The notes below the pieces were generated by a model. The model was not told the origin of the DNA and did not search any database. It was given only the letters and a program-made list of their open reading frames with translations. Positions 1 through 64,000 of a stretch of DNA of 64,000 nucleotides are shown here, one piece after another (positions within the stretch are counted from its first letter, which is position 1; every line of letters starts with the position of its first letter). Source of the DNA: Candidatus Saganbacteria bacterium (GTDB lineage Bacteria; Margulisbacteria; WOR-1; XYC2-FULL-46-14; WPAF01). Location: positions 78,639 through 142,638 of the forward strand of contig WPAF01000001.1 of assembly GCA_009772965.1 (NCBI GenBank), given 5' to 3'. A program made the position numbers and the translations under genes.

Positions 1-697
1 CGATACGATTGATCGCCAACAAGCACGCAGCAGCAACATCGCCAGCATAAATAAAATCTCTTAGAGTATCTCCTGACCCCCAAATTTCTAAAGGATTTTG
101 ACGCTTCGCCACCTTACAAACCAAGGCAGGCAAAACATGACAGGTCGCTGGATTAAAATCTCCATATTCCCCATAAACAGCGGTAGGCCGAAAGACAATT
201 GTAGACATTTTTCGTTCAAGTTTAGTAGCATACATTTTGCACATTATTTCAAGATATCTATTCATCCATCCTACTGCAAAATTAGAATTACAAGGATCAC
301 CCAAAAACATCTCTTCTTCTTTTGCCGGTCGATCTAAAGGAGGATACCCTGTAGCACTACTCAACCAAACTATTTTTTTAACTCCCGCTTCATAAGCGGC
401 TTCCATCATCTGAAAATTCATCGTAAGATTAGCTATTGCAAAAGAGAGATTTTTGGGCCGGCGATCAATTTTAGCTGCAAACATTATTGCAAAATCAATC
501 TCTTTGACCACTTCTTTGCACTGCTCCATCCGGCTTAAATCTGCAGAAACAAAAGAAATATTTTTTCCTCTGATCCGAAGCTCTTTTCCAAAATCTACAG
601 CTCTAACCAAATAATCATCTTGATTGGTTAATCTCAAAAGAATATGCGAACCAATCAATCCGGCAGCACCAGTTATTAATATGCGTTTAGCGCACAT
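1..697 (-). CDS. NAD-dependent epimerase/dehydratase-like extended SDR (GDP-fucose-synthase-like); C-terminus cut by window edge
   Basis: Absent from the ORF track because there is no stop in the window. Hand translation from ATG at 697-695 gives MCAKRILITGAAGLIGSHILLRL... with a Rossmann GxxGxxG. The start overlaps the upstream stop by 1 nt (TAATG). Paralog of 5576-6571. Confidence 0.7.
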   Translation of the reverse strand, partial: MCAKRILITGAAGLIGSHILLRLTNQDDYLVRAVDFGKELRIRGKNISFVSADLSRMEQCKEVVKEIDFAIMFAAKIDRRPKNLSFAIANLTMNFQMMEAAYEAGVKKIVWLSSATGYPPLDRPAKEEEMFLGDPCNSNFAVGWMNRYLEIMCKMYATKLERKMSTIVFRPTAVYGEYGDFNPATCHVLPALVCKVAKRQNPLEIWGSGDTLRDFIYAGDVAAACLLAINRI

Positions 698-1479
698 TAA
701 AACGCTTTCCCTTCGCCGCCATCCACCGTAATGGTAGCGCCGTTAACCAAACTCGCCTTTTCAGAACAAATAAAAGCCACTACATGGGCAACTTCTTCTG
801 GTGTACCCGGCCGACCCAAAGGGAACTGTTTGTCAGCTAACCTTTTAAACCCTTCAGGATCTTTTTTTCGCGCCTCATCCCACCCCGTATCTGGGATCAT
901 TATGGTTCCGGGCACGATAGTATTAAAAGTTATCCCATCTCTTGCCAATTCGGGCTTTGACGACAAAGTTTTCATGATAGCAATCTCTGAGGATTTGGCC
1001 GCAGAATACCAAGGGCGGCCACCTGTCTCTCGTCCGCATAAAGAACTTATAGTTACAACTCGTCCCCATTTTTGCTTTCGCATATAGGGAAGCGCTTTAA
1101 CCGTAAAACGGGCAGCAGCTAAAGCATTTTTGCTAAACACCTCTTGCCAAACTTTATCATCAGTTTCTTCAATGCTCTCTTTCCCCCATCGCCCACCACC
1201 ACCGACATTGTTAATTAAAATGTGAATAGTCCCCAATTGCCGTATAAAATGTTCCATAATATTTTCTATATCCGCAAGCACCATGGCATCACCAATAAGA
1301 CCCAAAGCTTTTACCCCTTTGGCTTCAATTTCTTTCTTAACCGCATTTACTAATTCCGGTCTGCGTGCACATATTCCGACATTGCATCCTTCTTCTGCCA
1401 GTGCCAGGGCAATAGCTCTCCCAATGCCATGACTTCCGCCAGTCACTAATGCATTTTTCCCCTTCAGCGCAAGCTCCAT
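697..1479 (-). CDS. Classical short-chain dehydrogenase/reductase (FabG-like ketoreductase)
   Basis: TGGSHGIGRAIA cofactor motif, NNVGGGG, and YSAAK (YxxxK). SD taaggag lies upstream of the ATG. Confidence 0.85.
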   Translation of the reverse strand: MELALKGKNALVTGGSHGIGRAIALALAEEGCNVGICARRPELVNAVKKEIEAKGVKALGLIGDAMVLADIENIMEHFIRQLGTIHILINNVGGGGRWGKESIEETDDKVWQEVFSKNALAAARFTVKALPYMRKQKWGRVVTISSLCGRETGGRPWYSAAKSSEIAIMKTLSSKPELARDGITFNTIVPGTIMIPDTGWDEARKKDPEGFKRLADKQFPLGRPGTPEEVAHVVAFICSEKASLVNGATITVDGGEGKAF

Positions 1480-1543
1480 ATAATCTCCTTAGTTTTTCAT
1501 TCCAACAAACACTTTACCGCAAAAAAGTGGTTTATTAAACTTT

Positions 1544-2584
1544 TTAAAATGGTCCTTTAAATCTATTTTCATGGCTATAGAAAGACTCTCCAGTCAAATC
1601 CATTGGTTCAAGACCAAGTTTTTTTTCAACCGACCTTATTATAGTTACAGCATTAGGATAGAAACAATTTTCTAAATGTCTTGCTGTCGGACAAGGTGTA
1701 TGCGCAAATCCAATCCGCTCAATAGGAGATTTTAGAACGCCAAAACACTTTTCGTAAATTTTGGTTGCAATTTCCGCGCTCACACCGAAATCCACCCAAT
1801 CATTATCTGCTATTATACAATGACCTGTTTTTTTGACGGATTTAATAATAATCTCATCATTTAAAGGAGCGATAGTCCTAGGATCAACAACTTCTACGCT
1901 TATACCAATTTTTTCCAAAACATCAGCAGCCTTAACAGCTTCAACATTCATCCATGAAGTGGCAACAATGGTTATATCTTTTCCTTTCTTCAAAATATTC
2001 GCTTCGCCAATTGGTATGCTGTAAGGTTCCTCAGGAACATCTCCAACTTGCCAATATAACCATCTATGCTCAATAAGAATAACTGGATTATCATCACGAA
2101 TTGCTGCAATAAGCAGTCCTTTTGCATCTTTAGGAGTAGTGGGAAGAACCACCTTCAAACCTGGGATATGGGCAAAGGTTGAAAACATGCTTTTGCTGTG
2201 TTGAAATGATTGTCCCCACCCCCTGCCAACCACAGCTCTAATAACCAAGGGCACTTTTAATGTTCCTCCAGTCCCGTATCTATAGCAAGAAATCATGTTT
2301 GCAAGTTGATTTATTGCCAAAAGCAAAAAGTCAACGCGAATATGAACATGTATTGGCCTCATTTTATTAATTGCAGCACCCAATCCAAAGCCAGTCATAG
2401 CATCTTCAGAAATAGGCGTGTCAAAGCATCTTTCTTTCCCAAACTTCTTTAATAGCCCAACCGTACTTCCAAACACACCCACATGGTCAGGAACACCTAT
2501 CCCATAAACAAAAATATTCGAATCTCGCTCCATTTCCTGCAACATTGCTTCATTCAGTGCTTCACAATAAGTAATATTCCTCAT
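1544..2584 (-). CDS. ThDP-dependent 2-oxoacid dehydrogenase E1 beta-like subunit (transketolase Pyr + C-terminal domains), orphan pair 1
   Basis: FGKERCFDTPISEDAMTGFGLGAA and PIHVHIRVDFLLLAINQL are typical E1-beta motifs. 4-nt overlap with the alpha gene. Confidence 0.85.
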   Translation of the reverse strand: MRNITYCEALNEAMLQEMERDSNIFVYGIGVPDHVGVFGSTVGLLKKFGKERCFDTPISEDAMTGFGLGAAINKMRPIHVHIRVDFLLLAINQLANMISCYRYGTGGTLKVPLVIRAVVGRGWGQSFQHSKSMFSTFAHIPGLKVVLPTTPKDAKGLLIAAIRDDNPVILIEHRWLYWQVGDVPEEPYSIPIGEANILKKGKDITIVATSWMNVEAVKAADVLEKIGISVEVVDPRTIAPLNDEIIIKSVKKTGHCIIADNDWVDFGVSAEIATKIYEKCFGVLKSPIERIGFAHTPCPTARHLENCFYPNAVTIIRSVEKKLGLEPMDLTGESFYSHENRFKGPF

Positions 2585-3552
2585 ATAACAGCCTCATTGT
2601 CACTAAATATATCTTTATACAATTCAGATTCGTCTGCAAAAGGGGCTTTCTTGGCTAAAAATATGCTCTTCTCGATTTTTTTATCAATTTGAAGCTCAAT
2701 TATTTCCAATTCTTTTCCATATCCTAATGCTAGCAATTTACTTTTTTGTAATTTTATAGGATCTCTTTTAGCCCAATCTATATATTCATTTTTTGAACGG
2801 TAACCAATATTAAAATCCTCATTAATCCCCACATGCTCAAGATACCTATAATATTTCAAATGAAGAAAACAAGGCATTTGATTTTCTTCATTCAATTTAA
2901 TTGCTTTTAAAACTAACTTATAAATTGTTTCAGCATCAGTTGATTCCTCTTTTAAAACATTGCACTTAAACTTACCAACAATGTCTGTTATTGAATCATA
3001 TCCATGCCTTTCAGATTCTGAAGTGTGAACAGCAAGCCCATTATCTTCACAAACAAACAAAACTGGTATTTTCATAAGGCAAGCAAGGTTTAAGCTTTCC
3101 CAAAAAGTACCTTCTTCAATAGCGCCATCGCCAAAAAACACGGCAACCATTTTTTTGTTTTTCAGTCTTAAATTTGCAAAAGCAGCTCCAACAGCAACTG
3201 AAATATGACTAGCCACAATTGCAGATGCTCCCATAAAACCTCTATTAGGATCACATAAATGCATTGATCCGCTTTTTCCTTTTTGCATCGAAGACACTTT
3301 CCCACACATTTCAGCAAAGAAATTATCAGTGTTTTCAGTTTTTGCCAAATATAAGGCATGAGATCGATAAGTACCAAAAACCTGATCATCATGACTTAAG
3401 GCATGACAAACCCCAACTACAATAGCTTCTTCTCCCATAGACATATGCATAGGAGTTTTCATCTCATTTTCAGGATATAATCTACGAATTTCTTCTTCCG
3501 ATTTTCTTATAAGATATAGCTTTCTATAAATATCCATACTTAAATTTGACAT
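2581..3552 (-). CDS. ThDP-dependent E1 alpha-like subunit, orphan pair 1
   Basis: ThDP-binding motif GDGAIEEGTFWESLNLACLMKIPVLFVCEDNG; GSMHL motif. Confidence 0.85.
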   Translation of the reverse strand: MSNLSMDIYRKLYLIRKSEEEIRRLYPENEMKTPMHMSMGEEAIVVGVCHALSHDDQVFGTYRSHALYLAKTENTDNFFAEMCGKVSSMQKGKSGSMHLCDPNRGFMGASAIVASHISVAVGAAFANLRLKNKKMVAVFFGDGAIEEGTFWESLNLACLMKIPVLFVCEDNGLAVHTSESERHGYDSITDIVGKFKCNVLKEESTDAETIYKLVLKAIKLNEENQMPCFLHLKYYRYLEHVGINEDFNIGYRSKNEYIDWAKRDPIKLQKSKLLALGYGKELEIIELQIDKKIEKSIFLAKKAPFADESELYKDIFSDNEAVI

Positions 3553-3572
3553 TATCTACTCTTCCTTAGGAA

Positions 3573-5579
3573 TTATCCATTTTGCTCTGTTTCGTTTTCA
3601 ATTTTAGGCTCACTGTTTGATTCCAAACATTCATTCAAATAAGCTCCCTTTTTTGTCCCATACCAGACAACTTCCCGGCACCATTCTTCCCATGTTTTCC
3701 GCTTGTTTTTGTCCCTATCGATCTGGTATTGGCATTTTCTCTTTTCCAAATGAATTTTTTCTCCATTTAGAGTTTTACGGTAAATATCATAAATGTTGTA
3801 ATCAAGGGTTATTTCTTCTTTCTCATTCGTAAAAGGCAATTTAATAAGCGCATTATTCAGCCGAATAGAATCGCCCAATAATCCATCCGGCAATTCTATT
3901 CGCTTGTTTTTTATGTATTCTTCGATGGCATCACTAGCTTCGTCATAGAACTGTTGCAAACCATTCTCATAACAAAGTTTTATAAAAACGTATTCATCAA
4001 CCGGCCACCAAATATTAAGCCACTCTTCGGAAGCAATATATTCATTGCTGCCCTGCTGGATTTCTTTCGCTTTTTTGATAAATGTTTCGTTTATTTCTGC
4101 TATCCTTTTTCGCTCACTGGTGTTTTTCATAAATATTTCAATCAACTCGCGATAGCTCACTTCTGCAACTTGATTCATTATAACAAAAACAAGCTGCATC
4201 AATTTATTAAAATGCAACAAAGATGTCACCCAGCAAAACACTCTGGCTTTTACCCATTCTTTTGCAGGCATCGTTTTCGTCCCCACAACAAGATATTGTT
4301 TTTCAGATATTTCCGAATGAACACTAATGCTTGTATGGTGCGGCGTATTAATAGATTCCACAATTTGCATGCCGTATTTAGATTGGTAGTCGGGATGGGA
4401 CATCTCCGTGTTATTTAAAATCGATAAATTAATAAACTGAATTCGATTATGCTGTCCGCTGCCAATCACACTTGCCACGCCTTCCGTAAAACTTTCATAG
4501 CTCTCGTTAGGCAACGCCAAAATCATGTCGCTGAAAGTAGATATATTATTTTTTGCAAACATTTTTTGCAGGTCTGCGTACGTCTTATTGTTTATGTTGC
4601 TACGATTGATGCTCTCTAATGTTTCTTGGTTCACAGATTGAAGCGCTAGGTTCACTCCTTTCTGTAGTCCGGAATCATTCAATATTTTTTGTATTTCAAA
4701 AATGCTTGCAGTAGAATTCTTGGTGTTTTGCACCGAAAAAGCCTCGGGATAACCATACTTTTCCTTGTTTTCCGCAACTTTTTTCGCTATTGCCATATCC
4801 CTTTTTAAAATTCCAAAATTAGCATCACAGCAGAAAACAAATTGAATTTTATTTTTGCTTATCCAATCAATTTCACAAAAAACCCGGTCTTGCGGAAATT
4901 GGAGAACTTTATTCCTTGTTTTATCTCCCCAGTAACAGTAGGAACAAGAAAAAGGGCATCCACGATTTGTTTCAATCAAAGCCGACCATTTTACATTGGG
5001 ATTAGCAGCCAATAAAGGATCAAAAGTCCCTTCCAAGTAGGGAGACGGGATCTCATTCAAGTCCTCTATTCTCTCCGAGGCACCATTAAAACAAAAAAGA
5101 CCTTCTTTGCCAAGAAAACCTATGGAAGGCACATTGTCCCATGAACGCTGCCTCGCACTCTCCAGAATTTTTAAAAATATTATTTCGCCTTCACCGTAAC
5201 AACCAATATCAATATATCTATGCTTCTTTAGAAATGTTTCCATTTCTTCCTTATTTTCAGGCACCTCGGGTCCCCCAAAAACAATTCTGCACTTCGGCGC
5301 ATTTAACTTGACTCTCTTTGCAATCTCAAGACTATTTTGATAATTCCAATTATAAACGCTAAAAAATATTATATCTGCAGATAAAAGATCTTTTACTTCC
5401 CTATCTATATCATCCTTTTTATAAATTGGCAGGAGAAAACAATAGTTTTCAGGGTTTTTCAGTTTCTTTTGGGCGTAGGATTGCAAAAGACCTATCGAAT
5501 ACGGCAGATAATACTGATCTCCGAATTTGTCGCCAATCTGAACCAATCCTACTGTTGTTTTACTGCTATTTTTATTCAT
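3573..5579 (-). CDS. Cobalamin(B12)-binding-domain radical SAM enzyme (class B)
   Basis: CxxxCxxC in NRGCPFSCSYCYW, preceded by an N-terminal Rossmann-like B12-binding region. 668 aa with a long C-terminal extension. Confidence 0.85.
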   Translation of the reverse strand: MNKNSSKTTVGLVQIGDKFGDQYYLPYSIGLLQSYAQKKLKNPENYCFLLPIYKKDDIDREVKDLLSADIIFFSVYNWNYQNSLEIAKRVKLNAPKCRIVFGGPEVPENKEEMETFLKKHRYIDIGCYGEGEIIFLKILESARQRSWDNVPSIGFLGKEGLFCFNGASERIEDLNEIPSPYLEGTFDPLLAANPNVKWSALIETNRGCPFSCSYCYWGDKTRNKVLQFPQDRVFCEIDWISKNKIQFVFCCDANFGILKRDMAIAKKVAENKEKYGYPEAFSVQNTKNSTASIFEIQKILNDSGLQKGVNLALQSVNQETLESINRSNINNKTYADLQKMFAKNNISTFSDMILALPNESYESFTEGVASVIGSGQHNRIQFINLSILNNTEMSHPDYQSKYGMQIVESINTPHHTSISVHSEISEKQYLVVGTKTMPAKEWVKARVFCWVTSLLHFNKLMQLVFVIMNQVAEVSYRELIEIFMKNTSERKRIAEINETFIKKAKEIQQGSNEYIASEEWLNIWWPVDEYVFIKLCYENGLQQFYDEASDAIEEYIKNKRIELPDGLLGDSIRLNNALIKLPFTNEKEEITLDYNIYDIYRKTLNGEKIHLEKRKCQYQIDRDKNKRKTWEEWCREVVWYGTKKGAYLNECLESNSEPKIENETEQNG

Positions 5580-6571
5580 ATTTTTGCAACAAAATAACTC
5601 TTTTTATTCTTATATTCCTTGGGATTTTGAATAAACCATTCCCAAGTTTTTTTTAACCCTTCCTTAAGAGTTGTTTTTGGGCGATAATTTATGCTTTTCT
5701 CAGCTAAAGATATATCCATTATTCTTTTATTTGCTCCTGTTGGCATACTTGCATCAAAAATATACTTAAAATCAATAATTGAAGCCAACGTTTCCATTAG
5801 CTCTTTAATTGAAATAGGTTTACCGCTTCCGAGGTTTACAAAGCCGGAAGGAGTTCCATAGTATAATGCTTGTATAATACCTTCAGCCACATCACGGCTA
5901 TAAACAAAATCTCTAATTGCACTCCCATTACCCCAGACAACCAGCGGCTGTTCCTTGTGCAGTATGCGATAAAGCAAAGAAGGGATAACCAAGGAATTCG
6001 CGGGATCAAAATTGTCTCCCGGCCCATAGACGTTGGATGGCCTGACGATCGCAAAATTATCCAGACCGTGCTCCTCTCCATATGCAAAGATCTGCGCCTC
6101 CGCCATTCTTTTTGCCCAGCCCGCAAAATCCATTGGATTGCTGTCGATCCGATATTCAGATTCCTTAAATATTTCCGCAGGAGCATAAGCGCCAACCGAA
6201 CTCGTGTATACTATTTTTTTGACTTTATTGAGCCGACAGGCCTCCAGGACATTGCTGTTCATCATCAGCATCGGCACAAAATGGCTGGCGGCTTTTTCCT
6301 TAGCAGCTTTAACCGACGCCCCGATCCCGGCAATATGGAAAACAAAGTCCATGTCTTCGGTCAGCTTTTTACAAAGGTCGAAGGAAGTCAGATCTCCGAT
6401 TATATATTCAGCTTTTTTATTCAGCCTGAGGCTATCCAAGGAAACAATCTTCAGGTGGGCCCCGGTGTCTGCCAAAATATCCGCGACTTGCCTACCGATC
6501 AATCCGGTTCCACCAGTGACTAAAATATCTTTTTTATTAAAACTCTCTAAAATATCTTTACTTATCACCAT
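5576..6571 (-). CDS. NAD-dependent epimerase/dehydratase-like extended SDR (GDP-fucose-synthase-like)
   Basis: [14 protein letters not shown] Rossmann motif. The track ORF extends to 6622, but the ATG at 6571 (MVISKD...) sits 1 nt after the upstream stop and removes a 50-nt overlap. Expected YxxxK region reads DFAGWAKRMAE. Confidence 0.75.
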   Translation of the reverse strand: MVISKDILESFNKKDILVTGGTGLIGRQVADILADTGAHLKIVSLDSLRLNKKAEYIIGDLTSFDLCKKLTEDMDFVFHIAGIGASVKAAKEKAASHFVPMLMMNSNVLEACRLNKVKKIVYTSSVGAYAPAEIFKESEYRIDSNPMDFAGWAKRMAEAQIFAYGEEHGLDNFAIVRPSNVYGPGDNFDPANSLVIPSLLYRILHKEQPLVVWGNGSAIRDFVYSRDVAEGIIQALYYGTPSGFVNLGSGKPISIKELMETLASIIDFKYIFDASMPTGANKRIMDISLAEKSINYRPKTTLKEGLKKTWEWFIQNPKEYKNKKSYFVAKI

Positions 6572-6572
6572 G

Positions 6573-7631
6573 TCAAAACGGCCCCTTGAACTCTTTATAT
6601 AGCGTCTTCTTATATTCTTCATCCGGCAATGATTGATTATGTTTTTCCTTGCCAGAACAAAGCTGATAAATATTATCTACAATATCTCCCATATCAGCAT
6701 AAAAATGTTTTTCTAACGCCTTTGTCGTCGGACAGGGAGATTTGGCCATCGAAATTTCCTTTAATGGGACTTTTAAACTGTCAGGTGCATTAACAGCAAT
6801 TATTCTCGCCACTTCCGCGCAAACCCCAAAAGAAGCCCAGCTTGTATCAGCCACAATCACTTTTCCAGTTTTTTTAACACTTTCCAATATCATGTCGACA
6901 TCGGGATGCGTCAGGCAATTAATATCTATGATCTCGACTTCTATCCCGGCTTTTTCTTTTACGTATTTTGCCGCCCGCTGTGCTTCTTGCACCATAACGG
7001 AAACAGCAACGATCGTTACGTCGCTTCCTTTTCTGATAAGATATGAGGTAAAAGGATTTTGGTCATCTCTCCGCTCTTTTACTTCAAAACTATAATCGTA
7101 TTGCAATCGATGTTCGAAGGATATCACCGGAGATTTATATTCATTTACAGCATATCGGTAACAATCCATAATGCTCTGCGCCGCCGACGGCATAATGACT
7201 GTCAATCCGGGAACATGAGAAAAAAGAGATTGCAGGCTTTGTGAATGCTGCGCCCCTTGCCCCCAACTTCGCCCGATCACTCCGCGAACCAGCATCGGCA
7301 CGGTAAAACAGCCACCGTACATATATTTGTACTTGGCGGCAGAATTAACCAGCTGGTTCATCGCTAACAGCATGAAATCATTCCTGATATGCGTGTGGAT
7401 GGGATAATAACCGCTCAGAGCCAGCCCAATGCCTAAACCAGTCATGGCATCCTCGGAGATCGGCGTATCGAAGACTCGCTCTTTGCCAAATTCTTTTTCC
7501 AGCCCAAGCGTCGTACCGAATATCCCCGTATGGTCAGTTACGCCAAGTCCGTAAAGCACGGTTTTAGGATTATCTCTTAGTGCCTCACGCATTGCTTTTG
7601 CCAGCGCTTGCCTGTAAGTCATTGTTGCCAT
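6573..7631 (-). CDS. ThDP-dependent E1 beta-like subunit, orphan pair 2
   Basis: FGKERVFDTPISEDAMTGLGIG and PIHTHIRNDFMLLAMNQL. 1-nt overlap with the alpha gene. Confidence 0.85.
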   Translation of the reverse strand: MATMTYRQALAKAMREALRDNPKTVLYGLGVTDHTGIFGTTLGLEKEFGKERVFDTPISEDAMTGLGIGLALSGYYPIHTHIRNDFMLLAMNQLVNSAAKYKYMYGGCFTVPMLVRGVIGRSWGQGAQHSQSLQSLFSHVPGLTVIMPSAAQSIMDCYRYAVNEYKSPVISFEHRLQYDYSFEVKERRDDQNPFTSYLIRKGSDVTIVAVSVMVQEAQRAAKYVKEKAGIEVEIIDINCLTHPDVDMILESVKKTGKVIVADTSWASFGVCAEVARIIAVNAPDSLKVPLKEISMAKSPCPTTKALEKHFYADMGDIVDNIYQLCSGKEKHNQSLPDEEYKKTLYKEFKGPF

Positions 7632-8551
7632 TAATAAACGTCCTTCAGAAGCTCTTCCCGCGGCGGAAAACCACTTTTTTCCGCAAAATTTACCGCTTCT
7701 GCTATTTCATTTTCGATCCTTCCCCTGTATTTTTCAATCAGCGCCCTGTTCCCGACCAGTGGATCCCGGCGCATCCATTCTTCCAGTTCTTTTCTCCCTC
7801 TGTAACCTTTATCATAATCCTCAGCAACACCAACATGTCCTTTATACCTATAAGTCATAATCTCAAGAAGGAAGGGTCGTTTAGTGTTTACAATTCCTTC
7901 CCTTATCTTTATTGTTTTTTCAAAAATATTTTCCATATCAAAGCCATCTTCTGCTAAAAAATAATCAATGCCATACGATCCAGCTAATGCTCCAAGTGTG
8001 TATGACTGCCTGATGCAGAGCGGCGCATGGATCGCCAAGCCATTATTCTCAATTACATAAAGTATTGGCAGATTCTTCAAAGAAGAAAAATTCAGGCATT
8101 CGTGAAAAGCCCCCTCTTCAGTCGCGCCATCGCCCGCCAAGGCAACTGCAATCTTAGATTCTTTCTTTAATTTTGCCGCGTAGGCAACGCCCATTGCGTG
8201 AGAAAAAATCGAACCAACTATCGCGGATGATCCCATCGAACCGTTAGCAGGAGAACAAAGATGCATTGATCCGGCTTTGCCCTTTGCCATGCCGGAATGT
8301 TTACCATACAATTCGGCAAACATTGCTTTCAAGTCTCCTCCCTTGGCAAGATAAGGCGCATGGCTTCGGTAGGTTGCAAAGACCATGTCATCCTTTTTCA
8401 GCGCTGCACAGATGGCAACAACATGATGCTCCTGGCCAATGGAGAGATGAACAGGGCTCTGGATCTTATCAGAAGGGTAGATTTCCACGATCTTTTCTTC
8501 AATCATTCTTATCCTGAGAGCCTGATAAAATAATTTTTCGAATGTATCCAT
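7631..8551 (-). CDS. ThDP-dependent E1 alpha-like subunit, orphan pair 2
   Basis: GDGATEEGAFHECLNFSSLKNLPILYVIENNG ThDP motif; GSMHL. Confidence 0.85.
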   Translation of the reverse strand: MDTFEKLFYQALRIRMIEEKIVEIYPSDKIQSPVHLSIGQEHHVVAICAALKKDDMVFATYRSHAPYLAKGGDLKAMFAELYGKHSGMAKGKAGSMHLCSPANGSMGSSAIVGSIFSHAMGVAYAAKLKKESKIAVALAGDGATEEGAFHECLNFSSLKNLPILYVIENNGLAIHAPLCIRQSYTLGALAGSYGIDYFLAEDGFDMENIFEKTIKIREGIVNTKRPFLLEIMTYRYKGHVGVAEDYDKGYRGRKELEEWMRRDPLVGNRALIEKYRGRIENEIAEAVNFAEKSGFPPREELLKDVY

Positions 8552-9541
8552 TTAAACTGTTTCCCTGGCGACAGCTTCACGGCAATGGTCTAAGAGATAT
8601 TGAACGCTTTCTTCAAAAGAATATTTCGGCTGCCAGCCAGTCTCTTTTTTGAATTTACTCACGTCCGGAACCTGCAGCGTCACATCCGCAGGGCGCAAAA
8701 GTTTCGGATCGACTTCACTTTTGATCGGCACCCGCGCAAGTTTTTTTAATAACTCCATGAATTCACCTACTTTTATCGTAGTCGGACCGCCGATATTGTA
8801 AACTTCTCCATAACGGCATTTGAGCAACGCTACCCAGTATGATTCCATAGCATCGCGAACATCAATAATGGTCCGTATCGAATCCAGGTTTCCGTGAAGC
8901 AGTATTTTTTGCTGCCCAGCTTCGATCCTGGCGACTTGCATCGTAAAAGAGGTCGCAAAAAGATCTTGCCTCCTTGGATTCAGGTATGCAAACATCCTGG
9001 TTCGTATGATCTTCATCTTATAACTGAGGTAATAGGTATAACCCAGCAGATCCTGCGCTACTTTTGAGACGGCGTAAGGGCTGGAGGGATTGATCGGGCA
9101 ATCTTCTTTGATCGGAACATTCTTCGGGTCAACCTGGCCGTAAACCTCCGAAGTGCTGCAAAGCTGGACAACAGGGTCGAGCTCTGCGATCCTGATCCCT
9201 TCCAGCAGATTTGCTGTCCCCATAATATTGTTGTTCAAGACCGAAAGCGGAGTGATAAAAGAGGCGCGCACATTGGCATGGGAGGCAAGATGGAATATCC
9301 CGTCAGGTTTTACCTGTTTCAAGGTGGAAAGAACAGAACTCAGATCGTTCAGGTCGCATTCATGCACCGTCACATTGTCCCTGATATTACGCAGATTTTC
9401 GTTGGCTGCGGTGCTGTGCCATCTCGATATCCCGTGCACCTCAATTTCGGGGTGATGATTAACTACGTATTCAGCCAGATAGCTTCCGCCTGAACCGGAC
9501 ATCCCCGTAATGATCACTTTTCTTATTTTTCTTTCGCTCAT
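8552..9541 (-). CDS. Extended SDR of the GDP-mannose 4,6-dehydratase / GDP-4-keto-6-deoxymannose reductase type
   Basis: ITGMSGSGGSYLAEYV, STSEVYG, SPYAVSK (intact S/Y/K triad), and C-terminal LRPADV...GWQPKYSFEE. Confidence 0.7.
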   Translation of the reverse strand: MSERKIRKVIITGMSGSGGSYLAEYVVNHHPEIEVHGISRWHSTAANENLRNIRDNVTVHECDLNDLSSVLSTLKQVKPDGIFHLASHANVRASFITPLSVLNNNIMGTANLLEGIRIAELDPVVQLCSTSEVYGQVDPKNVPIKEDCPINPSSPYAVSKVAQDLLGYTYYLSYKMKIIRTRMFAYLNPRRQDLFATSFTMQVARIEAGQQKILLHGNLDSIRTIIDVRDAMESYWVALLKCRYGEVYNIGGPTTIKVGEFMELLKKLARVPIKSEVDPKLLRPADVTLQVPDVSKFKKETGWQPKYSFEESVQYLLDHCREAVARETV

Positions 9542-9544
9542 AGG

Positions 9545-10477
9545 TTAAATATTGGCGTACTGGTTCCGTTTTATGATCCGGAACGCCTTAATCAGTTCCG
9601 CGATCCCTTCCTGCAGGGAAACCTGCGGCTTAAATCCCGTTCTTTCTATCTTTTCATTGCTTACGATATAATCCCTCTTATCCGGATCTTCACCTACTTC
9701 GGCTTCCACAAAATAAAAATCTGGGATCAATTTTTTTATCTCCTGGCATAATTCCAGCTTACTAAGATTTGCGTCGCTAAGCCCAACATTATACGGCTCA
9801 TTTTTCATTTTCTCAAAATTATCCAGCGAATGGATGAAAGCTCGAGCAATATCGCGCACGTGGATATAATTACGGTTAAAATGCGCTTCGAACAGCACAA
9901 TGAATCGGTCATAGAAGGCGCGGTAGGTAAAATCATTCACCAAGAGGTCAAGGCGCATCCTCGGGCTGACACCAAATGCGGTGGCAAGCCTTAATGTGAT
10001 CGCGTTGCCGGCCGCCAACAGCAAATTCTCAGCTTCTACTTTGATCTTTCCGTAAATTGAGATCGGATTCAAGGGAGTGGCTTCAGTGCAATGCTTACCT
10101 TTTTGCCCGATCCCATATCCACTGTTAGTGGTCGGATATATAATGACCTGATCTTTGCAACGCAATGACAGAATCATTTTGATGGCATCGACGATTACCG
10201 TGTGAGCCGCGATCGGATCCTTATTGCAGAGCGGGGCACCGGTAAGGCAGGCCAGCGGAAAAATGGCATCCATGTCCTTCATATGCTTCCTGACTAGCTC
10301 TTTATCCCGAGTATCACCTCTGATGATCTCAAGTTTTTTATCGTAGCAACATTCCAGCAGCGAGGTTTGGCCATACATAAAATTGTCAAGGACTGCTACT
10401 GCGTGCCCCTGTTTCAACAATTCAGGCACCATGACTGAGCCGAGATAACCGGCGCCGCCTGTAACCAATATTTTCAT
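9545..10477 (-). CDS. NAD-dependent epimerase/dehydratase family protein
   Basis: MKILVTGGAGYLGS; intact SIYGKIKVEAE (YxxxK). Confidence 0.75.
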   Translation of the reverse strand: MKILVTGGAGYLGSVMVPELLKQGHAVAVLDNFMYGQTSLLECCYDKKLEIIRGDTRDKELVRKHMKDMDAIFPLACLTGAPLCNKDPIAAHTVIVDAIKMILSLRCKDQVIIYPTTNSGYGIGQKGKHCTEATPLNPISIYGKIKVEAENLLLAAGNAITLRLATAFGVSPRMRLDLLVNDFTYRAFYDRFIVLFEAHFNRNYIHVRDIARAFIHSLDNFEKMKNEPYNVGLSDANLSKLELCQEIKKLIPDFYFVEAEVGEDPDKRDYIVSNEKIERTGFKPQVSLQEGIAELIKAFRIIKRNQYANI

Positions 10478-10707
10478 TTTTTTTCTTCCAACTCCCGTAT
10501 AACTTTCTTATAAACTTTTTTGACTTTTCCCGGAAGATTTGGATTCAATAAAATTAGAATGTTCTTGCCTAAAACCCTGTATTGTCCGCCGATCTTAGCG
10601 GCATTTAGGAAACCGCTTCTGATCAAACGCCGAAAGGTGGAATCAGAGATCTTTAAAATGGTCGTTACCTCTTGAGGGGTATAGACCTCATTTTCGTCAA
10701 CTATCAT
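10474..10707 (-). CDS. Small helix-turn-helix DNA-binding protein (excisionase/MerR-like HTH family)
   Basis: YTPQEVTTILKISDSTFRRLIRSGFLNAAKIGGQYRV resembles the excisionase-family HTH. First gene after a consensus promoter. 4-nt overlap with the next gene. Confidence 0.6.
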   Translation of the reverse strand: MIVDENEVYTPQEVTTILKISDSTFRRLIRSGFLNAAKIGGQYRVLGKNILILLNPNLPGKVKKVYKKVIRELEEKK

Positions 10708-10716
10708 AGTTGAAAA

Positions 10717-10744
10717 ATTATAGCACCTAGGCTAATTTTGTCAA
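10717..10744 (-). promoter_or_regulatory. Consensus sigma70-type promoter with extended -10 (TTGACA-N16-TGcTATAAT)
   Basis: Minus strand: -35 TTGACA at 10744-10739 and -10 TATAAT at 10722-10717, preceded by TGc. Only 9 nt separate the -10 from the ATG at 10707, and no SD is present. Confidence 0.65.
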
Positions 10745-10758
10745 GATGCAATATATCT

Positions 10759-10778
10759 TGTCAATTCTTGTCAATTCT
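10759..10778. repeat. Tandem 10-bp direct repeat TGTCAATTCT x2 (minus strand AGAATTGACA x2)
   Basis: Exact copies at 10759-10768 and 10769-10778. A third TGTCAA at 10739-10744 is the -35 element. Candidate operator for the adjacent HTH protein. Confidence 0.5.
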
Positions 10779-10854
10779 TACGGTTAAGCGTGCATGGTAG
10801 TGGGCGGATACCGACATGGAATTATGTTTGAAAATATGATAATATAGATTTTAT

Positions 10855-11820
10855 ATGAAAACATTTTTTGTATCATTAAGTCGTTTTCCCCTTAGAATTG
10901 TCTATACCATAATCGGAGTTATATTTCGTGCAGATAAACGCATAGCGGAGAGGCTACCAAGATACTTTCCAACATACCGCGCATTTGCCGGAGAGACCAT
11001 AAACCAACTTTTCAAGTGTGTTAAGTCATCAAGATCGTTCTTGCCACAGGGGATCATCCTAGAGCCAACTAATATCTGTAATCTTAGATGCGCACATTGT
11101 GTTCCTCAATCCTTGAACGAAAAAAGAGGCATGATGGAATATGATTTTTATGTATCCATTCTCGATTCCAATCCTCAACTGACCAGTATGATCTTAAGCA
11201 GAAATGGAGAACCCTTTTTGCATCCAAATATATTTGATATGATATCTTATGCGAAGAGAAAAGGAATCTACATGGCTGTGTATACAAATGGGATGTTGCT
11301 TAAGTCGGACAGGTGTAGTGACATTATCTCGTCGGGATTAGATGAGATAAATTTTTCTTTAGAGGCCGTTGGCGATGCGTACGAGAAAAACAGAGGAGTT
11401 CCTTATAGCTTTTTTTCCGAGGCTTTATCCAGTCTTTTATCTAAACGTGCTATATCCGGATCGCGCCTTAGGGTGGGATTGAATATAGCAAAAATAGGTG
11501 CATGTGAAACCGCGCTCCGAAATATCTATGAAGAATGGGCTGGCAAAGTTGACGTTATTGATGTTGAGCCGATAATGGGTGGCAAGTCATCCAGAAGGCG
11601 TCTACCTTGCAGGACATTATGGCGCAATGTGGTTGTGCGCTGGGATGGAATTGTCCTGCCGTGTTGTATCGATATGAAGAGCAGTCTGGTTATGGGAGAT
11701 GCTAAAACGGCATCCCTTAAAGAAATATTTAATAGCCCGCAGGCAAGGGCGCTGAGATTGAAGCATATAAAAGGTGAATATCCTCCTGTGTGCGAATATT
11801 GTGATAGTCTTTTTGGTTAA
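10855..11820 (+). CDS. Radical SAM enzyme with SPASM/twitch-type auxiliary-cluster domain
   Basis: CNLRCAHC (CxxxCxxC). C-terminal CRTLWRNVVVRWDGIVLPC fits Cx9-15Gx4C, followed by CC and CEYC. One of only two plus-strand genes. Confidence 0.8.
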   Translation: MKTFFVSLSRFPLRIVYTIIGVIFRADKRIAERLPRYFPTYRAFAGETINQLFKCVKSSRSFLPQGIILEPTNICNLRCAHCVPQSLNEKRGMMEYDFYVSILDSNPQLTSMILSRNGEPFLHPNIFDMISYAKRKGIYMAVYTNGMLLKSDRCSDIISSGLDEINFSLEAVGDAYEKNRGVPYSFFSEALSSLLSKRAISGSRLRVGLNIAKIGACETALRNIYEEWAGKVDVIDVEPIMGGKSSRRRLPCRTLWRNVVVRWDGIVLPCCIDMKSSLVMGDAKTASLKEIFNSPQARALRLKHIKGEYPPVCEYCDSLFG

Positions 11821-11851
11821 CAAGACAATGGTTGAATGAGAAAAAATAATT

Positions 11852-13597
11852 TCAGCCGTTTGAGAGTGCTGCTTCCATTTGTTGCAAGAAATCCTTTTTT
11901 GCTACCGGATAAGCTAATGCTTCTTTGAACCTTTTAATCGGTTCTTTCCTATCCTCAATAAAACCAGGCAAATCATTAACCACCCTATTAAAAGAATTAA
12001 TTCCGGATTTAACGTCATAAAAAACCATTCCGCATTTCACCAACTCCCGATTAATTTTTTTCCCTTCATCTGAAGAAATACAATTAAACTCATATTTCGA
12101 CTGAAACACTAGAGTTGGGACGCCAGTTTGTATTGATTCCGCAAAGCCAGTACTAATCGAATCCCACAAAACAAAATCCACTTTATCATAAAGTGACATT
12201 GGCAAAACATTAATATCGAGCACTTTAATTGAACCATCATTACAACTCTTTACAAGATCATTTTGAATTGGATCATAGCAGGAATCTGTTCCCGGGAACG
12301 GCTTATAAAGAATTTTAAGGTTATGATATAGTGTTTTAATTTCTTTGAGCAAACAAAGCATATTCAACCTGTGCTGATAAAACTTTTCGGGAGATAAAGA
12401 GTCAAGATCGCGCATAAATTCCGTAAGCGGCTGTGCAGGGTATAAAACAACAATATCTTCAGAATTATTATCTCGCCCTCTCCACTTCTTAAGCTTTAGA
12501 GAAGATAAGAGATAATACAAGAAAGGTGTGCCATAATTTATTATTTTTACATTTACGTGCGGCCTTTTGCTTTTAATCCAATCGCTATTGGCTTTGCCCC
12601 ATGTAAAGAAATAATCAATAAAACGCAATTCATTATCGGCATGCGCGAAGAAGGGCTGATAATTTACTACACCATGATCATGGCAAACAAGCAGCGCCCC
12701 TTTACGTTTGGCCAAAAAAGCGAATATCTTAAAGTTTTCATTCAAAGAATACCCCGTAAAGGAATGAACCTGTTTTATGTCCCATTGATTAAGACGGCTT
12801 TTATAATAAGCGTATTTTTCTTCGAACCCCTCAACAATTGATAAGGGCAATGCGCAATCCATAAACTCAGCATAAGCTTTTGAAACTTTCTTCGCCTGAA
12901 TTTCATCCATTGCACCGACAAACTTGTTGGCATATTTAAAAAATATATTTTCGTAACATCCCTTTATTTGGCTTCGAATGTCATAGTTTATTTCACGAGC
13001 ACTTCCCAAGAAATCGAAATGAAATAAATCACGAGAAGAGAGGGTGCTTTTCATCCAACCCGAATATTCCCCAATCACTTTAGGTTTTATCAATTTGACA
13101 TAAAAACTGTTTATGCTCGCCAATATTTTCCTAGCTTGCTTTTTCAAATTAAAACCATCTTCTCTCTTAAGCAATGATTCCTGCGGTTTCGGAAGATTTT
13201 TTATCGTTTGCATATGGAGAAATTCATTATGATTAAAAATGCATTGTATTTTATGTAAAATGGCATGGTTAATTGCATAATCATGGTAATAGCTTAAAAC
13301 AACTTCGCGGGTATTATTAAAATAATGCAGCTCATAATCGATTTTTGGATAAGCAACTCCCGACTTAGTTTCTATTTGGAAGGAAACCCTTAGCAATCTC
13401 TCAATGAACATATATGTAACAGAATTTATCGGGAAACGGAGCAGCAATAAAAGCTCCTTGGAACTAAGAGTTTTATATATTGATAATTTTTTATTATAAA
13501 TTTCAAGAATAACATCATCTGCAAGTTTGTTGGCATATTCGACCATTGTTTTCTGGTCATAAAGATCTGTCCAATCCATTCCGTTTTTTATCTCCAT
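11852..13597 (-). CDS. Hypothetical glycan-cluster protein; C-terminal half resembles capsule/GT-B-type transferases (candidate nonulosonic-acid transferase)
   Basis: 581-aa ORF. The segment DFVLWDSISTGFAESIQTGVPTLVF resembles the nucleotide-sugar-binding half of KpsS/CDP-glycerol-transferase-like folds. From memory it resembles the Leptospira LIC12162-type family. Not verifiable here. Confidence 0.35.
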   Translation of the reverse strand: MEIKNGMDWTDLYDQKTMVEYANKLADDVILEIYNKKLSIYKTLSSKELLLLLRFPINSVTYMFIERLLRVSFQIETKSGVAYPKIDYELHYFNNTREVVLSYYHDYAINHAILHKIQCIFNHNEFLHMQTIKNLPKPQESLLKREDGFNLKKQARKILASINSFYVKLIKPKVIGEYSGWMKSTLSSRDLFHFDFLGSAREINYDIRSQIKGCYENIFFKYANKFVGAMDEIQAKKVSKAYAEFMDCALPLSIVEGFEEKYAYYKSRLNQWDIKQVHSFTGYSLNENFKIFAFLAKRKGALLVCHDHGVVNYQPFFAHADNELRFIDYFFTWGKANSDWIKSKRPHVNVKIINYGTPFLYYLLSSLKLKKWRGRDNNSEDIVVLYPAQPLTEFMRDLDSLSPEKFYQHRLNMLCLLKEIKTLYHNLKILYKPFPGTDSCYDPIQNDLVKSCNDGSIKVLDINVLPMSLYDKVDFVLWDSISTGFAESIQTGVPTLVFQSKYEFNCISSDEGKKINRELVKCGMVFYDVKSGINSFNRVVNDLPGFIEDRKEPIKRFKEALAYPVAKKDFLQQMEAALSNG

Positions 13598-13598
13598 A

Positions 13599-14300
13599 TT
13601 AATTAACCCTTTTTAGACGTTCAAATGCTTCGGCATATTTATATTTCTGTGCCTTTCCCCTCTTTTGTGCCAGTTCTTCTACTGCTTGAGGGGAAAAGGG
13701 ATGTGGATAATCCTGCAATTCACTTTCGTATGCTTTTAAAGCCTTTAATTTAACTTCAATAAAATCTGACACATTCTCCACATATTCAGCTTTAAATGTA
13801 TTTGCTGACTTAGGCGGCAAAATATCCATATTGCCAGGGATCTCAAAACAAAAAATAGTAGCGTTTTTAACAATTTGCCTGCCAGGTCGAAACGCAGTTA
13901 GAGTCGCCTCACAAACCACCCTATGATCTTTGTTTAAATCCCCCCAATGGTGCGTATAAACAATATCGGGAGCATTTTTTTCGGTAAGTTTCTCTACTCT
14001 TTTTACTATGTCCAATAAAGGCAGCGCATCCAAACGTTGATCCGGAAGAACAAAATAGCTGCAATTTTCTTTTTTTACTCCCAACAGATTTATAGCCTTA
14101 AAGAATTCATTTTTGCGCATACCTACGGATTTTTTATCTTGTTTTTTGAGCCTATTCGGAAAATAGTGACGAGAAGTTACTCCATCGCCAAAAACAATAA
14201 TACGTACCTCATCCCCTACCTGGATATGTTTGGCGATGGTTCCACCACAACCCAAGATTTCGTCATCAGGATGAGCTACTACAACCAATACTCTTTTCAT
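13599..14300 (-). CDS. PIG-L/LmbE family N-acetyl-sugar deacetylase
   Basis: VVVAHPDDEILGCGG signature and HWGDLNKDH. Confidence 0.85.
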   Translation of the reverse strand: MKRVLVVVAHPDDEILGCGGTIAKHIQVGDEVRIIVFGDGVTSRHYFPNRLKKQDKKSVGMRKNEFFKAINLLGVKKENCSYFVLPDQRLDALPLLDIVKRVEKLTEKNAPDIVYTHHWGDLNKDHRVVCEATLTAFRPGRQIVKNATIFCFEIPGNMDILPPKSANTFKAEYVENVSDFIEVKLKALKAYESELQDYPHPFSPQAVEELAQKRGKAQKYKYAEAFERLKRVN

Positions 14301-14301
14301 A

Positions 14302-15537
14302 TTATTTTCTCACGCTTTTATTGCCTTTGATATAATTCACTTTTGGCCTCATATTAATTACATCTGCGTCAATTTTCATATCCTTTAACTGATCCACTAT
14401 TTCTTTGTCATACATAGAAGCGACAATTATCAGATCTACAGGATCAGAAATCAATTGCTCGGGAGGATAAACCTTTAAATTATTATTAACAAAACACATA
14501 TCCCATTTTCTTTGATCAATATCTACAATATAGGAAATACGAGTAGCATCCAACCCATAAATCGGGAATAAATACCCGCCGAACCCACCCGCTCCCCAAA
14601 TGGCGATCTTTTTATCCTTTTTTATAAAAGGGTCAGTATGCTTTTTGAATTTTTTATGATTTCTCCCATATTCAAGAACAAAATTCTTTCCCAATCTATT
14701 TCCCGTATCTATTTTCACATCATGCGCTTTGCCCGTTTCAGCCGCAATAATAATCAGATTTTCGGGGGTCTTTTTATATTCAATCAATTTCAAACCGGAT
14801 CTTCTCAAAACCTCACAAACAGAAGAGATCGAAAACCCGTGAATATGTTGAAAATTAAATGATTCAAAAGAACCATTTTCTAAAAAATATTCAATATTCG
14901 GTGTCTCAAAAACGACCAGCCCTTTCTTTGTTAATACTTTTTTGACGTCCTTCAACAATTCAACAGGATATTCAACATGCTCAATAAAATGCCTAAAAAT
15001 TACAACGTCGAAATATGAATTATGGGCAATAAAATCCTGGCTTTTAAAATATCGCTTATACACTTTTATGCCGATTTCTTTTGCGATATCCGCCCCTTTG
15101 CTTGGATCACAGCCGCATACAAGAAAGTCTCTTTTAGATAGTTCCCTTAAAACATATCCGTCATAACAAGCAATTTCCAAAATATTTTTTAATTTGCCCT
15201 CAGCACAGATGGGGCTAACACTTTTATTAAACATGTCCAAGAACATATTTTCCCTTTTTTGGATAAACCCAGAAATAACGGCCGATGGATAATTATAAAA
15301 CTCGCTATAAATTGAATCCATTAACTTATCATTCGGCTTCATTGATTGAAACACATGGCCGCAATTAGTGCATTTTTTTACTTTTAAAGGCGCGTTAAGT
15401 TCCTTGATAGAATACCGTCTTAATATTTCTATTTTTTCTTCTTTTGAAACAGCAAAACCGATATAAGGGAATCGATCGGTTTGAAACAGCAAAGCTGATT
15501 TTTCGTTTTCACACACAGGGCATTTCATAAATTCCAT
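14302..15537 (-). CDS. SAM-dependent sugar C-methyltransferase type (Zn-ribbon + class I MTase + C-terminal domain)
   Basis: N-terminal CPVCEN...CTNCGH zinc ribbon, ILEIACYDGYVL MTase motif I, and C-terminal Rossmann-like IAIWGAGGFG, as in TylCIII-like C-methyltransferases. Confidence 0.75.
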   Translation of the reverse strand: MEFMKCPVCENEKSALLFQTDRFPYIGFAVSKEEKIEILRRYSIKELNAPLKVKKCTNCGHVFQSMKPNDKLMDSIYSEFYNYPSAVISGFIQKRENMFLDMFNKSVSPICAEGKLKNILEIACYDGYVLRELSKRDFLVCGCDPSKGADIAKEIGIKVYKRYFKSQDFIAHNSYFDVVIFRHFIEHVEYPVELLKDVKKVLTKKGLVVFETPNIEYFLENGSFESFNFQHIHGFSISSVCEVLRRSGLKLIEYKKTPENLIIIAAETGKAHDVKIDTGNRLGKNFVLEYGRNHKKFKKHTDPFIKKDKKIAIWGAGGFGGYLFPIYGLDATRISYIVDIDQRKWDMCFVNNNLKVYPPEQLISDPVDLIIVASMYDKEIVDQLKDMKIDADVINMRPKVNYIKGNKSVRK

Positions 15538-15548
15538 TTCGACTCTCC

Positions 15549-15776
15549 TTAAATTAATTTTTTCCCCAAAACATGAGCAATATCACCCAAATTATTAATT
15601 TGAAACATTTCATCAATTTCAAATTTAATAGAAAATTCTTTTTCTAAAGCCATAATTAAGCTTAAATGCCCCATTGAATCCCAAGCGGGAATATCAGCTG
15701 ACGTCCATCGCATATCTATTTTTCCATTATCAAATTTAAATGTCTCTCTAATAACTTTTTCTATACGCCTATCCAC
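15549..15776 (-). CDS. Acyl/peptidyl carrier protein
   Basis: 75 aa. The phosphopantetheine-attachment context WDSMGHLSLIMALE matches the DSxxxL motif. Confidence 0.75.
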   Translation of the reverse strand: MDRRIEKVIRETFKFDNGKIDMRWTSADIPAWDSMGHLSLIMALEKEFSIKFEIDEMFQINNLGDIAHVLGKKLI

Positions 15777-15796
15777 ACGCCTTCTCCTTCCTGATA

Positions 15797-17212
15797 TTAA
15801 TCATGGTTATCCGCCCTTTCTTTTAACATGCCTAATTCCTCATAAACTTTTAATCGAAAATCAATAATATCTTGTTTCTCTAATTTATACGGTTTAATGA
15901 AAGGCGTGTCGTTGGCATAATAAAAAGAGCCCGTATTATGCAAATTTGCCTGGTCAATTATCAATAAATTATTGGCGACGCATTCATCGTAAAGCTTTGT
16001 CCCTGGGAAAGGGGTGGCAAAACTAATAACCGCACGTTTCAGCTCTAATTGTTTTATCAATTCATAGGTTTCCTGCAATGTTTCGTGTGTTTCATTGGGA
16101 AATCCAACTATAAAAAATACGTTATAAGCCAATTTCGGATATTTTTTTATATTATTAAAGGCAGCAATTATATTCTCCTGCGTTAACCTTTTATTTATTG
16201 ACATCCTAATTTCCGGCGAACCGCTTTCAACCGCCAAACACGTCCTAACAAGCCCGGCATTTATAAGCGCTTCAATTACTTCTTCATCAATAGTATTAAG
16301 ATCAAGCCCATTTGGAGTGTCAAATTGAATATTTAGACCTTTACTAATAATTAAATTACACATTTCAATGGTTCGATTTTTATTTAATGTTAGATTGTCA
16401 TCCATAAAAGAAAAATAATGATGGTTTAGATGAAAATACAAATATTCCAACTCGTCAACCACATTAGAAGCTGAACGCATCCGATGCTTTCGTCCGTGTG
16501 CCAGGAACATGCTACAATAAGTACATTGTCGAGGACAACTTCGGCTGGAAAGGACGTAAAGGCTAAGATTGATCGGCAGCTTTCTAGGGTTGATCCATTT
16601 TGAAGTATTAAAATAATAATCTTTAATATTAACCAAGCTATAATCAGGGAAAGGGATGCCATCTATATCTTCAATGTATTTTTCTTTCTTATTTACCGAT
16701 ACCTCCCCATTGATCCGATAGGCCAGCCCATCTATACGGTTAAAACCGTTTATCTTATTTTCGATTGCATTGACCAATTCGATCAGGCTTGATTCGCTTT
16801 CCCCCTGCAAGATAAAATCGACACAGTCATATTCAGCAAGGATTTGCCGCGAAAATATAGTGGGATGAATCCCCCCAAAAACTATCGGAATAAGCGGATA
16901 GTCCACTTTTATTGATTTACCAATTGCGATCGCCGGGGAAAAACGGACAGAACAATGGATCGAGATACCGATTAAATCCGGCTTAAAATCCGAAATAATT
17001 TTTTGCATCTTTGATTTATAGTATTCCTCAAAATTAAATTTCGTTTTTTCAGATACAGCCGTGATTTGATCATTGCTGACATCAATAAATAAGACCTCAT
17101 GGCCATTTTTTTTCAAAGAAGATGAAAGATATAATATTCCCAAGGGAATATGCCTTTCTTCTGAGAAGATAAAATCGGGATTGTGAGGATTTATTAAAAG
17201 GATCTTAGCCAA
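15797..17212 (-). CDS. Cobalamin(B12)-binding-domain radical SAM enzyme (class B)
   Basis: N-terminal KILLINPHNP...PLGILYLSSSLKKNGHEVLFID B12-binding region and CPRQCTYC cluster motif. Confidence 0.85.
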   Translation of the reverse strand: MAKILLINPHNPDFIFSEERHIPLGILYLSSSLKKNGHEVLFIDVSNDQITAVSEKTKFNFEEYYKSKMQKIISDFKPDLIGISIHCSVRFSPAIAIGKSIKVDYPLIPIVFGGIHPTIFSRQILAEYDCVDFILQGESESSLIELVNAIENKINGFNRIDGLAYRINGEVSVNKKEKYIEDIDGIPFPDYSLVNIKDYYFNTSKWINPRKLPINLSLYVLSSRSCPRQCTYCSMFLAHGRKHRMRSASNVVDELEYLYFHLNHHYFSFMDDNLTLNKNRTIEMCNLIISKGLNIQFDTPNGLDLNTIDEEVIEALINAGLVRTCLAVESGSPEIRMSINKRLTQENIIAAFNNIKKYPKLAYNVFFIVGFPNETHETLQETYELIKQLELKRAVISFATPFPGTKLYDECVANNLLIIDQANLHNTGSFYYANDTPFIKPYKLEKQDIIDFRLKVYEELGMLKERADNHD

Positions 17213-18464
17213 CTTTTTTCTCCATTCTACCCTCCAATTTTGCTCTCATTTTGGGCAATACTGTGCCATATATCATAAGGGTTTCTTCGATAACTCTATC
17301 TGTATGCGCATAAGAAATCATATGCCATCCCGCGCTTAATATGCCATGTGCAGCAACTAGCTCAATCCAATACAAAAGGTCATCAGTGGGATCATAATTC
17401 AAATTATTTTTGTCAATAAAATTAATACCGAACCTGCAATCAAATCCTAATATTTCCATTCTGTCAGACAGATTGTATTTAACAATTAAACTTTTGATCC
17501 CTTCTCTAAGTTTCGCTCCTGATCTGGCTAACTGAGCAGGAACATCTGCTTGATCATAAAATGCAAGCACTGCTTTGGCGGCTGCCAGAGACAAAGTCTC
17601 TCCAGCATTAGTTAACGAAAAATAAACATCATTAAATTTAGACATAATTCCAGCCTTTCCTACTATAGCTGACAAAGGCATGCCATTGGCGATTGCCTTA
17701 CTAAAACACGATAAATCCGGGACAATATTAAACAATGCTTGCGCTCCACCCTTATGGAAGCGGAATCCTGTTACTACTTCATCAAAAATTAATACAACAT
17801 TATTATTTGTGGCTATTTCCCTTACTTTTTCAAGAAAATTATCCCTGGGCCATTCTTTAGCAGGAATTGGCTCCAAGATAATACAAGCAATATTATCTTT
17901 ATAATCTTTCAATAATTTCATCAGAAAATTAATATCATTAAAAACAAAACGATGCGATAATTCTCCTATGCATTTCGGTATGCCTCCATTTTTTGAAGTT
18001 TGACAAACATACCAATCCTGCCAGCCATGATAGCCGCAAAACAATATATGGTCTCTCCCAGTATAATAACGGGCCAGCCTCACCGCAGCAGAGGTAGCAT
18101 CATTGCCATTTTTACCAAATTTCACTTTTTCCGCGCTGGGAATTCTTTCAATTAACATCTCGGCAACCTGAATTTCTAATGGTGTTGGCAGAGAAAAAGA
18201 GATGCCTTTTTTTAATTGCTCGCTAATTGCCTTATTAACCACAGGATGATTATGCCCGAGAGTCATAGTCCCCAATCCAATAATATAATCAATATACTTA
18301 TTACCATCTACGTCCCAAGTATAGGCGCCATCACCTCTTACCAAACAAAAAGGCGTTCTGCCATTCCCAAACAATTGAACCTTGTTAAATGTTGAAGCGC
18401 TGGCTAAGGATTCCTGACTTCTTGCTAAATATTCATTACTGCTGGCCAAATTAGTATTCCCCAT
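17205..18464 (-). CDS. Class-III PLP aminotransferase (glutamate-1-semialdehyde 2,1-aminomutase-like)
   Basis: FDEVVTGFRF, the FSKAIANG Lys region, and GYHGWQDW. Confidence 0.85.
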   Translation of the reverse strand: MGNTNLASSNEYLARSQESLASASTFNKVQLFGNGRTPFCLVRGDGAYTWDVDGNKYIDYIIGLGTMTLGHNHPVVNKAISEQLKKGISFSLPTPLEIQVAEMLIERIPSAEKVKFGKNGNDATSAAVRLARYYTGRDHILFCGYHGWQDWYVCQTSKNGGIPKCIGELSHRFVFNDINFLMKLLKDYKDNIACIILEPIPAKEWPRDNFLEKVREIATNNNVVLIFDEVVTGFRFHKGGAQALFNIVPDLSCFSKAIANGMPLSAIVGKAGIMSKFNDVYFSLTNAGETLSLAAAKAVLAFYDQADVPAQLARSGAKLREGIKSLIVKYNLSDRMEILGFDCRFGINFIDKNNLNYDPTDDLLYWIELVAAHGILSAGWHMISYAHTDRVIEETLMIYGTVLPKMRAKLEGRMEKKVG

Positions 18465-18489
18465 TTATTATCATACCCCTTGATTTATC

Positions 18490-19317
18490 TCATAATAAGT
18501 CTTGTCGGTTATCTTTTCTAATAAAAATATATCCTTTGGTGAAATTATCTCCGTTAGAATCCAATTGATAATCAAGGCTTTTAAAATTGGATAAATCAAT
18601 TCTGGCATTCTCATTAAATTTTTCCAGCATAATAAAACCTATGCTTTTCACAAATTCGATCAATTCCTCTTCATTAAAAATAATAACGGGCAACCCTTTA
18701 TTGCCCTCCATGCAAAGAAGTGTTTTATATTCTTTATTCTGACCGGCAGTGACCCCGCAAAAATAAAGAACTTTGGGCTGAAAGGAATTGATTGTTTCTT
18801 TTAATGCCTCTTGATAATTTTCGAAAAATTGGAGAGCTTGACGAAAAAATAGAATATCTATTTTATTAATTTTTTTAACATCAGTATAAAAAGACAGGGT
18901 TGAATTGCTTTTATATTTTTCCTTTGCAATACTAACGAGTTCTGCAACATCCAAAACGTTCCATTTTACATTGTTGGGCGAGGATAAATATTTTTCAACC
19001 CCCCAAAAAACCTGGCCAACAGAACCGCCATAATCTAACACTTCAATTTTGCTCATGGATGAGAGCAAATTTATCAAAACAATCAATTTTGCAATGCTTA
19101 TATCTTGGAAAGTTTCTTTGGAATATAATTCGGCCCTTCTGAAAAAATATTCCGCATATTTATCAGATGCATAACCATTTATAATTAATTCACTGGGAAC
19201 ATCAGAAAATTCCGCATATACCATGCCGTTAAATTGATTATGACGCTTCAGTCCTTTTTTATTCAGCTTTTTGTACACTATTTTAACTTTTTCTCTTAAT
19301 CTATCAAAAATTGGCAT
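18490..19317 (-). CDS. Putative SAM-dependent methyltransferase (poorly characterised family)
   Basis: VLDYGGSVGQVF resembles MTase motif I. From memory the overall layout resembles the LIC12133-type family found in surface-glycan clusters. Confidence 0.4.
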   Translation of the reverse strand: MPIFDRLREKVKIVYKKLNKKGLKRHNQFNGMVYAEFSDVPSELIINGYASDKYAEYFFRRAELYSKETFQDISIAKLIVLINLLSSMSKIEVLDYGGSVGQVFWGVEKYLSSPNNVKWNVLDVAELVSIAKEKYKSNSTLSFYTDVKKINKIDILFFRQALQFFENYQEALKETINSFQPKVLYFCGVTAGQNKEYKTLLCMEGNKGLPVIIFNEEELIEFVKSIGFIMLEKFNENARIDLSNFKSLDYQLDSNGDNFTKGYIFIRKDNRQDLL

Positions 19318-20347
19318 TTTTCAACTTCCTATTTTTAGCAATTAAAATCGCATAGTCTATCGCATCCAACAAGCTTTTCTCGTCGGCAAGACCTTTCCCC
19401 GCTTTTCCAAAGGCAGTTCCGTGATCCACAGATGTTCTTATGATAGGCAATCCCATCGTAATGTTTACCCCCCCCACCGATTTCCACTTTTCCCCATCCC
19501 AGTCAAACCCATAAAACTTCAACGGGATATGCCCCTGATCATGATACATTGCAACGATAATATCGTATGTGCCGCTTTTACCTTTAGGGAAAATAGTATC
19601 CGGCGGTATTGGTCCCTCAACTAACAAACCTTCAGATTTTGCCCTTTGGATAGCGGGAATAATTTCTTTGATTTCCTCATCCCCCATAATACCTCCATCC
19701 CCCGAATGCGGATTCAAACCGGCAACTGCTATTTTAGGCGAAGAGATCCCCAATTGTTGGCAAGCATCAAAAGCTATTTTTATGGTTTCATAGACTCTAT
19801 CCGCTTTAATAAGATATACCGCTTTTCTAAGAGGAACATGAGTAGTAACATGTATCACTCGAAGATTATCATGTGCTAGAAGCATGGCATAATGTTTGGT
19901 TCCGGTTAATGCGGCCAGCATTTCGGTATGGCCTCGATATTTTTTTCCGTATCCAGCAAGATCAAATGATTCTTTATGGATCGGAGCAGTAACAATTGCA
20001 TCCACTTCTTTCTTTAAAGCTAATTCAATGGCCTTTTCTATATATTGACCAGCAGCTCTGCCGCACGCCTCGTTCACTTTCCCATATTTAAGGCTACTGA
20101 CATCAACATTATTTAGGTCACAAACATCAATGACCCCGGGTTTAAATCCGGCATCCGCAACAGCTTCAACACTATTTACTTTCAGGTCAAGATTGCTAAA
20201 TTTTATAGCCTCAAGCATAGCACTTCTATCTCCTATCACCAGAGGACTGCATTTTGAATATGTCTCCCTATTATGCAAAGCCTTAGAAATAATTTCAGAA
20301 CCGATCCCCGCCGGATCCCCCATAGTTATACAAATAATTGGTTTCAT
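19304..20347 (-). CDS. PdxA-family NAD-dependent 4-phospho-hydroxyacid dehydrogenase
   Basis: ITMGDPAGIGSEI N-terminal signature, GHTEMLA, and HDQGH metal ligands. Confidence 0.85.
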   Translation of the reverse strand: MKPIICITMGDPAGIGSEIISKALHNRETYSKCSPLVIGDRSAMLEAIKFSNLDLKVNSVEAVADAGFKPGVIDVCDLNNVDVSSLKYGKVNEACGRAAGQYIEKAIELALKKEVDAIVTAPIHKESFDLAGYGKKYRGHTEMLAALTGTKHYAMLLAHDNLRVIHVTTHVPLRKAVYLIKADRVYETIKIAFDACQQLGISSPKIAVAGLNPHSGDGGIMGDEEIKEIIPAIQRAKSEGLLVEGPIPPDTIFPKGKSGTYDIIVAMYHDQGHIPLKFYGFDWDGEKWKSVGGVNITMGLPIIRTSVDHGTAFGKAGKGLADEKSLLDAIDYAILIAKNRKLKNANF

Positions 20348-21123
20348 AGTTTTTCTCCTTTAAAAATTGCCAATAATTCGCCATGTATTTTACTGTTTGA
20401 TGCAACAACCTGTTTGGAATTCATACCACAGGGATGTCCGGAGAAGTCAGTTAATTCGCCGCCTGCCTCTGTTAAAATTACTATACCGGCTGCTATATCG
20501 CAAATCTTGGTTGCATTCCATACTCTTCCATCAATTTTGCCTGAAGCAATAAAGCATAGATCTCTGGTAGCTACCCCAAGGATCCTAGTGGTAAAAGCTC
20601 TCTCCGTCAATGTTTTATAATACTTAAAGGAATTTTCAGATAAATGAAACTGGTTATCATAGTTGACGATAGCCTTGGAAAGAACTCCATTGTCTGATAC
20701 GGAAATCGGTTCTCCATTACAAAAAGCTCCTTGCCCCCGCACTGCATAATATAATTCATTCTCCATAGGGAAATAGATAACTCCTAAATCAAATCTATCC
20801 CCTTCCATTAGAGCTATAGAGATGCCACTAAAAGGAAGACCTGCAATATAATTATGTGTGCCATCAATAGGATCGATGATCCAATTTTTGTCTCCCTTTA
20901 CATTCGAAAATCTTTTTTCTTCTGTAATAATTCCGCAAGAGGGGAAACCCCTACCCAATATTGCACATATCACTTCTTGAGATTTCATATCTACTTCTGA
21001 AACCATTTCCTTTGGAGATTTACGAATAATCCGATAATCTTTTTTAAAATTTGCTTTTAATATCTCACCCGCTGTCTTGGCCGCGTTAATAGCAATATCT
21101 AGGGCTTGATTGTCATCTTTCAT
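20344..21123 (-). CDS. Inositol monophosphatase-family phosphatase
   Basis: WIIDPIDGTHNY and ITEE motifs. 4-nt overlap with the PdxA-like gene. Confidence 0.85.
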   Translation of the reverse strand: MKDDNQALDIAINAAKTAGEILKANFKKDYRIIRKSPKEMVSEVDMKSQEVICAILGRGFPSCGIITEEKRFSNVKGDKNWIIDPIDGTHNYIAGLPFSGISIALMEGDRFDLGVIYFPMENELYYAVRGQGAFCNGEPISVSDNGVLSKAIVNYDNQFHLSENSFKYYKTLTERAFTTRILGVATRDLCFIASGKIDGRVWNATKICDIAAGIVILTEAGGELTDFSGHPCGMNSKQVVASNSKIHGELLAIFKGEKL

Positions 21124-22654
21124 TTATTATCACCTTGGACTTTTCTCTTAGATCTTTTTTCAGCAGCTTTCCCGAATGGGTTTGAGGAATGCTTGCAACT
21201 ATTTCAATCACTTTGGGGAGTTTAAGCGCGGATAAATACTTTTTGCAGTGTTCCAATATTTCTTCCGATTCTATTAAACAATTATCTCTTAAGACAATAA
21301 AGCTCTTTATTTCCTCGCCAAAGAGGTCGTCGGGCATTCCTATTGTGGCCGCTTCTTTCACAGCTGGATTCAACAATAAAACCTCATCAATTTCGCCTGG
21401 CATTACATTGGATCCGCCTTTGATTATTAAATCTTTTTTCCTGTCAACAAAATAGTAAATCCCCTGCTCGTTTTTATAGCCCAAGTCGCCCGTATGGAAA
21501 AAGCCGTTCCTCATAACTTCTTTATATAATTTTTCATTCTTGTAATATCCCACAAAGACATTTGCTCCCTTAACTACAATTTCCCCAATTTCATTTGGAG
21601 ACAACTCCCGATCATTCTCATCAACAATTTTTACTTCGTTCACATCCAATGGGACGCCAATTCTGCCAGGCTCCCAATCGGGTTTTCGTGGATCATCGAT
21701 ATGAGTGGGCCCTGTTTCAGATAAACCATAAAGGTTTGCCGTTTTTAACCCGAATTTCTTCTCAAATTCAATTTGGATGCTTTTCTGTAGAGGTGCTGAC
21801 CCGCAGCCAACAAACTTCATAGAGGAGACATCACAACCTTTTGTATCTTGGTAGATATTCAAAATTGAATATAAAACCGTGGGTACCACCTCCATATAGT
21901 TAACGCGTTCTTTTTGAATCAGCTCCCAGATCCTGTTCCTTATCTGCCAAAATGATTCTGCTAAAATCATTTTTCCGCCAGCATACATGCAGGGTAAAAA
22001 AGAGTAGTTTGTGGAAGCGGTATGTCCTAAAGGAAGAAATACAAGATGTACTTCATTATCATTCATAAAATCAAAGCCGCGGCAAACGGAACTAATATCA
22101 GCGATCATATTCTTATGAGAGAACAATACCCCTTTAGGGTCGCCGGTGGTCCCGGAAGAATAATACAAACATGCGGGACAATTTTCGTCGATTTCCACCC
22201 TTGCCCGCAAACTATCCGCATGGACTTCTAAACTTTTTTCAAACAACCTTTCTTCCCCAACCGGGACTTCCACAAAACTCGCCCGTTCCCCCGCAAACTC
22301 ATTAAATCTTCTAGCATCCACCAACACAATGCTTGGGCCAACATAGCTGATATTTTTTTTCACTTCTTCCTTATGAGAAGTAAACGGCATAGGATTAAAT
22401 ATCGCGCCAATTCTTAGCGCGGCAAAATATAAAAAACAATACTCGGGCGAGTTTTCAATGAGCGCGGTAATTCTATCCCCTCTTTCTATCCCTTTTGAAA
22501 GCAAATAATTCGAGGCTTTTTCAACAATTAGATTGAATTCTTTAAAGTAGTAACATCTTCCAGAACGCACATCAGATATAAAAACCTTATCAGGATTTAT
22601 TCTACTTTGATAATAAAGAACTTCGGAAAAATTCTTACAATCTTTAAGTTCCAT
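21113..22654 (-). CDS. AMP-forming adenylating enzyme (acyl-CoA/acyl-ACP ligase family)
   Basis: YYSSGTTGDPKGV AMP-binding motif, GYYKNE, TGDLGY, and a C-terminal SGKLLKKDL Lys. Confidence 0.9.
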   Translation of the reverse strand: MELKDCKNFSEVLYYQSRINPDKVFISDVRSGRCYYFKEFNLIVEKASNYLLSKGIERGDRITALIENSPEYCFLYFAALRIGAIFNPMPFTSHKEEVKKNISYVGPSIVLVDARRFNEFAGERASFVEVPVGEERLFEKSLEVHADSLRARVEIDENCPACLYYSSGTTGDPKGVLFSHKNMIADISSVCRGFDFMNDNEVHLVFLPLGHTASTNYSFLPCMYAGGKMILAESFWQIRNRIWELIQKERVNYMEVVPTVLYSILNIYQDTKGCDVSSMKFVGCGSAPLQKSIQIEFEKKFGLKTANLYGLSETGPTHIDDPRKPDWEPGRIGVPLDVNEVKIVDENDRELSPNEIGEIVVKGANVFVGYYKNEKLYKEVMRNGFFHTGDLGYKNEQGIYYFVDRKKDLIIKGGSNVMPGEIDEVLLLNPAVKEAATIGMPDDLFGEEIKSFIVLRDNCLIESEEILEHCKKYLSALKLPKVIEIVASIPQTHSGKLLKKDLREKSKVIINER

Positions 22655-22659
22655 TATTT

Positions 22660-23067
22660 TTATTTCTTCTCCTTTTCAACAAGTTCAACTAGTTCTTTTT
22701 CAGATGTATAAAGCCAAACTGTTAATTGATCCTTGTGTCCTTTACCAGGAACAGGCTCCCCAAATATAAGAGAGCCCTTTGCCCTTAAGGTTTTAATTGC
22801 TTCATGTATATCATCAACCTCAAAACAAAGATGATGCAACCCTCCACCCTGTGACAGAAACTTACTCACAGGAGAATCTTCACTAACCGGTTTTATTAGC
22901 TCTATGGTTAAATCCCGCCCAAGGCCCATTTCCACAAAACAAACCTCCACCTTTTGGATTGGATCTATGACCGGCTCATCCAATTTTGAAAAGCCAAAAG
23001 TGCTTTTGTAGTATTCAACCGCTTCTTCTAAATTACTTACGACCTTACCAATATGATGCAATCTCAT
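22660..23067 (-). CDS. VOC/glyoxalase-fold protein (methylmalonyl-CoA epimerase-like)
   Basis: MRLHHIGKVVSNLEEAVEYY and GGLHHLCFEVDDI. Confidence 0.7.
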   Translation of the reverse strand: MRLHHIGKVVSNLEEAVEYYKSTFGFSKLDEPVIDPIQKVEVCFVEMGLGRDLTIELIKPVSEDSPVSKFLSQGGGLHHLCFEVDDIHEAIKTLRAKGSLIFGEPVPGKGHKDQLTVWLYTSEKELVELVEKEKK

Positions 23068-24054
23068 TTAAAATATCTCCGTCGAATCACCCATGGTAAA
23101 ATACCAACTTTTTTTATCTTTAACTTCACCCGCATATTTAAATTCTTTGTTTAAACGAATAACAAGAGGAATTCTCGTAGCTTCCTTAATAAATCCTTTG
23201 CCTTCTAAGACCTGCTCGATGAGCCGACTGCCCCATAGCCAACAGGTAACCTCATCAACCTTTTGTTCGCTAAAAAAGCTTAAAGAACCATTAATAATCT
23301 TGGTTATGGTATCTTCATCATGAAGATCAGCAAAAATATCTATTATATGTCCCCTTAAAAGCTTATCCTCTCTATACAGCTTCAAAACCGAATAACCCTT
23401 AAGCTCACCATTAGCATAAACTCCAAATGGATAATACTTCCAATCTGGCCTTTCCAAATATCGCCAATTTAAATAAGCTTTATTTCTAACAACTACAATC
23501 TTATACTTTTCGGAACATAAATCCCAAAGCCGATCAAAATCATCATCAAATTCCTTGACCGGACGGAAAGAAGCTGAATCAGTAATATTTAACGTGCTTT
23601 TATCTATGGCCGGTCTTGTTATTTTCCAGGTATCAAACTCAATCAGATCCTCATATCCCATATGAGTTCTATGCACACGATAAGCTTTTTCATTTGGGAA
23701 ACCATATGTAAAAGGAATATTATTTTGTGCTGCCTCTTCGAATAATTTATCACCAACAAATTTCAACAGTCCCCTATTCTGATATTTTGGTTCGACCATA
23801 GCACCTATTGAATGTGAAGCGACCAATTCCTCATCAAAAACTTGCAGTCGATAAGGAACAACAGCAAAATGGGCAACAATATTATTTCCTTCTTCCATAA
23901 CCCAAATAAATGATTTTCCTGCCGGATTCTGATCGGAATACTTCCAGTACCAATTACTTAATTCCCTTCTATTCCAGGGATGTACTTCTAATCTTCGATC
24001 TAATTCCCAAAGTTTTATTTCGTCGCCTTCTTTATAGAGCCGTATTTTCATCAT
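23068..24054 (-). CDS. GNAT-family N-acyltransferase with an extra C-terminal domain
   Basis: IVAHFAVVPY...EPKYQNRGLLKFV matches the GNAT Q/RxxGxG/A-like motif. 328 aa. Abuts the pseI-like gene with no gap. Confidence 0.6.
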   Translation of the reverse strand: MMKIRLYKEGDEIKLWELDRRLEVHPWNRRELSNWYWKYSDQNPAGKSFIWVMEEGNNIVAHFAVVPYRLQVFDEELVASHSIGAMVEPKYQNRGLLKFVGDKLFEEAAQNNIPFTYGFPNEKAYRVHRTHMGYEDLIEFDTWKITRPAIDKSTLNITDSASFRPVKEFDDDFDRLWDLCSEKYKIVVVRNKAYLNWRYLERPDWKYYPFGVYANGELKGYSVLKLYREDKLLRGHIIDIFADLHDEDTITKIINGSLSFFSEQKVDEVTCWLWGSRLIEQVLEGKGFIKEATRIPLVIRLNKEFKYAGEVKDKKSWYFTMGDSTEIF

Positions 24055-25107
24055 TTATTCCAACATGCCTTCTTGAATTACATCTTCTTTATCAATATCT
24101 ACTTTTACTTTTCTGCCAACAATCAAGCCCAGATTCTTTGGTTCAATTCCGGTTCCAGGCCTGGTCATTTTTAGTTTCTCCCGACTCAACTGCTCACCTT
24201 TATTGATCCTGCATCTGGCTACAATACTTCTTCTTATTATCTTTCTGGCATCCAATTCCGCTTGAGACAAATTTCTTTGATAAGAGCCTAACGATTTTTC
24301 AACTTCTCTCACTGCTCTCACAAGTTCCTGCATGCCACTTGGTTCAAGTGCAAAAGGATGATCTGGACCTTCCATCTTTCGATCAAGAGTTATATGTTTT
24401 TCAATAATGCAGGCTCCCAAAGCTATGGAAGCCATTGCCATATAGTTATCAGGGCTGTGGTCAGAAAACCCTACCGGTAATCCAAAAGTCTTAATCAAGG
24501 TTACGATGTTCTTAAGATTTACCACTTCGGGATTGGGAGGATAACAAGATACGCAATGAAGCAGAGCAATTTGATCGTTTCCGTTCCTTAATATGGTTTC
24601 TACCGCTTCTTCTATTTCCCGTAAATAAGACATGCCGGTAGACAAAATAATAGGCTTTTTAAATTTAGCCAGCTCGCCTAAAAAATCCAAATAAGCAACA
24701 TCTATAGAAGCAATCTTAAAAACCGGAGGATCGAACTGCATGATAAACTCAGCATCCTTAATTGAGTGGACAGTAGAGAAAACATCCAATTCTTTATCCC
24801 TTGCATATTCAAACATTTCCTTAAACCATTCCCGCGGCATCAAAATCCGGTCTCTGGCAACCTCCCACCATGGCTGGTAGCCATAGTCCTTTTCATAGGC
24901 AACGTCACGGGTTGTAATTTTGCCGCTGAATACTTCTAATGGTTCATAAGTTTGGAACTTTATAGCATCAAAACCTGCATCCGATGCAGTATCAATCATC
25001 TTTCTGACAATTGTCTTGTCTAAATTATGATTAGAGCCTATCTCTGCAATAATATAGGTTGGATATTCTGGCTCGATTATTTTTTTATTGATCATTATTT
25101 TTTTCAT
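24055..25107 (-). CDS. pseI: Nonulosonic acid synthase (NeuB/PseI/LegI family) with C-terminal SAF domain
   Basis: IIAEIGSNHNLDKTIVRKMIDTASDAGFDAIKFQTY. C-terminal IVARCRINKGEQLSREKL forms the SAF domain. The Pse assignment rests on linkage with pseB/pseC/pseG-like genes. Confidence 0.75.
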   Translation of the reverse strand: MKKIMINKKIIEPEYPTYIIAEIGSNHNLDKTIVRKMIDTASDAGFDAIKFQTYEPLEVFSGKITTRDVAYEKDYGYQPWWEVARDRILMPREWFKEMFEYARDKELDVFSTVHSIKDAEFIMQFDPPVFKIASIDVAYLDFLGELAKFKKPIILSTGMSYLREIEEAVETILRNGNDQIALLHCVSCYPPNPEVVNLKNIVTLIKTFGLPVGFSDHSPDNYMAMASIALGACIIEKHITLDRKMEGPDHPFALEPSGMQELVRAVREVEKSLGSYQRNLSQAELDARKIIRRSIVARCRINKGEQLSREKLKMTRPGTGIEPKNLGLIVGRKVKVDIDKEDVIQEGMLE

Positions 25108-25120
25108 TTATTACTCCTAC

Positions 25121-26128
25121 TCATTTCAATACTTCTTCTACTGCTTTTTTAATGTCTACGACTTGCGGCAAAACTGCATCTTCTAAAATTTTAGTATTTG
25201 CTATCGGCACATTTTTGGCGGCTACTCTTTTAACTGGTGATTCCAATAATTCAAAACCATCATTTATTACTTGGGCTGCCATCTCAGCGCCCCATCCATT
25301 AAACAATGTCCCTTCTTCAACAATAACAAGTCTTCCTGTCTTTTCGACTGATTCCAATATTTCTGGCATAGATGCTTTATTAATATAACTGGGAACAATT
25401 ATTTCCGAAGTGACCTCATCTTCCAATAGCAATTCATTCAACGCAACCGTCACCCAAGGTAACATACCACCATAGGTCAAAACTGTCACTTGATGTTCTT
25501 TAAAATCATTATTCGACAAAATAATGGTCTCATATTCATCTTTACTTTTTCTGGCAGAATAATCAAAAATATGTCCGTTCTCTAATTCATCAATTTCCCG
25601 GGTGTACAAAACCTTGTTTTCAATAAAAAGAACCGGATCATTATCTTCAATCGCCTTGATTAGCTGCTCACCAGGATCATGAAAGTGACTGGGCGCAATA
25701 ATCTTTAATCCTGGAATGCCTAAAAACAACTTTTCCAGAGTTTGACTGTGGGTGGGGCCATAGCCTCTACGCCCCCCCATGGGAGTCCTGATAACCATGG
25801 GAACTGTTACTTTCCCTTTATACATCCAACCAAATTTTGTTGCATGATTAATAAGTTGATCGGCACATAATGTCAAAAAATCCCCAAACATTATCTCAAG
25901 TATCGGTCTTATTCCCCTCATTGCTAAGCCAGCAGCTAAGCCAGTCAATGCCCATTCGCTCATGGGAGTATTTATAACTTGATCGGGATATTTCGTTGAC
26001 AAACCTTTTGTTATTTTAAAAGCTCCTCCATAAGGGTCACAGACATCTTCCCCAAGGAGGATAACATTCTTGTCTTTCTTTAATTTATAATCTAATGCCT
26101 GACTAATTGATTGTGCATAGGTAATCAT
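25121..26128 (-). CDS. 2-oxoacid (pyruvate/acetoin-type) dehydrogenase E1 beta subunit, lipoyl-linked set
   Basis: Canonical LLGEDVCDPYGGAFKITKGL, NTPMSEWALTG, and FGDFLTLCADQLINHA. Confidence 0.9.
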   Translation of the reverse strand: MITYAQSISQALDYKLKKDKNVILLGEDVCDPYGGAFKITKGLSTKYPDQVINTPMSEWALTGLAAGLAMRGIRPILEIMFGDFLTLCADQLINHATKFGWMYKGKVTVPMVIRTPMGGRRGYGPTHSQTLEKLFLGIPGLKIIAPSHFHDPGEQLIKAIEDNDPVLFIENKVLYTREIDELENGHIFDYSARKSKDEYETIILSNNDFKEHQVTVLTYGGMLPWVTVALNELLLEDEVTSEIIVPSYINKASMPEILESVEKTGRLVIVEEGTLFNGWGAEMAAQVINDGFELLESPVKRVAAKNVPIANTKILEDAVLPQVVDIKKAVEEVLK

Positions 26129-26723
26129 TTAATTTCCTCTCCAGACAAATCTCAACTTCATTCGCTGAGTATTTATATCCCTCTTTCCCCAACGAAGTTA
26201 AAAAATCCTCGTGTTTTCTTTTAAGACGATAAGCAGGTTCCTTTGAGGGATGTTTCAAATATTTATTAATAATTTCCATTCTCGGGTTAATAAGCAAGGA
26301 GCCCTGATAAAAAAGAAGTTTTTGTTCTCTATACATCGAAGAACCTAAAATTTTATTTTCATTTATGCAGATATCTGATATACCCTTTTTACTCAAACCA
26401 TCAATATTTAAATCCCTAAGCCCTTGAACTATTAATTCATTTATCTGATTGAAATATAATTGATTGCCAAAATCACTCTCTACGAATTTAGCAATAGAAA
26501 TTATCAATACCCCTTCAGTTAGAACCACCGCACCACCACCACCCAACCTCCTTAATATCTTAATGTTGTCTTTTTTGGCTCTGCTAACAAAAACCTCAAT
26601 TTCCGGTTTGTTTGCCCTACCTAGAACGATAACAGTATCGAGTGCTGCCCAAATCCTAATCCTGTATTTCCCATCTTTCTTAACCAGTCCTATCATATCT
26701 TTCATATCTTTGTTAAAATTCAT
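26103..26723 (-). CDS. Lipoate-protein ligase / octanoyltransferase family protein (catalytic domain only, 206 aa)
   Basis: LRRLGGGGAVV (RRxxGGGAV motif) and NENKILGSS (catalytic Lys context). 4-nt overlap with E1 alpha. Confidence 0.7.
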   Translation of the reverse strand: MNFNKDMKDMIGLVKKDGKYRIRIWAALDTVIVLGRANKPEIEVFVSRAKKDNIKILRRLGGGGAVVLTEGVLIISIAKFVESDFGNQLYFNQINELIVQGLRDLNIDGLSKKGISDICINENKILGSSMYREQKLLFYQGSLLINPRMEIINKYLKHPSKEPAYRLKRKHEDFLTSLGKEGYKYSANEVEICLERKLNDYLCTIN

Positions 26724-27631
26724 TGAAATAACCCCTCATAGATGCTATCAATTTTTGGAAAATCAGCTTTACTAGCTTTTTCTACAGCTGATTCTATTCT
26801 ACTTGCACACTTTTCACGTATTGAATTTTTTACATCTTTATCCAAACGAGCCCCTAAAATGGTCAGAGGGTCTTTATCTTTCCATCCTATTTCTTCTTCC
26901 CTGGTTCTATAATTACAATCATCGCTTTTACTGTGTCCACACTGTCGATAAGTATTTATAACTAAAAAATGCGGCCTTGACTGCTTTCTAACACCATCGG
27001 CAATCTTTTCAAAAGAGGAATAAATTACTTCAACATCGTTTGTATTCAATTCTTGTGCTTCTATGCCAAAAGCTTTTGCCCGATCAATCATGCTCCCTGC
27101 CACTCCACAGGAAATATGCGTGCTCATTGCATAATAATTATTTTCTAAAACATACACTATAGGCAGTTTCCAAAGTGAAGCCATATTTAAAGATTCATAA
27201 AGCACTCCTTCGCCTAAAGCTCCGTCACCAAAAAAAGATATTACAATTCTCTCGCTTTTCTTCAATTTTTCAGCCAATGCCATTCCGGTCGCAACTGCGG
27301 TCATACCGCCGGTAATTCCGTTGGCATAAAAATCCCCTTTGCATAAATGCTGACTCCCGCTGCGTCCCGCACATATCCCCGTAGCTTTTCCCATAAGTTC
27401 AGCCATTAATCCATCAACATCATCTGTAGAAGCAATAAAATGACCATGCCCCCTATGATTACTGGTAATAATATCGCCTTCGTTCATTGCCTGAGTTATG
27501 CCAACAGCAACAGCTTCTTGGCCGATACAAGCATGGGTGGTTCCAAAAAGTATCCCTTGAGTAAAAAGTTCTTCTATCTTTTCTTCAAAAAGTCTGATTA
27601 AAAGCATTTGCTCAAAGAATTTTTTTCTCAT
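26720..27631 (-). CDS. 2-oxoacid dehydrogenase E1 alpha subunit, lipoyl-linked set
   Basis: NHRGHGHFIA and GDGALGEGVLYESLNMASLWKLPIVYVLENN ThDP motif. Confidence 0.9.
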   Translation of the reverse strand: MRKKFFEQMLLIRLFEEKIEELFTQGILFGTTHACIGQEAVAVGITQAMNEGDIITSNHRGHGHFIASTDDVDGLMAELMGKATGICAGRSGSQHLCKGDFYANGITGGMTAVATGMALAEKLKKSERIVISFFGDGALGEGVLYESLNMASLWKLPIVYVLENNYYAMSTHISCGVAGSMIDRAKAFGIEAQELNTNDVEVIYSSFEKIADGVRKQSRPHFLVINTYRQCGHSKSDDCNYRTREEEIGWKDKDPLTILGARLDKDVKNSIREKCASRIESAVEKASKADFPKIDSIYEGLFQ

Positions 27632-28725
27632 TTACGTTTCCCTATAATTTTCCCAGGGACTCCTTCCACAACAGAATTATCCGGAATATCTCTTGTCACA
27701 CTACTTCCGACACCGATAATTACCTTGCTGCCAATTTTAACTTTCGTTGAAATACAGGCACCAATACCAACAATAGTTTGATTCCTAATTTCAATATTAC
27801 TGCCCAGAGAAACTCCCGGAGCCAAGTGACAGCCTTCTTCGATTATGTTGTCGTGCGCTATCATTACTCCGTTATCAATAATACAGCAGTCTCCGATAAT
27901 AGTGTTTGTCTCAATAATTGCCCCCGCTTTAATAAAAACCCCCTCGCCCAAAGTTACCGAAGGCGCAATAAAAGCTTTAGGATGTACAACATTAATATAC
28001 TTTAATCCAAAATTTTTCAGTTTTCCCCTTAGATTTAATCTGAATTCTGAATTTGCGATCTCTGAAGCTACTCCGACAACTCCATTCTTCTTTATTTCTT
28101 CTAACCGATCGCCACTTAAACATTGAATCCCTTCCACCTCAGAACCAATGTTGGGGTTGTCATCAATAAAATAGCCCACTTCGTATCCCCCCATTAGTTC
28201 TACGCATTCCTTAATCGTTAATCCCCCACGACCTGCGCCATAAATTGCAATGCGTTGCTTGTGATTAGTTTTCTTCTTCTCAATAAAAGCTTTTATGTCT
28301 TTCTCTCTTATAATTCCGATTTTTTCTACGCTAGAAATATTTATTCCCAATGAATCAGCCAAAGCCCTTGCTTTATTTGTTATCTTTTTTTTCGCAACAA
28401 AAACATTTTTTGTTGTGTCTGCAACCTTTTCATTGTTCTCTTGAACAGAAACAGGGATTTCATAATCGCAAGAATCGGAGATATAACCAATGGTATCTCT
28501 GATTCTAATTTGCTCTCCAGCCATGGCCTTCATAAAAATAAACCCAGATTCTTCTGCTGTTAATTCTGTTGCGACTTTAGTTGTTTCAATAATACATATT
28601 GGGTCACCTTTACTCACTTTTGCTCTGTCGCTAACAAGCCATTCAACAAGCATAGCAAAATCATCATTAACCCCCAGTTGAGGAATTTTAATTTCGTAAA
28701 CAGCATGCATTATATTACCTTCCAA
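27628..28725 (-). CDS. Fusion protein: lipoyl domain + peripheral-subunit-binding-like segment + NeuD/PglD-type sugar N-acyltransferase (left-handed beta-helix)
   Basis: N-terminus: IKIPQLGVNDDFAMLVEWLV...IIETTKVATEL, with candidate lipoyl-Lys50 at codon 28576-28578. Middle: KARALADSLGINISSVEKIGIIREKDIKAFI. C-terminus: RIAIYGAGRGG...YFIDDNP plus hexapeptide repeats ending VVEGVPGKIIG. No E2 catalytic-domain signature was recognised. Confidence 0.8.
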   Translation of the reverse strand: MEGNIMHAVYEIKIPQLGVNDDFAMLVEWLVSDRAKVSKGDPICIIETTKVATELTAEESGFIFMKAMAGEQIRIRDTIGYISDSCDYEIPVSVQENNEKVADTTKNVFVAKKKITNKARALADSLGINISSVEKIGIIREKDIKAFIEKKKTNHKQRIAIYGAGRGGLTIKECVELMGGYEVGYFIDDNPNIGSEVEGIQCLSGDRLEEIKKNGVVGVASEIANSEFRLNLRGKLKNFGLKYINVVHPKAFIAPSVTLGEGVFIKAGAIIETNTIIGDCCIIDNGVMIAHDNIIEEGCHLAPGVSLGSNIEIRNQTIVGIGACISTKVKIGSKVIIGVGSSVTRDIPDNSVVEGVPGKIIGKRK

Positions 28726-28746
28726 TTTATCTGCTCCTCATAATTA

Positions 28747-29757
28747 TTAGTTGCATGTTGTTTTGTCGAATTTTTCTAAGATTTGAGTAGCAACTCTGCT
28801 GCTTCCTATTCCATCTACATATTTTTTCCCAATCTCACTTGCTTCTTTTCTTATTTGCTGACTCCTCAATTCATCAAAACAATTTTTTACATTTTCAAGA
28901 AAGCGGGAGTCGTTATACCACCCTGCATATTTCATAAAACCAACTTCAGACCATCCCTTAAGATTCATCTCTTGATTATCAGCCACACAAATGCCAATTG
29001 CTGGCGTGCCAGTAACTGCCAGCTCAAAAGTGGTTTGTCCGCCCGCAGAAATTGCAATGTCACAGCTAAGCATTAAATCCCGCATTGCTTCGGCGCCAGG
29101 CTTAAAAATAAATCTTACCTTTTTGTTATTTTTATATTCATCCATATAATCAGTATTTATAAAACCCCAACCAATAACTACATTTAAGGTACAATCAAAA
29201 TTATTTAAAAGTAGTTCCATTATACGTGGGGTCGAGTTATTTGCATCATCCCCCCCAAAAGTTATAAGGACATTATTTATGTCTTTTTTTATAATTCGAT
29301 CATATGGCTTACAAAATTCTCTTCTTAAAAACGCATATTCAGAACCCAAAAGATAGATTATGTCCTCTTTTTCGGGATAACTAAACTTTCTAGCACAAAC
29401 CGATCCGTTGAGCACAATGCCAGACGGATAGTTAATTCGGTTAAAATCATCCAAACATACTAAAAGCTTAACCATTTTAGAAAGCCCTATATATTCCTCT
29501 GCTTTCATCTTATATGAATCTATTACTAACACATCTATCCCTTTTACCAGTTCGCTGGTACGCTCATAAGCATTTTGCCAATCAAAAGTAAAATGTTTAA
29601 TTACATTCTTAAACTGCCCCAAGACACTTTCATCAGAATTAACAATAAAAAATGGTTTTGCCCCTCTTTTTTCAAGCTCATAATACAAAGAAAGACAACG
29701 CATAATATGCCCAAAACCAATACCCTTTCCACCCTCAGTGCGGATTGCAATCTTCAT
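28747..29757 (-). CDS. pseG: PseG-like UDP-sugar hydrolase (GT-B fold)
   Basis: MKIAIRTEGGKGIGFGHIMRCLSL matches the PseG N-terminal signature (xIGxGHxxR). 4-nt overlap with the cytidylyltransferase gene. Confidence 0.65.
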   Translation of the reverse strand: MKIAIRTEGGKGIGFGHIMRCLSLYYELEKRGAKPFFIVNSDESVLGQFKNVIKHFTFDWQNAYERTSELVKGIDVLVIDSYKMKAEEYIGLSKMVKLLVCLDDFNRINYPSGIVLNGSVCARKFSYPEKEDIIYLLGSEYAFLRREFCKPYDRIIKKDINNVLITFGGDDANNSTPRIMELLLNNFDCTLNVVIGWGFINTDYMDEYKNNKKVRFIFKPGAEAMRDLMLSCDIAISAGGQTTFELAVTGTPAIGICVADNQEMNLKGWSEVGFMKYAGWYNDSRFLENVKNCFDELRSQQIRKEASEIGKKYVDGIGSSRVATQILEKFDKTTCN

Positions 29758-30482
29758 TTTTGTGCCTCCGGAATCAGTTTTCTATTTAAAACATATTCTA
29801 ATAAATAGAAATCTTCTTCATGATCAACTTCTAATATATAAGGGAAATCATGGATAAACGGCATTATTCTTCCCATGTAAAAATGCCCGTCTATTTGAGG
29901 TATGGATTCATCCATCAAGACTTTTGTTTTAATCGCCTGCACTGATCCATCATGCATATACGTCTTTGGCATTTCCTGCGTTCTAAAACGCAATACCATG
30001 GGTTTTTCTCTGAATTCTAAGAGATCTCCTCGAATAATTTTCATTGATTCCGGATGTTGATCTGCTTCGAAAACAGTAGACACGGTATCTGTTTTTTCAA
30101 AATTATCGATCAATTTTTTAATGACCCGATCAACCAATCCCTTTTCCCTAAAAGGAACATTGGGCTGCAACCAAACCACGATATCGGGAAGCCAACCTTC
30201 TGATCTTTCAATTTCTTTAACCGCATGCCTTAGAGCAAAATAAATGGGGGCTTCATCAGTGGCATACTCAATCGGGCGCATAATACACTTAACCCCTTCT
30301 TTTAGAGCTATCACAGCAATTTTTTCATCATCGGTAGAGACTACGCTTATAGCAACACTTTGTGCTTCTTGCGCATCCCTTATTGTATAAGCAATCAATG
30401 GGATGCCATTCAAAAGTCGAATATTCTTATTTTTTACGCGTTTACTTCCGCCCCGTGCAGGAATAACACATAAAGTTTTCAT
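29754..30482 (-). CDS. pseF: CMP-nonulosonic acid synthetase (acylneuraminate cytidylyltransferase family)
   Basis: CVIPARGGSKRVKNKNIRLLNGIPLIAYTI. Confidence 0.8.
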   Translation of the reverse strand: MKTLCVIPARGGSKRVKNKNIRLLNGIPLIAYTIRDAQEAQSVAISVVSTDDEKIAVIALKEGVKCIMRPIEYATDEAPIYFALRHAVKEIERSEGWLPDIVVWLQPNVPFREKGLVDRVIKKLIDNFEKTDTVSTVFEADQHPESMKIIRGDLLEFREKPMVLRFRTQEMPKTYMHDGSVQAIKTKVLMDESIPQIDGHFYMGRIMPFIHDFPYILEVDHEEDFYLLEYVLNRKLIPEAQK

Positions 30483-31852
30483 GCAATTTTCTCCATTTTT
30501 GTATGTCTTTTTGTATTCCAGGCCTTTAATTCTTTTATCATATCTTCTCTAATTTCAAACAACTCCTCATTTGACCAATGGGTAAAATTGACCAATATTT
30601 GCTCTCCCTGCTCCCACAATTTACAAATATACTCAAATTCATTTTGGATCAGCCCTTTTTTTAACGCATAATCATATAATTCCGTCCCTGGGTAGGCTGT
30701 TGCAAAGAATATGGCTTCAGGGATAAAATCAATATCTTTACAAAACCCAACTGTCTCTCGGATTGTTTCTTTGGTTTCCCCTGGTAATCCAAGGACAAAT
30801 GTCCCCCCCACCTCGCCAAACACTTCCCGCGTAAGTTTAATGGCATTCTTGGTTTGCTCAACCGTAACATTTTTTTTCATCAGATCAAGCATCTTCTGGC
30901 TGCCGGACTCAATCCCATAACCAACCATATTACAACCCACTTCTTTCAAGTTTTGCAAAACTTCTTTATCTACCAAATTAACCCTGCCCGCAAAACAAAA
31001 TTGAAACCCCGGCTTTTCCTTTCTCATTAAGCCGCAAAAATCATCAATAAACCTTCGGTTGATCATTGATTCATCATCTGCCCAAATAAAATAAGTAACG
31101 CCATAATGCTCATTTAAAAAGCGCATCTCTTTTAAAACATATTCCGGCGAATGATGCCGATACCCTGCTCCCATAAAATCGTGATAGCAAAAAATACACT
31201 TATACGGGCATCCCCGAGTAACATTAATATTTGTTGACTTAGGCACGCCCGATTCAACCTGCTTCCCGTCTGCCCACTTATTCTTATTAATATGTCCAAC
31301 CGGATTGTTAACATAGATATCCATGGGGAATAGGTCATAAGCGGGCAAGGGGATAGCATCTAAATCGGCAATTGGTTTTCTCGCTGGTTTTTTTATAATT
31401 TTGCCGTCTTCACCTTTATAGTAGATCCCGGCCACGTTACCTAAATTGTCATTTTTGCTTATTGCATTTACAATTTCAACAATTGTAATTTCTCCCTCAC
31501 CGATACAAGCAATATCAGCTTGAGTGTTAGCTAAAATAAGTTCCGGAATAGAAGTGGAAACTCCTCCTCCTAAAATAATCTTCGCAGCGGGGCGATATTT
31601 TTTTATGGCTGCCACTAGCCATGTAATATATTTGGCGGTGGTCACAATTCCACCCGTACCTACAATATCATATTGCAGGCTCTGCAATTTATCCTCAACC
31701 TGTTCTTTTGTGTAACGAAAAGCATTGATATCTAATACTCCAACTTCATGTCCCGCTTCCCGCAAAACACTTGCCAGATAAGCCAACCCCAGGGGAACGC
31801 AATTTGGCGCAGCCCATTCCCTAATGGGTGGATTGATCAACAAAACCTTCAT
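30479..31852 (-). CDS. Cobalamin(B12)-binding-domain radical SAM enzyme (class B)
   Basis: KVLLINPP...LGLAYLASVLREAGHEVGVLD B12-binding region and CPYKCIFC cluster motif. Confidence 0.85.
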   Translation of the reverse strand: MKVLLINPPIREWAAPNCVPLGLAYLASVLREAGHEVGVLDINAFRYTKEQVEDKLQSLQYDIVGTGGIVTTAKYITWLVAAIKKYRPAAKIILGGGVSTSIPELILANTQADIACIGEGEITIVEIVNAISKNDNLGNVAGIYYKGEDGKIIKKPARKPIADLDAIPLPAYDLFPMDIYVNNPVGHINKNKWADGKQVESGVPKSTNINVTRGCPYKCIFCYHDFMGAGYRHHSPEYVLKEMRFLNEHYGVTYFIWADDESMINRRFIDDFCGLMRKEKPGFQFCFAGRVNLVDKEVLQNLKEVGCNMVGYGIESGSQKMLDLMKKNVTVEQTKNAIKLTREVFGEVGGTFVLGLPGETKETIRETVGFCKDIDFIPEAIFFATAYPGTELYDYALKKGLIQNEFEYICKLWEQGEQILVNFTHWSNEELFEIREDMIKELKAWNTKRHTKMEKIA

Positions 31853-34131
31853 TTTGACCTCTTTAAAACATTAATATTCCGACATTTAAACTTGCGAATC
31901 TCACCATTATTTGAATCAACAACAATAAGCTGGGAGAAACCCATTTGTTTGACTTTCACGCAAAGAACGGCAGGATTTTTATCAGCAGAAGATTGCGGCC
32001 TTTCTCTTGGTTGATAAAATGGATAATACCCCTTTAAGAAATATATTTCATGTGCTTTATCTCCAAATGGAGGCAACCCGTCAATCAGCGCAATTTCCGT
32101 TAGAGCCGGCATTATAAACGGAACATGTCCTCTTTTTTTCGAAGAATACCAACACGACTCAACATTTGAAGCAAATAACAATGTTTTATTCTTTTCATAA
32201 TGCGGTAATTCGCCTAAAACTGAAACAGATTTCATCAATTTATATCTTGCGTTCTTTTTTAATCCGTTGCTAATAGAATCTTTGTTGTATAACGGACGGA
32301 TCAATGCCAATGTTTTTCCTATGTTTTTTTCTCTTCTGAACTGTTTTTCAATATCAGAAAAAGAAATTGGCTGATCACGCTTGTTTATAATCGCGATTCG
32401 ATAATCTATATTCTGCTCCAAAGTGTGATGGAACTTTGCTTTGGCATAAAACACCATGGCAACGACAAAAAATGAAAATATTAAAAACAAAAAAACATCA
32501 ATCATTTTCCTGGAAATACAAATATTCCCTTTAAAGAATTTGATGCTATTTTTATCCGGTAAAAACCTCGGCAAATATGCCAGCAAAAACAACATTGCAA
32601 TTATTCCTTGATAGTCCGCAAAATAGCCTTCTCCTCCAGAATTGATAAACAAAAATACTCCGGGCAAAAAGCCAAACAAAGCTAGAATAACTACCGTTTC
32701 AATGTCAACAAACTCATTTCTTCGCACCGCTTCATAAAACATACCTAGTGTTCTGACTTTTGTTTTATATATTCGCAAACCAATAAAGGTAATGGCAAGA
32801 AAATAATATAATAAAAAATAAACAGGAAGCAGGATGTGCGGAATGATACGAACAATATTACGCATCAAACTAGAATTGATTATTGTTAAAGGCGTATCTC
32901 CAGCCCCGCTATGAACTGAATGAGAGCCAAGGTTAAGAACTAAATATGGGTGAAATGCCACAATATATGAGGCGATTGATAAAATACACATCAAAATAAA
33001 ACTTATTGCAAATATTGGCCTCCTATATAATCTCATACGTAAAAAGAAATACCATCCCAACACCATTATTAAATAACCGATAGAAGCCTTAGCTAAAACG
33101 ATAAAACCCACAATAATTGGGACAATAACCAATAAAAAAAGACTATTGCCCGGAGTAAATCCTTCTTCTTTATTTGTGGACCAAAATCGGGCAAAAAGAG
33201 ATAATAGCAAAAGTGAAATAATGATCGAGAAAGCGTACGATTCACTAATATACCGATCATATCTAATGGCATAGTCAAATAGATTATAAAAACCAAAATT
33301 CAAAACACCGATCTGCATTATTATCAAAAGGATCCAAAATTTTATATCTGTTCCAATATTGAATTTCATATCCGGCAGCACAAGGCGCCTTATTTCAAAA
33401 ACAAACGACAGCATTACATTTATAAAAAGCGGGATAATAATAACCGGAAATCCCAGCTGATAAAATGTTATTGTTTTAATCTTTAACAAGCTGGAAAGAT
33501 GCGCAAAAATCAAATGACTTCCAAAATGATATCCAGTAAAGGGCACACCATTTAATCCGGTAGAAACTATCCCATATGTTTTAAGCATGCCCGCAATAGA
33601 ACTATGATACAGCGTATCTACATGTCCAAATCCGTAAAACACTCCTTCATAAAAGAGCGGATTAAGATACCCAGAACCCCAAACCAATCCCATTAACCAC
33701 AAAGAATATAAAATTATAAGCAATCCTGCTGGAATAAGAACAAGCGGTTTTACTTGCCTTAAACAATCAAATGCGCACCAAGCAAATAATGTCACCCCTA
33801 TTACGACAAATAATAAACTGATATTCATTCCAGTAAACGCTACCAAAATCCCTGCGCTAATGACAAAGAATAAAGCTAAAAGCAAAATCATTGCATCGCA
33901 AACCAACCAGGATTCTTTTTCTTTAATATTAAATCGCTGTTGAATATGCCTAATTCCAGATGGGAGCAAAATGATAAACCAACTGGTAGCCAACACAGTG
34001 AACACAGAAAATAACGATGTATCCCCTGAATTATCAAAACCTATTCTAAAGAAACAAAAAAAGGCCGCTAATACTAAAGCCACAACAGCAGAAAAAAAGG
34101 CGCCTATATTTTTTACCTGTGAATATGCCAT
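31849..34131 (-). CDS. Polytopic membrane protein with a C-terminal soluble domain (candidate GT-C-type glycosyltransferase or polymerase)
   Basis: 760 aa. The first ~560 aa are dominated by hydrophobic helices and the last ~200 aa are hydrophilic. No family motif was recognised with certainty. Confidence 0.45.
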   Translation of the reverse strand: MAYSQVKNIGAFFSAVVALVLAAFFCFFRIGFDNSGDTSLFSVFTVLATSWFIILLPSGIRHIQQRFNIKEKESWLVCDAMILLLALFFVISAGILVAFTGMNISLLFVVIGVTLFAWCAFDCLRQVKPLVLIPAGLLIILYSLWLMGLVWGSGYLNPLFYEGVFYGFGHVDTLYHSSIAGMLKTYGIVSTGLNGVPFTGYHFGSHLIFAHLSSLLKIKTITFYQLGFPVIIIPLFINVMLSFVFEIRRLVLPDMKFNIGTDIKFWILLIIMQIGVLNFGFYNLFDYAIRYDRYISESYAFSIIISLLLLSLFARFWSTNKEEGFTPGNSLFLLVIVPIIVGFIVLAKASIGYLIMVLGWYFFLRMRLYRRPIFAISFILMCILSIASYIVAFHPYLVLNLGSHSVHSGAGDTPLTIINSSLMRNIVRIIPHILLPVYFLLYYFLAITFIGLRIYKTKVRTLGMFYEAVRRNEFVDIETVVILALFGFLPGVFLFINSGGEGYFADYQGIIAMLFLLAYLPRFLPDKNSIKFFKGNICISRKMIDVFLFLIFSFFVVAMVFYAKAKFHHTLEQNIDYRIAIINKRDQPISFSDIEKQFRREKNIGKTLALIRPLYNKDSISNGLKKNARYKLMKSVSVLGELPHYEKNKTLLFASNVESCWYSSKKRGHVPFIMPALTEIALIDGLPPFGDKAHEIYFLKGYYPFYQPRERPQSSADKNPAVLCVKVKQMGFSQLIVVDSNNGEIRKFKCRNINVLKRSK

Positions 34132-34147
34132 TTACATTTCCTTTCCT

Positions 34148-35725
34148 TTATCCGTTATTAACCAAAGTGTTTTTTGCCATGGCTTCCATGCATTTTTCCA
34201 ACTCTATTATACGATCATATCTATTTTTATTTTGAATCCTTATCGTCTGGCCAGCAATTCCTTTCTTGCCAACCACATCTTGCGAACTCTTTGACAAGAA
34301 ATCATAAAAATAATGTTTGAGCGTCCTCACGATCAATTCAACGTACTCCCTCAAAGTATGCTTAAAATAAAATATTTTTCTCCCGTATGTTGTGATCGCA
34401 AAAAAGTAATGAGTAAAAAAGAATAGTTTATTCGATTTCCAATAGATCAAGTGGTTAATGATAAGATTTCTCAAGGCCGGAAATTTCACCGCCACGATCG
34501 CCAGTTGGCAAAGATTGTACTGCGCATTCTTCTCCTTTTCCGGGAAGCAATCGAGCGGGCTGGCATTCCTCATGCCGTAATTGATATCCTCTTTATCCGC
34601 ATAATAAATACCGGCCTGTTTACAATAATCGCCGAGATCCGTTCCCGGATAAGGCATGAAAATAGAAAAATTCGGCATGTCAGGCTGCACCTTGATGGCA
34701 AAATCCACGGAAGCGATGTCCTGATCAAGAGTTGAGAACGGCAGCGCAAGCATTGTGTTCGCATAAACATTTATCTTGTGCTTTTTAAATATTTTGAAAG
34801 CTTCTTCCAGTTTTTCTTTGCTGATCCTGCGGCGCAACATGCGGTTTCGCAACATATCATCCCCTGCTTCGATAGACATACAAATAGAAAAACAGCCAGC
34901 TTTTTTCAAGTAATATGCCATTTCATCGCTTATTGTTTCCGAACGCAATAAACAATAAAAGGGTATTTTAATTTCTTCTGCCCATCGCTTAGCAAATTCC
35001 TTTAACCAATCATCAACTTTATGAACAAAAACATCATCCTGCATTCTTACAAAAGCAACCCTATAATTTTTAACGAGTTCTTTGGTTTCCCTTATTATGG
35101 AATCAACACTTCGCCGGCGGACAATCTTGCCCTTTCCTTTATACAAAGCGTTGAATCTGTTATTGAAACAATAAGGGCAAGGATACGGGCATCCCCTGCT
35201 TGCCCAGATACCTTTGATGCCGAATTTCGCCATTTCAGGGTACTGATAAACGAGATCCCTGTCCATAAATGGAAGAGCATCAAGGTCTTCGATAAAATCC
35301 ATCAACTCCAGCTTTGAATCGCTGGAAACCATGATGTTCGGTATGCCTTCCAAGCTCTTGCCCTTTTCCAGATTATTTACCACTTCAAGGATCGCTTTAT
35401 CTCCCTCCCCGACACAAATCGCATCAATATTGGGATCATCGATACAACTTCTATCAAGGGTAGCGTGCGGCCCGCCAAGCAGAGTAAAAACCTTTTTCCT
35501 CATCCTCAAATTGTCATTAAACTTCTTCATATCAGCCATATCAACCGACATCATGCTGTACGCGATCATATCAGGCTTCCATGAATCTATTTTCGCCTCG
35601 ACGTTTTCCTGCTGGAGGACGCCCAACGTCGTCTGATGCCCTTTTTGTTTGACGATTGCGGAAAGCATCATCGGCCCGAACGGCTCATTCACGCCCAGAT
35701 CATTGATAATAAACATTATTTTCAT
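34148..35725 (-). CDS. Cobalamin(B12)-binding-domain radical SAM enzyme (class B)
   Basis: MKIMFIINDLG...LSAIVKQKGH B12-binding region and CPYPCPYC cluster motif. Confidence 0.85.
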   Translation of the reverse strand: MKIMFIINDLGVNEPFGPMMLSAIVKQKGHQTTLGVLQQENVEAKIDSWKPDMIAYSMMSVDMADMKKFNDNLRMRKKVFTLLGGPHATLDRSCIDDPNIDAICVGEGDKAILEVVNNLEKGKSLEGIPNIMVSSDSKLELMDFIEDLDALPFMDRDLVYQYPEMAKFGIKGIWASRGCPYPCPYCFNNRFNALYKGKGKIVRRRSVDSIIRETKELVKNYRVAFVRMQDDVFVHKVDDWLKEFAKRWAEEIKIPFYCLLRSETISDEMAYYLKKAGCFSICMSIEAGDDMLRNRMLRRRISKEKLEEAFKIFKKHKINVYANTMLALPFSTLDQDIASVDFAIKVQPDMPNFSIFMPYPGTDLGDYCKQAGIYYADKEDINYGMRNASPLDCFPEKEKNAQYNLCQLAIVAVKFPALRNLIINHLIYWKSNKLFFFTHYFFAITTYGRKIFYFKHTLREYVELIVRTLKHYFYDFLSKSSQDVVGKKGIAGQTIRIQNKNRYDRIIELEKCMEAMAKNTLVNNG

Positions 35726-35731
35726 CAGTTG

Positions 35732-36379
35732 TTATTCCACTCGCTTCTTTCCTGCTTTAATGACCAGGCAGGTGTACGGCACATAATACATGTTATTTAA
35801 TACATACTCTTCGGTGATGGAATAATCTCGGCCGACTAATCCCTCATATTCACTCTTTGTCCTGACGTTTTGCCCGCGGTCTTTAGACATGATGTATCTG
35901 GCCAGCCACGACTGATTTTCTATTTTAATTATGTCAATCGTCGACAGATAGCCGTCGTCTTTTAAGCATGCAAAAGCAATTTTAAAAACTCTTTTTGCGT
36001 CATCATTATTGAGATGATGGACGATATCATTGATCATCACAATATCAAAGGCACTCCCTCCTTTTACTTTCAACGAAGCAGCATCCTGGCAATAAAATTG
36101 CCCTCTTCCTCGAAATTTTTTCGAAGCGTAATCAATATATTCAGGTTGAAGATCGTAACCGTGATAATCAATACCTTCCGGCAAGTGTTCAAGAATATCC
36201 GCTGTGCCGCAACCGATATCCAGGATTCTCATTCCGCTGCGAGGATTCATGATAGAAACATAGCGCGCTTTGCAACGACTTAAACCTAGAAGTTTTTGAA
36301 ATTTATCAAAAATAAATGGATTAGAAAGGATTGATCGAAATCCCCTTCGTACATGCGCATCTTCTTTTTTTAATCCCAA
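35732..36379 (-). CDS. Class I SAM-dependent methyltransferase
   Basis: ILDIGCGTADIL motif I. Confidence 0.8.
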   Translation of the reverse strand: MGLKKEDAHVRRGFRSILSNPFIFDKFQKLLGLSRCKARYVSIMNPRSGMRILDIGCGTADILEHLPEGIDYHGYDLQPEYIDYASKKFRGRGQFYCQDAASLKVKGGSAFDIVMINDIVHHLNNDDAKRVFKIAFACLKDDGYLSTIDIIKIENQSWLARYIMSKDRGQNVRTKSEYEGLVGRDYSITEEYVLNNMYYVPYTCLVIKAGKKRVE

Positions 36380-36400
36380 CTTAACACCCCCAATAAAACA

Positions 36401-37513
36401 TTATGCTTTTAAAGTCACGAATTCTTTTATCTTTTCGGCAATATATCGTATTCCATCATCTTCAATTTCCGGGTAGAGGGGCAAAGAAAGTATCGTTTCG
36501 GCGCTTCCCTCGGTTATCGAAAATTCATCGCATTTATAACCAAGATCCTGATAGCTTTCTTGCAGATGCACAGGAACAGGATAATGTATCAGAGTTTCAA
36601 TGCCATTATTCATCAGAAAATTTTGCAATTCATTCCTCTTTTTATGTCTAATGACAAACAAGTGATATACATGCTTTGCATAAGACATCTCGATCGGCAT
36701 GATAACATCCGGGAATTCATTTAGAAGCTTAAAATATAATCCTGCCTTTTCAGTTCTGATCCGATTCCAGGCATTAAGATGTTTGAGCTTTATTCTCAAT
36801 ATTGCCGCCTGCATCTCATCTAAGCGGCTGTTAAATCCTTTTATTTTATGGTGATAGCGTTTCTCCTGACCATAGTTTCTTAACATCCGAAGTCTGTTCG
36901 CTAGTTCCTTGTTGTTAGTAACCACCATCCCTCCGTCACCAAAAGCTCCCAGGTTTTTACTCGGATAAAAGCTGAAGCAAGCTAGGTCGCCAAGAGAACC
37001 CGCCCTTTGACCTTTGTATAAAGCACCATGGGCTTGGCAAGCATCTTCAATCACGGTCAACTTGTATTTTCGAGCAACATTAATAATCGGGTTCATATCG
37101 GCACACTGGCCGTACAAATGGACTGGTATTATCGCTTTTGTTTTGTTGGTAATCACCGCCTCAACCTTACCCGGATCCATGGTGTAAGTGTCAGGATCAA
37201 TATCAACCAGCACTGGAACCGCTCCGGCAAAAGAGATGGCGGAAATTGTCGGAATTGCGGTGTTGGGAACGGTAATTACTTCATCTCCTGTTTTTACCCC
37301 TGCCGCTACCAAAGCAAGATGTAATGCCTCGGTCCCGGAACCGACTCCAACTCCATAACTAACACCGCAATAACGGGAAAATTCATCTTCAAACGCTTCC
37401 CCTTCCTCACCCAAAATGTACCAACCGGCGCTGAGAACACGCCAAATAGCATCATCAATCTCATTTTTAACCTGCTGATAATGCATTTTTAAATTGCCAA
37501 AGGGTATCTTCAT
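36401..37513 (-). CDS. DegT/DnrJ/EryC1/StrS-family sugar aminotransferase (ArnB/PglE-like)
   Basis: FSFYPSKNLGAFGDGG PLP-Lys motif. The ATG at 37513 (MKIPFGNL...) is preferred over the track start at 37543, which overlaps the upstream gene. Confidence 0.9.
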   Translation of the reverse strand: MKIPFGNLKMHYQQVKNEIDDAIWRVLSAGWYILGEEGEAFEDEFSRYCGVSYGVGVGSGTEALHLALVAAGVKTGDEVITVPNTAIPTISAISFAGAVPVLVDIDPDTYTMDPGKVEAVITNKTKAIIPVHLYGQCADMNPIINVARKYKLTVIEDACQAHGALYKGQRAGSLGDLACFSFYPSKNLGAFGDGGMVVTNNKELANRLRMLRNYGQEKRYHHKIKGFNSRLDEMQAAILRIKLKHLNAWNRIRTEKAGLYFKLLNEFPDVIMPIEMSYAKHVYHLFVIRHKKRNELQNFLMNNGIETLIHYPVPVHLQESYQDLGYKCDEFSITEGSAETILSLPLYPEIEDDGIRYIAEKIKEFVTLKA

Positions 37514-37517
37514 TAGC

Positions 37518-38525
37518 TTATTTCCAATAATATTGCGTCCCATACTTTTTATAATATTCTATCGTTCTCGCTAGGCCTTCTTTGGGCAGAACCTTTGGTG
37601 CCCACCCTAATATTTTTTTGGCTTTTTTAAAGTCGGAATAATAATGCCCGATATCGATTTTTTTTAGTTCTCTCGGGAAAGGGATTAGTCGATACTTGCC
37701 TGATCCATTTACCCTAATCATCGTTTTAACTATTTCTTCCAAGGAAAGATAGACAGAATCGCCCAAATTCATTATTTGGCCTTCCGCTTTCTTTTCCGCC
37801 CCACAGAGAAGCAACGCTTCGACTACATCATCAATATAATTCAGATCCCTTAATTGCTTCCCATCACCAAAGATATTAATCTCTTTCCCCTCCAGCAAAA
37901 GCCTGATGAACCAGCCAAGGAAACCCTGGCGATTATGTTTGACCAGCAAACGCGGGCCATAAGTGTTGGTCAAGCGCAATACGACGCTTTTTATCCCATA
38001 GACATTATGGTAGAGAATATGGTATTGCTCGCCGGCTATTTTATTGATCCCATTCACATCGGTCGGCTGCAACGGATGTTTCTCGTCAACCGGCAAATAT
38101 TGCGGTTTGCCATATATTTGCCTCGTGCTGGCAAAAACGATTTTTATTCCGGGATTATTGTGGCGACAAGCCTCCAGTATTGAAAGCTGACTCTGGGTAT
38201 TGATTGCCAAGTCGGTATAGGGATCCTCCATGCTGTCAATATGGCTGACTTGTCCGGCCATGTTAAACATTATATCCTGGCTCCTGACAAGATAATTCAT
38301 GCCATGGCTATCCCGAACATCGGCTACATTAATTGCAACCAAATCTTTGACGGGCTCAATATTAAACATATTCCCGCCATAAGCTGGTATCAGCGAATCA
38401 ACAAGTGTAACTTTGGCACCCAGCTCAACCAATTTGATAGCGAGATTGCTTCCGATAAAACCTAAACCGCCGGTAATCAGGACACTCTTATTCCTAAAAT
38501 ATTTTTCAAGATTTGATATTGTCAT
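37518..38525 (-). CDS. Extended SDR (NAD-dependent epimerase/dehydratase family) with an atypical active-site motif
   Basis: VLITGGLGFIGSNLA. The expected YxxxK reads NGINK (PTDVNGINKIAGE). The ATG at 38525 (MTISNLEK...) is preferred over the track start at 38609. Confidence 0.7.
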   Translation of the reverse strand: MTISNLEKYFRNKSVLITGGLGFIGSNLAIKLVELGAKVTLVDSLIPAYGGNMFNIEPVKDLVAINVADVRDSHGMNYLVRSQDIMFNMAGQVSHIDSMEDPYTDLAINTQSQLSILEACRHNNPGIKIVFASTRQIYGKPQYLPVDEKHPLQPTDVNGINKIAGEQYHILYHNVYGIKSVVLRLTNTYGPRLLVKHNRQGFLGWFIRLLLEGKEINIFGDGKQLRDLNYIDDVVEALLLCGAEKKAEGQIMNLGDSVYLSLEEIVKTMIRVNGSGKYRLIPFPRELKKIDIGHYYSDFKKAKKILGWAPKVLPKEGLARTIEYYKKYGTQYYWK

Positions 38526-39495
38526 TAAAGCCTCTCTGTTCCTGAATGATAAATTGGGGGGTTTGGTTGCTGGACAAAAACAAACGTCCCAAGTATTCGC
38601 CGATGACACCCAGAATAATAAGTTGAATCCCGGAAAACATAAAAATCGAAATTACTATTGTAGCCCAACCTGTGGGAGCTGTTGGATGAAAAATTTTATC
38701 TATTAGAAATATAATTGCCAAAATAAAACCTACTAAGGCGAAAAACAAACCTATGAGCATTGAAATTCTCAAGGGCAGAACAGAAAAATTGGTAAACATG
38801 TTCAACCAGAGGGAAACCAGTTTCCTGAATGTGTAACCGGATTCTCCCCTGAGACGCCTCCTATGCTCAACTTGAACCGTCCCAATATTCATGGTGCTCC
38901 TAAAAATCAGACCGTCAATATAAGGATATGGACCGCGATATTTTATAATCTCATTGATTAAAACCCGGCTAAAGATTTTAAAACTGCATAAATAGAGTCC
39001 CCTGGGTTTTTTCAATAGTATGGTCGCAACTCGATCGTTAAAAGCGCTGCCGAGATTCCGAAAAAAGCTGTGCTTCTTGACTTTATAATTTGCAAAGACT
39101 ACATCATAGCCCTTGTTGATCTCATCGATCAGTTTGGGTATTTCCTCCGGTGGATTTTGGCCATCGTCATCCATCACAATGGCAAAATCGCCCCGGACAT
39201 ATTTTAATCCTGCAATAACCGCATTATGTTCGCTAAAATTACGCGTGAGTTTTAAGATTTTAATTTTAGGATCAGCCGCATTGAGTTTTTTCATCACTTG
39301 CCATGAGTTATCCCGACTCCCGTCATTCACCAGGATAATTTCATAAGCCAGCCGCAATTTATTAAAAACCGCATTTACACTCAAGCAAACATCTTCCAGC
39401 ATCTGTTCACTATTATAAACCGGCATGACTATTGAATATTTCGGTGCTTCAATCACATTTCTCACATCCACTTTCGATCCGTTCGCAAACATCAC
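38506..39495 (-). CDS. GT2 polyprenyl-phosphate glycosyltransferase (ArnC/GtrB/DPM1-like)
   Basis: YSIVMPVYNSEQ, VMDDDGQNPPEEI, and two C-terminal TM helices ending in GVIGEYLGRLF. Confidence 0.85.
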   Translation of the reverse strand: MMFANGSKVDVRNVIEAPKYSIVMPVYNSEQMLEDVCLSVNAVFNKLRLAYEIILVNDGSRDNSWQVMKKLNAADPKIKILKLTRNFSEHNAVIAGLKYVRGDFAIVMDDDGQNPPEEIPKLIDEINKGYDVVFANYKVKKHSFFRNLGSAFNDRVATILLKKPRGLYLCSFKIFSRVLINEIIKYRGPYPYIDGLIFRSTMNIGTVQVEHRRRLRGESGYTFRKLVSLWLNMFTNFSVLPLRISMLIGLFFALVGFILAIIFLIDKIFHPTAPTGWATIVISIFMFSGIQLIILGVIGEYLGRLFLSSNQTPQFIIQEQRGFNDNIKS

Positions 39496-40609
39496 GAAGC
39501 TTAGCTATAACGTAATCCTGCTGCTCATCGGTCATTTTCGGATACATCGGTATTGACAAGCATTTTCTATAATATTTTTCCGCATTTGGACATAGCCCGC
39601 GCTCGTAACCGAGGCTCTGATAATACGGCTGTAAATAAACCGGTAAATAATGCACATTCACCAAAACACCAAAACTTCGCATAAAATCAAATACTTTCCT
39701 TCTGTTTTCAACCGAAACAACATAAAGATGATAAGAGGACAATACTTCTTGAGTTTCTTCAAATATATTAATTTCAGAAGAATCTTTAAAAGCATTAGTA
39801 TATTTCTTGGCTATTTTCCTTCTCCTTTCAACAAATTTATCGAGTTTTTTTAGCTGACTCATACCCAGCGCGCACTGAAAATCTGTCATCCGATAGTTCA
39901 ACCCTAATTCGTGCATCTCATAATACCAATCGCCTCCATTTTGATTTTTCATTATTTTTGGATCTCTCGTAATTCCATGCGTTCTAAACATCAAAAGCTT
40001 CTCATAATAGACTTCGTTATTTGTCAGGAGCATTCCACCCTCGCCCGTTGTTATATTTTTTACTGCATGAAAGCTTAAAACCGTCATATCCGAATACTTG
40101 CAGACCCCGATTTTTGATCCTTTGTATTCGGCGCCAAGAGCATGGCTGGCATCTTCAATTATCAACAGATCATTTTTTTCGGCAATTGCTTTTATCTCTT
40201 CAAGATCACAAGGTTGGCCAGCAAAATGGACTGGGATAATTGCTTTGGTTTTATTGGTTATTTTCTTCTTAATATTTTTTGGATCAATATTAATAGTGTC
40301 TTCTTGGATATCAGCAAATACCGGTCTGCCCCCGCAATACAAAATACAATTAGCCGAAGCGACAAAAGTAATAGGGGAAGTAATTACTTCATCTCCGGTT
40401 TTTATTCCGGCGGCAAAACAAGCCGCATGCAATGCAGCGGTTCCGGAACTAACTGCTACCGCATATTTAACTCCGCAATATTTTGCAACCTTTTTCTCAA
40501 ACTCGGCTATTCTGGAGCCTTGTGTTAGGTAATCCGAACGTAGCGCCCCAATCACCGCCTTGACATCTGTGCCATCAATCCATTGCATCGCGTAGGGAAT
40601 TTGCTTCAA
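39449..40609 (-). CDS. pseC: UDP-4-amino-4,6-dideoxy-N-acetyl-beta-L-altrosamine transaminase type (PseC)
   Basis: IPYAMQWIDGTDVKAVIGALRSDYLTQGSRIAEFE and the FHAVKNITTGEGG PLP-Lys motif. Confidence 0.8.
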   Translation of the reverse strand: MKQIPYAMQWIDGTDVKAVIGALRSDYLTQGSRIAEFEKKVAKYCGVKYAVAVSSGTAALHAACFAAGIKTGDEVITSPITFVASANCILYCGGRPVFADIQEDTINIDPKNIKKKITNKTKAIIPVHFAGQPCDLEEIKAIAEKNDLLIIEDASHALGAEYKGSKIGVCKYSDMTVLSFHAVKNITTGEGGMLLTNNEVYYEKLLMFRTHGITRDPKIMKNQNGGDWYYEMHELGLNYRMTDFQCALGMSQLKKLDKFVERRRKIAKKYTNAFKDSSEINIFEETQEVLSSYHLYVVSVENRRKVFDFMRSFGVLVNVHYLPVYLQPYYQSLGYERGLCPNAEKYYRKCLSIPMYPKMTDEQQDYVIAKLRDVCERIESGCEKCD

Positions 40610-40613
40610 AGAT

Positions 40614-41803
<1,190 letters not shown>

Positions 41804-41863
41804 TTTTTTATAAAATCTTGCGTAGCATAAACTTCGCCTTCATCAACAACCATAATTCCATAG

Positions 41864-41892
41864 ATTATACCGATTACAGCAGAACCTGTCAA
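41864..41892 (-). promoter_or_regulatory. Perfect-consensus sigma70-type promoter (TTGACA-N17-TATAAT) heading the pseB-side operon
   Basis: Minus strand: -35 at 41892-41887, a 17-nt spacer, and -10 at 41869-41864. A second TTGACA lies at 41912-41907. An ATG follows 10 nt after the -10. Confidence 0.65.
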
Positions 41893-41948
41893 GGAGTGTG
41901 TATTTTTGTCAAAGATATTCATTTGTATTCAGATGTTATCGAAATTTA

Positions 41949-42620
41949 TTAGTACGATTTTATTCTTATATTTTCAAAATACTCCAGAAAAAAAGCCAAT
42001 AATACTCCAATAAATAAACCCATTAAAGCTCCAACAAAAATATTTGTTTTGATGTCTTTATTAGCAGGGGTTTGTGGCGGAACAGCTTCATCTAATACTT
42101 GCAAATTTATACCAATAGCTTTCTGATTTAAAAATGCAATCAACCCTTTAGCATAAGCATTCGCAACTATTGCCGCAATTTCTGGATCTGTTGAAACCGC
42201 TACAATTTTTTTATCATCACCTGATTCAAGCCCAGACTTCAGCGCTGACGAAACATCATCAAGTGTTGGTTCCTCTCCAATCCAAAGATTATTCTTACTA
42301 TCCCACTTGTTTTTAAATATGATTTTTTTTAAATCGTTGTTTTGCGCAATTAATTTTGCCATAGCGCGGCTTTTTAAAATTTCTTCTATCGATGTCCCAC
42401 CCACTGCTCCACCTCCACCAAAAGACGAAGCCGCAAAAGCTGCTAGGCCTCCCGCACTAGAGCCCATGGAAAGAAAAGAAACTTCGGCTTTATACATTTT
42501 GGGCACACGTATAACTTGAATATAAGAAAAAACAACAGAAAAAATAATAAAGCAAGATATCAACAGTTTTCTTTTGCTAATAATTTTTATATAATCTACT
42601 AAGTTTATCTCATCATCCAT
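41949..42620 (-). CDS. Wzz-type polysaccharide chain-length determinant (short form, no kinase domain)
   Basis: N-terminal DDEINLVDYIKIISKRKLLISCFIIFSVVF (Wzz motif plus TM) and a C-terminal TM, IFVGALMGLFIGVLLAFFLEYF. Confidence 0.7.
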   Translation of the reverse strand: MDDEINLVDYIKIISKRKLLISCFIIFSVVFSYIQVIRVPKMYKAEVSFLSMGSSAGGLAAFAASSFGGGGAVGGTSIEEILKSRAMAKLIAQNNDLKKIIFKNKWDSKNNLWIGEEPTLDDVSSALKSGLESGDDKKIVAVSTDPEIAAIVANAYAKGLIAFLNQKAIGINLQVLDEAVPPQTPANKDIKTNIFVGALMGLFIGVLLAFFLEYFENIRIKSY

Positions 42621-42632
42621 ATGTTTTCCTCA

Positions 42633-44822
42633 TTATCTTAATACTTTTGCCAATACAGTAACTGATACGATCGCCTCAAAAAGCCAACGCGAAAAATCTT
42701 GGACATTACTCCAAAAGTTTCTCGTATCAATTTTTTCAGGAACTATTATTGTGTCGCCCGGATAAAGTTTAGATGAATAAAGATTTATTTCCTGCCTCCT
42801 GCTTATCACTGACCCATTTGCCCTAATTACATAAGTTTCTAAATCGTTTGCAGTGGGAGTAGTTCCTCCAGCTATGTTCATGTAATCCTTTGTTTTCCTA
42901 CTAGGATCATAAGCTATTGCAGTTGGATTATAAACTTGTCCGAGGACTATTACACTTTTGGGAGTTTTGGGAATATTTAAAACATCGCCATCTTCAACCT
43001 CAATATCATTTTTACTATTCTTCAACTTTGCAATTTCATCCAAACTAATAACAACTCGGCCTTTTAAGGTTGAAGAAAATACCTTCATATAATCAACTAC
43101 ACCCTTTGTCTGTCCTATTGACGCCTGACGAAATCCAATGTCCTCTTTTGCAACAAAATCCGAGGATACATCCCTTTCTTTGCGCAAAAGATCTAATTCC
43201 ATGTTATTTATCATCCTGCTATAGTTTTCCTGCTGCACTTCCAGCACATTCTTTCTTGTTAGTATAGAACCATATAAATATGCCAAATTTGTATATCCCC
43301 CTGCCCTCTCAATTACTGAACTTATCCTTTCCCCATCCCTGATAACATATTCTCCTGGCCATTTCACTTCTCCTTTAATTGCAACTCTTTCTATTTTATC
43401 GCTTGAGGCAGATACATTGATTTCATCTTTAGAATATAAATTGATATTTATGGAATTATCTTTTTCTACAAATAATTTTTCATAGTCAATTGGGTAAACA
43501 TTAATCGTTGAATTTGAATCTTCACTAACCCGGGATACTTCAATGTGGGGAAATTGGTTATTATAAAATGGCAGGAAATCGTCTTCTTTTAAAACATCAA
43601 GTAGCCTAATCCCTTTTTTATATTCATATGTTCCCGGATATTTAACCTCGCCTTTAACAGTAATTCCATTGCTGATTTTTGAGTATATAGGGAAGATTTT
43701 GATTAAATCCATATCTTGGATAGGTATGTCTAAATTACTTTTTGTTTTAGCTAATAAAATTTCTTTATCAATCACAACATTTTTTTCGTGCGCGATAGTC
43801 CTTTCAATTTGAATACGATTTAAATAAGTTGAAGGATTTATTCCGCCAGCCAAAGAGAGCACATCCGCAAGATCTGCAGATCCTCTAATTTCATAAATTG
43901 CTGGGCGATTAACATTCCCCGCCACAGCAACAACGCTACTAATTAATGGGACAAAAACTGTATCCCCTGCCATTAAAGCCCGGTCTTGGCTATTATCCCC
44001 TTTTAATAAAAAACTATAAAGATCCAAATGCGCGACAACTTTCCCGTTGCGTAAAATTCTTACATCCCGCAAAGAACCTTTTTTGGTTGGACCGCCGGCA
44101 TAAAACAAAGCATTATATGCTGTTGAAAGCGAGCTCAACGGATAGTTGCCAGGGTTCTGCACTTCTCCAACAATATATATTTGAATCGTTTTAATATTAT
44201 CAAATGTTATCCCGATATTAATTCCTTCATAAAACCTATTAAGCTGGGTTTCAACAAAAGGCTTTAACTGAGAATAAGTTAGCCCCGCAACAGAAATCAA
44301 ACCAACCTTGGGCAAAGTTATTTCCCCATTTTGGTTGACGGCTACCTTAAAATTGCCTTCGCTTACTCCCCACATGGTTACGCTAAAGCTGTCTCCGGGG
44401 CCGATAACATAATTTTCACCAACAGGAGTATTTTTTTGAGGGGAAATAAAGCTAGAATTAGACTGTTTGAAGATATCATAGCCAAATTGCTTTATTTTTT
44501 TAAAACCCTCTAAGGAAACAGAATTAGAAAATATTCTTTCAATTTCTGAAGGTTTTTCTTTTTTCACCTCAATTATTCCATCTACACTTCCCCCATCGCT
44601 ATTCTGAATATTTTGTTCTTGCCCATTTTTAATTTTTGAGTTTTTATTAAGAACATTAGCAGTATTGTTGTTTAATTTTTCGTTAAATGAATCCTGTTGA
44701 TTCAACAGCGCTGAAGGATCCAATGCAGCATCAAGCATTTGCGTTTGAGCAAAAAGCGGGTTAAATGAAACAAACAAAAGAAAAACCACAAGACACTTCA
44801 TGGTAATTTTATTTTTCAACAC
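42633..44822 (-). CDS. Polysaccharide export protein (Wza/Poly_export family with multiple SLBB-like repeats)
   Basis: Signal peptide MKCLVVFLLFVSFNPLFAQ, GPGDSFSVTMWG Poly_export motif, and repeated G.V..PG.Y modules. The track start is GTG at 44822. The ATG at 44801 is an alternative. Confidence 0.75.
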   Translation of the reverse strand: MLKNKITMKCLVVFLLFVSFNPLFAQTQMLDAALDPSALLNQQDSFNEKLNNNTANVLNKNSKIKNGQEQNIQNSDGGSVDGIIEVKKEKPSEIERIFSNSVSLEGFKKIKQFGYDIFKQSNSSFISPQKNTPVGENYVIGPGDSFSVTMWGVSEGNFKVAVNQNGEITLPKVGLISVAGLTYSQLKPFVETQLNRFYEGINIGITFDNIKTIQIYIVGEVQNPGNYPLSSLSTAYNALFYAGGPTKKGSLRDVRILRNGKVVAHLDLYSFLLKGDNSQDRALMAGDTVFVPLISSVVAVAGNVNRPAIYEIRGSADLADVLSLAGGINPSTYLNRIQIERTIAHEKNVVIDKEILLAKTKSNLDIPIQDMDLIKIFPIYSKISNGITVKGEVKYPGTYEYKKGIRLLDVLKEDDFLPFYNNQFPHIEVSRVSEDSNSTINVYPIDYEKLFVEKDNSININLYSKDEINVSASSDKIERVAIKGEVKWPGEYVIRDGERISSVIERAGGYTNLAYLYGSILTRKNVLEVQQENYSRMINNMELDLLRKERDVSSDFVAKEDIGFRQASIGQTKGVVDYMKVFSSTLKGRVVISLDEIAKLKNSKNDIEVEDGDVLNIPKTPKSVIVLGQVYNPTAIAYDPSRKTKDYMNIAGGTTPTANDLETYVIRANGSVISRRQEINLYSSKLYPGDTIIVPEKIDTRNFWSNVQDFSRWLFEAIVSVTVLAKVLR

Positions 44823-44853
44823 TTATATTACGCCCCTTTACAATTAACATTCG

Positions 44854-45975
44854 TCATTTTATCATATAATTTACTAAGCCACAAACATAATCCCCCACCG
44901 CCAAACACGAAGTTAACCCCGGGGATTCTATCCCAATTAAATTGATAAAATTAGAAAGCCCATTGTTGCTTTCTTCCTTAATAATAAAATCCCTGAACCC
45001 ATCATTTGGTTCCTGCAGTTTTGGCCGCATGCCGGAGGTGTCTGGAGCAAGCATATCTTCTTTTAGCCAAGGCAGGTATTTTTTTGCCGAGTTAAAAAAT
45101 TCATTTCCTTTATTTTCGTCAACCTCATAATCAATCGTATCAACGTAATTCGCATCTGGGCCTAAGCGAATATTTCCATCCAAAGCCAGTGTAGTATGCA
45201 CTCCAAGCCCATATCCTTTTTCATGCGGCGGCGGATAAATCAAATGCTTCAGTTTATTTTGTGATTGCGTGATGGAAAAATAATCTCCCTTGCAATAGTA
45301 GAGTTTATATTTTAACGCTTCAATATCAAATCCTGCCATCCCTGCAACTTTATCAGAATCCAGTCCTGCACAGTTTATTACAATCCCAGAATGAATTTCT
45401 TCTCCACTTTTACTTCTTAAAATATATCTTTCTGCTTCTTTTTCAATGCCTACAACTTCGTTATTAAAAGAAAACAGAACACTTTGCTGTTTTGCGGTTT
45501 GATATAAATAATTCATCAACCCATGAGAATCAATTATTCCTGTGGAGCCGGAAAACACGGCATTTAAAGCAAAAACATCTGGTTCGAGTTTTGATATTGC
45601 ATCCTTGCCCAAAAGTTCAAGTATTGGGACACCATTATTTCTTGCGTTTTGATATATCGCTTCGATCTGAGATATTTCACCTTTATTGGTAGAAACTATT
45701 AATTTGCCGCATTTTTTGTATTTTATACCCTTTGCTTCGCATAGTTCATACAGCATTTTATTGCCGGAAAGACAAAGCTTACTCTTTAATGAATCTTTTG
45801 GATAATATATTCCAGCATGAATTACTTCACTGTTGCGGCTGCTTGTTTCCTGGCCATATTTCTCGTTTTTCTCTAAAACAATGATATCTCTATTTGCATA
45901 TTTCCGAGAAAGACTTTCAGCTATTGCCAAGCCAATTACTCCCGCCCCAATTATGGTTATGTCAACTTTTTCCAT
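44854..45975 (-). CDS. FAD-dependent oxidoreductase (DAO / L-2-hydroxyglutarate oxidase-like)
   Basis: DITIIGAGVIGLAIA dinucleotide-binding motif and SSRNSEVIHAGIYY. Confidence 0.7.
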   Translation of the reverse strand: MEKVDITIIGAGVIGLAIAESLSRKYANRDIIVLEKNEKYGQETSSRNSEVIHAGIYYPKDSLKSKLCLSGNKMLYELCEAKGIKYKKCGKLIVSTNKGEISQIEAIYQNARNNGVPILELLGKDAISKLEPDVFALNAVFSGSTGIIDSHGLMNYLYQTAKQQSVLFSFNNEVVGIEKEAERYILRSKSGEEIHSGIVINCAGLDSDKVAGMAGFDIEALKYKLYYCKGDYFSITQSQNKLKHLIYPPPHEKGYGLGVHTTLALDGNIRLGPDANYVDTIDYEVDENKGNEFFNSAKKYLPWLKEDMLAPDTSGMRPKLQEPNDGFRDFIIKEESNNGLSNFINLIGIESPGLTSCLAVGDYVCGLVNYMIK

Positions 45976-47419
45976 TTAACTTTATTGCTTCCTTTGCAAT
46001 TTTTACATCATCAAACTCAACTTTTTTCCCATTAAAATCCTGACGCTTTTCATGCCCCCGGCCAGCCAAAACCACAACATCACCTTTTTGAGCAATGCTA
46101 ATAGCTCTTTTGATGGCTTCTTTTCGATCCACGTAATTCGAAACTCGTAAAGCGTAACGCGGGTCGATTCCAGTTAATATTTCATCGATTATTTGTTGTG
46201 GATTTTCGGAATGCGGATCGTCTGTTGTAACAATCATCTGATCAGCCAAGTCCGCAGCAATCTTTCCCATAATTGGCCTTTTTTCTTTATCCCTATCTCC
46301 GGGACAGCCAAAAACAAGAATTATTTTCCCTTTAATTAAAGGTTTAATTGTTCCAAGAAGCTTTTGCAAACCATCAGGAGTATGGGCAAAATCTATAATA
46401 ACAAAAAGATCCTGCCCGACATCAATCCTTTCAAACCTGCCGGGGATTACTGCTTTTTCGATTCCCGCTTTAATCTTTTTCTTCTCTATATTTAAAACCA
46501 AACCGCATTGAAAAGCGGCAAGAAGATTGTAGATATTATAAATTCCAATATAAGCAGTCCTGATTTCTGTCGTATCAATCCTAACTCTCATCAATTCAAA
46601 CTTAATATCATATTCTTTTAGGCGAACATCAAAGTTGCTCGTCTTTGTGCTCCTTAGCTCATGTTTGATATCTTTCATGCCGTAAAACACCACTTCTCCA
46701 TCAATTGATTCAATAATCTTTTTACTGCTCGGGTCATCGACATTTATCACTGCTGTTCCATTGTGCTTTAACATTTTAAATATTTTTAACTTGGCTGATA
46801 AGTATTCATCCATTGTTTTATGAAAATCAAGATGTTCATGCGTTAAGTTTGTAAAAATTACTTCATCGAATTGAAGCCCATACACCCTATCCTGGGCAAG
46901 CGCATGGGAAGAGACTTCCATAACCACATGGGTTATGCCTTCCTTAACCATTTGGCTCAATATTTCTTGAAGCTCGAGCGATTCCGGAGTGGTAAACGAA
47001 GAAGGCATTGATTTATTATTTATTTTTGTTTCAACTGTGCTGATTAACCCGACTTTATAACCCGCTTCTTTTAAAATTGATTCAATAAAATACGCAATTG
47101 TTGTCTTTCCATTGGTTCCAGTAATTCCAATAATTTTTAACTTGGAGGCAGGATAACCATAATACTTTGCAGAAAGTTCCGCTAGCGCCTGACGGGCATT
47201 AGCAACTTTAATTAATTTAACATTATCCGGGACAGCAGTTTCCGTTTCACATATTATAACCGATGCCCCATTTTCTATCGCTTGCGGAATGAAGCTCGCT
47301 CCGTCAAATTTTAATCCGGGTATAGCAACAAAGACATCGCCTTTTTTTATTTTACGGGAATCGTAAGCAATGCCCTTGATTTCAAAATTGTATAAATTTA
47401 TTGTTTGAGCTTCGGACAT
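45962..47419 (-). CDS. murE: UDP-N-acetylmuramoyl-L-alanyl-D-glutamate--diamino-acid ligase
   Basis: GITGTNGKTT P-loop and Mur-ligase architecture. The substrate-selectivity motif reads DDPH (46211-46222). Confidence 0.9.
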   Translation of the reverse strand: MSEAQTINLYNFEIKGIAYDSRKIKKGDVFVAIPGLKFDGASFIPQAIENGASVIICETETAVPDNVKLIKVANARQALAELSAKYYGYPASKLKIIGITGTNGKTTIAYFIESILKEAGYKVGLISTVETKINNKSMPSSFTTPESLELQEILSQMVKEGITHVVMEVSSHALAQDRVYGLQFDEVIFTNLTHEHLDFHKTMDEYLSAKLKIFKMLKHNGTAVINVDDPSSKKIIESIDGEVVFYGMKDIKHELRSTKTSNFDVRLKEYDIKFELMRVRIDTTEIRTAYIGIYNIYNLLAAFQCGLVLNIEKKKIKAGIEKAVIPGRFERIDVGQDLFVIIDFAHTPDGLQKLLGTIKPLIKGKIILVFGCPGDRDKEKRPIMGKIAADLADQMIVTTDDPHSENPQQIIDEILTGIDPRYALRVSNYVDRKEAIKRAISIAQKGDVVVLAGRGHEKRQDFNGKKVEFDDVKIAKEAIKLNGKS

Positions 47420-47431
47420 TTATTTTTTATC

Positions 47432-48439
47432 TCAACGCTTTAAATACCAAGTGCTGTAGAATTCCTTGAATTCCTTCTGTTTATCTTTAATTTTTTTCCA
47501 CCATTTTGAATTGTTTATATACCATTCAACAGTTTTTTCAAGGGCTTCTTTAAAATCATGTTTTGGCGCCCAGCCGAGCTCTTTTTTTATTTTACTACAG
47601 TCAAGCGAATACCTGCGGTCATGGCCGGGACGATCTTTTACATATTCAAGTACATCTTCAGAAATATCCAATTTTTTTAGGATCAATTTAACTATTTCAA
47701 TATTTTGCTTTTCATTTTCCCCGCCAATATTGTAAACCTCGCCATCCTTGCCCTTTCTCAATACAATATCAATTGCCTCGCAATTATCTTCAACAAATAT
47801 CCAATCCCGGATATTTTTACCATCACCGTAAAGGGGCAGCTTTTCTTTGGATAAGGCATTGGTTATAAAAAGCGGAATAAACTTTTCCGGATATTGGAAC
47901 GAGCCAAAATTGTTTGACGACCGGGTAATAATTACCGGCAAATTATAAGTTTTCCTGTAAGCTTTAACAATCAAATCCCCTCCCGCCTTACTCGCGGCAT
48001 AAGGGCTATTGGGATTTGTCGGGCTTTGCTCTTTAAAGGATCCCGCTTCAATACTGCCGTATATTTCATCGGTTGAAATTTGGATAAATCTTTTAATATT
48101 GTGTGTTTTTACTGCCTCTAAAAGAATATATGTGCCATATACATCTGTGTTGATAAATGATCCGGCTGAAACAATCGAGCGGTCTACATGAGTTTCTGCA
48201 GCAAAGTTAATAATTGCATCCACGCCGCAAACCGCCTTTTCAACCGCTTTCGCATCGCAAATATCTCCCTTGATGAAACTATATCTTTTATCATTTTCAA
48301 CATCTTTAAGATTCTCAGGGTTTCCGGCATAAGTCAACTTATCAAAGTTGACAATTTCGCAGTCATCATATTTAGATAAAATATACTTAATAAAATTACT
48401 GCCAATAAATCCACAGCCGCCGGTAATCAGCAATTTCAT
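47432..48439 (-). CDS. rfbB: dTDP-glucose 4,6-dehydratase
   Basis: [23 protein letters not shown], and SPYAASKAGGD. Confidence 0.9.
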   Translation of the reverse strand: MKLLITGGCGFIGSNFIKYILSKYDDCEIVNFDKLTYAGNPENLKDVENDKRYSFIKGDICDAKAVEKAVCGVDAIINFAAETHVDRSIVSAGSFINTDVYGTYILLEAVKTHNIKRFIQISTDEIYGSIEAGSFKEQSPTNPNSPYAASKAGGDLIVKAYRKTYNLPVIITRSSNNFGSFQYPEKFIPLFITNALSKEKLPLYGDGKNIRDWIFVEDNCEAIDIVLRKGKDGEVYNIGGENEKQNIEIVKLILKKLDISEDVLEYVKDRPGHDRRYSLDCSKIKKELGWAPKHDFKEALEKTVEWYINNSKWWKKIKDKQKEFKEFYSTWYLKR

Positions 48440-49164
48440 AATGTAATTTTTCCTTCTTTAAGCAAAGTCGCCCTTTCAAGCGATTCAAAAGTACCCGCGT
48501 CAGACCACCAGCCGCTTAAATTGTCGTATTCAAGCTCGCCTTTTTTAAGGAAAGCATTATTAACATCGGATATTTCAAGCTCTCCGCGGCTTGATGGCTT
48601 AAGGTTTTTAATGACCTCAAAAACACTATCATCATAAAAATATATCCCGGTTACGGCAAATTTACTTTTTGGTTTTTTAGGTTTTTCCTCAATTTTGGTT
48701 ATTTTTCCGTCAATTATTTCAACAACTCCAAAACGATGGGGATCGGAAACCTCTTTAAGCAATACCATGGCGCCATTCTTTTGGTTTTTAAACTTCTTTA
48801 AAAATGGCGAAAGGTTATCCTCAAAAATATTATCGCCAAGAATCACTATCATATTATCCGTTCCAACAAACTCCTGGGCAAGAAACAAGGCCTGTGCGAT
48901 GCCGCCTGCTTCATCCTGCACCTTATAAGTAAATTTGCAGTTAAAAGATTTTCCCGATCCCAAAAGAGTAACAATATCTCCCATATGCTCAACGCCGGTA
49001 ACAATGAGAATTTCTTCAATGCCAATTTCTATCAGCTTGTTTATTGGATGATAAATCATGGGGAGCCTGCCCACCGGCAGAAGATGCTTGTTTGTCACTT
49101 TTGTTAACGGAAATAAACGCGACCCCGTTCCGCCGGCTAAAATTACCCCTTTCATTTTCTTCAT
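48436..49164 (-). CDS. rfbA: Glucose-1-phosphate thymidylyl/nucleotidyltransferase (short form)
   Basis: [26 protein letters not shown]. 4-nt overlap with rfbB. Confidence 0.8.
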
Positions 49165-49874
49165 TTTTTTAACACCTTCTTTTGCTCTTTTACGAGTTTA
49201 TCAATCCCTTGCTGGGCATATTCCACCAATTCAATTAAATCGTTTTTTGAAAATGGTGCGCCCTCCGCCGTGCCCTGGATCTCAACCAATTTCCCTGATT
49301 CCGTCATAACCACATTCATATCAACCTCGGCATTTGAATCTTCAATGTAGCACAAATCAACAACTTTACTGTTTTCTATAATGCCTACGGAAACCGCCGC
49401 CAAAAATTCCTTAATCGGGTTGTTTTCAATCTTTTTGGATTTTAACAATCCAAAGACCGCATCCTGCATGGCTAAAAAACAACCAGTGATCGCGGCAGTT
49501 CTTGTCCCTCCGTCAGCTTGAATTACATCAGCATCTAAAATGATGGTTCTTTCGCCCAGGATTTTAAAATCAATTACTGCCCTTAATGACCTTCCAATTA
49601 ATCTTTGTATTTCATGGGTTCGTCCGCGAGTTTTAAATGTTTCGCGGGTGGTTCTTTGATGGGTGGCTCGAGGAAGCATCGCGTATTCGGCAGTAACCCA
49701 GCCTAATCCCGTGTTTTTCCTGTGGTAAGGGACATTTTCTTCAACTGTGGCGGAACAAATAACCTTTGTCTCTCCCAGCTCAATTAAAACAGAACCTTCC
49801 GCGTGTTTTAAATAATTTCTGGTCATCTTAACCGGACGGATTTGGTCGTCCCTGCGGCCGTCAGGCCTCGACAT
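49161..49874 (-). CDS. rph: Ribonuclease PH
   Basis: [40 protein letters not shown] and [14 protein letters not shown]. Confidence 0.9.
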
Positions 49875-50295
49875 TTTCAGTTTTCCCTTGAACGTTTTTA
49901 TTCAATCTTTCCCGCCCAGCCTTAATCGTTCGAAGTATTCTGGTAGTTGAAAGTTCAATATTAGATAAAACCTCATCGGCATATTTATCCGCGCCCTCTC
50001 TTATTTCTTTTGCCAGCAAATAAGCCTGTTTAACCATGTCCTCAGCTTTAACATCGCCGGATGGATTGGCGTTTGTCACAATTACTGTTTCAGTAATTTG
50101 CATTTCTGCTGTTTTATTTTCCTTATCAATGATTGATTTTTTCGCGAAATTATCGCCGCTTTGCAAAACCAGCCGCATTTTATCAATAATTTTCAATATC
50201 TGTTCTTCGTTTAGTAGCACCTTTTTAGTCAGGGGGATTTTAAAACCTTCAAGTATCATAGACTCGAGCGTATCAAGCAACCCTAGTATCTCCAT
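49861..50295 (-). CDS. Conserved hypothetical coiled-coil protein (family often annotated as ATPase subunit-H-like)
   Basis: N-terminal [36 protein letters not shown] resembles a widespread uncharacterised family. No catalytic motif. Confidence 0.3.
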
Positions 50296-50296
50296 A

Positions 50297-50767
50297 TTAT
50301 CCTCCCTTTAACTCTTTTTCAACATTGTGCGGAACCATTCCAGAAACCGAACCGCCAAGCTTTGAAATTTGCCGAACCATGCTTGAACTCAGATAAGCAT
50401 ACTTATAATCAGTCATGAAGAAAATTGTTTCAATATCGGGACACATTTTCCTATTCGTTAAAGCCATCTGGAATTCATATTCAAAATCAGAAACCGCCCT
50501 CAATCCTCTTATTATAGCAGATGCGTTTTTCTTTTTCGCATAATCAACCAATAAGCCGTCAAAAATCTCAACCACTACATTTTTTAAGTACTTTACGGCG
50601 CCTTTTATCATTTTTTGCCTGGTTTTAAAATCAAAATTTTCTTTTTTATCAGGATTTTTTATAACCGCGACATACACTTTCCCAAAAATACTTGCCGCCC
50701 TCTCAACTATATCCACATGCCCATAAGTTACAGGGTCAAAACTTCCCGGATAGACAGCAATTTTCAT
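50297..50767 (-). CDS. coaD: Phosphopantetheine adenylyltransferase
   Basis: AVYPGSFDPVTYGHVDIVERA. Confidence 0.9.
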   Translation of the reverse strand: MKIAVYPGSFDPVTYGHVDIVERAASIFGKVYVAVIKNPDKKENFDFKTRQKMIKGAVKYLKNVVVEIFDGLLVDYAKKKNASAIIRGLRAVSDFEYEFQMALTNRKMCPDIETIFFMTDYKYAYLSSSMVRQISKLGGSVSGMVPHNVEKELKGG

Positions 50768-51316
50768 TTACTGCTCCTTGTAAAAGCTAAAAACCGTATC
50801 GCCATATCTCTCTGACCTTATTTTTTTCAGTTTGCCAAATTCTTCGGCCAAATCCTGTTTATGCCTGTGTTCAGCGATAATAACGCCCGAATCCTTTAAT
50901 AAAGAATATTCCCCCAGATAAATAAGCGTTTCTTCCAACCCTTTAAAGCCGTAAGGCGCTCCTGCAAATATTATATCAAACTTCACCCCTTTTTTATTAA
51001 ATATTATTAATGCCCTGTTTACCGGAAGGGAATATACTTCCGCGTTATCGGCAAATCCGCATAATTTGAGATTTTCCCAAATAACAGGAATGCTTTTCCT
51101 GTCAATTTCAACAAAAAAAGCAATTCTTGCCCCGCGCGACAGGGCTTCTATTCCAACAGCGCCGCTTCCCGCGAAAAGATCCAAAAAATCACATTCAGGC
51201 GTTTTGGCCGCGAAAATATTAAACAAAGCTTCCTTGGCCTGTGAAGTAAGCGGACGGATATTCCCTTTAGGAACTTTTAATTGCCTTCCTTTGGCTTTCC
51301 CAGAGATCACTCGCAT
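50768..51316 (-). CDS. rsmD: 16S rRNA (guanine966-N2)-methyltransferase
   Basis: [16 protein letters not shown]...RPLTSQAKEALFNI and DLFAGSGAVGIEALSRGA. Start taken at ATG 51316 (track start is 51361). It still overlaps the recG end by 50 nt. Confidence 0.85.
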   Translation of the reverse strand: MRVISGKAKGRQLKVPKGNIRPLTSQAKEALFNIFAAKTPECDFLDLFAGSGAVGIEALSRGARIAFFVEIDRKSIPVIWENLKLCGFADNAEVYSLPVNRALIIFNKKGVKFDIIFAGAPYGFKGLEETLIYLGEYSLLKDSGVIIAEHRHKQDLAEEFGKLKKIRSERYGDTVFSFYKEQ

Positions 51317-53267
51317 TTTTAAAATCCTCCAAAATAAATTGTTCCGCTGCTGAGCGGGCATATCTCAGTATTTTCTCATCTTTTATAATATCTGCTAACT
51401 TAAATTCAGGCAATCCCGATTGCTTAGTGCCAAAAAAATCACCCGGCCCCCTTAATTTTAAATCAATTTCCGCGATTTTAAAACCGTCAATATGATCAAT
51501 CATCGCTTTTATCCTGGCTTTTGCTTCTTTTGTTTTTGGCTCAGACATTAAAAAGCAATATGATTCGCTGTCCCCCCTCCCAACCCTACCCCTTAATTGG
51601 TGCAGCTGTGACAAGCCAAACCTCTCCGCATGTTCAATAACCATAATTGAAGCATTCGGGATATCAATTCCAACTTCTATGACAGTGGTTGATACTAATA
51701 ATTGGATGATATTGTTTTTAAATTCTTCCATAACCTTTTCTTTTTCCTGGGATTTCATTCTCCCGTGGATCAGGCCGACTTTATATTCAGAAAAAATATT
51801 TTGAAGCAGTTTGGCCTCATCAATAGCCGCCTTTAAATCAAGAACCTCTGATTCTTCAACCAACGGGCATACCACAAATATTTGCCTGCCTTCTTTTATT
51901 TTTTTCTTCATAAACTCATAGGAGCTTTTTCTTTTCGCTTCAGAAACAAAGCAGGTTTTAATTGGTATCCTGCCTACAGGCATTTCATCAATTTCTGAAC
52001 GCTCTAAATCTCCGTAAAGTATTAGGGCGAGAGATCTGGGTATTGGAGTCGCAGACATGTATAAAATATTAGGACGATATCCTTTTTCTGAAAGTTTTGC
52101 CCTTTGGTCAACCCCAAACCGGTGCTGTTCATCAATTATTACAAGCCCCAACTTTTTGATTTTGATCTTCTCCTCTATCAGCGCGTGGGTGCCAATTAAT
52201 AAATCAGCGCCAGCGACTGGCAGGCAGGACTGTTTTAATGATGCCGACGTGATCAACCTGATTTTATAGCCAGGCAGTAATTTAGACATTTTTTCAAAAT
52301 GCTGGTTAGCCAGTATTTCTGTTGGAGCCATTACCGCCGCTTGATACCCATTGTTAATTGCAATTAAAGCCGAAAGCACCGCGATAATTGTTTTGCCTGA
52401 ACCAACGTCTCCCTGCAGCAGGCGGTTCATGGAATAATCATTTGCCAAATCAATTTTTATTTCGTCAAAAACCTTTTTTTGAGAAGTTGTTAGGGAAAAT
52501 GGCAGGTTTGCCATAAAACTTGAAACCAATTTTTCAGGTATCTTTAAGGCAATCCCTTTTTCTGCCGCGGTTATTTTTTTGTTTAAATTAAGCCCCATTT
52601 GAAAGATAAAAAATTCCTCAAAGACAATTCGATAGCGGGCTTTTTCAATTTGCGTAAAATTCTCCGGAAAATGAAGGCTTTTCACCGCAGGCGCTTTACT
52701 AATCAAATCATGTTTAGATTTTAAAGAATCGGGAAAATTATCAATTATCAAATCAGAATAATTTTCAAGCGCGAAAAACATTAAATTTCTAATTTTTTTT
52801 GGATAAAGGCCGTCGGTCAGCGAGTAAACCGGAATAATTGAAAGCGTTGTTTCAAAATCCCAATCTTTCGCGATGATTTGCATTCCTCCCTCGTAAAGAT
52901 CAACTTCTGGCCTGCCGGACAGCAGAATCTTCATGCCCGGCCTAAAAACATTCATTAAAAACGGCTGGTTAAAAAATACGGCTTTTATTTGCCCTGAATT
53001 GTCTGACATAATAATTTTAATGATTGACAGCCGATTCCTGGTTTGTTTAAGCTCAATATGATCAATTTGCCCTATAATTAAAACCTTATCAAGCCCGATA
53101 GAAATTTGTCTTATTGGCATTATTTTACTGCGGTCTTCATATTCGCGGGGAAAATAATACAGCAGGTCTTCAACAGTAAAAACATCTATTTTTGCAAATA
53201 TTTTGGCAAGCTTGGGGCCAACTCCTTTTAAGTACTGGATGGGCATTTTCTTTGACATTTTCACCAT
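51267..53267 (-). CDS. recG: ATP-dependent DNA helicase RecG
   Basis: [15 protein letters not shown], and an N-terminal wedge/OB region. Alternative starts at 53258 and 53246. Confidence 0.9.
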
Positions 53268-53280
53268 TTTATCATATAAT
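53252..53280 (+). promoter_or_regulatory. Perfect-consensus sigma70-type promoter (TTGACA-N17-TATAAT) for rpmB
   Basis: -35 at 53252-53257, a 17-nt spacer, and -10 at 53275-53280. 9 nt separate the -10 from the rpmB ATG at 53290, and no SD is present. The -35 lies inside the annotated 5' end of recG on the other strand. Confidence 0.7.
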
Positions 53281-53289
53281 ATTTACATT

Positions 53290-53481
53290 ATGAGTAGAAA
53301 GTGTTACGTTTGCGGCAAGGTGCCGGTTGTTGGCAATTGCGTAAGCCACAGCAACAAAAAAACAAAAAGGCGCTGGCTTCCAAATCTTCAAAAAATCCAC
53401 ATTTTAGTTGGCGGCAAAAAGCTTCGCGAGTATGTTTGCACAAAGTGCATAAAAGCCGGCAAAATAAAAAAGACTATTTAA
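53290..53481 (+). CDS. rpmB: 50S ribosomal protein L28
   Basis: [35 protein letters not shown].... Internal start (M30) of track ORF 53203-53481. Confidence 0.9.
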
Positions 53482-54481
53482 CCCTTGCTTTCTGGTGTTC
53501 CTTCAAGGTTTTTGAAAATATATGGCTACCATCTTTTTGCGCGGCAAAGTAAAGGAAGCTTGTTTTGGCAGGGAAAATCGCGGCTTTAATTGAGTCTAAC
53601 CCAGGATTGCAAATCGGCCCCGGCGGCAAACCCCTTAAAAGATACGTATTATAGGGGGATTTTACTTTTAACTGGTTAAAATAAACTATTTTGCTTGGTC
53701 TCTCAAGGGCATATTTTACGGTTGAACAGGATTCAAGCGCCATATTTATTGTTAAACGGTTATGAAAAACTGATGAAATCACGGCTCTTTCTTGGCTTGA
53801 CGCCGCTTCTTTCTCAATTACTGATGCCAATGTTATAACTTCATGCAGGCTAAGCTTTGTAAAATTTTTATTGCTTTCCCAGTAAGGAAGCACAACTTCG
53901 GCAAATCTATTTAGCATAAGCCTGGCCAAGGCCTCAGCTGTAATATTTTTATTGATTCTATAGGTATCCGGAAAAAGATATCCTTCAAGAGATCTGGTGG
54001 AAATGGTTTTAAGGAAAATATATTCTGAGCTGTTTCTTCTTTTAAAATCCGAATCGGTTAACTTCCTAAATTCGTAAAATGATGGAATGCCGTTTGCTTC
54101 AAGGATTGTCCCGATTTTATATATTGAAGAGCCCTCTGGGATAATTAATTTGACCGGTTTTTCTTGTGATATTTCGCCCGTTTTCAGCTTTAATACAACT
54201 TGATAAAGCTTGGAATTGGGGTAAAAAAGATATTTGCCGGCTTGAATTTTTTCCGTCAGCCCAAGCGTTTTTGCTACAATCGAAAAATCCCGCTTTCTTC
54301 TTATGACCTTGCTTTCTAAAAGCAGTCCTGCAATTTTATTCGCAGAAAAGCCTTTTTTTATTTCAATCTCTATGGGCTGGCTGTTTTTTCCTGTTTGAAA
54401 AAACATTGAGATGAAAGCAAATGACAACAAAACCGTTAAAACAATAGTAATGATAAAAGCTATTTTAGGTATTATTTTCAT
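53474..54481 (-). CDS. mltG: Endolytic murein transglycosylase MltG (YceG-like)
   Basis: N-terminal TM, then LASVIEKEA and [17 protein letters not shown] motifs. Confidence 0.85.
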
Positions 54482-54896
54482 GTTTTTTATAATCTAAGTA
54501 ACTTTGTAGAATATTGGCAGCGGCCGATTTATCAACCACTTTCCTGATTTTTCTGCTATTTAGGCCTGCGTCTTTTAGCGCCCTTTCAGCTTCTTTTGTG
54601 GACAATCTTTCATCCCAGGTATATATTGGAACCCGAAGCTTTTCCTTTATATAATCAACAAACCTTAAAACCTTTTCCGCCTGAATCCCAAGTTCTCCCG
54701 ACATTTTTTTAGGCAAGCCCACAACTATCCCATTAACCCCATCGAATTTTTTAATGACCTGGTTTATTTCTGCTAAATCCTTATCAAATGTATTTCCCTT
54801 GCCTACTACCGCCACACCCAAAGCAAATGATCCCAGCGGATCGCTTATCGCTATGCCAATTCTTTTATCTCCATAATCAATCCCCAATAATCTCAT
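54465..54896 (-). CDS. ruvX: Holliday-junction-resolvase-like pre-16S rRNA nuclease RuvX/YqgF
   Basis: MRLLGIDYGDKRIGIAISDP. Confidence 0.85.
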   Translation of the reverse strand: MRLLGIDYGDKRIGIAISDPLGSFALGVAVVGKGNTFDKDLAEINQVIKKFDGVNGIVVGLPKKMSGELGIQAEKVLRFVDYIKEKLRVPIYTWDERLSTKEAERALKDAGLNSRKIRKVVDKSAAANILQSYLDYKKHENNT

Positions 54897-57517
54897 AATG
54901 TTTCAAGCGCTTTTGATAATGCTTGTTCAAGCATTGCCGGATTTCCCCCGCCAGCTTCCGCCCTTTGTTTTTTACCCCCGCCCTTTGAACCAATTATTTC
55001 AGAAATTACTTTAATAAAATCCGTCGCGCTGTATTTCCCTGTTAAATCATTGCTGACAGAGGCAAAGATGGAAATTTTTCCATTGATGTTCGCGGCTAAT
55101 ATTATTACCCCAATCCCTTGATTTTTCAGCAAATCGCCAATTATCCTTAAATTCGACATCGAAACATTTGTTAATTCTTCGGCTATTACTTTTATTCCTT
55201 TGATTTCCTTGGCTTTTTTTGCTATTTCTTCTATATCCTTTATCGCATTTTTCTCAATTATCTTTTCAATTTCTTTCTCAAGTTTTTTATTTCTTTCAAT
55301 AAGCCAATCAACTCGGCCTTTTAAATGGCTCATGAACTTATTTACGCTTATTATATCTTTGGCATCCACTGAGCGGCCAATCCTGATTAATTCTTCCTGG
55401 TCAATTTCAAAGATTCTCGTTTCAAGTTTTGCTAGGCCGCCAAGCTTTTCATATCCTGCGCTCAATTCGCTGTTAGTTTTCATCAGCTTAATAATTTCAT
55501 CCTTTATTTTTTTACCCTGGTATACAACATATATTTTGGCAAAAGACCCGGCAATTGCTTCGATCCTTCTTACTCCTGACTGAAGAGCTTCCTCTTTTGT
55601 AATTTTGAAGAATTGGATATCTTTTGTGTTTTTAACGTGGCAGCCGCCGCAAAGCTCGCTGCTTACCCCGTTAATTTTAACTACCCTGACTTTTTTACCA
55701 TATTTATCGCCAAAGAGCGCAATTACTCCCATTTTCATGGCCGATTCAATTGAAGTTTCAGCCGTTTCAACTTTTATTTCTTTGATAATATTGTCATTTA
55801 CAAATTTTTCTATCTTTTCAATTTCCTCAGTTGTTAATGGCTTATGCCAGCTGAAATCAAATCTTAAATGGTTTGGCCCGACAAATGAACCGGACTGCTT
55901 TGCGTCAACGCTTAAGATATTCCTCAAGCCGGCGTGCAGCAAATGGGTTGCGGTATGGTGCATTGCCGTGTTTTCTCGTCTGCTGGAATTTATTTTAACA
56001 TTTACGCTTTGTTTTACCGAAAATCCTTCCGTGCTTATAACTTTATGAAGTAATACCCCATTTATCTCCCCTAAAGTGTCAATAACAAGCATCTCTTTAT
56101 CATTTACATAAATTATCCCGGTATCTCCAACTTGTCCGCCGCTTTCAGGATAAAATGGGGATTTTTCCAGAATAATCATATCCTCTTCAATCCCTATTAT
56201 CTTGGCAGAACATTCATTTTTATCATAACCGATAAATTTTGTCGGCTGGTAATTATCATATTTTTTACTGGTTTCAATAGTTTTAATGCTTCTGGAGCGG
56301 CTGCGCTGGGTCTCCATTGCGGCGTTAAAACCAGCTTCATCAATTCTTATTCCCTTCGCGATTTCCTTTGTCAATTCAATAGGAAAGCCATAAGTATCAT
56401 GCAGCTTAAAAGCTTCTTCTCCAGAAATGGCCTTTTTTTTAAGCAACTGATTCAGCATTTTCATCCCGGATTCGAGAGTCAGCAAAAAGTTTTCCTGCTC
56501 ATTTTTCAAAATATCATGTATTTTTTTTGAATTATTTGAAATTTCAGGATAGGTGTTTTTTCCAAGCTCTATCGCAGTTTCCGCAATTTTAGGCAGGAAT
56601 ATCCCTTTTATTTTTTGGCCATGCAAAACCATCCGCCGAATTATCCTCTTTAAAACATATCCCCGCCCCTCATTGCCCGGAATAACCCCATCAGCAATTA
56701 AATATACGGCAGCCCTAATATGGTCGGCAATAATTCTCCTTGATATTTCATTCCCTTCAGGCATCATGCCCAATATCGGCATAAAAAGATCTGTGCCAAA
56801 ATTGCTGTCCGCATTTTGTAAAACCCTTGCAATGCGTTCAAGCCCCATGCCGGTATCAATATTTTTTGCAGGAAGTGTATTTAATTTCCCGTTTGCGTCC
56901 CTGTTAAACTCAATAAAGACCAAGTTCCATATTTCAAGGAACCTCTCACACTCACAACCCGGTGAGCAGTTTGGCCTGCCGCAGCCTTTTTCTCTGCCAA
57001 AATCATAATAAATCTCAGAACACGGCCCGCATGGGCCAACAGGCCCCGCCGCCCAGAAATTATTTTCCTCGTCCAGGCGAAAAATATTTTCTTTTCCCAC
57101 ATTAAAGCTTTGGTTCCATATATTAAACGCCTCGTCATCTTTTTCGTATACAGCAATTTTTAATTTATCCTGCGGGATATCAAAGACTTTTGTCAGGAGT
57201 TTCCATGCGAAATCAATTGCTTCTTTTTTAAAATAGTCGCCAAAAGAAAAGTTTCCAAGCATTTCAAAAAAAGTATGGTGCCGGCTGGTTTGCCCCACAT
57301 TTTCAATATCATTCATGCGGATGCATTTCTGGATTGTCGCGGCACGCTTATATTTTGGCTTAACATCCCCTAAAAAGATCGGCTTAAACGGCAGCATGCC
57401 GGCCAAGGTTAAAAGAACGGTTGGATCTTCAGGCACCAAGGAAGCGGACGGCAAAATCTTATGGTTTTGTTTTTCAAAATAATCAAGGAACGTTTTTCTT
57501 ATTTGGCCGCTTTTCAT
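54893..57517 (-). CDS. alaS: Alanine--tRNA ligase
   Basis: FLDYFEKQNHKILPSASLVP, HHTFFEMLGNFSFGDYFK, and editing-domain HTATHLLH...CGGCHV. Confidence 0.95.
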   Translation of the reverse strand: MKSGQIRKTFLDYFEKQNHKILPSASLVPEDPTVLLTLAGMLPFKPIFLGDVKPKYKRAATIQKCIRMNDIENVGQTSRHHTFFEMLGNFSFGDYFKKEAIDFAWKLLTKVFDIPQDKLKIAVYEKDDEAFNIWNQSFNVGKENIFRLDEENNFWAAGPVGPCGPCSEIYYDFGREKGCGRPNCSPGCECERFLEIWNLVFIEFNRDANGKLNTLPAKNIDTGMGLERIARVLQNADSNFGTDLFMPILGMMPEGNEISRRIIADHIRAAVYLIADGVIPGNEGRGYVLKRIIRRMVLHGQKIKGIFLPKIAETAIELGKNTYPEISNNSKKIHDILKNEQENFLLTLESGMKMLNQLLKKKAISGEEAFKLHDTYGFPIELTKEIAKGIRIDEAGFNAAMETQRSRSRSIKTIETSKKYDNYQPTKFIGYDKNECSAKIIGIEEDMIILEKSPFYPESGGQVGDTGIIYVNDKEMLVIDTLGEINGVLLHKVISTEGFSVKQSVNVKINSSRRENTAMHHTATHLLHAGLRNILSVDAKQSGSFVGPNHLRFDFSWHKPLTTEEIEKIEKFVNDNIIKEIKVETAETSIESAMKMGVIALFGDKYGKKVRVVKINGVSSELCGGCHVKNTKDIQFFKITKEEALQSGVRRIEAIAGSFAKIYVVYQGKKIKDEIIKLMKTNSELSAGYEKLGGLAKLETRIFEIDQEELIRIGRSVDAKDIISVNKFMSHLKGRVDWLIERNKKLEKEIEKIIEKNAIKDIEEIAKKAKEIKGIKVIAEELTNVSMSNLRIIGDLLKNQGIGVIILAANINGKISIFASVSNDLTGKYSATDFIKVISEIIGSKGGGKKQRAEAGGGNPAMLEQALSKALETL

Positions 57518-58107
57518 ATTTTTAAAAATCCCCTGATTTCACGCTGCACTTCATCTATACTCCTGTATGTGTCAATTACTTTAATCCTTTGCGGATTTTT
57601 TGACGCGATATCCATATACTTTTCTTTTACCCTTTCATGGAATGCCATTATCTCTTTTTCAAACCTATTCATAACCCCCCTCTCAACCGTCCGCTGCAAA
57701 CCTTCTTCGATTTTTATATCCAATAGAAAGGTAATATCAGGCAATAGCCCCCTTGAAGAAATCCAATTAATGTATCTTACCATGTCTTCAGGAAGACCCC
57801 TGCCGCCCAGCTGATAGGCAATTGTTGAATCTATATAGCGGTCGGATATTACAATTTTCCCCGCCGACAAAGCCGGTTTGATTATTTTTTCAACATGCTC
57901 CACCCTATCCGCGGCAAAGAGGAAGATTTCAGACAGCGCTTCCAATGATTGGTCGTTATCAAGCAATATCTTCCTTAAATTGTTTTTAAAACCGCCGGGT
58001 TCTTTTGTTAAAACAACTTCCTTTTGAAAAAGCTCAAAATAATCCTTAAGCATTTTCGCGTGAGTTGACTTGCCGCAGCCCTCCCCGCCCTCAAATGTAA
58101 TAAACAT
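57514..58107 (-). CDS. tmk: Thymidylate kinase
   Basis: MFITFEGGEGCGKSTH P-loop and DRYIDST. Confidence 0.9.
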   Translation of the reverse strand: MFITFEGGEGCGKSTHAKMLKDYFELFQKEVVLTKEPGGFKNNLRKILLDNDQSLEALSEIFLFAADRVEHVEKIIKPALSAGKIVISDRYIDSTIAYQLGGRGLPEDMVRYINWISSRGLLPDITFLLDIKIEEGLQRTVERGVMNRFEKEIMAFHERVKEKYMDIASKNPQRIKVIDTYRSIDEVQREIRGFLKI

Positions 58108-58116
58108 TGCTCCTCC

Positions 58117-59562
58117 TTATTTTAAACTAAATCCCAAGACAAATTCCTGCCGCATAACTTTATATGTTAAATCCACATCAAAGCAATGAAAAGATAATCC
58201 CGCGGTATAATCAATTTCCTGCGGAATAAAATCCGAAACCGAATATTCGCAATTAAAAGCGAAATTGCTGAAAAAAGATTTTTTCTTCAGCATTAATCCG
58301 ACTTTGTCTTTTGAAACAAACCGGTATTTTTCATAATTAAACGGGCTTTGCCCTAAATTAGAAAAGAAGTGCGAAAATTTAAGCTCGCCATTAAGTGTTT
58401 CATCAAAAGATTTTCTATATGCCAGGATTCCAATAGTTTTCAACCAATGGGTGCTGTTTCCATAAAAAGAAAGGTCGGCATCAAGCGAGGGGTAAAAGTC
58501 ATCATAAAAGACATATGCAAGCTTGCCCAAAAAATTAAATCTATAATGCGTATTTTTTGTGGTTTCTTCATCAATATTTCCCAGCTCTAAACTTCCTTCC
58601 ATGGCGCCAATTTTTTTACCCGATATTTTAATGTTTGGAAGCATGCTGACTCTTTCGAAGTTTATTCTTTCCCTGCTTGAGATTTTCACATCAAGCTCAT
58701 ATTTTTTTTGTTTTGGGACATCAAAATATACCGTCTTTTGGTCGATTTCCTGGCCAAAATAGTTTCTGTATTCAAGCCATCCTCTTAGGGATTCATAATT
58801 ACTGATAAATATTTCTCCGCAATATTCCTTATTATTATCTAGTCTGTAAAGAATATTAAACATTCCTCCTGTGCCTTTTCTAACAGCATGGTTTATCCCA
58901 TATTTCCCATTAATATCGGGGCGAAGATACCAAGACATGCTTTCCGATATCCACAAACCATCCTCGTCGTTAACGCCGATTTCTGGATAAGGCATAACAT
59001 TTTTTTTGCCTAATAGGTCAGCCCTAAAGTCATAAACATATACCGGCACCGGCAGGGACGGCAGGGATCCAAGCCAAAAAACACCCCAATATGCGGCAAA
59101 CCAGCCCTGCTTTTGATAAAGATCCAAACCCAACGCGGCTAAATGATAATGCGGCGGGGCAAGCCCGCAAGCGTCAAAAACGGCTCCTTTGATTTTAATC
59201 TCATTGCTGTTGAATTTAATCTCATCGCCCGTAATATTCGCTTTTTCATATTTTATTTTTACTGACTTTCCGCTTCCGGTTTCCTCGTTTATGTTATAGT
59301 TCAATTCTTTCCCGATAAAGTTAACGCCGTTAAATTGGAAATCAAAGCCTGAATCAAGAAATACTTCACGGCTTATAGAATTATAAATTAAGTGCTCGCC
59401 CAAGATTGTGATGTTTTTATACTTTGCCTCAACCGAGCCAAAGGCTTCAATTATGCCCTTTTCCTGGTTGTAGTCCATTTTGGAGGCATTTATAACAAGA
59501 TCTTTTTCCTGCGCTAACGCGATGCTTGAAAAAATAAAAATTGCTAAAAAGTACTTTTTCAT
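58117..59562 (-). CDS. Secreted OstA/LptD-like protein (possible short LPS-assembly outer-membrane protein)
   Basis: Signal peptide MKKYFLAIFIFSSIALAQ. N-terminal OstA-like beta-jellyroll pattern (LVINASKMDYNQEKGIIEAFGSVEAKYKNITILGEHLIY). The C-terminal two-thirds are rich in alternating aromatic beta-strand-like segments. Confidence 0.4.
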   Translation of the reverse strand: MKKYFLAIFIFSSIALAQEKDLVINASKMDYNQEKGIIEAFGSVEAKYKNITILGEHLIYNSISREVFLDSGFDFQFNGVNFIGKELNYNINEETGSGKSVKIKYEKANITGDEIKFNSNEIKIKGAVFDACGLAPPHYHLAALGLDLYQKQGWFAAYWGVFWLGSLPSLPVPVYVYDFRADLLGKKNVMPYPEIGVNDEDGLWISESMSWYLRPDINGKYGINHAVRKGTGGMFNILYRLDNNKEYCGEIFISNYESLRGWLEYRNYFGQEIDQKTVYFDVPKQKKYELDVKISSRERINFERVSMLPNIKISGKKIGAMEGSLELGNIDEETTKNTHYRFNFLGKLAYVFYDDFYPSLDADLSFYGNSTHWLKTIGILAYRKSFDETLNGELKFSHFFSNLGQSPFNYEKYRFVSKDKVGLMLKKKSFFSNFAFNCEYSVSDFIPQEIDYTAGLSFHCFDVDLTYKVMRQEFVLGFSLK

Positions 59563-60899
59563 TATCCAACTTCTTCGTAGCGGGTTTCCTTGCTGCAGAA
59601 TTTTACTAGATCTTTTCTAAAAACAAGTTCAACCATGCCCACCGGGCCATTTCTCTGTTTCGCTATAATAATTTCCGCGACATTGCCTTTTTCTGACTGG
59701 GGATTATAATAATCTTCCCTGTGGATAAACATAACTACATCCGCCGTCTGCTCAATTTCTCCGGATTCCCTTAAGTCAGAAAGGCGGGGAATGCGATCAG
59801 TCCGCTGTTCAACGGCTCTTGAAAGCTGGGATAAAGCAATAACCGGAATTTCCAATTCTCTCGCCATTGTTTTTAAAGACCTGGCAATCTCTGAAATTTC
59901 CTGCACCCTATTTTCTATCCTGCCTTTGCTTGACATAAGCTGCAAATAATCAATAAAAACCGCGCCAATCCCCTTTTCCAATTTCATCCTGCGGCATTTA
60001 GCCCTTATTTCCATTGAAGTAATGGATGCGGAATCATCAATATATATTTTTGCTTCAGAAAGCTTAGCTAAAGCCCGTGTCAATTTTTTCCAGCCGGTAT
60101 CCGGTAATGATGCGGTCCTTAGCCTTAACGCGTCAATTTCGGCTTCAGAGCATAACATGCGCTGCGCCAGCTGTTCCTTGCTCATTTCCAAAGAAAATAC
60201 TGCGACCGGGATATTATGTTTAATTGCCATATTTTGGGCAATATTCATGGCTAATGCAGTTTTACCAACCGATGGGCGGGCCGCAATAATTATAAAATCA
60301 GAAGATTGAAAACCGGCTGTCATATTGTCTAAATCCGTAAAACCGGTTGGAATGCCAGTAATATGCTCCTTCTTGCCATATAACCTGTCTATTTTATCCA
60401 GGACATTTTTTAATACTTCATCAATCCTGTGAAATCCTTCATGAACTCTTTTTAAAGCGATTCCAAAAATTGATTTTTCCGCTTCATCTAAAATGTGATC
60501 GACATTATCAGGCTCTTCAAAGGCCTTCTGGACAATTCTTGTCCCGGCATCAATCAGCCTTCGAAGGGTTGCTTTTTCTTCAACGATTTTCGAATAGAAT
60601 TCCATATTTCCGGCAGTAGGCACAGAATTGATCAAATCCGCAACATAAACCGATCCTCCCGCCAATTCTAATTTATTACTTCTGCGCAGTGTTTCGGTAA
60701 TAGTAATTAAATCTATCGGCTCTCCCCTGTCAAACAGCTCGATTATCGCCTCAAAAACAAATCTATGCGCATCGCGATAAAAACTGTCCGGGGTGAGCAT
60801 TTCAAGCCCTTTAATAATCGCGGACTTATCAATCAGCATTGAGCCGATCACAGACTGTTCGGCCTGCAGGTTCTGGGGCGGAACGCGGTCTTCAGACAT
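59562..60899 (-). CDS. dnaB: Replicative DNA helicase DnaB
   Basis: PPQNLQAEQSVIGSML, ARPSVGKTA Walker A, and IDYLQLM. Confidence 0.95.
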   Translation of the reverse strand: MSEDRVPPQNLQAEQSVIGSMLIDKSAIIKGLEMLTPDSFYRDAHRFVFEAIIELFDRGEPIDLITITETLRRSNKLELAGGSVYVADLINSVPTAGNMEFYSKIVEEKATLRRLIDAGTRIVQKAFEEPDNVDHILDEAEKSIFGIALKRVHEGFHRIDEVLKNVLDKIDRLYGKKEHITGIPTGFTDLDNMTAGFQSSDFIIIAARPSVGKTALAMNIAQNMAIKHNIPVAVFSLEMSKEQLAQRMLCSEAEIDALRLRTASLPDTGWKKLTRALAKLSEAKIYIDDSASITSMEIRAKCRRMKLEKGIGAVFIDYLQLMSSKGRIENRVQEISEIARSLKTMARELEIPVIALSQLSRAVEQRTDRIPRLSDLRESGEIEQTADVVMFIHREDYYNPQSEKGNVAEIIIAKQRNGPVGMVELVFRKDLVKFCSKETRYEEVG

Positions 60900-60916
60900 G
60901 TATTGCCTCCAATAAA

Positions 60917-62842
60917 TTATTTTCTGATTTGAACTTTAAGCGAATTTTCCAGTTCTTTTTGGATATTTTCAAACGAAACGCTTACTTCTTCGTCTGTTAA
61001 AGTTTTATTTTTATCCCTAAATGATATCCGGTAGGCTTGGCTGTTTTTATAAATATCAAATATTTCAACCGATTCAACTAAATCTCCCCGTTTAATAGTT
61101 TCAAGAATGATTTGTGACGCAACACCTTGAGGGACAAACATGGCAAGATCCCTTTCTACTTTTGGATATTTTGGCAATGGCTTGTAAAATTTATTTGGTT
61201 TATTTAACGCCAAAAGCCGGTCAAGGTCAATTTCAAAGGCATAAACCTCAATATTCTTAAAAAGGTCGGGGTGAATTGCTCCAAATTTCCCAATTATCTT
61301 AAGCTGGGCAATAATTGAGGCGGATTTCCCTGGATGGAAGTGTTTTCCTATGTAGGATTCCAGCTTATAATCATGTGTAAATTCCTGCAGCAAACTTTCT
61401 ACCATTCCCTTTAATTTATAAAAATCCGCATCCCCTCCGGCAATCAAGCCGGATAAAACATTTTTTTCATCGGGTATTTTTTCTGTAGAATAAACCTTGC
61501 CAACCTCAAAAATATTTACTTTGCTTGCTTGATGCCTTAAATTATGCGATAAAACCCGCAAAAGGCTGTAAATCAAACTTGTCCGCATCACCGATTCTTC
61601 CTGCGCCATTGGATTTGAAATATTAATCGCGCCGGCTTCGGCCATTAAAGGCGCAACCATGCTAAAGGTTTGAACCTCAAAAAGCCCGCATCCTAGAAGT
61701 ATCTCCCTGACTTTTCTAATGCGATTATGGCTTGATTCAAACGTTTTTGCCTTTATTTCAGGCATCGTTTCGTTAATTTTATCAAACCCATAAATCCTCG
61801 CTATTTCTTCAATTAAATCTATTTCTCTTTCAACATCCCCCGCCCTCCATGACGGAACCTCTACAATAATTTTATCTTTCGTTTCTTTTTTAATCTTAAA
61901 GCCAAGAAGCTTTAATATTGCGGCCGATTCTTTTCTGTTGATATTAACGCCCAGAATGTTTTTTATCCTTTCATTTCTTAACGCGATAGTTTTATTTTTT
62001 TGGGGTTTGGCTTTAACATCAATTTTTCCCTTTAAAACTACTCCACCGGCAATTCCTGAAATCAATGCCGCCGCCCTATCAAGGGCTTCCTCAACCATGT
62101 CAAAATCAACTCTTTTCTCAAAACGCATGGAAGCCTCAGTCCTAAGCTTTATCTTTTTAGAGGATTTTACAATCGATGCTGGCTCAAAAAACGCGGATTC
62201 TAAAATTATTTTTTTAGTTCCGGGCATAACTGATGAATCTAGCCCTCCCATAATTCCCGCAATCGCGATTGGTTTTAGAGGGTCAGAAATCAATAAGGAT
62301 TCTTCATCAAGAATTCTTTCAAGCCCGTCGAGAGTTATTATCTTTTCCCCGTGCTTTGCCTGCCTGACAATTATTTTAGATATCTTCTCCGCGTCAAAAG
62401 CATGCATTGGCTGCCCAAGTTCAATTAATAAGTAATTGGTTATATCAACAATATTATTTACTGGCCTAATTCCTGCCAGAAGAAGCCTTTTTTTAAGCCA
62501 TTCAGGGGAATCCGCGACAACAACCCCCCCAATAACCCTAGCCATATACCTTGGGCAAAGTTTTTTTTCCTTTACTTCAACCGTTAATTTTATCTTCTCT
62601 TTTGATTCAACAACTCTAAATGGTTTTTTTATTAATCTGGTTTTCAATATTGCTGAAACTTCTCTTGCTGCCCCTAAAATGCTTTCGCAGTCGCCCCTAT
62701 TTGGCAGAATGTCCACAGCAATCACCTTAGCATCTTCCGCGACAATTGCCTCTAACCCGGCCAAAGTTAATTTTTTGGCCAAAGCCTCTGGAGGAACATT
62801 TATCTTAACAAACTCTTTTAACCAATCAATTGGAACTCTCAT
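60917..62842 (-). CDS. pheT: Phenylalanine--tRNA ligase beta subunit (short form lacking the OB-fold tRNA-binding domain)
   Basis: MRVPIDWLKEFV...LTLAGLEA runs directly into VDILPNRGDCESILGAAREV. B3/4, B5 and C-terminal FDX-ACB-like regions are present. 641 aa. Confidence 0.9.
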   Translation of the reverse strand: MRVPIDWLKEFVKINVPPEALAKKLTLAGLEAIVAEDAKVIAVDILPNRGDCESILGAAREVSAILKTRLIKKPFRVVESKEKIKLTVEVKEKKLCPRYMARVIGGVVVADSPEWLKKRLLLAGIRPVNNIVDITNYLLIELGQPMHAFDAEKISKIIVRQAKHGEKIITLDGLERILDEESLLISDPLKPIAIAGIMGGLDSSVMPGTKKIILESAFFEPASIVKSSKKIKLRTEASMRFEKRVDFDMVEEALDRAAALISGIAGGVVLKGKIDVKAKPQKNKTIALRNERIKNILGVNINRKESAAILKLLGFKIKKETKDKIIVEVPSWRAGDVEREIDLIEEIARIYGFDKINETMPEIKAKTFESSHNRIRKVREILLGCGLFEVQTFSMVAPLMAEAGAINISNPMAQEESVMRTSLIYSLLRVLSHNLRHQASKVNIFEVGKVYSTEKIPDEKNVLSGLIAGGDADFYKLKGMVESLLQEFTHDYKLESYIGKHFHPGKSASIIAQLKIIGKFGAIHPDLFKNIEVYAFEIDLDRLLALNKPNKFYKPLPKYPKVERDLAMFVPQGVASQIILETIKRGDLVESVEIFDIYKNSQAYRISFRDKNKTLTDEEVSVSFENIQKELENSLKVQIRK

Positions 62843-62857
62843 TAATAATTCTCCATG

Positions 62858-63874
62858 TTAAAATTGCTCCAAAAATCTTAAATCATTCTCAAAAAATAAC
62901 CTAATGTCGTCAATCCCGAATTTAAGCATGGCAATTCTTTCTATCCCCATGCCAAACGCGTAACCGGAAAATTTTTCCGAATTATACCCGACAAATTTAA
63001 AAACATTCGGGTCAACCATGCCGGAGCCCAATATTTCAAGCCAGCCGGTATTTTTACATAAACGACATCCAGCCCCATTGCAAAGGACGCATTCAACATC
63101 CACCTCCGCGGACGGTTCGGTAAATGGGAAATAGCTTGGGCGAAACCTGACTTTTTTTTCTTTGCCAAAAACCTGGCGTAAAAAATAAGAGAGTGTTCCT
63201 TTTAAGTCCCCAAAAGTTATTTTTTTATCCACCAATAATCCTTCCAGCTGATGAAAAACAGGAGAATGGGTTACATCTGAATCGCGCCGATAAACCCTGC
63301 CAGGCGCTATGATTGCCAGCGGCGGCTTTTGTTTTTCCATCACCCTAATCTGCACAGGAGATGTATGCGTCCGCAAAAGCAATTCATTATTTATCCAGAG
63401 GGTTGACCACATATCGCGGCTGGGATGATATTTGGGAATATTTAAAGCTTCAAAATTATAATATTCAGTTTCAATATCAGGGCCTTCCGCTATTGAAAAT
63501 CCCATGCGGATAAAAATCCCTATCATCTCATCCATAACTTGCGTGATTGGATGCAATTTTCCTCTTTTAATAAACTTGCCAGGCAAGGTAATATCTAAAA
63601 CTTCAGAATTTATCTTATTTTGGGTTAATTGGGCGCTGAATTGCGCTTTTCTTGATGCTATAAGCCCTTCAATTTTTATTTTTGTTTCATTTAATGCTTT
63701 GCCGAAATTGCGCCTTTCTTCTTCGGGTAGGATTTTCAGGTTTCTCATCAGTTCGGTAAGCAGGCCTTTTTTACCAAGATAGCGGATTTGGGCATCATCA
63801 ATATCTGATAAGCTTTTTGCATTTGTAATATTCTCTAACGCTTCATTTTCGATTGCTCTTATTCTTTCAACCAT
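62858..63874 (-). CDS. pheS: Phenylalanine--tRNA ligase alpha subunit
   Basis: HPITQVMDEM, LLRTHTSPVQIR, FRPSYFPFTEPSAE, and GMGIERIAML. Confidence 0.95.
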   Translation of the reverse strand: MVERIRAIENEALENITNAKSLSDIDDAQIRYLGKKGLLTELMRNLKILPEEERRNFGKALNETKIKIEGLIASRKAQFSAQLTQNKINSEVLDITLPGKFIKRGKLHPITQVMDEMIGIFIRMGFSIAEGPDIETEYYNFEALNIPKYHPSRDMWSTLWINNELLLRTHTSPVQIRVMEKQKPPLAIIAPGRVYRRDSDVTHSPVFHQLEGLLVDKKITFGDLKGTLSYFLRQVFGKEKKVRFRPSYFPFTEPSAEVDVECVLCNGAGCRLCKNTGWLEILGSGMVDPNVFKFVGYNSEKFSGYAFGMGIERIAMLKFGIDDIRLFFENDLRFLEQF

Positions 63875-64000
63875 CTCTGCCTCACTGCTTCATAAAGAAA
63901 AATCGATGCCGTCATTGCCGCATTTAACGATTCGGCTTTGCCTAGAATCGGCACGCTTGCTACATTGTCGCATAAATCCAAAATATTATCAGGTATTCCT
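63859..64000 (-). CDS. SpoU/TrmH-family RNA 2'-O-methyltransferase, C-terminal fragment (N-terminus outside window)
   Basis: Hand translation gives ...GIPDNILDLCDNVASVPILGKAESLNAAMTASIFLYEAVRQRWLKE followed by a stop (SLNxxxAxxIxLYE motif). The stop overlaps the pheS start region. Confidence 0.6.
   Translation of the reverse strand, partial: GIPDNILDLCDNVASVPILGKAESLNAAMTASIFLYEAVRQRWLKE

What the first reader, a model, noticed from the sequence alone, without database searches (positions are those of the whole stretch)
1544..8551. Two orphan ThDP E1 alpha/beta pairs, each followed by SDRs: candidate carboligase-reductase modules for C-branched sugars
Seen: E1a/E1b pairs lie at 7631-8551/6573-7631 (1-nt overlap) and at 2581-3552/1544-2584 (4-nt overlap). 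An extended SDR (5576-6571) follows the first pair. A FabG-like SDR plus an extended SDR (697-1479 and 1-697) follow the second. A B12 radical SAM gene (3573-5579) lies between the two modules. No lipoyl carrier, E2 or E3 accompanies them. The two beta subunits resemble each other (shared FGKERxFDTPISEDAMTG and PIHxHIRxDFxLLAxNQL) more than they resemble the lipoyl-linked beta at 25121-26128. The two alphas read TYRSHA(L/P)YLAK where the lipoyl-linked alpha reads NHRGHGHFIA. Upstream in the same transcription unit are a GDP-mannose-4,6-dehydratase/reductase-type SDR and another epimerase/dehydratase (8552-10477), which could supply keto-deoxy sugars. Established: the E1-like AviB1/AviB2 pair of the avilamycin cluster is implicated in attaching a two-carbon branch to a sugar (eurekanate), and the ThDP enzyme YerE with reductase YerF builds the branched sugar yersiniose. 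Inference: these are duplicated ThDP carboligase plus ketoreductase modules that add 2-oxoacid-derived carbon branches to nucleotide keto-sugars, not dehydrogenase complexes.
Basis: partly seen in the sequence, partly recalled or inferred. Interest (0 to 1): 0.72.

Follow-up and report, generated by a model that had tools for sequence, protein, structure and literature searches.

The report
Lipoyl-free ThDP enzymes in heptose-sugar operon
Two pyruvate-dehydrogenase-like enzyme pairs in a Saganbacteria cell-surface sugar operon belong to a large, unstudied family that works without the usual partner proteins and most likely welds small carbon branches onto activated seven-carbon keto-sugars.

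Summary
Two adjacent E1 alpha/beta gene pairs lie in one minus-strand operon with SDRs and a B12 radical SAM enzyme. No E2, E3 or lipoyl carrier is encoded in that operon.

The pairs are not recent duplicates. They belong to two old subfamilies of a distinct clade, separate from E2/E3-linked E1s. This clade occurs in at least 585 species genomes across many phyla. It is never next to lipoyl proteins (0 of 62 loci) and almost always sits in nucleotide-sugar cassettes.

111 of 113 complete beta subunits end in a family-specific C-terminal tail, F[KR]GPF.

The two genes upstream match Campylobacter GDP-heptose enzymes: a C4-dehydrogenase (60% identity) and a 4,6-dehydratase.

Best reading: these are lipoyl-independent ThDP carboligases of the AviB1/AviB2, Pau11/Pau12 and KbDH type, followed by branch reductases. 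The chemistry is inferred from context, not shown.

This enzyme kind is known from actinomycete antibiotic clusters. Its wide presence in cell-surface glycan loci, the link to heptose, the tail and the paired use appear undescribed. I rate it a new variant of a known kind.

The parts
10717..10744 (-). Promoter-like site for the operon: TTGACA, 16-nt spacer, TATAAT, with an extended TG.
   Evidence: 12 of 12 consensus match, just upstream of the first gene. This is a consensus match only.
10474..10707 (-). Small HTH_17 DNA-binding protein (77 aa), first gene of the operon. It overlaps the next gene by 4 nt.
   Evidence: ORF. (gene call with PF12728 on the same contig, L004 773-1006).
9545..10477 (-). 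Cj1427/MlghA-like SDR. [quoted passage not shown]
   Evidence: full-length match of about 60% identity to PDB 6VO6/6VO8 (E 3e-121). That 6VO6 is Cj1427 rests on my own recollection. The function of Cj1427 is from PMC10680097 and PMC7949155.
8552..9541 (-). GDP-heptose/GDP-mannose 4,6-dehydratase-like SDR. Predicted to make GDP-6-deoxy-4-keto-heptose.
   Evidence: [quoted passage not shown]: PF16363, 234.6 bits. The second-best match is a 4-reductase (2PK3), so the activity is not certain.
7631..8551 (-). E1 alpha, type I (306 aa), ThDP-binding subunit.
   Evidence: The GDG...NN motif and the histidines are conserved. Score is below the PDH equivalog cut-off (246 against 394 bits).
6573..7631 (-). 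E1 beta, type I (352 aa), with a 33-residue C-terminal extension ending FKGPF (codons 6576-6590).
5576..6571 (-). Extended SDR, GDP-fucose-synthase-like (331 aa). Candidate reductase or epimerase acting after the first ThDP step.
   Evidence: Best PDB matches are 6DNT and GDP-fucose synthetases, E about 1e-29 to 1e-31.
3573..5579 (-). B12-binding radical SAM enzyme (668 aa), KedN5-family-like C-methyltransferase.
   Evidence: NF033712, 264.9 bits, below the cut-off of 700. The same type recurs beside E1 pairs in Reyranella and other loci.
2581..3552 (-). E1 alpha, type II (323 aa).
1544..2584 (-). E1 beta, type II (346 aa), ending FKGPF.
697..1479 (-). Classical SDR, FabG/BudC-like (260 aa). 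Candidate reductase of the acyloin (alpha-hydroxyketone).
   Evidence: The triad E1a2-E1b2-FabG recurs in L016, L024, L026 and L039.
1..697 (-). 5' part of an extended SDR (317 aa in full). The operon continues beyond the window with a radical SAM enzyme, an extended SDR, an HddA-like GHMP kinase, an E1-dehydrase/ColD-like DegT enzyme, a glycosyltransferase and an ABC exporter.

Best explanation
Both E1 alpha/beta pairs are lipoyl-independent, heterotetramer-type ThDP enzymes that act as carboligases in a nucleotide-sugar pathway for a cell-surface glycan.

Proposed sequence of events. All steps are inferred unless marked otherwise.
1. A GDP-heptose is converted to a GDP-4-keto-heptose by the Cj1427-like C4-dehydrogenase (9545-10477), by the 4,6-dehydratase-like enzyme (8552-9541), or by both. 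The homology of these two proteins is shown; their activity is inferred.
2. The E1 pair decarboxylates a 2-oxoacid, most simply pyruvate, to the ThDP-bound hydroxyethyl carbanion. It adds this to the sugar ketone, giving a C-acetyl branch on a tertiary alcohol.
3. The SDR encoded just downstream reduces the branch ketone to a hydroxyethyl group. This is the Fcl-like SDR after pair 1 and the FabG/BudC-like SDR after pair 2. The KedN5-like B12 radical SAM enzyme may C-methylate the product.
4. The sugar is transferred and exported by the downstream glycosyltransferase and ABC exporter.

The two pairs belong to different old subfamilies. Each subfamily is found elsewhere right after a dehydratase of this kind. 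They therefore either branch two different 4-keto intermediates (6-hydroxy and 6-deoxy) or act one after the other on a single sugar.

The conserved C-terminal tail F[KR]GPF of the beta subunit is a hallmark of the lipoyl-free clade. Its role is unknown.
For: - Domain content and overlapping genes.
- Conserved ThDP/Mg motif, catalytic Glu and His residues.
- Scores below the curated PDH E1 cut-offs.
- No E2, E3 or lipoyl protein in the operon or elsewhere in the window apart from the third module.
- At least 585 species genomes carry relatives.
- In 62 loci of 10 kb or more: lipoyl/LplA 0, adjacent E1b 59, any extended SDR 57, HddA-like GHMP kinase 48, NTP-transferase 39, B12 radical SAM 35, DegT 22.
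- Recurrent extra genes are an aldo-keto reductase, GmhA-like SIS, GmhB-like HAD, RmlC-like epimerase, NUDIX and a split transketolase.
- An enzyme that forms a 4-keto sugar is present in 46 of 62 genome loci and 13 of 15 metagenome loci. It is the most frequent identifiable gene directly upstream of E1a.
- Type II relatives sit directly after the dehydratase.
- The upstream genes match GDP-heptose C4-dehydrogenase and 4,6-dehydratase structures.
- The downstream DegT matches E1-dehydrase and ColD.
- The family is a clade apart from E2/E3-linked and lipoyl-fusion-linked betas (198 of 200 bootstraps). Types I, II and III are each supported.
- The tail is present in 111 of 113 betas and absent from 5 of 5 lipoyl- or E2-linked betas.
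- Precedent from the literature: E1ab-type enzymes attach pyruvate-derived acetyl branches to keto-sugars. The branch is then reduced (by the AKR Pau7), transaminated or methylated (PMC12247030, PMC4753412, PMC4425429).
Against: - There are no biochemical data for any member of this clade.
- The catalytic histidine used for reductive acylation is retained, so the active site alone does not exclude transfer to a thiol acceptor.
- Fcl-like SDRs are usually C4-reductases or 3,5-epimerases. That role would need an intact C4 ketone and sits awkwardly with branching at C4.
- The constant presence of a GHMP kinase plus an NTP-transferase could mean that the carbon skeleton is built before nucleotide activation.
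- No guanylyltransferase, GmhA or GmhB was found in this operon itself.
- A lipoyl-carrying protein does exist about 20 kb away in the same locus.
Confidence: 0.6

Rival explanations
1. Chain builders rather than branchers. In this reading the E1 pairs act like DXS or transketolase. They add the ThDP-bound C2 unit to an aldehyde (a free or phosphorylated aldose, or an oxidised C6/C7 of the heptose) and so lengthen the chain. The GHMP kinase and NTP-transferase would then activate the new higher sugar.
For: - A GHMP kinase is present in 48 of 62 loci and an NTP-transferase in 39 of 62. This pairing is typical for activating a sugar that is first made in free form.
- Both alphas give weak DXP_synthase_N hits.
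- A split transketolase often lies next to the E1 pair.
Against: - The kinase and transferase are best matched by HddA and HddC. GmhA- and GmhB-like genes occur in some loci, which explains these genes as an ordinary GDP-heptose supply route.
- Enzymes that make a 4-keto sugar nucleotide are the commonest direct upstream neighbours.
- The known E1ab sugar enzymes attack ketones (PMC12247030).
Confidence: 0.2
2. Acyl donors for N-acylation through a lipoyl carrier supplied in trans. In this reading the orphan pairs load the lipoyl-NeuD/PglD fusion protein (27628-28725) with different acyl groups. These would then be transferred to amino sugars.
For: - A lipoyl-acyltransferase fusion and a lipoate ligase are encoded in the same 64-kb locus.
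- The catalytic histidines are retained.
- DegT aminotransferases are common neighbours.
Against: - The fusion has its own dedicated E1 pair, here and in 3 of 3 other contigs.
- None of the 62 loci that carry the orphan family has a lipoyl domain or a ligase.
- The orphan betas form a separate clade and carry a tail that the lipoyl-linked betas lack.
Confidence: 0.08
3. Non-ligating decarboxylase or acyloin-cleaving enzyme. In this reading the pairs decarboxylate a sugar 2-oxoacid (for example an ulosonic acid), or cleave an acyloin as acetoin:DCPIP oxidoreductase does, and so trim a sugar rather than extend it.
For: - Some homologues are auto-annotated as acetoin:DCPIP oxidoreductase.
- The locus also makes nonulosonic acids, which are 2-oxoacids.
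Against: - Only 3 of 62 related loci contain NeuB or a CMP-synthetase.
- The constant partners are enzymes that form GDP-4-keto sugars, together with reductases.
- The annotations are automatic names, not tests.
Confidence: 0.07
4. Ordinary E1 components of a PDH, BCKDH or acetoin dehydrogenase complex whose E2 and E3 are encoded elsewhere in the genome.
For: - The best NCBIfam and PDB matches are PDH and BCKDH E1 subunits.
- The rest of the genome was not available for inspection.
Against: - Scores are below all equivalog cut-offs.
- The genes are embedded in, and apparently co-transcribed with, sugar genes.
- This context is conserved across phyla.
- They form a clade distinct from E2/E3-adjacent betas.
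- The C-terminal extension lies where canonical betas end.
Confidence: 0.03

Closest known systems
aKADH2-type sugar-branching ThDP enzymes of actinomycete antibiotic clusters: AviB1/AviB2 (avilamycin), Pau11/Pau12 (paulomycin), KbDH-alpha/beta (kibdelomycin), and the aldgamycin and kosinostatin enzymes
   Same: - Separate E1 alpha and beta genes of similar size. Pau11 is 325 aa and Pau12 is 345 aa, against 306/323 and 352/346 aa here.
- No E2 or E3 partner.
- Placed in a keto-sugar pathway.
- Followed by enzymes that reduce, transaminate or methylate the new branch (PMC12247030, PMC4753412, PMC4425429).
   Different: - Those enzymes come from Actinomycetota secondary-metabolite clusters (about 120 BGCs) and use TDP-deoxyhexoses or already attached sugars.
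- Here the context is a cell-surface glycan locus built on GDP-heptose-type enzymes. It is found in many phyla.
- Here there are three subfamilies and frequent pairing with a second ThDP enzyme.
- Sequence kinship to the named enzymes could not be tested. Two Streptomyces plasmid orphan betas group as sister to the family and end in FxGPY.
YerE/YerF (yersiniose), ErwE/ErwF and other YerE-like enzymes of LPS branched sugars
   Same: The pathway logic is the same: an NDP-4-keto-(3,6-di)deoxy sugar plus a 2-oxoacid gives a C4 acyl branch, which is then reduced with NAD(P)H. An E1-dehydrase/ColD-like enzyme is also present in the operon, as in 3,6-dideoxy pathways.
   Different: YerE is a single-chain AHAS-like flavoprotein with the TPP_enzyme_N/M/C architecture. 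The proteins here are E1 alpha/beta. The literature ascribes LPS branching to YerE-like enzymes, not to E1ab (PMC12247030, PMC9306805).
Heterotetrameric E1 of PDH, BCKDH and acetoin dehydrogenase complexes
   Same: The fold, the ThDP motif, the catalytic Glu and both catalytic histidines are shared. The best PDB matches are human PDH and BCKDH, Geobacillus PDH and Thermus E1.
   Different: - Scores are below the family cut-offs.
- There is no E2, E3 or lipoyl partner.
- The beta subunit carries a 25-33 residue C-terminal extension ending F[KR]GPF.
- The alpha subunit has YR[SG]H[AG].Y[LI]AK where E2-linked alphas have HRGHGH.
- They form a separate clade.
Campylobacter jejuni GDP-heptose modification pathway: Cj1427/MlghA C4-dehydrogenase, DdahA/WcbK 4,6-dehydratase, C3-dehydratase and C4-reductases
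   Same: The two genes upstream of pair 1 match the C4-dehydrogenase (about 60% identity) and the 4,6-dehydratase. The operon also encodes Fcl-like reductases, a ColD/E1-dehydrase-like enzyme and an HddA-like kinase (PMC10680097).
   Different: The C. jejuni pathways contain no ThDP enzyme. They only epimerise and reduce the 4-keto intermediate.
Split-gene transketolases proposed to add a hydroxyacetyl branch in miharamycin and amipurimycin biosynthesis
   Same: Many related loci carry a split transketolase directly after the E1 pair. Two ThDP-dependent C-C steps in one sugar pathway is therefore a recurring design. In this window a second E1 pair takes that position.
   Different: No transketolase is present in this window. 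The miharamycin enzymes themselves have not been characterised in vitro (PMC12247030).

Membership tests
aKADH2-type sugar C-branching carboligases (AviB1/B2, Pau11/12, KbDH) | Adjacent genes for an E1 alpha (PF00676) and an E1 beta (PF02779+PF02780) | tested here: met
   Both pairs overlap, by 1 nt and by 4 nt.
aKADH2-type sugar C-branching carboligases (AviB1/B2, Pau11/12, KbDH) | Intact ThDP/Mg site and catalytic residues | tested here: met
   G[DE]G...(N/D)N in alpha; invariant E60 and H129 in beta; invariant H64 and H239 in alpha.
aKADH2-type sugar C-branching carboligases (AviB1/B2, Pau11/12, KbDH) | No E2, E3 or lipoyl carrier in the cluster | tested here: met
   The operon and all ORFs of 150 aa or more in the window. 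0 of 62 related loci.
aKADH2-type sugar C-branching carboligases (AviB1/B2, Pau11/12, KbDH) | Embedded in a nucleotide-sugar pathway next to an enzyme that creates the keto acceptor | tested here: met
   A Cj1427-like or 4,6-dehydratase-like gene is present in 59 of 77 loci of 10 kb or more.
aKADH2-type sugar C-branching carboligases (AviB1/B2, Pau11/12, KbDH) | An adjacent enzyme that could process the branch ketone (reductase, aminotransferase or methyltransferase) | tested here: met
   SDRs follow both pairs. AKR, FabG-like, DegT and B12 radical SAM genes are in related loci. Presence only; their substrates are unknown.
aKADH2-type sugar C-branching carboligases (AviB1/B2, Pau11/12, KbDH) | Sequence clade shared with AviB1/AviB2, Pau11/Pau12 or KbDH | tested here: inconclusive
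   Those sequences could not be obtained. Two Streptomyces plasmid orphan E1 betas group with the family rather than with E2-linked betas and share an FxGPY end. However, they lie next to NRPS and PKS genes, not sugar genes.
aKADH2-type sugar C-branching carboligases (AviB1/B2, Pau11/12, KbDH) | Carboligation of pyruvate onto a keto-sugar in vitro or by genetics | not testable with these tools
   This needs enzyme assays or knock-outs.
E1 of a 2-oxoacid (PDH/BCKDH/acetoin) dehydrogenase complex | Reaches the curated family score | tested here: not met
   Alphas score 246.4 and 241.8 against a cut-off of 393.85 (TIGR03182). Betas score 263.1 and 312.7 against 321 (NF006667).
E1 of a 2-oxoacid (PDH/BCKDH/acetoin) dehydrogenase complex | Cognate E2 (lipoyl, subunit-binding and catalytic domains) and E3 | tested here: not met
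   None in the window or in the 10 kb beyond it. The rest of the genome was not seen.
E1 of a 2-oxoacid (PDH/BCKDH/acetoin) dehydrogenase complex | Beta subunit ends shortly after the Transketolase_C domain, the region that binds E2 in solved complexes (this point is from my own knowledge) | tested here: not met
   A 33-residue extension lies beyond the end of the PDB alignments. The NCBIfam profile ends at residue 321-326 of 346-352.
E1 of a 2-oxoacid (PDH/BCKDH/acetoin) dehydrogenase complex | Catalytic histidines used for decarboxylation and reductive acylation | tested here: met
   Conserved. The active site alone therefore does not exclude this family.
YerE-like branching enzymes | Single-chain TPP_enzyme_N/M/C (AHAS-like) architecture | tested here: not met
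   One related locus (L135) carries such a gene in addition to the E1 pair.
GDP-heptose modification pathway (C. jejuni type) | Cj1427-like C4-dehydrogenase and/or GDP-heptose 4,6-dehydratase | tested here: met
   E 3e-121, about 60% identity; E 1e-54.
GDP-heptose modification pathway (C. jejuni type) | Supply genes GmhA, HddA, GmhB and HddC | tested here: inconclusive
   An HddA-like kinase is in the operon, but at 154.7 bits against a cut-off of 600. No GmhA, GmhB or HddC was seen in this operon. They occur in related loci.

The most novel reading that the evidence does not exclude
The two ThDP modules act one after the other on a single GDP-4-keto-heptose, with help from the B12 radical SAM methylase and the reductases. 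Together they build a doubly extended or carbocyclic higher sugar of C11 or more, in the manner of caryose or bradyrhizose. In related loci an E1 pair plus a split transketolase would do the same job. This sugar class would be widespread in environmental bacteria, including SAR11, SAR116, Nitrospirota, Planctomycetota and Cyanobacteria. The invariant C-terminal F[KR]GPF tail of the beta subunit would be the structural device that replaces E2 docking and shapes the acceptor site for a sugar nucleotide.
Probability: 0.15. Interest if true: 0.85.

Novelty: new variant of a known kind. Interest (0 to 1): 0.62.

Why it matters
C-branched and higher-carbon sugars are rare and strongly antigenic. They are hard to synthesise. 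In cell-envelope glycans their formation has been credited to YerE-like enzymes.

If this E1ab family does the same chemistry, branched heptose-derived sugars would be common on the surfaces of abundant uncultured bacteria. The family occurs in at least 585 species genomes and thousands of metagenome proteins, including SAR11, SAR116, Nitrospirota, Planctomycetota, Cyanobacteria and Saganbacteria.

It would also correct a widespread annotation error. These genes are currently named pyruvate or acetoin dehydrogenase, which inflates metabolic reconstructions of central carbon metabolism in MAGs.

It would supply new carboligases for making tertiary alcohols. It would give a simple sequence marker, the F[KR]GPF-COOH tail, for telling lipoyl-free E1s from complex-bound ones.

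Cultured carriers make the idea testable: Azospirillum lipoferum 4B plasmid p6, Catenovulum maritimum Q1 and Solidesulfovibrio magneticus RS-1 pDMC1.

Tried and rejected
1. I read TYRSHA.YLAK as a lost lipoyl-reaction loop. Rejected: the motif lies near residue 60, and both catalytic histidines are conserved.
2. I recalled that Legionella LPS ORF10/11 are E1 subunits. The paper holds no such statement, so I dropped this.
3. Literature searches for E1 enzymes in flagellin glycosylation, for lipoyl-NeuD fusions and for bradyrhizose or caryose gene content gave nothing usable. The 11-gene bradyrhizose operon is not itemised in the text.
4. I could not obtain AviB1, Pau11 or KbDH sequences.
5. An AlphaFold2 monomer model of beta-1 was meant to place the tail. 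The core is confident (pLDDT 90), but the tail scores about 52, so nothing can be said. A heterotetramer model was not possible.
6. My first neighbourhood census used greedy longest-ORF gene calling. It failed in high-GC loci and was replaced by a panel search over all ORFs.
7. A Biopython bootstrap timed out and was redone with a numpy distance routine.
8. A tblastn search against plasmids, intended to find actinomycete sugar-cluster E1s, found Streptomyces E1 pairs next to NRPS and PKS genes instead. These were useful for the tail motif but not as sugar-pathway comparators.
9. I considered the idea that the orphan pairs borrow the lipoyl fusion protein. Rejected, because that protein always brings its own E1 pair.

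Full report
**What is there**

The window is chromosomal DNA of a Candidatus Saganbacteria MAG. The database holds a 100%-identical protein from a 183,860-bp contig.

Nearly all genes lie on the minus strand. Housekeeping genes (pheST, dnaB, tmk, alaS, recG and others) are followed by a Wza-like exporter and a very large glycan locus.

The finding's ORFs are all real and sit at the stated coordinates. They form one tightly packed operon, and no convincing terminator was found inside it. A 12/12 sigma-70-type promoter match lies at 10744-10717.

| Coordinates (minus strand) | Gene |
|---|---|
| 10474-10707 | small HTH_17 gene |
| 9545-10477 | SDR |
| 8552-9541 | SDR |
| 7631-8551 | E1a-1 |
| 6573-7631 | E1b-1 |
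| 5576-6571 | extended SDR |
| 3573-5579 | B12 radical SAM |
| 2581-3552 | E1a-2 |
| 1544-2584 | E1b-2 |
| 697-1479 | FabG-like SDR |
| 1-697 | start of an extended SDR |

The same contig shows that the operon continues beyond the window. It adds a radical SAM enzyme, another extended SDR, a GHMP kinase, a DegT-family enzyme, a glycosyltransferase and an ABC exporter.

**Not a dehydrogenase complex**

- Both alphas and both betas score below NCBI's curated cut-offs for PDH E1.
- Every ORF of 150 aa or more in the window was scanned. None is an E2 catalytic domain or an E3.
- The only lipoyl domain (27628-28725) belongs to the third E1 pair.
- ThDP/Mg-binding and catalytic residues are intact. 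These are active ThDP enzymes, not relics.
- The histidine that canonical E1s use for reductive acylation is also intact. It is nevertheless a good lineage marker.

**A large, distinct family**

The alpha-1 search returned more than 5,800 proteins at E <= 1e-20. The top 120 share 52-78% identity and carry only generic names. The beta search gave a similar picture.

A scan of one genome per species found at least 585 species with a relative. They include:
- Elusimicrobiota, Kiritimatiellota, Nitrospirota, Planctomycetota and Verrucomicrobiota;
- SAR11, SAR116, Methylophilaceae, Reyranella and Leptonemataceae;
- Cyanobacteria and Actinomycetota (Planktophila);
- Catenovulum maritimum and, from the protein search, a Methanoregula MAG.

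I classified the neighbours in 62 loci of 10 kb or more against a panel of annotated proteins.

| Neighbour | Loci (of 62) |
|---|---|
| adjacent E1b | 59 |
| any extended SDR | 57 |
| HddA-like GHMP kinase | 48 |
| NTP-transferase | 39 |
| B12 radical SAM | 35 |
| DegT | 22 |
| FabG-like SDR | 14 |
| lipoyl domain or lipoate ligase | 0 |

Recurrent unclassified neighbours turned out to be several families:
- an aldo-keto reductase (13 loci), the family to which Pau7 belongs, which reduces the paulomycose branch;
- GmhA-like SIS and GmhB-like HAD proteins;
- NUDIX, RmlC-like, FkbM-type and TylF-type proteins;
- a split transketolase.

**Family hallmark**

111 of 113 complete beta subunits from these loci end in F[KRM]GP[FL]-COOH on an extension of about 25-33 residues.

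The extension lies beyond the point where the curated PDH-beta profile and all solved E1 betas end. It is absent from the three betas linked to lipoyl-fusion proteins and from two plasmid betas that sit next to E2 and E3.

Two Streptomyces plasmid orphan betas end in FAGPY and FIGPY. An AlphaFold2 monomer model is confident for the core but not for the tail. The tail's role is unexplained.

**Two old subfamilies, not a duplication**

I ran a neighbour-joining bootstrap on 37 betas with the tail columns removed.

| Grouping | Bootstraps (of 200) |
|---|---|
| tail family | 183 |
| type I (contains beta-1) | 200 |
| type II (contains beta-2) | 184 |
| type III (contains Azospirillum) | 200 |
| all of these plus Streptomyces and S. 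magneticus betas, apart from lipoyl- or E2-linked betas | 198 |

The module 1 region (about 5.6-10.6 kb) has 40-50% GC. Module 2 (about 2.4-5.8 kb) has 32-38% GC. This suggests separate histories.

Ten of the 62 genome loci carry two E1 pairs, and most of these combine type I with type II. They are mostly alphaproteobacterial (Reyranella, SAR116) or betaproteobacterial. Elsewhere, type II relatives are the only E1 pair and stand directly after a dehydratase. They are often followed by a split transketolase. Two ThDP steps in one sugar pathway is therefore a recurring design.

**What the acceptor is**

- The first enzyme gene (9545-10477) matches PDB 6VO6/6VO8 over its full length at about 60% identity (E 3e-121). 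From my own knowledge this entry is Cj1427/MlghA. [quoted passage not shown] The catalytic motifs align.
- The operon's kinase is HddA-like (weakly). Its DegT enzyme is E1-dehydrase/ColD-like, and its SDRs are Fcl-like.
- One of the two enzymes that form a 4-keto sugar is present in 46 of 62 genome loci and 13 of 15 metagenome loci. It is the most frequent identifiable gene directly upstream of E1a.

The pathway thus looks like the Campylobacter GDP-heptose toolkit with ThDP enzymes inserted at the 4-keto stage.

**Mechanism proposed**

The E1 pair decarboxylates a 2-oxoacid. It adds the ThDP-bound carbanion to the ketone of a GDP-4-keto-heptose, giving an acyl branch on a tertiary alcohol. 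The next SDR reduces the branch. The B12 radical SAM enzyme may methylate it.

Shown here: the gene content, homologies, conservation, clade structure and context statistics. Inferred: the reaction, the donor, the position of the branch and the order of the two pairs.

The main rival is chain extension on an aldehyde before nucleotide activation, which the constant kinase/transferase pair suggests. Use of the distant lipoyl fusion protein is unlikely. That protein brings its own E1 pair in 3 of 3 other contigs, and the orphan family never co-occurs with lipoyl proteins.

**Relation to what is known**

E1ab-type (aKADH2) enzymes that attach a pyruvate-derived C2 branch to keto-sugars are an established class. 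They are known from actinomycete antibiotic clusters: avilamycin, paulomycin, aldgamycin, kosinostatin and kibdelomycin. KbDH has been characterised in vitro, and about 120 BGCs are known. Afterwards the branch is reduced, transaminated, methylated or oxidised (PMC12247030, PMC4753412, PMC4425429).

The same review assigns the branched sugars of LPS to YerE-like enzymes. I found no paper in the searchable library that describes E1ab enzymes in cell-surface glycan loci, their link to GDP-heptose enzymes, or the tail.

Membership in the AviB/Pau/KbDH sequence clade could not be tested. I therefore file this as working like that class and as a new variant of it: a different nucleotide-sugar chemistry, a very broad taxonomic range, three subfamilies, and paired ThDP modules.

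**Verdict**

The two pairs are not duplicated modules. The motif argument has no bearing on lipoyl contact.

Interest is moderate to high. The chemistry has precedent, but the scale and setting appear undescribed. The genes are systematically mis-annotated as central-metabolism dehydrogenases, and cultured carriers exist for direct tests.

Noticed in passing
window 25121-28725 (minus strand); related loci L133, L134: A protein at 27628-28725 fuses an N-terminal lipoyl domain to a NeuD/PglD-type hexapeptide sugar N-acyltransferase. It sits with its own E1 alpha (26720-27631), an LplA/B-like lipoate ligase (26103-26723) and an E1 beta (25121-26128), next to NeuB. No E2 catalytic domain or E3 is present. 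The fusion family has more than 100 clusters in metagenomes and lies next to an E1 pair in 3 of 3 other contigs, two of them nonulosonic-acid loci. This suggests acyl transfer from a 2-oxoacid to an amino sugar through lipoate, without CoA. I found no literature on it.
   Followed up: partly
window 6576-6590 and 1547-1561 (last five codons of the two betas); loci L007-L132: The invariant C-terminal F[KR]GPF-COOH tail occurs on an extension of 25-33 residues in 111 of 113 sugar-locus E1 betas. Streptomyces plasmid orphan betas have FxGPY. Lipoyl- or E2-linked betas lack the tail. Its function is unknown, and the monomer AlphaFold model is not informative.
   Followed up: partly
window about 5600-10600 against 2400-5800: There is a GC step inside one operon. 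Module 1 (HTH, two heptose SDRs, E1 pair 1 and an SDR) has 40-50% GC. The B12 radical SAM gene and E1 pair 2 have 32-38% GC, and the window average is about 38%. This suggests that module 1 was acquired separately.
   Followed up: partly
window 3573-5579, 15797-17212, 30479-31852, 34148-35725, 10855-11820 (+); L004 11729-13036: The density of radical SAM enzymes in one glycan locus is unusually high. There are four B12-binding radical SAM proteins, one SPASM radical SAM protein on the opposite strand, and a further radical SAM gene just beyond the window.
   Followed up: no
window 17205-22654: A run of five genes lies inside the nonulosonic-acid part of the locus: a class-III aminotransferase, an unknown 275-aa protein, a PdxA-like dehydrogenase, an inositol-monophosphatase-family protein and an AMP-binding ligase. 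PdxA-like genes also accompany the E1 cassettes in seven Reyranella-type loci, and IMPase plus PdxA follow an E1 pair in L105.
   Followed up: no
loci L012, L013, L015, L018, L027, L089, L090, L094-L096, L098, L099, L105, L116, L132, L135: A split transketolase (Transketolase_N subunit plus Transket_pyr/C subunit) lies directly after the E1 pair. L135 also has a YerE/AHAS-like ThDP enzyme, giving three ThDP enzymes in one sugar locus.
   Followed up: partly
e.g. L009 11957-12910; 13 loci in total: A recurrent protein of about 317 aa with no Pfam match is encoded directly downstream of E1 beta in many related loci. It is not present in this window.
   Followed up: no
L139 (S. griseofuscus pSGRIFU1) and L140 (S. 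albogriseolus pSALBX2): Orphan E1 alpha/beta pairs with the FxGPY tail occur on Streptomyces linear plasmids. In L139 the pair sits next to a condensation-domain protein and type II PKS genes. This points to a non-sugar use of the same lipoyl-free clade.
   Followed up: no
L143 (Solidesulfovibrio magneticus RS-1 pDMC1), L138 (Azospirillum lipoferum 4B plasmid p6), L058 (Catenovulum maritimum Q1): Cultured organisms carry the cassette. The S. magneticus pair lacks the tail and has an HRGHGH-type alpha. It nevertheless sits between a kinase with NUDIX and a GDP-fucose-synthase-like SDR with DegT. The Azospirillum pair lies among GT41/TPR, sulfotransferase and PEP-utilising genes.
   Followed up: partly
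window 11852-13597, 31849-34131, 58117-59562: Three large ORFs (581, 760 and 481 aa) have no Pfam match at E <= 0.001. Two of them lie inside the glycan locus.
   Followed up: no
window 7631-8551: The public annotation of E1 alpha-1 starts 15 codons late (291 aa). Homologues of 306-310 aa align from residues 1-5, which supports the start at 8551.
   Followed up: yes

Follow-up and report, generated by a model that had tools for sequence, protein, structure and literature searches.

Four B12-domain radical SAM genes in one polysaccharide island

In the window (the whole 64,000-nt stretch analysed here), four open reading frames (ORFs) encode radical SAM proteins with a B12-binding domain. All are on the minus strand and at the positions originally predicted, and are here termed rSAM1 to rSAM4. 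These genes, the membrane-protein gene that separates two of them, the genes that head the island and its sole plus-strand gene are as follows:

3573-5579, minus strand, rSAM1: 668 aa, TokK/CysS/KedN5-type B12-domain radical SAM protein
10855-11820, plus strand, fifth radical SAM gene: SPASM/twitch type without a B12 domain (PF04055 and PF13186)
15797-17212, minus strand, rSAM2: 471 aa, B12-domain radical SAM protein of an uncharacterised family
30479-31852, minus strand, rSAM3: 457 aa, B12-domain radical SAM protein of pseudaminic-acid-type operons
31849-34131, minus strand, 760-aa membrane protein between rSAM4 and rSAM3
34148-35725, minus strand, rSAM4: 525 aa, B12-domain radical SAM protein, with an ArnC-like GT2 and a multi-pass membrane protein
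41949-44822, minus strand, head of the island: Wzz-like (41949) and Wza-like polysaccharide export (42633) genes (Pfam)

The original prediction had read each of the four ORFs as a B12-binding domain joined to a radical SAM motif, and the HMM classification that it proposed bore this out. For rSAM1, rSAM2, rSAM3 and rSAM4, respectively, Pfam scores were 36.6, 60.8, 71.7 and 52.3 bits for the N-terminal B12-binding domain (PF02310; gathering cut-off 32.1) and 46.5, 78.1, 96.1 and 64.2 bits for Radical_SAM (PF04055; gathering cut-off 29.5). The translations contain the predicted CxxxCxxC motifs, CPFSCSYC (residue 208 of rSAM1), CPRQCTYC (226, rSAM2), CPYKCIFC (215, rSAM3) and CPYPCPYC (179, rSAM4).

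Each gene had been assigned to a different sub-module, and this placement was right and is reinforced by synteny that is kept in other phyla. The rSAM1 gene lies between orphan E1 pairs (1544/2581 on one side and 6573/7631 on the other), and rSAM2 adjoins an ACP, a PP-binding carrier protein of 75 aa (15549-15776). The 760-aa membrane protein has rSAM3 on one side, followed by a PseF-like cytidylyltransferase gene, and on the other rSAM4, followed by a class-I methyltransferase gene. Neighbouring ORFs are closely spaced or overlap by 4-8 bp, which suggests that the radical SAM genes and their neighbours are co-translated. The Wzz-like/Wza-like pair also heads a Margulisbacteria locus (L005; 45% and 35% identity). 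SPASM radical SAM genes, like the fifth gene of this island, also occur near an rSAM2 orthologue in locus L090 and an rSAM4 orthologue in locus L087.

rSAM1 is a predicted TokK/CysS-like enzyme in a deoxysugar module

The genes of module A, which surrounds rSAM1 (697-10477, minus strand; Pfam and NCBIfam), are:

697, minus strand, SDR
1544, minus strand, E1beta
2581, minus strand, E1alpha
5576, minus strand, epimerase/reductase
6573, minus strand, E1beta
7631, minus strand, E1alpha
8552, minus strand, NDP-hexose 4,6-dehydratase-like
9545, minus strand, epimerase

TokK and ThnK, which act on the carbapenem C6 alkyl chain, and CysS, which acts on the alkoxy groups of cystobactamid, are cobalamin-dependent radical SAM C-methyltransferases, and the characterised TokK/ThnK/CysS/KedN5-type enzymes are iterative. 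Among PDB sequences, rSAM1 matched TokK (E 2.5e-80 over residues 22-480) and CysS (E 7.5e-60). It resembles this family in its CxxxCxxC-x-W motif, its C-terminal domain, a similar size in the range of about 650-680 aa, and its equivalents of TokK W76 and W215, to which W78 and W217 align. In TokK, W76 occupies the lower axial position, where radical methylases typically have a hydrophobic residue, and W215 is the Trp that follows the cluster motif (PMC12931638). Against the KedN5/TokK/CysS family model NF033712, rSAM1 scored 264.9 bits over residues 67-622 (cut-off 700), and is a homologue of this family rather than a member by the curated rule. We predict that rSAM1 is a TokK/CysS-like C-methyltransferase, possibly iterative.

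The genomic context of rSAM1 differs from that of its characterised relatives, in that its neighbours are nucleotide-sugar and E1 alpha/beta genes and not those of an NRPS or beta-lactam cluster. Orthologues of rSAM1 have these partners beside them in metagenome loci L092-L111 as well, and across 22 metagenome loci with rSAM1 orthologues the partners reached 71% (epimerase 5576), 70% (dehydratase 8552), 68% (epimerase 9545) and 43-53% (E1 alpha/beta) identity. Orphan E1 alpha/beta pairs put two-carbon branches onto deoxysugars, and the pairs AviB1/AviB2 and Plm8/Plm9, like those of module A, come without E2 or E3 (PMC4802897). In both settings the pairs sit near an NDP-hexose 4,6-dehydratase and reductases, a likeness by description only; the Avi and Plm systems belong to actinomycete antibiotic clusters that, unlike module A, have no B12-domain radical SAM gene. 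The module A gene set is consistent with a branched deoxysugar. We propose that the 4,6-dehydratase, the epimerase/reductases and the branch-attaching E1 alpha/beta enzymes would make a 6-deoxyhexose, which rSAM1 may methylate or on which it may extend the alkyl branch.

rSAM2 is linked to a class-III aminotransferase and a carrier protein

Module B surrounds rSAM2 (11852-24054, minus strand; Pfam and NCBIfam), and its genes encode:

minus strand, 581-aa LIC12162-like protein
minus strand, PIG-L deacetylase
minus strand, C-methyltransferase
15549-15776, minus strand, carrier protein
17205, minus strand, class-III aminotransferase
18490, minus strand, LIC12133-type methyltransferase
minus strand, PdxA-like, IMPase-like, AMP-ligase, glyoxalase and GNAT proteins

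This gene set is also present on a 123,984-bp JGI contig, and the order methyltransferase, class-III aminotransferase, rSAM2 is conserved there and in L090. Orthologues of rSAM2 share 55-67% identity. More distant homologues are fused to NAD-epimerase/RmlD domains (49% identity) and, in one case, to an NTP-transferase domain (43% identity), and one fusion sits in a nucleotide-sugar cluster. We propose that rSAM2 works with the aminotransferase, which is GSA-aminomutase-like, the methyltransferases and the carrier protein, and that it would act either on a nucleotide-sugar or on a side chain that is tethered.

The class B radical SAM C-methyltransferases GenK, GenD1, Fms7 and Fom3 act on aminoglycoside sugars or on a CMP-linked phosphonate. 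In gentamicin biosynthesis, methylation by GenK is followed by oxidation and then by a class-III aminotransferase, a pairing that the rSAM2 module resembles by description only. The likeness to the four enzymes as a group, i.e. B12-dependent radical methylation of unactivated sugar or CMP-linked carbons, is likewise one of description, and their products are secondary metabolites as opposed to the cell-surface glycan considered here.

It is possible, if doubtful, that rSAM2, and perhaps also rSAM1, acts not on the sugar itself but on a side chain, acyl or aminoacyl, that the carrier protein bears and that is only later joined to the sugar. The carrier-protein gene begins 20 bp downstream of rSAM2, module B includes an AMP-ligase, and the syntenic JGI contig retains a 79-aa ORF of carrier-protein size; moreover, according to the titles of entries 9n1b and 9n1c, crystals of the rSAM1 homologue CysS contained a pantetheinylated substrate. 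However, the fusions of rSAM2 homologues to NAD-epimerase/RmlD and NTP-transferase domains indicate nucleotide-sugar substrates, and in L090 the methyltransferase-aminotransferase-rSAM2 set has no obvious adjacent carrier protein.

rSAM3 lies in pseudaminic-acid-type operons

The two halves of module C lie on either side of rSAM3, rSAM4 and module D. The distal half (24055-30482, minus strand; Pfam and NCBIfam) and the proximal half (39449-41588, minus strand; NCBIfam) contain:

24055, minus strand, NulO synthase
25121, minus strand, E1beta
26103, minus strand, lipoate ligase
26720, minus strand, E1alpha
27628, minus strand, lipoyl-domain/PglD-type N-acyltransferase fusion
28747, minus strand, PseG
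29754, minus strand, PseF-like cytidylyltransferase
39449-40609, minus strand, PseC
40614-41588, minus strand, PseB

In the window, PseB (544 bits; cut-off 408), PseC (523; 423.5) and PseG (167; 153.6) exceeded their NCBIfam cut-offs, as did the N-acyltransferase fusion for the NeuD/PglB/VioB family (169; 160.8), while the synthase and the cytidylyltransferase scored below the PseI, NeuB and PseF cut-offs. The canonical pseudaminic acid pathway (PseB, PseC, PseH, PseG, PseI and PseF) thus has PseB, PseC and PseG equivalogs here. The window differs from it in that the N-acyltransferase is the lipoyl-domain/PglD-type fusion, accompanied by a dedicated lipoate ligase and E1 alpha/beta pair. A further difference is the radical SAM gene: the canonical pathway has none with a B12 domain, whereas rSAM3 operons have one between PseC and PseF.

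The rSAM3 family is large: clusters at 53-75% identity number more than 120, and a scan of 185,579 species genomes returned 407 relatives. Among 30 loci with an rSAM3 orthologue (at least 50% identity), 28 had Pse/NeuB genes. PseC was directly upstream in 14 of 27 loci and PseF directly downstream in 16 of 29, and PseB, PseC, PseF, PseG and NeuB were all present in half of those with enough flank (10/20). The co-location of rSAM3 with PseB, PseC, PseG, the NulO synthase and the CMP-transferase therefore holds across genomes, and the order PseB-PseC-[rSAM]-PseF-PseG-PseI is conserved. These loci also encode a GNAT able to serve as PseH, on its own or as part of a PseG fusion, so the pathway is complete and the radical SAM gene comes on top of it. 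We propose that rSAM3 would add one extra modification within otherwise complete pseudaminic acid biosynthesis, and predict that its family represents a widespread, undescribed extra step of this pathway.

rSAM4 clusters with Arn-like genes and a large membrane protein

The remainder of module D (35732-39495, minus strand; Pfam) consists of:

35732, minus strand, class-I methyltransferase
36401, minus strand, DegT aminotransferase
37518, minus strand, SDR dehydratase/epimerase
38506, minus strand, ArnC-like GT2

The top NCBIfam match of the GT2 was ArnC (197 bits; cut-off 529), and the DegT protein scored 233 against ArnB (cut-off 631). Orthologues of the module D proteins (52-72% identity) adjoin rSAM4 orthologues in L087, L088 and L114, and the set of GT2, SDR, DegT, methyltransferase and rSAM4, with a PMT_2 or other large membrane protein, recurs in Elusimicrobiota and Omnitrophota. 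In such loci PMT_2 or DUF7024 membrane proteins follow rSAM4 orthologues or lie near them, and in the window this place is held by the 760-aa protein. Its hydropathy profile has ~12 hydrophobic segments in residues 1-570 and then a soluble C-terminus of ~190 aa. It gave no Pfam or NCBIfam match even at E<=5, with no GT-C homology detected, and its AF2 model (pLDDT 42.8) was unusable.

Module D resembles the Arn (L-Ara4N) pathway of lipid A modification (ArnA, ArnB, ArnC and ArnT) in that rSAM4 clusters with an ArnC-like GT2, an SDR and a DegT/ArnB-like aminotransferase, and rSAM4 orthologue loci also have a multi-pass PMT_2 membrane protein. It differs in that all of its scores fall below the Arn NCBIfam cut-offs, in its additional class-I methyltransferase and radical SAM enzyme, and in the lack of detectable GT-C homology in the 760-aa protein. 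We propose that an aminosugar is the substrate of rSAM4 in an Arn-like route, where this sugar would be loaded onto polyprenyl phosphate and moved across the membrane.

Predicted chemistry of the four enzymes

Cobalamin-dependent C-methylation is the likeliest chemistry of the four proteins and is well supported only for rSAM1, where the prediction, like that of a need for cobalamin, is good given its TokK-like sequence and conserved key residues. By NCBIfam, rSAM2, rSAM3 and rSAM4 match non-methylating families (BchE and HpnJ) as strongly as methylases. The best PDB sequence match of rSAM3 was MgmA/QCMT (9CCB; E 6e-23). The rSAM4 model has a Rossmann domain and a barrel, a class I fold matching MgmA, TsrM, CysS, TokK and OxsB, and is equally close to MgmA, a methylase, and to AprD4, a cobalamin-free diol dehydratase. 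MgmA/QCMT, a joint-best fold match of rSAM4 with class I B12-radical SAM architecture, is the B12-dependent glutamine C-methyltransferase of methyl-coenzyme M reductase, and its substrate is a protein.

None of rSAM1 to rSAM4 has a DxHxxG motif. Base-off binding of cobalamin by class B enzymes does not require this motif (PMC12931638), and for this reason cobalamin binding has no diagnostic sequence motif. Cobalamin uptake genes, synthesis genes and riboswitches were absent from the 64,000-nt window.

An unlikely reading, which would apply above all to rSAM4 and perhaps to rSAM2, is that one or more of the proteins are radical dehydratases or oxidants like AprD4 rather than cobalamin-dependent methylases. 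They would then yield a keto-sugar that is aminated by the adjacent DegT or class-III aminotransferase or reduced by an SDR, i.e. a deoxy or amino change with no C-methyl group. AprD4, the radical SAM 1,2-diol dehydratase of apramycin biosynthesis, was the top or joint-top PDB match of rSAM2 and rSAM4 by structure and sequence, its substrate is an aminosugar and it has a Rossmann-like N-domain. AprD4 has no bound cobalamin, and ArsL is another such look-alike (PMC12931638). However, sequence matches to AprD4 are confined to the radical SAM core at residues 144-420, whereas alignments with B12 families start at residue 14-20 and take in the N-terminal domain, and PF02310 scored 52-72 bits, well over its cut-off. 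Scores against the AprD4 family (NF033070) were 87.7, 80.5 and 76.5 bits for rSAM2, rSAM3 and rSAM4, far short of the cut-off of 500 and with only the core aligned, and rSAM1 is clearly TokK-type.

Strong divergence among the four genes

Any two of rSAM1 to rSAM4 are just 20-28% identical. For each of them, a separate orthologue family at 45-75% identity occurs in other phyla, which are uncultured and for the most part anaerobic. The pairwise comparison that had been suggested as a check for recent duplication thus returned no recent duplicates. The description of the genes as paralogs stands at the superfamily level; an expansion within the island does not, as there are four separate orthologue families instead.

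No protein reached the cut-off for any curated NCBIfam family, whether BchE, HpnJ, HpnR, AprD4, MgmA or KedN5. The best scores were 184.5 for BchE (TIGR02026; rSAM2; cut-off 481), 179 for HpnJ (TIGR03471; rSAM3; 578) and 100 for HpnR (TIGR04367; 650), and for MgmA/QCMT (TIGR04014; 360) rSAM3, rSAM2, rSAM4 and rSAM1 scored 130, 81.5, 63 and 25 bits. Neither of the two outcomes named beforehand as contradicting the original prediction was observed, since the N-terminal domains score as B12-binding and the defined-family cut-offs were unreached.

It is very improbable that the proteins belong to non-glycan families (BchE cyclase, hopanoid HpnJ/HpnR, MCR glutamine methylase or RiPP methylases) and have sugar neighbours by chance. 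Many homologues are labelled anaerobic Mg-protoporphyrin cyclase or YgiQ in source databases, and BchE and HpnJ are the top NCBIfam matches of rSAM2 and rSAM3, but the scores lie far under the curated cut-offs (BchE 184 against 481, HpnJ 179 against 578, MgmA 130 against 360) and sugar-gene synteny is kept across phyla in all four families, which together refute such membership. Recent duplication inside the island, giving redundant or closely related activities, has a negligible chance of being correct: the genes have the same domain architecture and occupy a single strand within 32 kb, but the low pairwise identity and the separate orthologue families, with different conserved neighbours in other phyla, refute it, and lengths (457-668 aa) and C-terminal domains are unlike.

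The four genes share their domain architecture, are strongly diverged from one another, represent distinct orthologue families and have conserved neighbours. With moderate confidence, we interpret them as anciently diverged class B radical SAM genes, each encoding the signature enzyme of one of four independently conserved sugar-precursor modules that have been joined in a single Wza/Wzz-type surface-polysaccharide island. Each enzyme would perform SAM-derived radical chemistry, most probably methylcobalamin-mediated C-methylation, and gene neighbourhood alone suggests nucleotide-linked, lipid-linked or carrier-linked precursors as substrates. If so, the glycan carries several radical-installed modifications.

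The count of four had been called unusually high, which holds only in relative terms. Among 112 comparison loci (each at most 22 kb and anchored on one B12-domain radical SAM gene), 17 had two such genes, eight had three and one (L011) had four. The count is not unique, as locus L115, by its gene table, also has four inside 9.5 kb. Proteins identical to rSAM2 and rSAM4 are present in a Candidatus Saganbacteria MAG deposit.

Four divergent radical SAM families in one polysaccharide island

The minus strand of the window is a nearly uninterrupted gene run, which Pfam and NCBIfam annotation identifies as a surface polysaccharide island of four modules (A to D). Wza-like (42633) and Wzz-like (41949) export genes form its head, and overlaps and short intergenic gaps suggest that its genes are co-transcribed. 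Housekeeping genes (Mur ligase, RecG, AlaRS, DnaB and PheRS) lie to the right. A truncated NAD-dependent epimerase/dehydratase ORF (1-696, minus strand) is cut by the left edge of the window, and therefore the island extends beyond it. The same DNA is also present on ENA and Logan metagenome contigs. The four radical SAM genes with a B12-binding domain are listed here with their cysteine motifs and PF02310 scores.

3573-5579, minus strand: rSAM1 (module A), CPFSCSYC at residue 208, 36.6 bits
15797-17212, minus strand: rSAM2 (module B), CPRQCTYC at residue 226, 60.8 bits
30479-31852, minus strand: rSAM3 (module C), CPYKCIFC at residue 215, 71.7 bits
34148-35725, minus strand: rSAM4 (module D), CPYPCPYC at residue 179, 52.3 bits

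Translation confirmed the ORFs and motifs, and all four proteins exceeded the Pfam gathering cut-offs for both an N-terminal B12-binding domain (PF02310, 32.1 bits) and Radical_SAM (PF04055, 46.5-96.1 bits against 29.5 bits). Pfam and NCBIfam annotation also agreed with the neighbourhoods first described for the four genes. The DxHxxG cobalamin motif is absent from all four proteins, which is uninformative since class B enzymes bind cobalamin base-off (PMC12931638).

The original prediction, which called the four genes paralogs spread through one glycan island, is partly supported. Its domain architecture and its separate sub-modules held; the four are not recent paralogs, and their number is high but not singular. 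Pairwise identities were 20-28% by all-against-all BLASTP (closest pair rSAM2/rSAM3: 28%, E 1.6e-45), ruling out recent duplication, and each protein has its own orthologues in other phyla. These were 53-75% identical for rSAM3 (>120 clusters), 60-75% for rSAM4 and 55-67% for rSAM2. Orthologues of rSAM1 were 39-61% identical (22 metagenome loci), and rSAM1 matched 1,670 clusters at E<=1e-30 in a library clustered at 50% identity. The four mutually divergent proteins belong to four separate orthologue families, with distinct conserved sugar-pathway neighbourhoods.

None of the four reached a curated NCBIfam cut-off. The top matches were the KedN5 family for rSAM1 (265 bits against a cut-off of 700), BchE for rSAM2 (184 against 481), HpnJ (179 against 578) and BchE (178 against 481) for rSAM3, and the MJ_1487 family for rSAM4 (96 against 251). 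These cut-offs rule out BchE/HpnJ-type membership, and the labels 'Mg-protoporphyrin cyclase' and 'YgiQ' carried by homologues in source databases are likewise unsupported.

rSAM3 is an addition to a complete pseudaminic-acid-type pathway

Class B radical SAM enzymes are known chiefly from antibiotics, cofactors, lipids and peptides, and to our knowledge almost nothing ties them to cell-surface glycans. The main interest of the island is not its gene count but rSAM3 and, less so, rSAM4, as widespread families of B12-domain radical SAM enzymes that belong to glycan pathways: Pse-type nonulosonic acid synthesis for rSAM3 and an Arn-like lipid-linked aminosugar route for rSAM4. Our comparisons show two or more of the four families (rSAM3 and rSAM4 among them) to be conserved glycan-pathway parts across many uncultured phyla.

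Module C: pseudaminic-acid-type pathway with PseB, PseC, PseG, NulO synthase, cytidylyltransferase, rSAM3 and an N-acyltransferase fusion set

PseB (544 against 408 bits), PseC (523 against 423.5) and PseG (167 against 153.6) passed their NCBIfam equivalog cut-offs, and the NulO synthase and cytidylyltransferase of the window scored below those for PseI, NeuB and PseF. The rSAM3 gene lies directly upstream of the cytidylyltransferase gene, with a 4-bp overlap.

Three contig look-ups placed rSAM3 orthologues in NulO clusters of Omnitrophica, Margulisbacteria and Thermodesulfovibrionales. When the family alignment was scanned against one genome per species, 407 relatives were found in 185,579 species genomes. 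The 80 loci returned of these 407 were all MAGs, from Omnitrophota, Planctomycetota including Brocadiaceae, Nitrospirota, Desulfobacterota, Elusimicrobiota, Margulisiibacteriota, CPR groups and several archaeal lineages. ORFs of the 80 loci were compared with the window proteins, and synteny was counted on the 30 loci with an orthologue at least 50% identical. Pse/NeuB genes were present in 28 of the 30. Where the flank sufficed, PseC was directly upstream of the rSAM3 orthologue in 14 of 27 loci and PseB, PseC, PseF, PseG and NeuB were all present in 10 of 20; a PseF-like cytidylyltransferase followed directly downstream in 16 of 29. The recurring order, on one strand, was PseB-PseC-rSAM-PseF-PseG-PseI. 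In three of the loci examined by Pfam (L012, L021 and L048) there is also a GNAT as possible PseH, either joined to PseG or encoded by a small gene of its own. Since the Pse set is complete and a candidate PseH accompanies it, the rSAM3 gene is an addition to the pathway and replaces no step.

Tentatively, and with the odds against it, the rSAM3 family may represent an unrecognised, widespread Pse branch. In it a cobalamin-dependent radical SAM enzyme, whose gene lies between those for PseC and PseF, would place a C-methyl or other radical modification on the sugar skeleton or on an N-acyl group. If so, the product would be a new nonulosonic acid class, whose backbone may have ten carbons, displayed by many uncultured anaerobes, both bacterial and archaeal, at the cell surface (Omnitrophota, Planctomycetota including Brocadiaceae, Nitrospirota, Desulfobacterota, Elusimicrobiota, Margulisiibacteriota/Saganbacteria, CPR and several archaeal lineages). 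On the same tentative reading, rSAM4 would mark a variant of Arn-type transfer of lipid-linked aminosugars that includes a radical SAM enzyme. In the literature searched, we found no paper joining radical SAM enzymes with nonulosonic acid biosynthesis, and such enzymes go unmentioned in the SugarBase preprint.

In several PseBC-rSAM3-PseFGI operons there is, in addition, a set of three genes, for a ~380-aa protein without a Pfam match, a HisH-like glutamine amidotransferase and a HisF-like protein. Pfam confirmed this trio in L019 (6679-10001), which also has a small methyltransferase (~215 aa), and in L021 (5283-7766); ORF sizes suggest its presence in L008, L027 and L037. As it resembles WbuX/Y/Z, which form acetamidino groups, Pse derivatives of the acetamidino type are probably also produced by these organisms.

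Module C of the window further encodes a 365-aa protein (27628-28725, minus strand) in which an N-terminal lipoyl domain (PF00364) is fused to a hexapeptide sugar N-acyltransferase of the NeuD/PglB/VioB type (TIGR03570, 169 bits, cut-off 160.8). The putative lipoyl-lysine lies in 'IIETTKVATE', and the linker looks like a peripheral-subunit-binding domain. Flanked by genes for E1alpha (26720-27631), a lipoate ligase (26103-26723) and E1beta (25121-26128), the fusion resembles a PDH-type E2 in which a sugar N-acyltransferase has taken the place of the acyltransferase core. It may fill the PseH step, with the acyl group coming directly from a 2-oxoacid.

rSAM4 accompanies an Arn-like gene set

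Module D: inserted between PseC and rSAM3, with an ArnC-like GT2, SDR, DegT aminotransferase, class-I methyltransferase, rSAM4 and a 760-aa membrane protein

ArnC was the top NCBIfam match of the GT2. Module D resembles the Arn-type route, in which a UDP-sugar becomes a keto-sugar, receives an amino group and is attached to polyprenyl phosphate before a GT-C enzyme transfers it, but adds a methyltransferase and a radical SAM enzyme. Related orders occur in other loci (identities to the window proteins in brackets): GT2 (52%)-SDR (72%)-DegT (62%)-rSAM4 orthologue (71%)-LPG_synthase_TM-another B12-rSAM-PMT_2 in L087 (Elusimicrobiota, same contig as L025); GT2 (53%)-rSAM4 (67%)-PMT_2-SDR (64%)-DegT in L088 and GT2-rSAM4-SDR-DegT-MT-PMT_2 in L114 (both Omnitrophota); and GT2-rSAM4 (62%)-770-aa DUF7024 membrane protein in L089.

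The place of the GT-C enzyme in the window is taken by the 760-aa protein (31849-34131, minus strand), with ~12 hydrophobic segments followed by a ~190-aa soluble C-terminal tail. It had no Pfam or NCBIfam match even at E<=5 and no phmmer similarity to the PMT_2 and DUF7024 proteins that follow rSAM4 orthologues; its only homologues among the comparison loci were copies of the same organism's contig. A single-sequence AlphaFold model was unusable (pLDDT 42.8). In L004 (Omnitrophica), a 775-aa protein is unrelated to it, and a 693-aa radical SAM protein resembles rSAM1 (27% identity) and is not orthologous to rSAM4. Upstream of rSAM4, the 215-aa class-I methyltransferase (35732-36379, minus strand) weakly matched 'corrinoid protein-associated methyltransferase CpaM' as its top NCBIfam family (44.7 bits against a cut-off of 180).

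rSAM1 is a TokK homologue in a putative deoxysugar module

Module A, 697-10477: SDR, two E1 alpha/beta pairs, NDP-hexose 4,6-dehydratase-like, two epimerase/reductases and rSAM1

In a PDB search, rSAM1 proved clearly homologous to TokK (E 2.5e-80, residues 22-480) and to CysS (E 7.5e-60). According to a 2026 review (PMC12931638), TokK W76 is the hydrophobic residue that radical methylating B12-rSAM enzymes typically have at the lower axial position, and W215 is positioned between cobalamin and cluster; the two align with W78 and W217 of rSAM1. Cobalamin-dependent C-methylation by rSAM1 is therefore strongly suggested.

Orthologues of rSAM1 are accompanied by the epimerase/reductase 5576 (<=71% identity), the 4,6-dehydratase-like 8552 (<=70%), the epimerase 9545 (<=68%), E1 alpha/beta pairs (43-53%) and an SDR. 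Orphan E1 alpha/beta pairs of deoxysugar clusters add a two-carbon branch derived from pyruvate, as is known for Plm8/Plm9, AviB1/AviB2 and an analogous enzyme for yersiniose (PMC4802897). The two E1 pairs of module A resemble such pairs from antibiotic clusters. Most plausibly, rSAM1 would act as a TokK/CysS-like methylase that methylates or extends an alkyl branch of a 6-deoxyhexose.

Three E1 alpha/beta pairs occur in the island without E2 or E3 genes (1544-3552, 6573-8551, and 25121-26128 with 26720-27631); at only 30-43% mutual identity they are not recent duplicates. G+C at 6001-10000, a stretch with the dehydratase 8552, the epimerase 9545 and the E1 pair 6573-8551, is 0.44-0.46 against 0.34-0.41 elsewhere in the island; this part of module A may thus be of mosaic origin.

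rSAM2 may act on nucleotide sugars or on a tethered side chain

Module B, 11852-24054: LIC12162-like protein, PIG-L deacetylase, C-methyltransferase, PP-binding carrier protein, rSAM2, GSA-aminomutase-like class-III aminotransferase, LIC12133-type methyltransferase, PdxA-like, IMPase-like, AMP-ligase, glyoxalase and GNAT

Module B is found almost gene for gene on a 123,984-bp JGI contig, in the order NeuB-GNAT-glyoxalase-AMP-ligase-IMPase-PdxA-79-aa ORF-C-MT-PIG-L-MT-AT3-rSAM2 orthologue, followed by another B12-rSAM gene (567 aa). The PdxA-like dehydrogenase and inositol-monophosphatase-like genes (19304-21123, minus strand) lie inside the island and are both kept on that contig. L090 retains MT (44%)-AT3 (70%)-rSAM2 (60%), flanked by two more genes of the B12-rSAM type, one for a SPASM radical SAM enzyme and one for a 578-aa protein.

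Homologues of rSAM2 are fused to NAD-epimerase/RmlD domains (49% identity) or, in one case, to an NTP-transferase domain (43%), and one such fusion is located in a nucleotide-sugar cluster, which hints that the family acts on nucleotide sugars. Alternatively, the adjacent carrier protein and AMP-ligase would fit a tethered side chain as substrate.

The only plus-strand gene of the island (10855-11820) encodes a fifth radical SAM protein, of the SPASM/twitch type and with no B12 domain, and adjoins the gene for the 581-aa LIC12162-like protein. SPASM radical SAM genes also occur near rSAM2 or rSAM4 orthologues in L090, where the 578-aa protein follows, and in L087.

Predicted chemistry

The original prediction envisaged several C-methylations or other radical modifications and a cobalamin requirement. 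From neighbourhoods and domain fusions we infer substrate classes for all four enzymes; cobalamin-dependent C-methylation by rSAM2, rSAM3 and rSAM4 is only plausible. Their PDB relatives were all weak: the AprD4 core, MgmA/QCMT (9CCB) and OxsB. The main rival to C-methylation is an AprD4-like, cobalamin-independent dehydration or oxidation feeding the adjacent aminotransferases. No cobalamin uptake or synthesis genes were found in the window, its housekeeping part included, and an Rfam scan of the window gave no cobalamin riboswitch (a tRNA scan was likewise empty). Under cobalamin-dependent chemistry, surface-glycan synthesis in these organisms would be corrinoid-dependent, and many probably scavenge corrinoids. 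Candidate substrates are CMP-Pse, the UDP-sugars formed along the Pse pathway and aminosugars linked to polyprenyl phosphate, and unusual masses are predicted in CMP-sugar pools.

Four genes mark the top of a continuum

Four B12-rSAM-like genes in one cluster had been considered unusually many. Among 112 comparison loci (<=22 kb, each anchored on one such gene), 81 contained one B12-rSAM-like ORF, 17 two, eight three and one (L011) four, with none counted in five. The four of the window are thus at the top of the range but not singular: the gene table of an Aureabacteria locus (L115) has four within 9.5 kb, and the Elusimicrobiota contig behind L025 and L087 has three or more, along with a SPASM enzyme. 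Such a count therefore lies at the upper end of a continuum that these lineages typically show.

What the first reader, a model, noticed from the sequence alone, without database searches (positions are those of the whole stretch)
13599..24054. Carrier-protein-based sub-cluster probably building an unusual N-acyl substituent for the nonulosonic acid
Seen: a contiguous, mostly overlapping gene run is read here in transcription order (descending coordinates). It starts with a GNAT acyltransferase that abuts pseI with no gap (23068-24054). Next come a VOC/methylmalonyl-CoA-epimerase-like protein, an adenylating enzyme (YYSSGTTGDPKGV), an IMPase-like phosphatase and a PdxA-like dehydrogenase. These are followed by a putative methyltransferase and a glutamate-1-semialdehyde-aminomutase-like aminotransferase. 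The run ends with a B12 radical SAM, a 75-aa ACP (WDSMGHL), a C-methyltransferase-type enzyme and a PIG-L deacetylase. Established: adenylating enzyme plus stand-alone ACP pairs load carboxylic acids for on-carrier tailoring. PIG-L enzymes remove N-acetyl groups from sugars to free the amine. GNATs transfer acyl groups to amines. Inference: an N-acetyl group on the sugar is removed and replaced by a custom acyl group that is aminated, methylated and possibly hydroxylated on the ACP. Known Pse/Leg derivatives carry such diverse N-acyl groups (3-hydroxybutyryl, glyceroyl, acetimidoyl and others), but this enzyme combination does not match a pathway I recognise.
Basis: partly seen in the sequence, partly recalled or inferred. 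Interest (0 to 1): 0.55.

Follow-up and report, generated by a model that had tools for sequence, protein, structure and literature searches.

The report
Pseudaminic acid N-acyl remodelling cassette
Eleven back-to-back genes inside a pseudaminic acid (bacterial sialic-acid-like sugar) operon form a conserved but undescribed cassette that most likely strips an N-acetyl group from the sugar and replaces it with a custom, carrier-protein-built acyl group.

Summary
All eleven ORFs exist at the stated coordinates on the minus strand, 14 nt of overlap to 25 nt of gap apart, and carry the stated domains and motifs.

The window is a Candidatus Saganbacteria MAG. The run lies in a Wza/Wzz polysaccharide locus whose PseB, PseC and PseG score above NCBIfam cut-offs.

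Comparative genomics supports the main interpretation and refines it. Relatives of the 328-aa tandem GNAT occur only in MAGs and metagenomes. All 37 loci with at least 10 kb of flank carry Pse genes.

- **Conserved core:** GNAT, a methylmalonyl-CoA-epimerase-like VOC, an ANL ligase, a phosphatase, a dehydrogenase, an ACP with invariant WDS, and PIG-L. The dehydrogenase always comes from a family acting on phosphorylated sugars: PdxA2-like here, mannitol-1-P-DH-like or GAPDH-like elsewhere.
- **Lineage-variable accessories:** the methyltransferases, the B12 radical SAM and the class-III aminotransferase.
- **Second acyltransferase:** a separate PseH-type or NeuD-type acetyltransferase is also present, so the big GNAT is an additional one.
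- **PIG-L partners elsewhere:** in other Pse loci PIG-L pairs with formyltransferases.

The acyl group's identity is unknown; I infer a phosphorylated C3-C4 sugar acid. No searched paper describes this cassette. I rate it a new variant of a known kind, interest about 0.55.

The parts
23068..24054 (-). Tandem (double) GNAT acyltransferase, 328 aa. It is the signature gene of the cassette and the proposed transferase that puts the custom acyl group on a Pse amino group.
   Evidence: Pfam Acetyltransf_9 and Acetyltransf_1. No NCBIfam hit, so it is not PseH TIGR03585, and no PDB sequence hit. AF2 model has pLDDT 93.7; the best Foldseek matches are Eis-like double-GNAT and N-myristoyltransferase folds. 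There are 120 homologues at 35-65% identity, all from MAGs or metagenomes. The Q92-x-x-G95 loop before helix 96-110 is conserved.
22660..23067 (-). VOC-superfamily protein resembling methylmalonyl-CoA epimerase, 135 aa. Proposed epimerase or isomerase acting at the carbon alpha to the thioester.
   Evidence: Glyoxalase_4, 78.6 bits. TIGR03081 at 83.8 bits, below its cut-off of 115, with the next model at only 34 bits. It lies immediately downstream of the GNAT in 56 of 83 loci.
21113..22654 (-). ANL-superfamily adenylating ligase, 513 aa. Proposed to activate the acid and thioesterify it to the ACP or to CoA.
   Evidence: AMP-binding plus AMP-binding_C. YYSSGTTGDPKGV and the C-terminal SGK lysine are present. 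Nearest solved structures are feruloyl-, oxalyl- and malonyl-CoA synthetases, E 1e-61 to 1e-56. Present in 34/37 well-flanked loci. It sits directly beside the ACP in L082 and in the GAPDH-like variant.
20344..21123 (-). Inositol-monophosphatase-family phosphatase, 259 aa. Proposed to remove the phosphate of the acyl precursor.
   Evidence: Inositol_P, 192 bits. DPIDGT motif present. Best PDB hits are IMPase and FBPase/IMPase at 150 bits, with CysQ at only 71 bits. Present in 22/37 loci.
19304..20347 (-). PdxA2-like NAD-dependent dehydrogenase, 347 aa. Proposed to oxidise a hydroxyl next to CH2-O-phosphate on a C4 acid.
   Evidence: PdxA, 356 bits. TIGR00557 at 355 bits, above its cut-off of 290. 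PDB scores are 283-265 bits to 4jqp, PdxA2 (2hi1) and D-threonate-4-P dehydrogenase (6e85), against 178 bits to E. coli PdxA. In other clades its place is taken by a mannitol-1-P-DH-like or a GAPDH-like gene.
18490..19317 (-). TIGR04325-family (LIC12133-type) methyltransferase, 275 aa. Accessory gene.
   Evidence: No Pfam hit. TIGR04325 at 105.2 bits, above its cut-off of 80. Found in only one related locus, L083.
17205..18464 (-). Class-III (GSA-aminomutase-like) aminotransferase, 419 aa. Accessory gene, proposed to convert a keto group to an amine on the acyl chain.
   Evidence: Aminotran_3, 170 bits. PDB top hits are GSA aminomutases; the beta-ketoacyl-ACP-aminating domain of mycosubtilin synthase also matches. 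Present in 12/37 cassette loci. The 16 aminotransferases that lie inside cassettes form their own NJ clade, apart from the 42 full-length aminotransferases of ordinary Pse loci among the 80 scanned.
15797..17212 (-). B12-binding radical SAM enzyme, 471 aa. Accessory gene, a probable methylase of an unactivated carbon.
   Evidence: B12-binding plus Radical_SAM. All NCBIfam hits are below cut-off: BchE-like and P- or C-methyltransferase families. Homologues at >=50% query coverage were found in only 6 of 46 cassette loci with >=8 kb of flank.
15549..15776 (-). Stand-alone acyl carrier protein, 75 aa.
   Evidence: PP-binding, 25.4 bits, above its cut-off of 20.8. W-D-S is invariant in 24/24 family members and the His at +3 is present in 23/24. 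Present in 27/37 loci. An ACPS-type phosphopantetheinyl transferase lies next to it in L082.
14302..15537 (-). TcaB9-like methyltransferase with a zinc ribbon, a class-I MT domain and a C-methyltransferase C-terminal domain, 411 aa. Frequent accessory gene, usually next to the ACP.
   Evidence: Methyltransf_23 at 67 bits and Methyltransf_14 at 29 bits, above its cut-off of 23.5. PDB hits are TcaB9 and sugar 3-C-methyltransferases, E 2e-12. Present in 21/37 loci, often as two copies flanking PseI.
13599..14300 (-). PIG-L/LmbE-family N-deacetylase, 233 aa. Proposed to remove an N-acetyl group from a Pse intermediate.
   Evidence: PIG-L, 93.4 bits. AHPDDE motif present. Weak NCBIfam hits to BshB and MshB. 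Present in 23/37 cassette loci. In other Pse loci it pairs with a formyltransferase or with WbqC.
24055..25107 (-). Context: nonulosonic acid synthase (PseI/NeuB family), abutting the GNAT.
   Evidence: NeuB plus SAF. PseI TIGR03586 at 295.7 bits and NeuB at 316.2 bits, both below their cut-offs.
27628..28725 (-). Context: fusion of a lipoyl domain with a NeuD/PglD-type LbH acyltransferase. It is the candidate for the first, PseH-like N-acylation. E1 alpha, a lipoate ligase and E1 beta at 25121-27631 flank it.
   Evidence: Biotin_lipoyl, PglD_N and Hexapep. TIGR03570 at 169.3 bits, above its cut-off of 160.8. Context genes; the family and its recurrent E1 neighbours.
28747..30482 (-). Context: PseG (28747-29757) and a PseF-like cytidylyltransferase (29754-30482).
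   Evidence: PseG TIGR03590 at 167 bits, above its cut-off of 153.55. PseF TIGR03584 at 94 bits, below its cut-off of 205.7.
39449..41588 (-). Context: PseC (39449-40609) and PseB (40614-41588), the start of the UDP-route Pse pathway.
   Evidence: PseC TIGR03588 at 522.7 bits (cut-off 423.5). PseB TIGR03589 at 544.1 bits (cut-off 407.75).
11852..13597 (-). Context: 581-aa protein directly downstream, a possible transferase for the finished sugar.
   Evidence: No Pfam hit. Weak TIGR04331 (LIC12162-family transferase) hit at 46.9 bits, far below its cut-off of 225.

Best explanation
The region is an accessory N-acyl remodelling cassette embedded in a UDP-route pseudaminic acid (Pse) operon of a polysaccharide locus.

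**Shown**
- The gene content and domains are as described.
- The cassette is tightly and repeatedly linked to PseB, PseC, PseG and PseI.
- The genes divide into a conserved core and variable accessories.

**Inferred mechanism**
1. The ANL ligase adenylates a small oxygenated acid. This is most likely a phosphorylated C3-C4 sugar acid such as a 4-phosphotetronate or 3-phosphoglycerate. The ligase thioesterifies it to the holo-ACP (possibly to CoA).
2. The IMPase-type phosphatase removes the phosphate.
3. The PdxA2-like dehydrogenase oxidises the hydroxyl beta to the thioester. On a thioester the product cannot decarboxylate.
4. The methylmalonyl-CoA-epimerase-like VOC epimerises or isomerises the now acidic C2.
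5. In this lineage the cassette-specific class-III aminotransferase turns the keto group into an amine. The TIGR04325 methyltransferase, the TcaB9-like methyltransferase and the B12 radical SAM add methyl groups.
6. PIG-L removes the N-acetyl group inherited from UDP-GlcNAc (the future N5). The other amine is acylated by the NeuD/PglD-type enzyme upstream.
7. The tandem GNAT transfers the finished acyl group to the freed amine.

The product would be a Pse carrying one unusual short polar N-acyl group (hydroxy, keto or amino, and methylated). It is then CMP-activated and built into a Wza/Wzz-exported polysaccharide.
For: **Gene content.** ORFs, domains and motifs are confirmed.

**Pse pathway.** PseB, PseC and PseG score above NCBIfam cut-offs.

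**Synteny.**
- GNAT relatives in three distant lineages (an Altiarchaeota MAG, a JGI contig and Aminicenantes) carry NeuB-GNAT-VOC-ligase-IMPase-PdxA-ACP-PIG-L. L082 also has an ACPS phosphopantetheinyl transferase.
- L083 repeats the window's order up to the TcaB9-like methyltransferase, where the locus ends.
- Among 83 loci, 37 have at least 10 kb of flank. In those 37 the counts are: ligase 34, PseG 31, PseI 31, a dehydrogenase of one of three phosphosugar families 30, VOC 28, ACP 27, PIG-L 23, IMPase 22.
- All 37 have at least one Pse gene.

**A second acyltransferase.** The marine clade has PseG fused to a small GNAT. The window and L092 have a NeuD-type LbH.

**PIG-L as amine-freeing step.** PIG-L pairs with a formyltransferase or WbqC in other Pse loci. 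A preprint links a deacetylase plus formyltransferase to free-amine and N-formyl nonulosonic acids in Kuenenia.

**Phosphorylated precursor.** The evidence is PdxA2-like scores, a mannitol-1-P-DH-like replacement, a GAPDH-like replacement in the order ligase-ACP-GAPDH-like, and the always-present phosphatase.

**Small charged acid.** The ligase's nearest structures include oxalyl- and malonyl-CoA synthetases.

**Cassette-specific amination.** The aminotransferases inside cassettes form a separate clade of 16.

**ACP.** The serine motif is invariant.
Against: - There is no biochemical or structural-glycan evidence, and every relative is uncultured.
- Core genes are not universal: PIG-L 23/37, IMPase 22/37, ACP 27/37. 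Some absences may be due to contig ends.
- Window-clade loci lack a small PseH-type GNAT, so the big GNAT could itself perform the PseH step.
- The GNAT keeps a CoA-type Q-x-x-G loop, so it may use acyl-CoA. That would leave the ACP's role open.
- The canonical PdxA2 reaction on a free acid decarboxylates to DHAP, which would destroy the acyl unit. The thioester-bound reading is my inference.
- The three dehydrogenase families may mean different acyl groups rather than one shared chemistry.
- The TcaB9-like methyltransferase resembles NDP-ketosugar C-methyltransferases and may modify the sugar.
- The class-III aminotransferase family also occurs in ordinary Pse loci that lack the cassette.
Confidence: 0.6

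Rival explanations
1. The tandem GNAT replaces PseH. It puts the custom acyl group, as acyl-CoA or acyl-ACP, on the 4-amino group of UDP-4-amino-4,6-dideoxy-AltNAc (the future N7) in place of acetyl. PIG-L acts independently, for example to leave N5 as a free or methylated amine.
For: The GNAT occupies the classical PseH position, directly after PseG (38 loci) or beside PseI. Window-clade loci have no small PseH-type GNAT. Nonulosonic acids with a free amine are reported in a preprint. PIG-L is missing from 14 of 37 loci while the GNAT is always present.
Against: The marine clade keeps a PseH-like GNAT fused to PseG in addition to the tandem GNAT. The window and L092 have NeuD/PglD-type LbH acetyltransferases that can do the first acylation. 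The GNAT does not match the PseH model.
Confidence: 0.17
2. The cassette follows mycothiol or bacillithiol logic. PIG-L deacetylates the sugar. The ANL ligase, with or without the ACP, directly forms the amide between an (amino) acid and the freed amine. The tandem GNAT then N-acetylates an amino group of the newly attached residue, giving N-acetyl-aminoacyl substituents.
For: The enzyme triad PIG-L, ATP-dependent ligase and tandem GNAT parallels MshB/MshC/MshD (established knowledge of mycothiol biosynthesis, from memory). The tandem-GNAT fold is confirmed. N-acetyl-aminoacyl groups on Pse are mentioned in the abstract of PMC3068675.
Against: The amine-introducing aminotransferase is present in only 12/37 loci while the GNAT is universal. 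The ligase groups with acyl-CoA synthetases, not amino-acid-activating enzymes. The reading gives no role to the VOC, the phosphatase or the dehydrogenase.
Confidence: 0.1
3. The cassette acts on something other than a Pse nitrogen. It might O-acylate or otherwise decorate the nonulosonic acid or another sugar of the polymer, or make an unrelated lipid or secondary metabolite that merely sits in the locus.
For: The window encodes other sugar pathways: a second DegT, several SDR epimerases/dehydratases and a GT2. The TcaB9-like methyltransferase suggests chemistry at the sugar level. L083 also carries an FkbH-ACP-MBOAT set typical of O-acylation.
Against: In dozens of loci the cassette is inserted between PseG and PseI of otherwise minimal Pse operons, with no other sugar pathway nearby. 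GNAT plus PIG-L is amine chemistry. No PKS, FAS or NRPS genes are present.
Confidence: 0.08

Closest known systems
ACP, AMP-ligase, Fe-ADH and LuxE/LuxC cassettes in Pse and flagellin glycosylation islands (Aeromonas group II FGIs, enterobacterial FGIs). From memory, these are the same gene types as RfbK-N, which make the 3-deoxy-L-glycero-tetronyl N-acyl group of Vibrio cholerae O1 perosamine.
   Same: A stand-alone ACP plus an adenylating ligase is embedded in an amino-sugar or nonulosonic acid locus and is presumed to build a non-acetyl acyl substituent. PMC7874193 and PMC4875605 list such genes. I saw one directly in a Francisellaceae Pse locus, L022.
   Different: The window has no Fe-ADH, LuxC, LuxE or FabG. 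Instead it has a tandem GNAT, an MMCE-like VOC, an IMPase, a PdxA2-like dehydrogenase and PIG-L. The two cassettes share only the ACP and ligase types.
Deacetylase plus formyltransferase pairs in nonulosonic acid loci (Ca. Kuenenia stuttgartiensis Leg-type cluster, SugarBase preprint 10.64898/2026.04.20.719630)
   Same: A deacetylase inside a nonulosonic acid cluster exposes an amine that is then left free or given a different acyl group. I found PIG-L next to formyltransferase genes in 6 of 12 PIG-L-bearing Pse loci.
   Different: There the new group is a one-carbon formyl taken from a folate donor. Here a seven-gene machinery builds the donor.
FkbH-type glyceryl-ACP and methoxymalonyl-ACP pathways of polyketide biosynthesis (from memory)
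   Same: The logic matches: a glycolytic phospho-acid is loaded on a dedicated ACP, dephosphorylated, oxidised by dedicated dehydrogenases and methylated while tethered.
   Different: No FkbH homologue is in the window. Loading would be by an ANL ligase, the phosphatase is IMPase-type rather than HAD, and the acyl group would end up on a sugar amine through a GNAT rather than entering a PKS.
Mycothiol biosynthesis MshB, MshC and MshD (from memory)
   Same: It combines a PIG-L deacetylase, an ATP-dependent ligase and a tandem-GNAT acyltransferase acting in turn on one amino-sugar nitrogen.
   Different: MshC is a Cys-tRNA-synthetase-like enzyme with no carrier protein, and the acceptor is GlcN-inositol. 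Only the chemical logic is shared.
Canonical PseH (small GNAT) and PglD/LegH (LbH) N-acetyltransferases of the Pse, Bac and Leg pathways
   Same: They N-acylate the diamino-sugar precursor of a nonulosonic acid from a thioester donor and are encoded next to PseG and PseI.
   Different: The window GNAT is a 328-aa double GNAT with no match to the PseH model. In many loci it coexists with a PseH-like or NeuD-like enzyme.

Membership tests
UDP-route pseudaminic acid biosynthesis locus | PseB, the inverting UDP-GlcNAc 4,6-dehydratase, and PseC, the aminotransferase | tested here: met
   TIGR03589 at 544.1 bits (cut-off 407.75) and TIGR03588 at 522.7 bits (cut-off 423.5).
UDP-route pseudaminic acid biosynthesis locus | PseG, the UDP-sugar hydrolase | tested here: met
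   TIGR03590 at 167 bits, above its cut-off of 153.55.
UDP-route pseudaminic acid biosynthesis locus | PseI synthase and PseF cytidylyltransferase at equivalog level | tested here: inconclusive
   PseI at 295.7 bits (cut-off 340.25), with the NeuB model slightly higher at 316.2 bits (cut-off 399.65). PseF at 94 bits (cut-off 205.7). The family-level Pfam hits are clear.
PseH (TIGR03585) N-acetyltransferase | A small GNAT that matches the PseH equivalog model | tested here: not met
   The 328-aa GNAT has no NCBIfam hit at E<=1e-3 and has a double-GNAT fold.
Acyl carrier protein | PP-binding domain with the conserved phosphopantetheine-attachment serine | tested here: met
   PF00550 at 25.4 bits, above its cut-off of 20.8. 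The WDS serine is invariant in 24/24 members.
Acyl carrier protein | Actual phosphopantetheinylation and loading by the ligase | not testable with these tools
   Only indirect evidence exists: an ACPS gene lies next to the ACP in L082, and the ligase and ACP are adjacent in L082 and in the GAPDH-like variant. No phosphopantetheinyl transferase was recognised in the window.
ANL adenylate-forming ligase | AMP-binding N- and C-terminal domains, the SSGTTG(x)PKG motif and the catalytic C-terminal lysine | tested here: met
   PF00501 at 253.8 bits and PF13193 at 55.6 bits. YYSSGTTGDPKGV and ...HSGKLLKK are present.
Methylmalonyl-CoA epimerase (TIGR03081) | Score above the equivalog cut-off | tested here: not met
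   83.8 bits against a cut-off of 114.95. It is a member of the VOC superfamily (Glyoxalase_4, 78.6 bits), and the epimerase model is by far its best hit.
PdxA (4-hydroxythreonine-4-phosphate dehydrogenase) | Equivalog score and closest similarity to true PdxA | tested here: inconclusive
   TIGR00557 at 355 bits, above its cut-off of 290. However, the PDB comparison puts it nearer PdxA2 and D-threonate-4-P dehydrogenase (283-265 bits) than E. coli PdxA (178 bits). NF002891 scores 322 bits, below its cut-off of 583.
PIG-L/LmbE N-deacetylase | PIG-L domain with the metal-binding HPDDE motif | tested here: met
   PF02585 at 93.4 bits, above its cut-off of 28.2. AHPDDE is at residues 10-15.
RfbK-N / LuxCE-type ACP cassette of glycosylation islands | Fe-ADH plus LuxE acyl-protein synthetase and LuxC reductase alongside the ACP and ligase | tested here: not met
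   No such domains were found in any window ORF scanned. They are present in the comparison locus L022.
TcaB9/TylC3-type NDP-sugar C-methyltransferase | Zinc-ribbon N-terminus, class-I MT core and the C-methyltransferase C-terminal domain | tested here: inconclusive
   Methyltransf_23 at 67 bits and Methyltransf_14 at 29.2 bits (cut-off 23.5). A Cys-rich N-terminus gives only a weak rubredoxin-like hit. The PDB matches to TcaB9 reach only 50 bits. The substrate is not testable here.

The most novel reading that the evidence does not exclude
The cassette defines an undescribed and widely distributed biosynthetic route. It is found in CPR-like and Cyanobacteria-related Saganbacteria, Aminicenantes, Acidobacteriota, Omnitrophota, Fibrobacterota, an Altiarchaeota MAG, and very low-GC marine plankton.

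In this reading a phosphorylated sugar acid is captured on a dedicated ACP and is dephosphorylated, oxidised and epimerised there. In some lineages it is also aminated and C- or N-methylated. A new family of tandem GNATs then installs it on N5 of pseudaminic acid after PIG-L deacetylation.

This would yield a whole class of nonulosonic acids with polar C3-C4 N-acyl groups that no structural study has yet seen. In the same operon, a PDH-type E1 and lipoyl arm feeds a second acyl group directly to an LbH sugar acyltransferase without acetyl-CoA.
Probability: 0.35. Interest if true: 0.7.

Novelty: new variant of a known kind. Interest (0 to 1): 0.55.

Why it matters
Nonulosonic acids sit at the outer tip of bacterial surface glycans. 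Their N-acyl groups determine charge, antigenicity and phage or immune recognition.

The enzymes that install anything other than acetyl or acetimidoyl are largely unknown. PMC5378307 states that knowledge of these enzymes is scarce.

This cassette offers a concrete and testable gene set of seven core genes; the smallest natural version seen is the Aminicenantes-type locus L084. It recurs across many uncultured phyla and in marine plankton.

Solving it would do three things:
- assign function to a new tandem-GNAT family, about a dozen 50%-identity clusters scoring 277 bits or more within a superfamily of 898 clusters at E<=1e-30;
- explain the odd presence of PdxA-, IMPase- and epimerase-like genes in glycan loci;
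- provide enzymes for making new CMP-nonulosonic acids.

Tried and rejected
- **Source contig.** I looked for it through the aminotransferase and found only a 1.8-kb Logan contig. The GNAT search later identified a Saganbacteria MAG.
- **Aminotransferase as anchor.** I used it for the single genome scan. It proved to be a general companion of Pse loci, and those loci mostly lack the cassette. This was useful as a control but cost the only genome-contig scan, so I could not search for cultured carriers.
- **PDB sequence search for the GNAT.** It found nothing. Fold search gave only generic double-GNAT folds, so no donor or acceptor specificity could be derived.
- **Literature searches.** I tried pseudaminic plus ACP, glutamate-1-semialdehyde, pdxA, lipoyl, glyceroyl and Cj1295, and tetronate plus perosamine plus ACP.
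  - None found a description of this cassette.
  - The pdxA hits concern housekeeping PLP supply in Campylobacter and Helicobacter. I rejected them as an explanation because the gene here is PdxA2-like and is swapped for other dehydrogenases in sister cassettes.
  - 'Lipoyl' in PMC4875605 means lipid acylation, not lipoic acid.
- **Distant GNAT relatives.** Contexts of P0131 and P0142 were on contigs too short to be informative.
- **IMPase as a PAP (CysQ-type) phosphatase serving the phosphopantetheinyl transferase.** I considered this and judged it unlikely, because IMPase/FBPase score 150 bits against 71 bits for CysQ.
- **Ligase specificity pocket.** I did not attempt a prediction. The tools return no model coordinates, and I could not verify pocket residues of the reference enzymes from memory.

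Full report
**Observation**

Neighbouring genes are 14 nt of overlap to 25 nt of gap apart. The GNAT (23068-24054) abuts both the VOC gene and the NeuB-family synthase (24055-25107) with zero gap.

Pfam and NCBIfam confirm every assignment:
- Acetyltransf_9 GNAT.
- Glyoxalase_4 VOC. Its best NCBIfam model is methylmalonyl-CoA epimerase at 83.8 bits, below the cut-off of 115.
- AMP-binding ligase containing YYSSGTTGDPKGV.
- Inositol_P phosphatase.
- PdxA.
- A protein without a Pfam hit that passes the TIGR04325 methyltransferase cut-off (105 against 80 bits).
- Aminotran_3, with GSA-aminomutase models as best hits.
- B12-binding radical SAM.
- A 75-aa PP-binding protein containing WDSMGHL.
- A Methyltransf_23 plus Methyltransf_14 protein.
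- A PIG-L deacetylase with AHPDDE.

**Setting**

The GNAT is 100% identical to a protein of a Candidatus Saganbacteria MAG.

The window from about 0.7 to 44.8 kb is one co-directional glycan locus that begins with Wza and Wzz. To the right lie housekeeping genes: RecG, AlaS, DnaB and PheST. The sugar is therefore destined for an exported polysaccharide rather than for flagellin.

PseB (544 bits, cut-off 408), PseC (523, cut-off 424) and PseG (167, cut-off 154) pass NCBIfam equivalog cut-offs. The PseF-like and PseI/NeuB-like genes are clear at family level but fall below equivalog cut-offs.

Between PseG and PseI lie E1 alpha, a lipoate-protein ligase, E1 beta, and a fusion of a lipoyl domain with a NeuD/PglD-family LbH acyltransferase (TIGR03570 at 169 bits, cut-off 161).

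**Is the run a unit, and is it tied to Pse?**

*Control scan with the aminotransferase.* I first anchored on the aminotransferase. Its 80 best relatives in species-representative genomes (40-48% identity) sit in ordinary Pse loci with the order PseB-PseC-aldo/keto reductase-PseF-aminotransferase-PseG-PseI. NeuB is within 10 kb in 69 of 80 and PseC in 64 of 80. These loci almost never carry the ligase, ACP, VOC, IMPase or PdxA genes. The same arrangement is described, without a function, for Aeromonas group I flagellin glycosylation islands (PMC7874193).

*Scan with the GNAT.* Its homologues (120 clusters, 35-65% identity) come only from MAGs and metagenomes.
- Three contexts from unrelated lineages show the same neighbours: NeuB-GNAT-VOC-ligase-IMPase-PdxA-ACP-PIG-L. 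These are an Altiarchaeota MAG, a JGI contig and Aminicenantes. The Altiarchaeota locus adds an ACPS phosphopantetheinyl transferase next to the ACP.
- L083 repeats the window's order through the TIGR04325-like gene, aminotransferase, radical SAM, ACP and TcaB9-like methyltransferase.
- A metagenome scan with a GNAT alignment gave 80 more loci.
- I built family HMMs from these loci and searched six-frame translations. Counts for the 37 loci with at least 10 kb of flank are in the table below.

| Gene | Loci out of 37 |
|---|---|
| Ligase | 34 |
| PseG | 31 |
| PseI | 31 |
| VOC | 28 |
| ACP | 27 |
| PIG-L | 23 |
| IMPase | 22 |
| TcaB9-like methyltransferase | 21 |
| Aminotransferase | 12 |

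- All 37 have at least one Pse gene and 34 have two or more. The VOC gene lies directly downstream of the GNAT in 56 of 83 loci.
- Typical marine order: PseB-PseC-PseF-PIG-L-PseG-GNAT-VOC-ligase-dehydrogenase-IMPase-(Zn-ADH-aminotransferase)-methyltransferase-ACP-PseI-methyltransferase.

The run is therefore a real, Pse-linked cassette. Its conserved core is GNAT, VOC, ligase, phosphatase, dehydrogenase, ACP and PIG-L. The methyltransferases, B12 radical SAM and aminotransferase are lineage-variable accessories.

**Clues to the chemistry**

1. *The dehydrogenase is exchangeable, always within phosphosugar families.*
   - The PdxA type occurs in 9 of 37 loci (GC 35-52%). It scores closer to PdxA2 and D-threonate-4-phosphate dehydrogenase (283-265 bits) than to E. 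coli PdxA (178 bits).
   - In 18 of 37 loci (median GC 24%) a mannitol-1-phosphate-5-dehydrogenase-like gene takes its place.
   - In 3 of 37 loci a GAPDH-like gene does so, in the order ligase-ACP-GAPDH-like.
   - Together with the conserved IMPase, which scores 150 bits to IMPase/FBPase and only 71 to CysQ, this points to a phosphorylated sugar-derived acid as the acyl precursor.
2. *The ligase.* Its nearest solved relatives include oxalyl- and malonyl-CoA synthetases. This fits a small acid with a second negative charge.
3. *The VOC protein.* It is epimerase-like. Such an enzyme needs an acidic proton alpha to a thioester, and oxidation by the dehydrogenase would create exactly that.
4. *The ACP.* Its WDS motif is invariant in 24/24 members.
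5. *The GNAT.* It is a confident double-GNAT fold (pLDDT 93.7), like Eis and N-myristoyltransferase. It retains a Q-x-x-G loop in the N-terminal domain.
6. *A second acyltransferase.* In the marine clade, PseG carries a C-terminal small GNAT domain. The window and L092 carry NeuD-type LbH enzymes. The tandem GNAT is therefore a second acyltransferase.
7. *PIG-L partners.* In Pse loci without the cassette, PIG-L sits beside a formyltransferase (6 of 12) or WbqC (4 of 12). A 2026 preprint links a deacetylase plus formyltransferase to free-amine and N-formyl CMP-nonulosonic acids in Kuenenia.
8. *The aminotransferase.* The 16 aminotransferases that lie inside cassettes form a clade of their own in a midpoint-rooted NJ tree without bootstrap. 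This clade is separate from the 42 full-length aminotransferases of ordinary Pse loci and from three upstream-type copies in cassette loci. This allows a cassette-specific role such as aminating a keto-acyl chain.

**Most likely mechanism (inferred, confidence about 0.6 for the outline)**

1. The ligase loads a phosphorylated C3-C4 hydroxy acid on the ACP.
2. The phosphatase, the dehydrogenase and the VOC tailor it.
3. In this lineage the aminotransferase, two methyltransferases and the B12 radical SAM decorate it further.
4. PIG-L removes the GlcNAc-derived N-acetyl group (the future N5).
5. The tandem GNAT installs the new acyl group.

Rival readings:
- The GNAT replaces PseH and acylates N7 (0.17).
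- The cassette follows a mycothiol-like deacetylate, ligate, acetylate logic (0.10).
- The cassette targets something other than a Pse nitrogen (0.08).

Weak points:
- There is no biochemistry and there are no cultured carriers.
- Several core genes are not universal.
- The canonical PdxA2 reaction on a free acid would decarboxylate it.
- The GNAT may use acyl-CoA.
- The TcaB9-like methyltransferase may act on the sugar.

**Comparison with the known**

ACP and ligase sets in Pse and flagellin islands are documented as annotations: ACP, AMP-synthetase, FabG, LuxE and LuxC (PMC7874193, PMC4875605). I saw that type directly in a Francisellaceae Pse locus. From memory, it corresponds to the RfbK-N tetronate genes of V. 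cholerae O1.

The window cassette shares only the ACP and ligase types with it. It lacks Fe-ADH, LuxC and LuxE. FkbH-type glyceryl-ACP pathways and mycothiol biosynthesis are analogies of logic, not homologues.

None of the searches found a description of this gene set. PMC5378307 states that knowledge of enzymes that modify nonulosonic acids is scarce.

**Verdict**

I rate the cassette a new variant of a known kind, with interest about 0.55. The tandem-GNAT family is compact: about a dozen 50%-identity clusters score 277 bits or more, within a superfamily of 898 clusters at E<=1e-30. It is nevertheless phylogenetically very widespread.

Noticed in passing
window 25121-28725 (-): E1 beta, an LplA/B-type lipoate ligase, E1 alpha, and a fusion of a lipoyl domain with a NeuD/PglD-type LbH sugar acyltransferase lie between PseG and PseI. 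It reads like a pyruvate-dehydrogenase-type E1 and lipoyl arm that hands an acyl group directly to a sugar acyltransferase, with no E2 core and no acetyl-CoA. The fusion family is large (449 hits at E<=1e-10). It recurs next to E1 alpha and beta in another Pse locus (L167) and next to a fused E1 alpha-beta. No description was found in a pseudaminic plus lipoyl paper search.
   Followed up: partly
window 1544-3552 and 6573-8551 (-): Two further E1 alpha/beta pairs have no lipoyl partner. They lie among SDR epimerases/dehydratases (5576-6622, 8552-10477) and a 668-aa B12 radical SAM (3573-5579). They may form a two-carbon branch on a keto-sugar; from memory, AviB1/AviB2 of avilamycin work this way.
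   Followed up: no
window 3573-5579, 15797-17212, 30479-31852, 34148-35725 (-) and 10855-11820 (+): A single glycan locus holds four B12-binding radical SAM enzymes and one SPASM radical SAM. The SPASM gene is the only plus-strand gene and lies next to a small HTH_17 gene at 10474-10707. This is an unusually high load of radical chemistry for a sugar cluster.
   Followed up: no
window 31849-34131 (-) and 11852-13597 (-): A 760-aa ORF has no Pfam hit and lies in the only stretch of the window with positive AT skew (+0.17). A 581-aa ORF has only a weak LIC12162-family transferase hit (46.9 bits, cut-off 225). Both are candidate polymerases or Pse transferases.
   Followed up: partly
L002-L081 (species-representative genomes): A class-III (GSA-aminomutase-like) aminotransferase, usually with an aldo/keto reductase, is a very common unexplained insert in otherwise canonical Pse operons across many phyla. 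The order is PseB-PseC-AKR-PseF-aminotransferase-PseG-PseI. Aeromonas papers list it without a function.
   Followed up: partly
L119, L120, L141, L116: A stripped-down cassette variant has the order ligase-ACP-GAPDH-like-(PseF)-PIG-L-PseG/PseH-GNAT-PseI, followed by two TcaB9-like methyltransferases. It has no VOC and no IMPase. The gene set would fit a glycerate-derived, doubly methylated acyl group, but this is speculation.
   Followed up: partly
L083 4218-7840: The closest syntenic relative also carries an FkbH_N protein, an 86-aa ORF and an MBOAT gene upstream of NeuB. This is a second, Dlt-like carrier system that would suit O-acylation of the same glycan.
   Followed up: no
L064 11272-16287: A magnetotactic Nitrospirae MAG has a distant version of the module in a Pse locus: a 25%-identical tandem GNAT, a radical SAM, a VOC, a 551-aa ORF without a Pfam hit, and an ACP.
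   Followed up: partly
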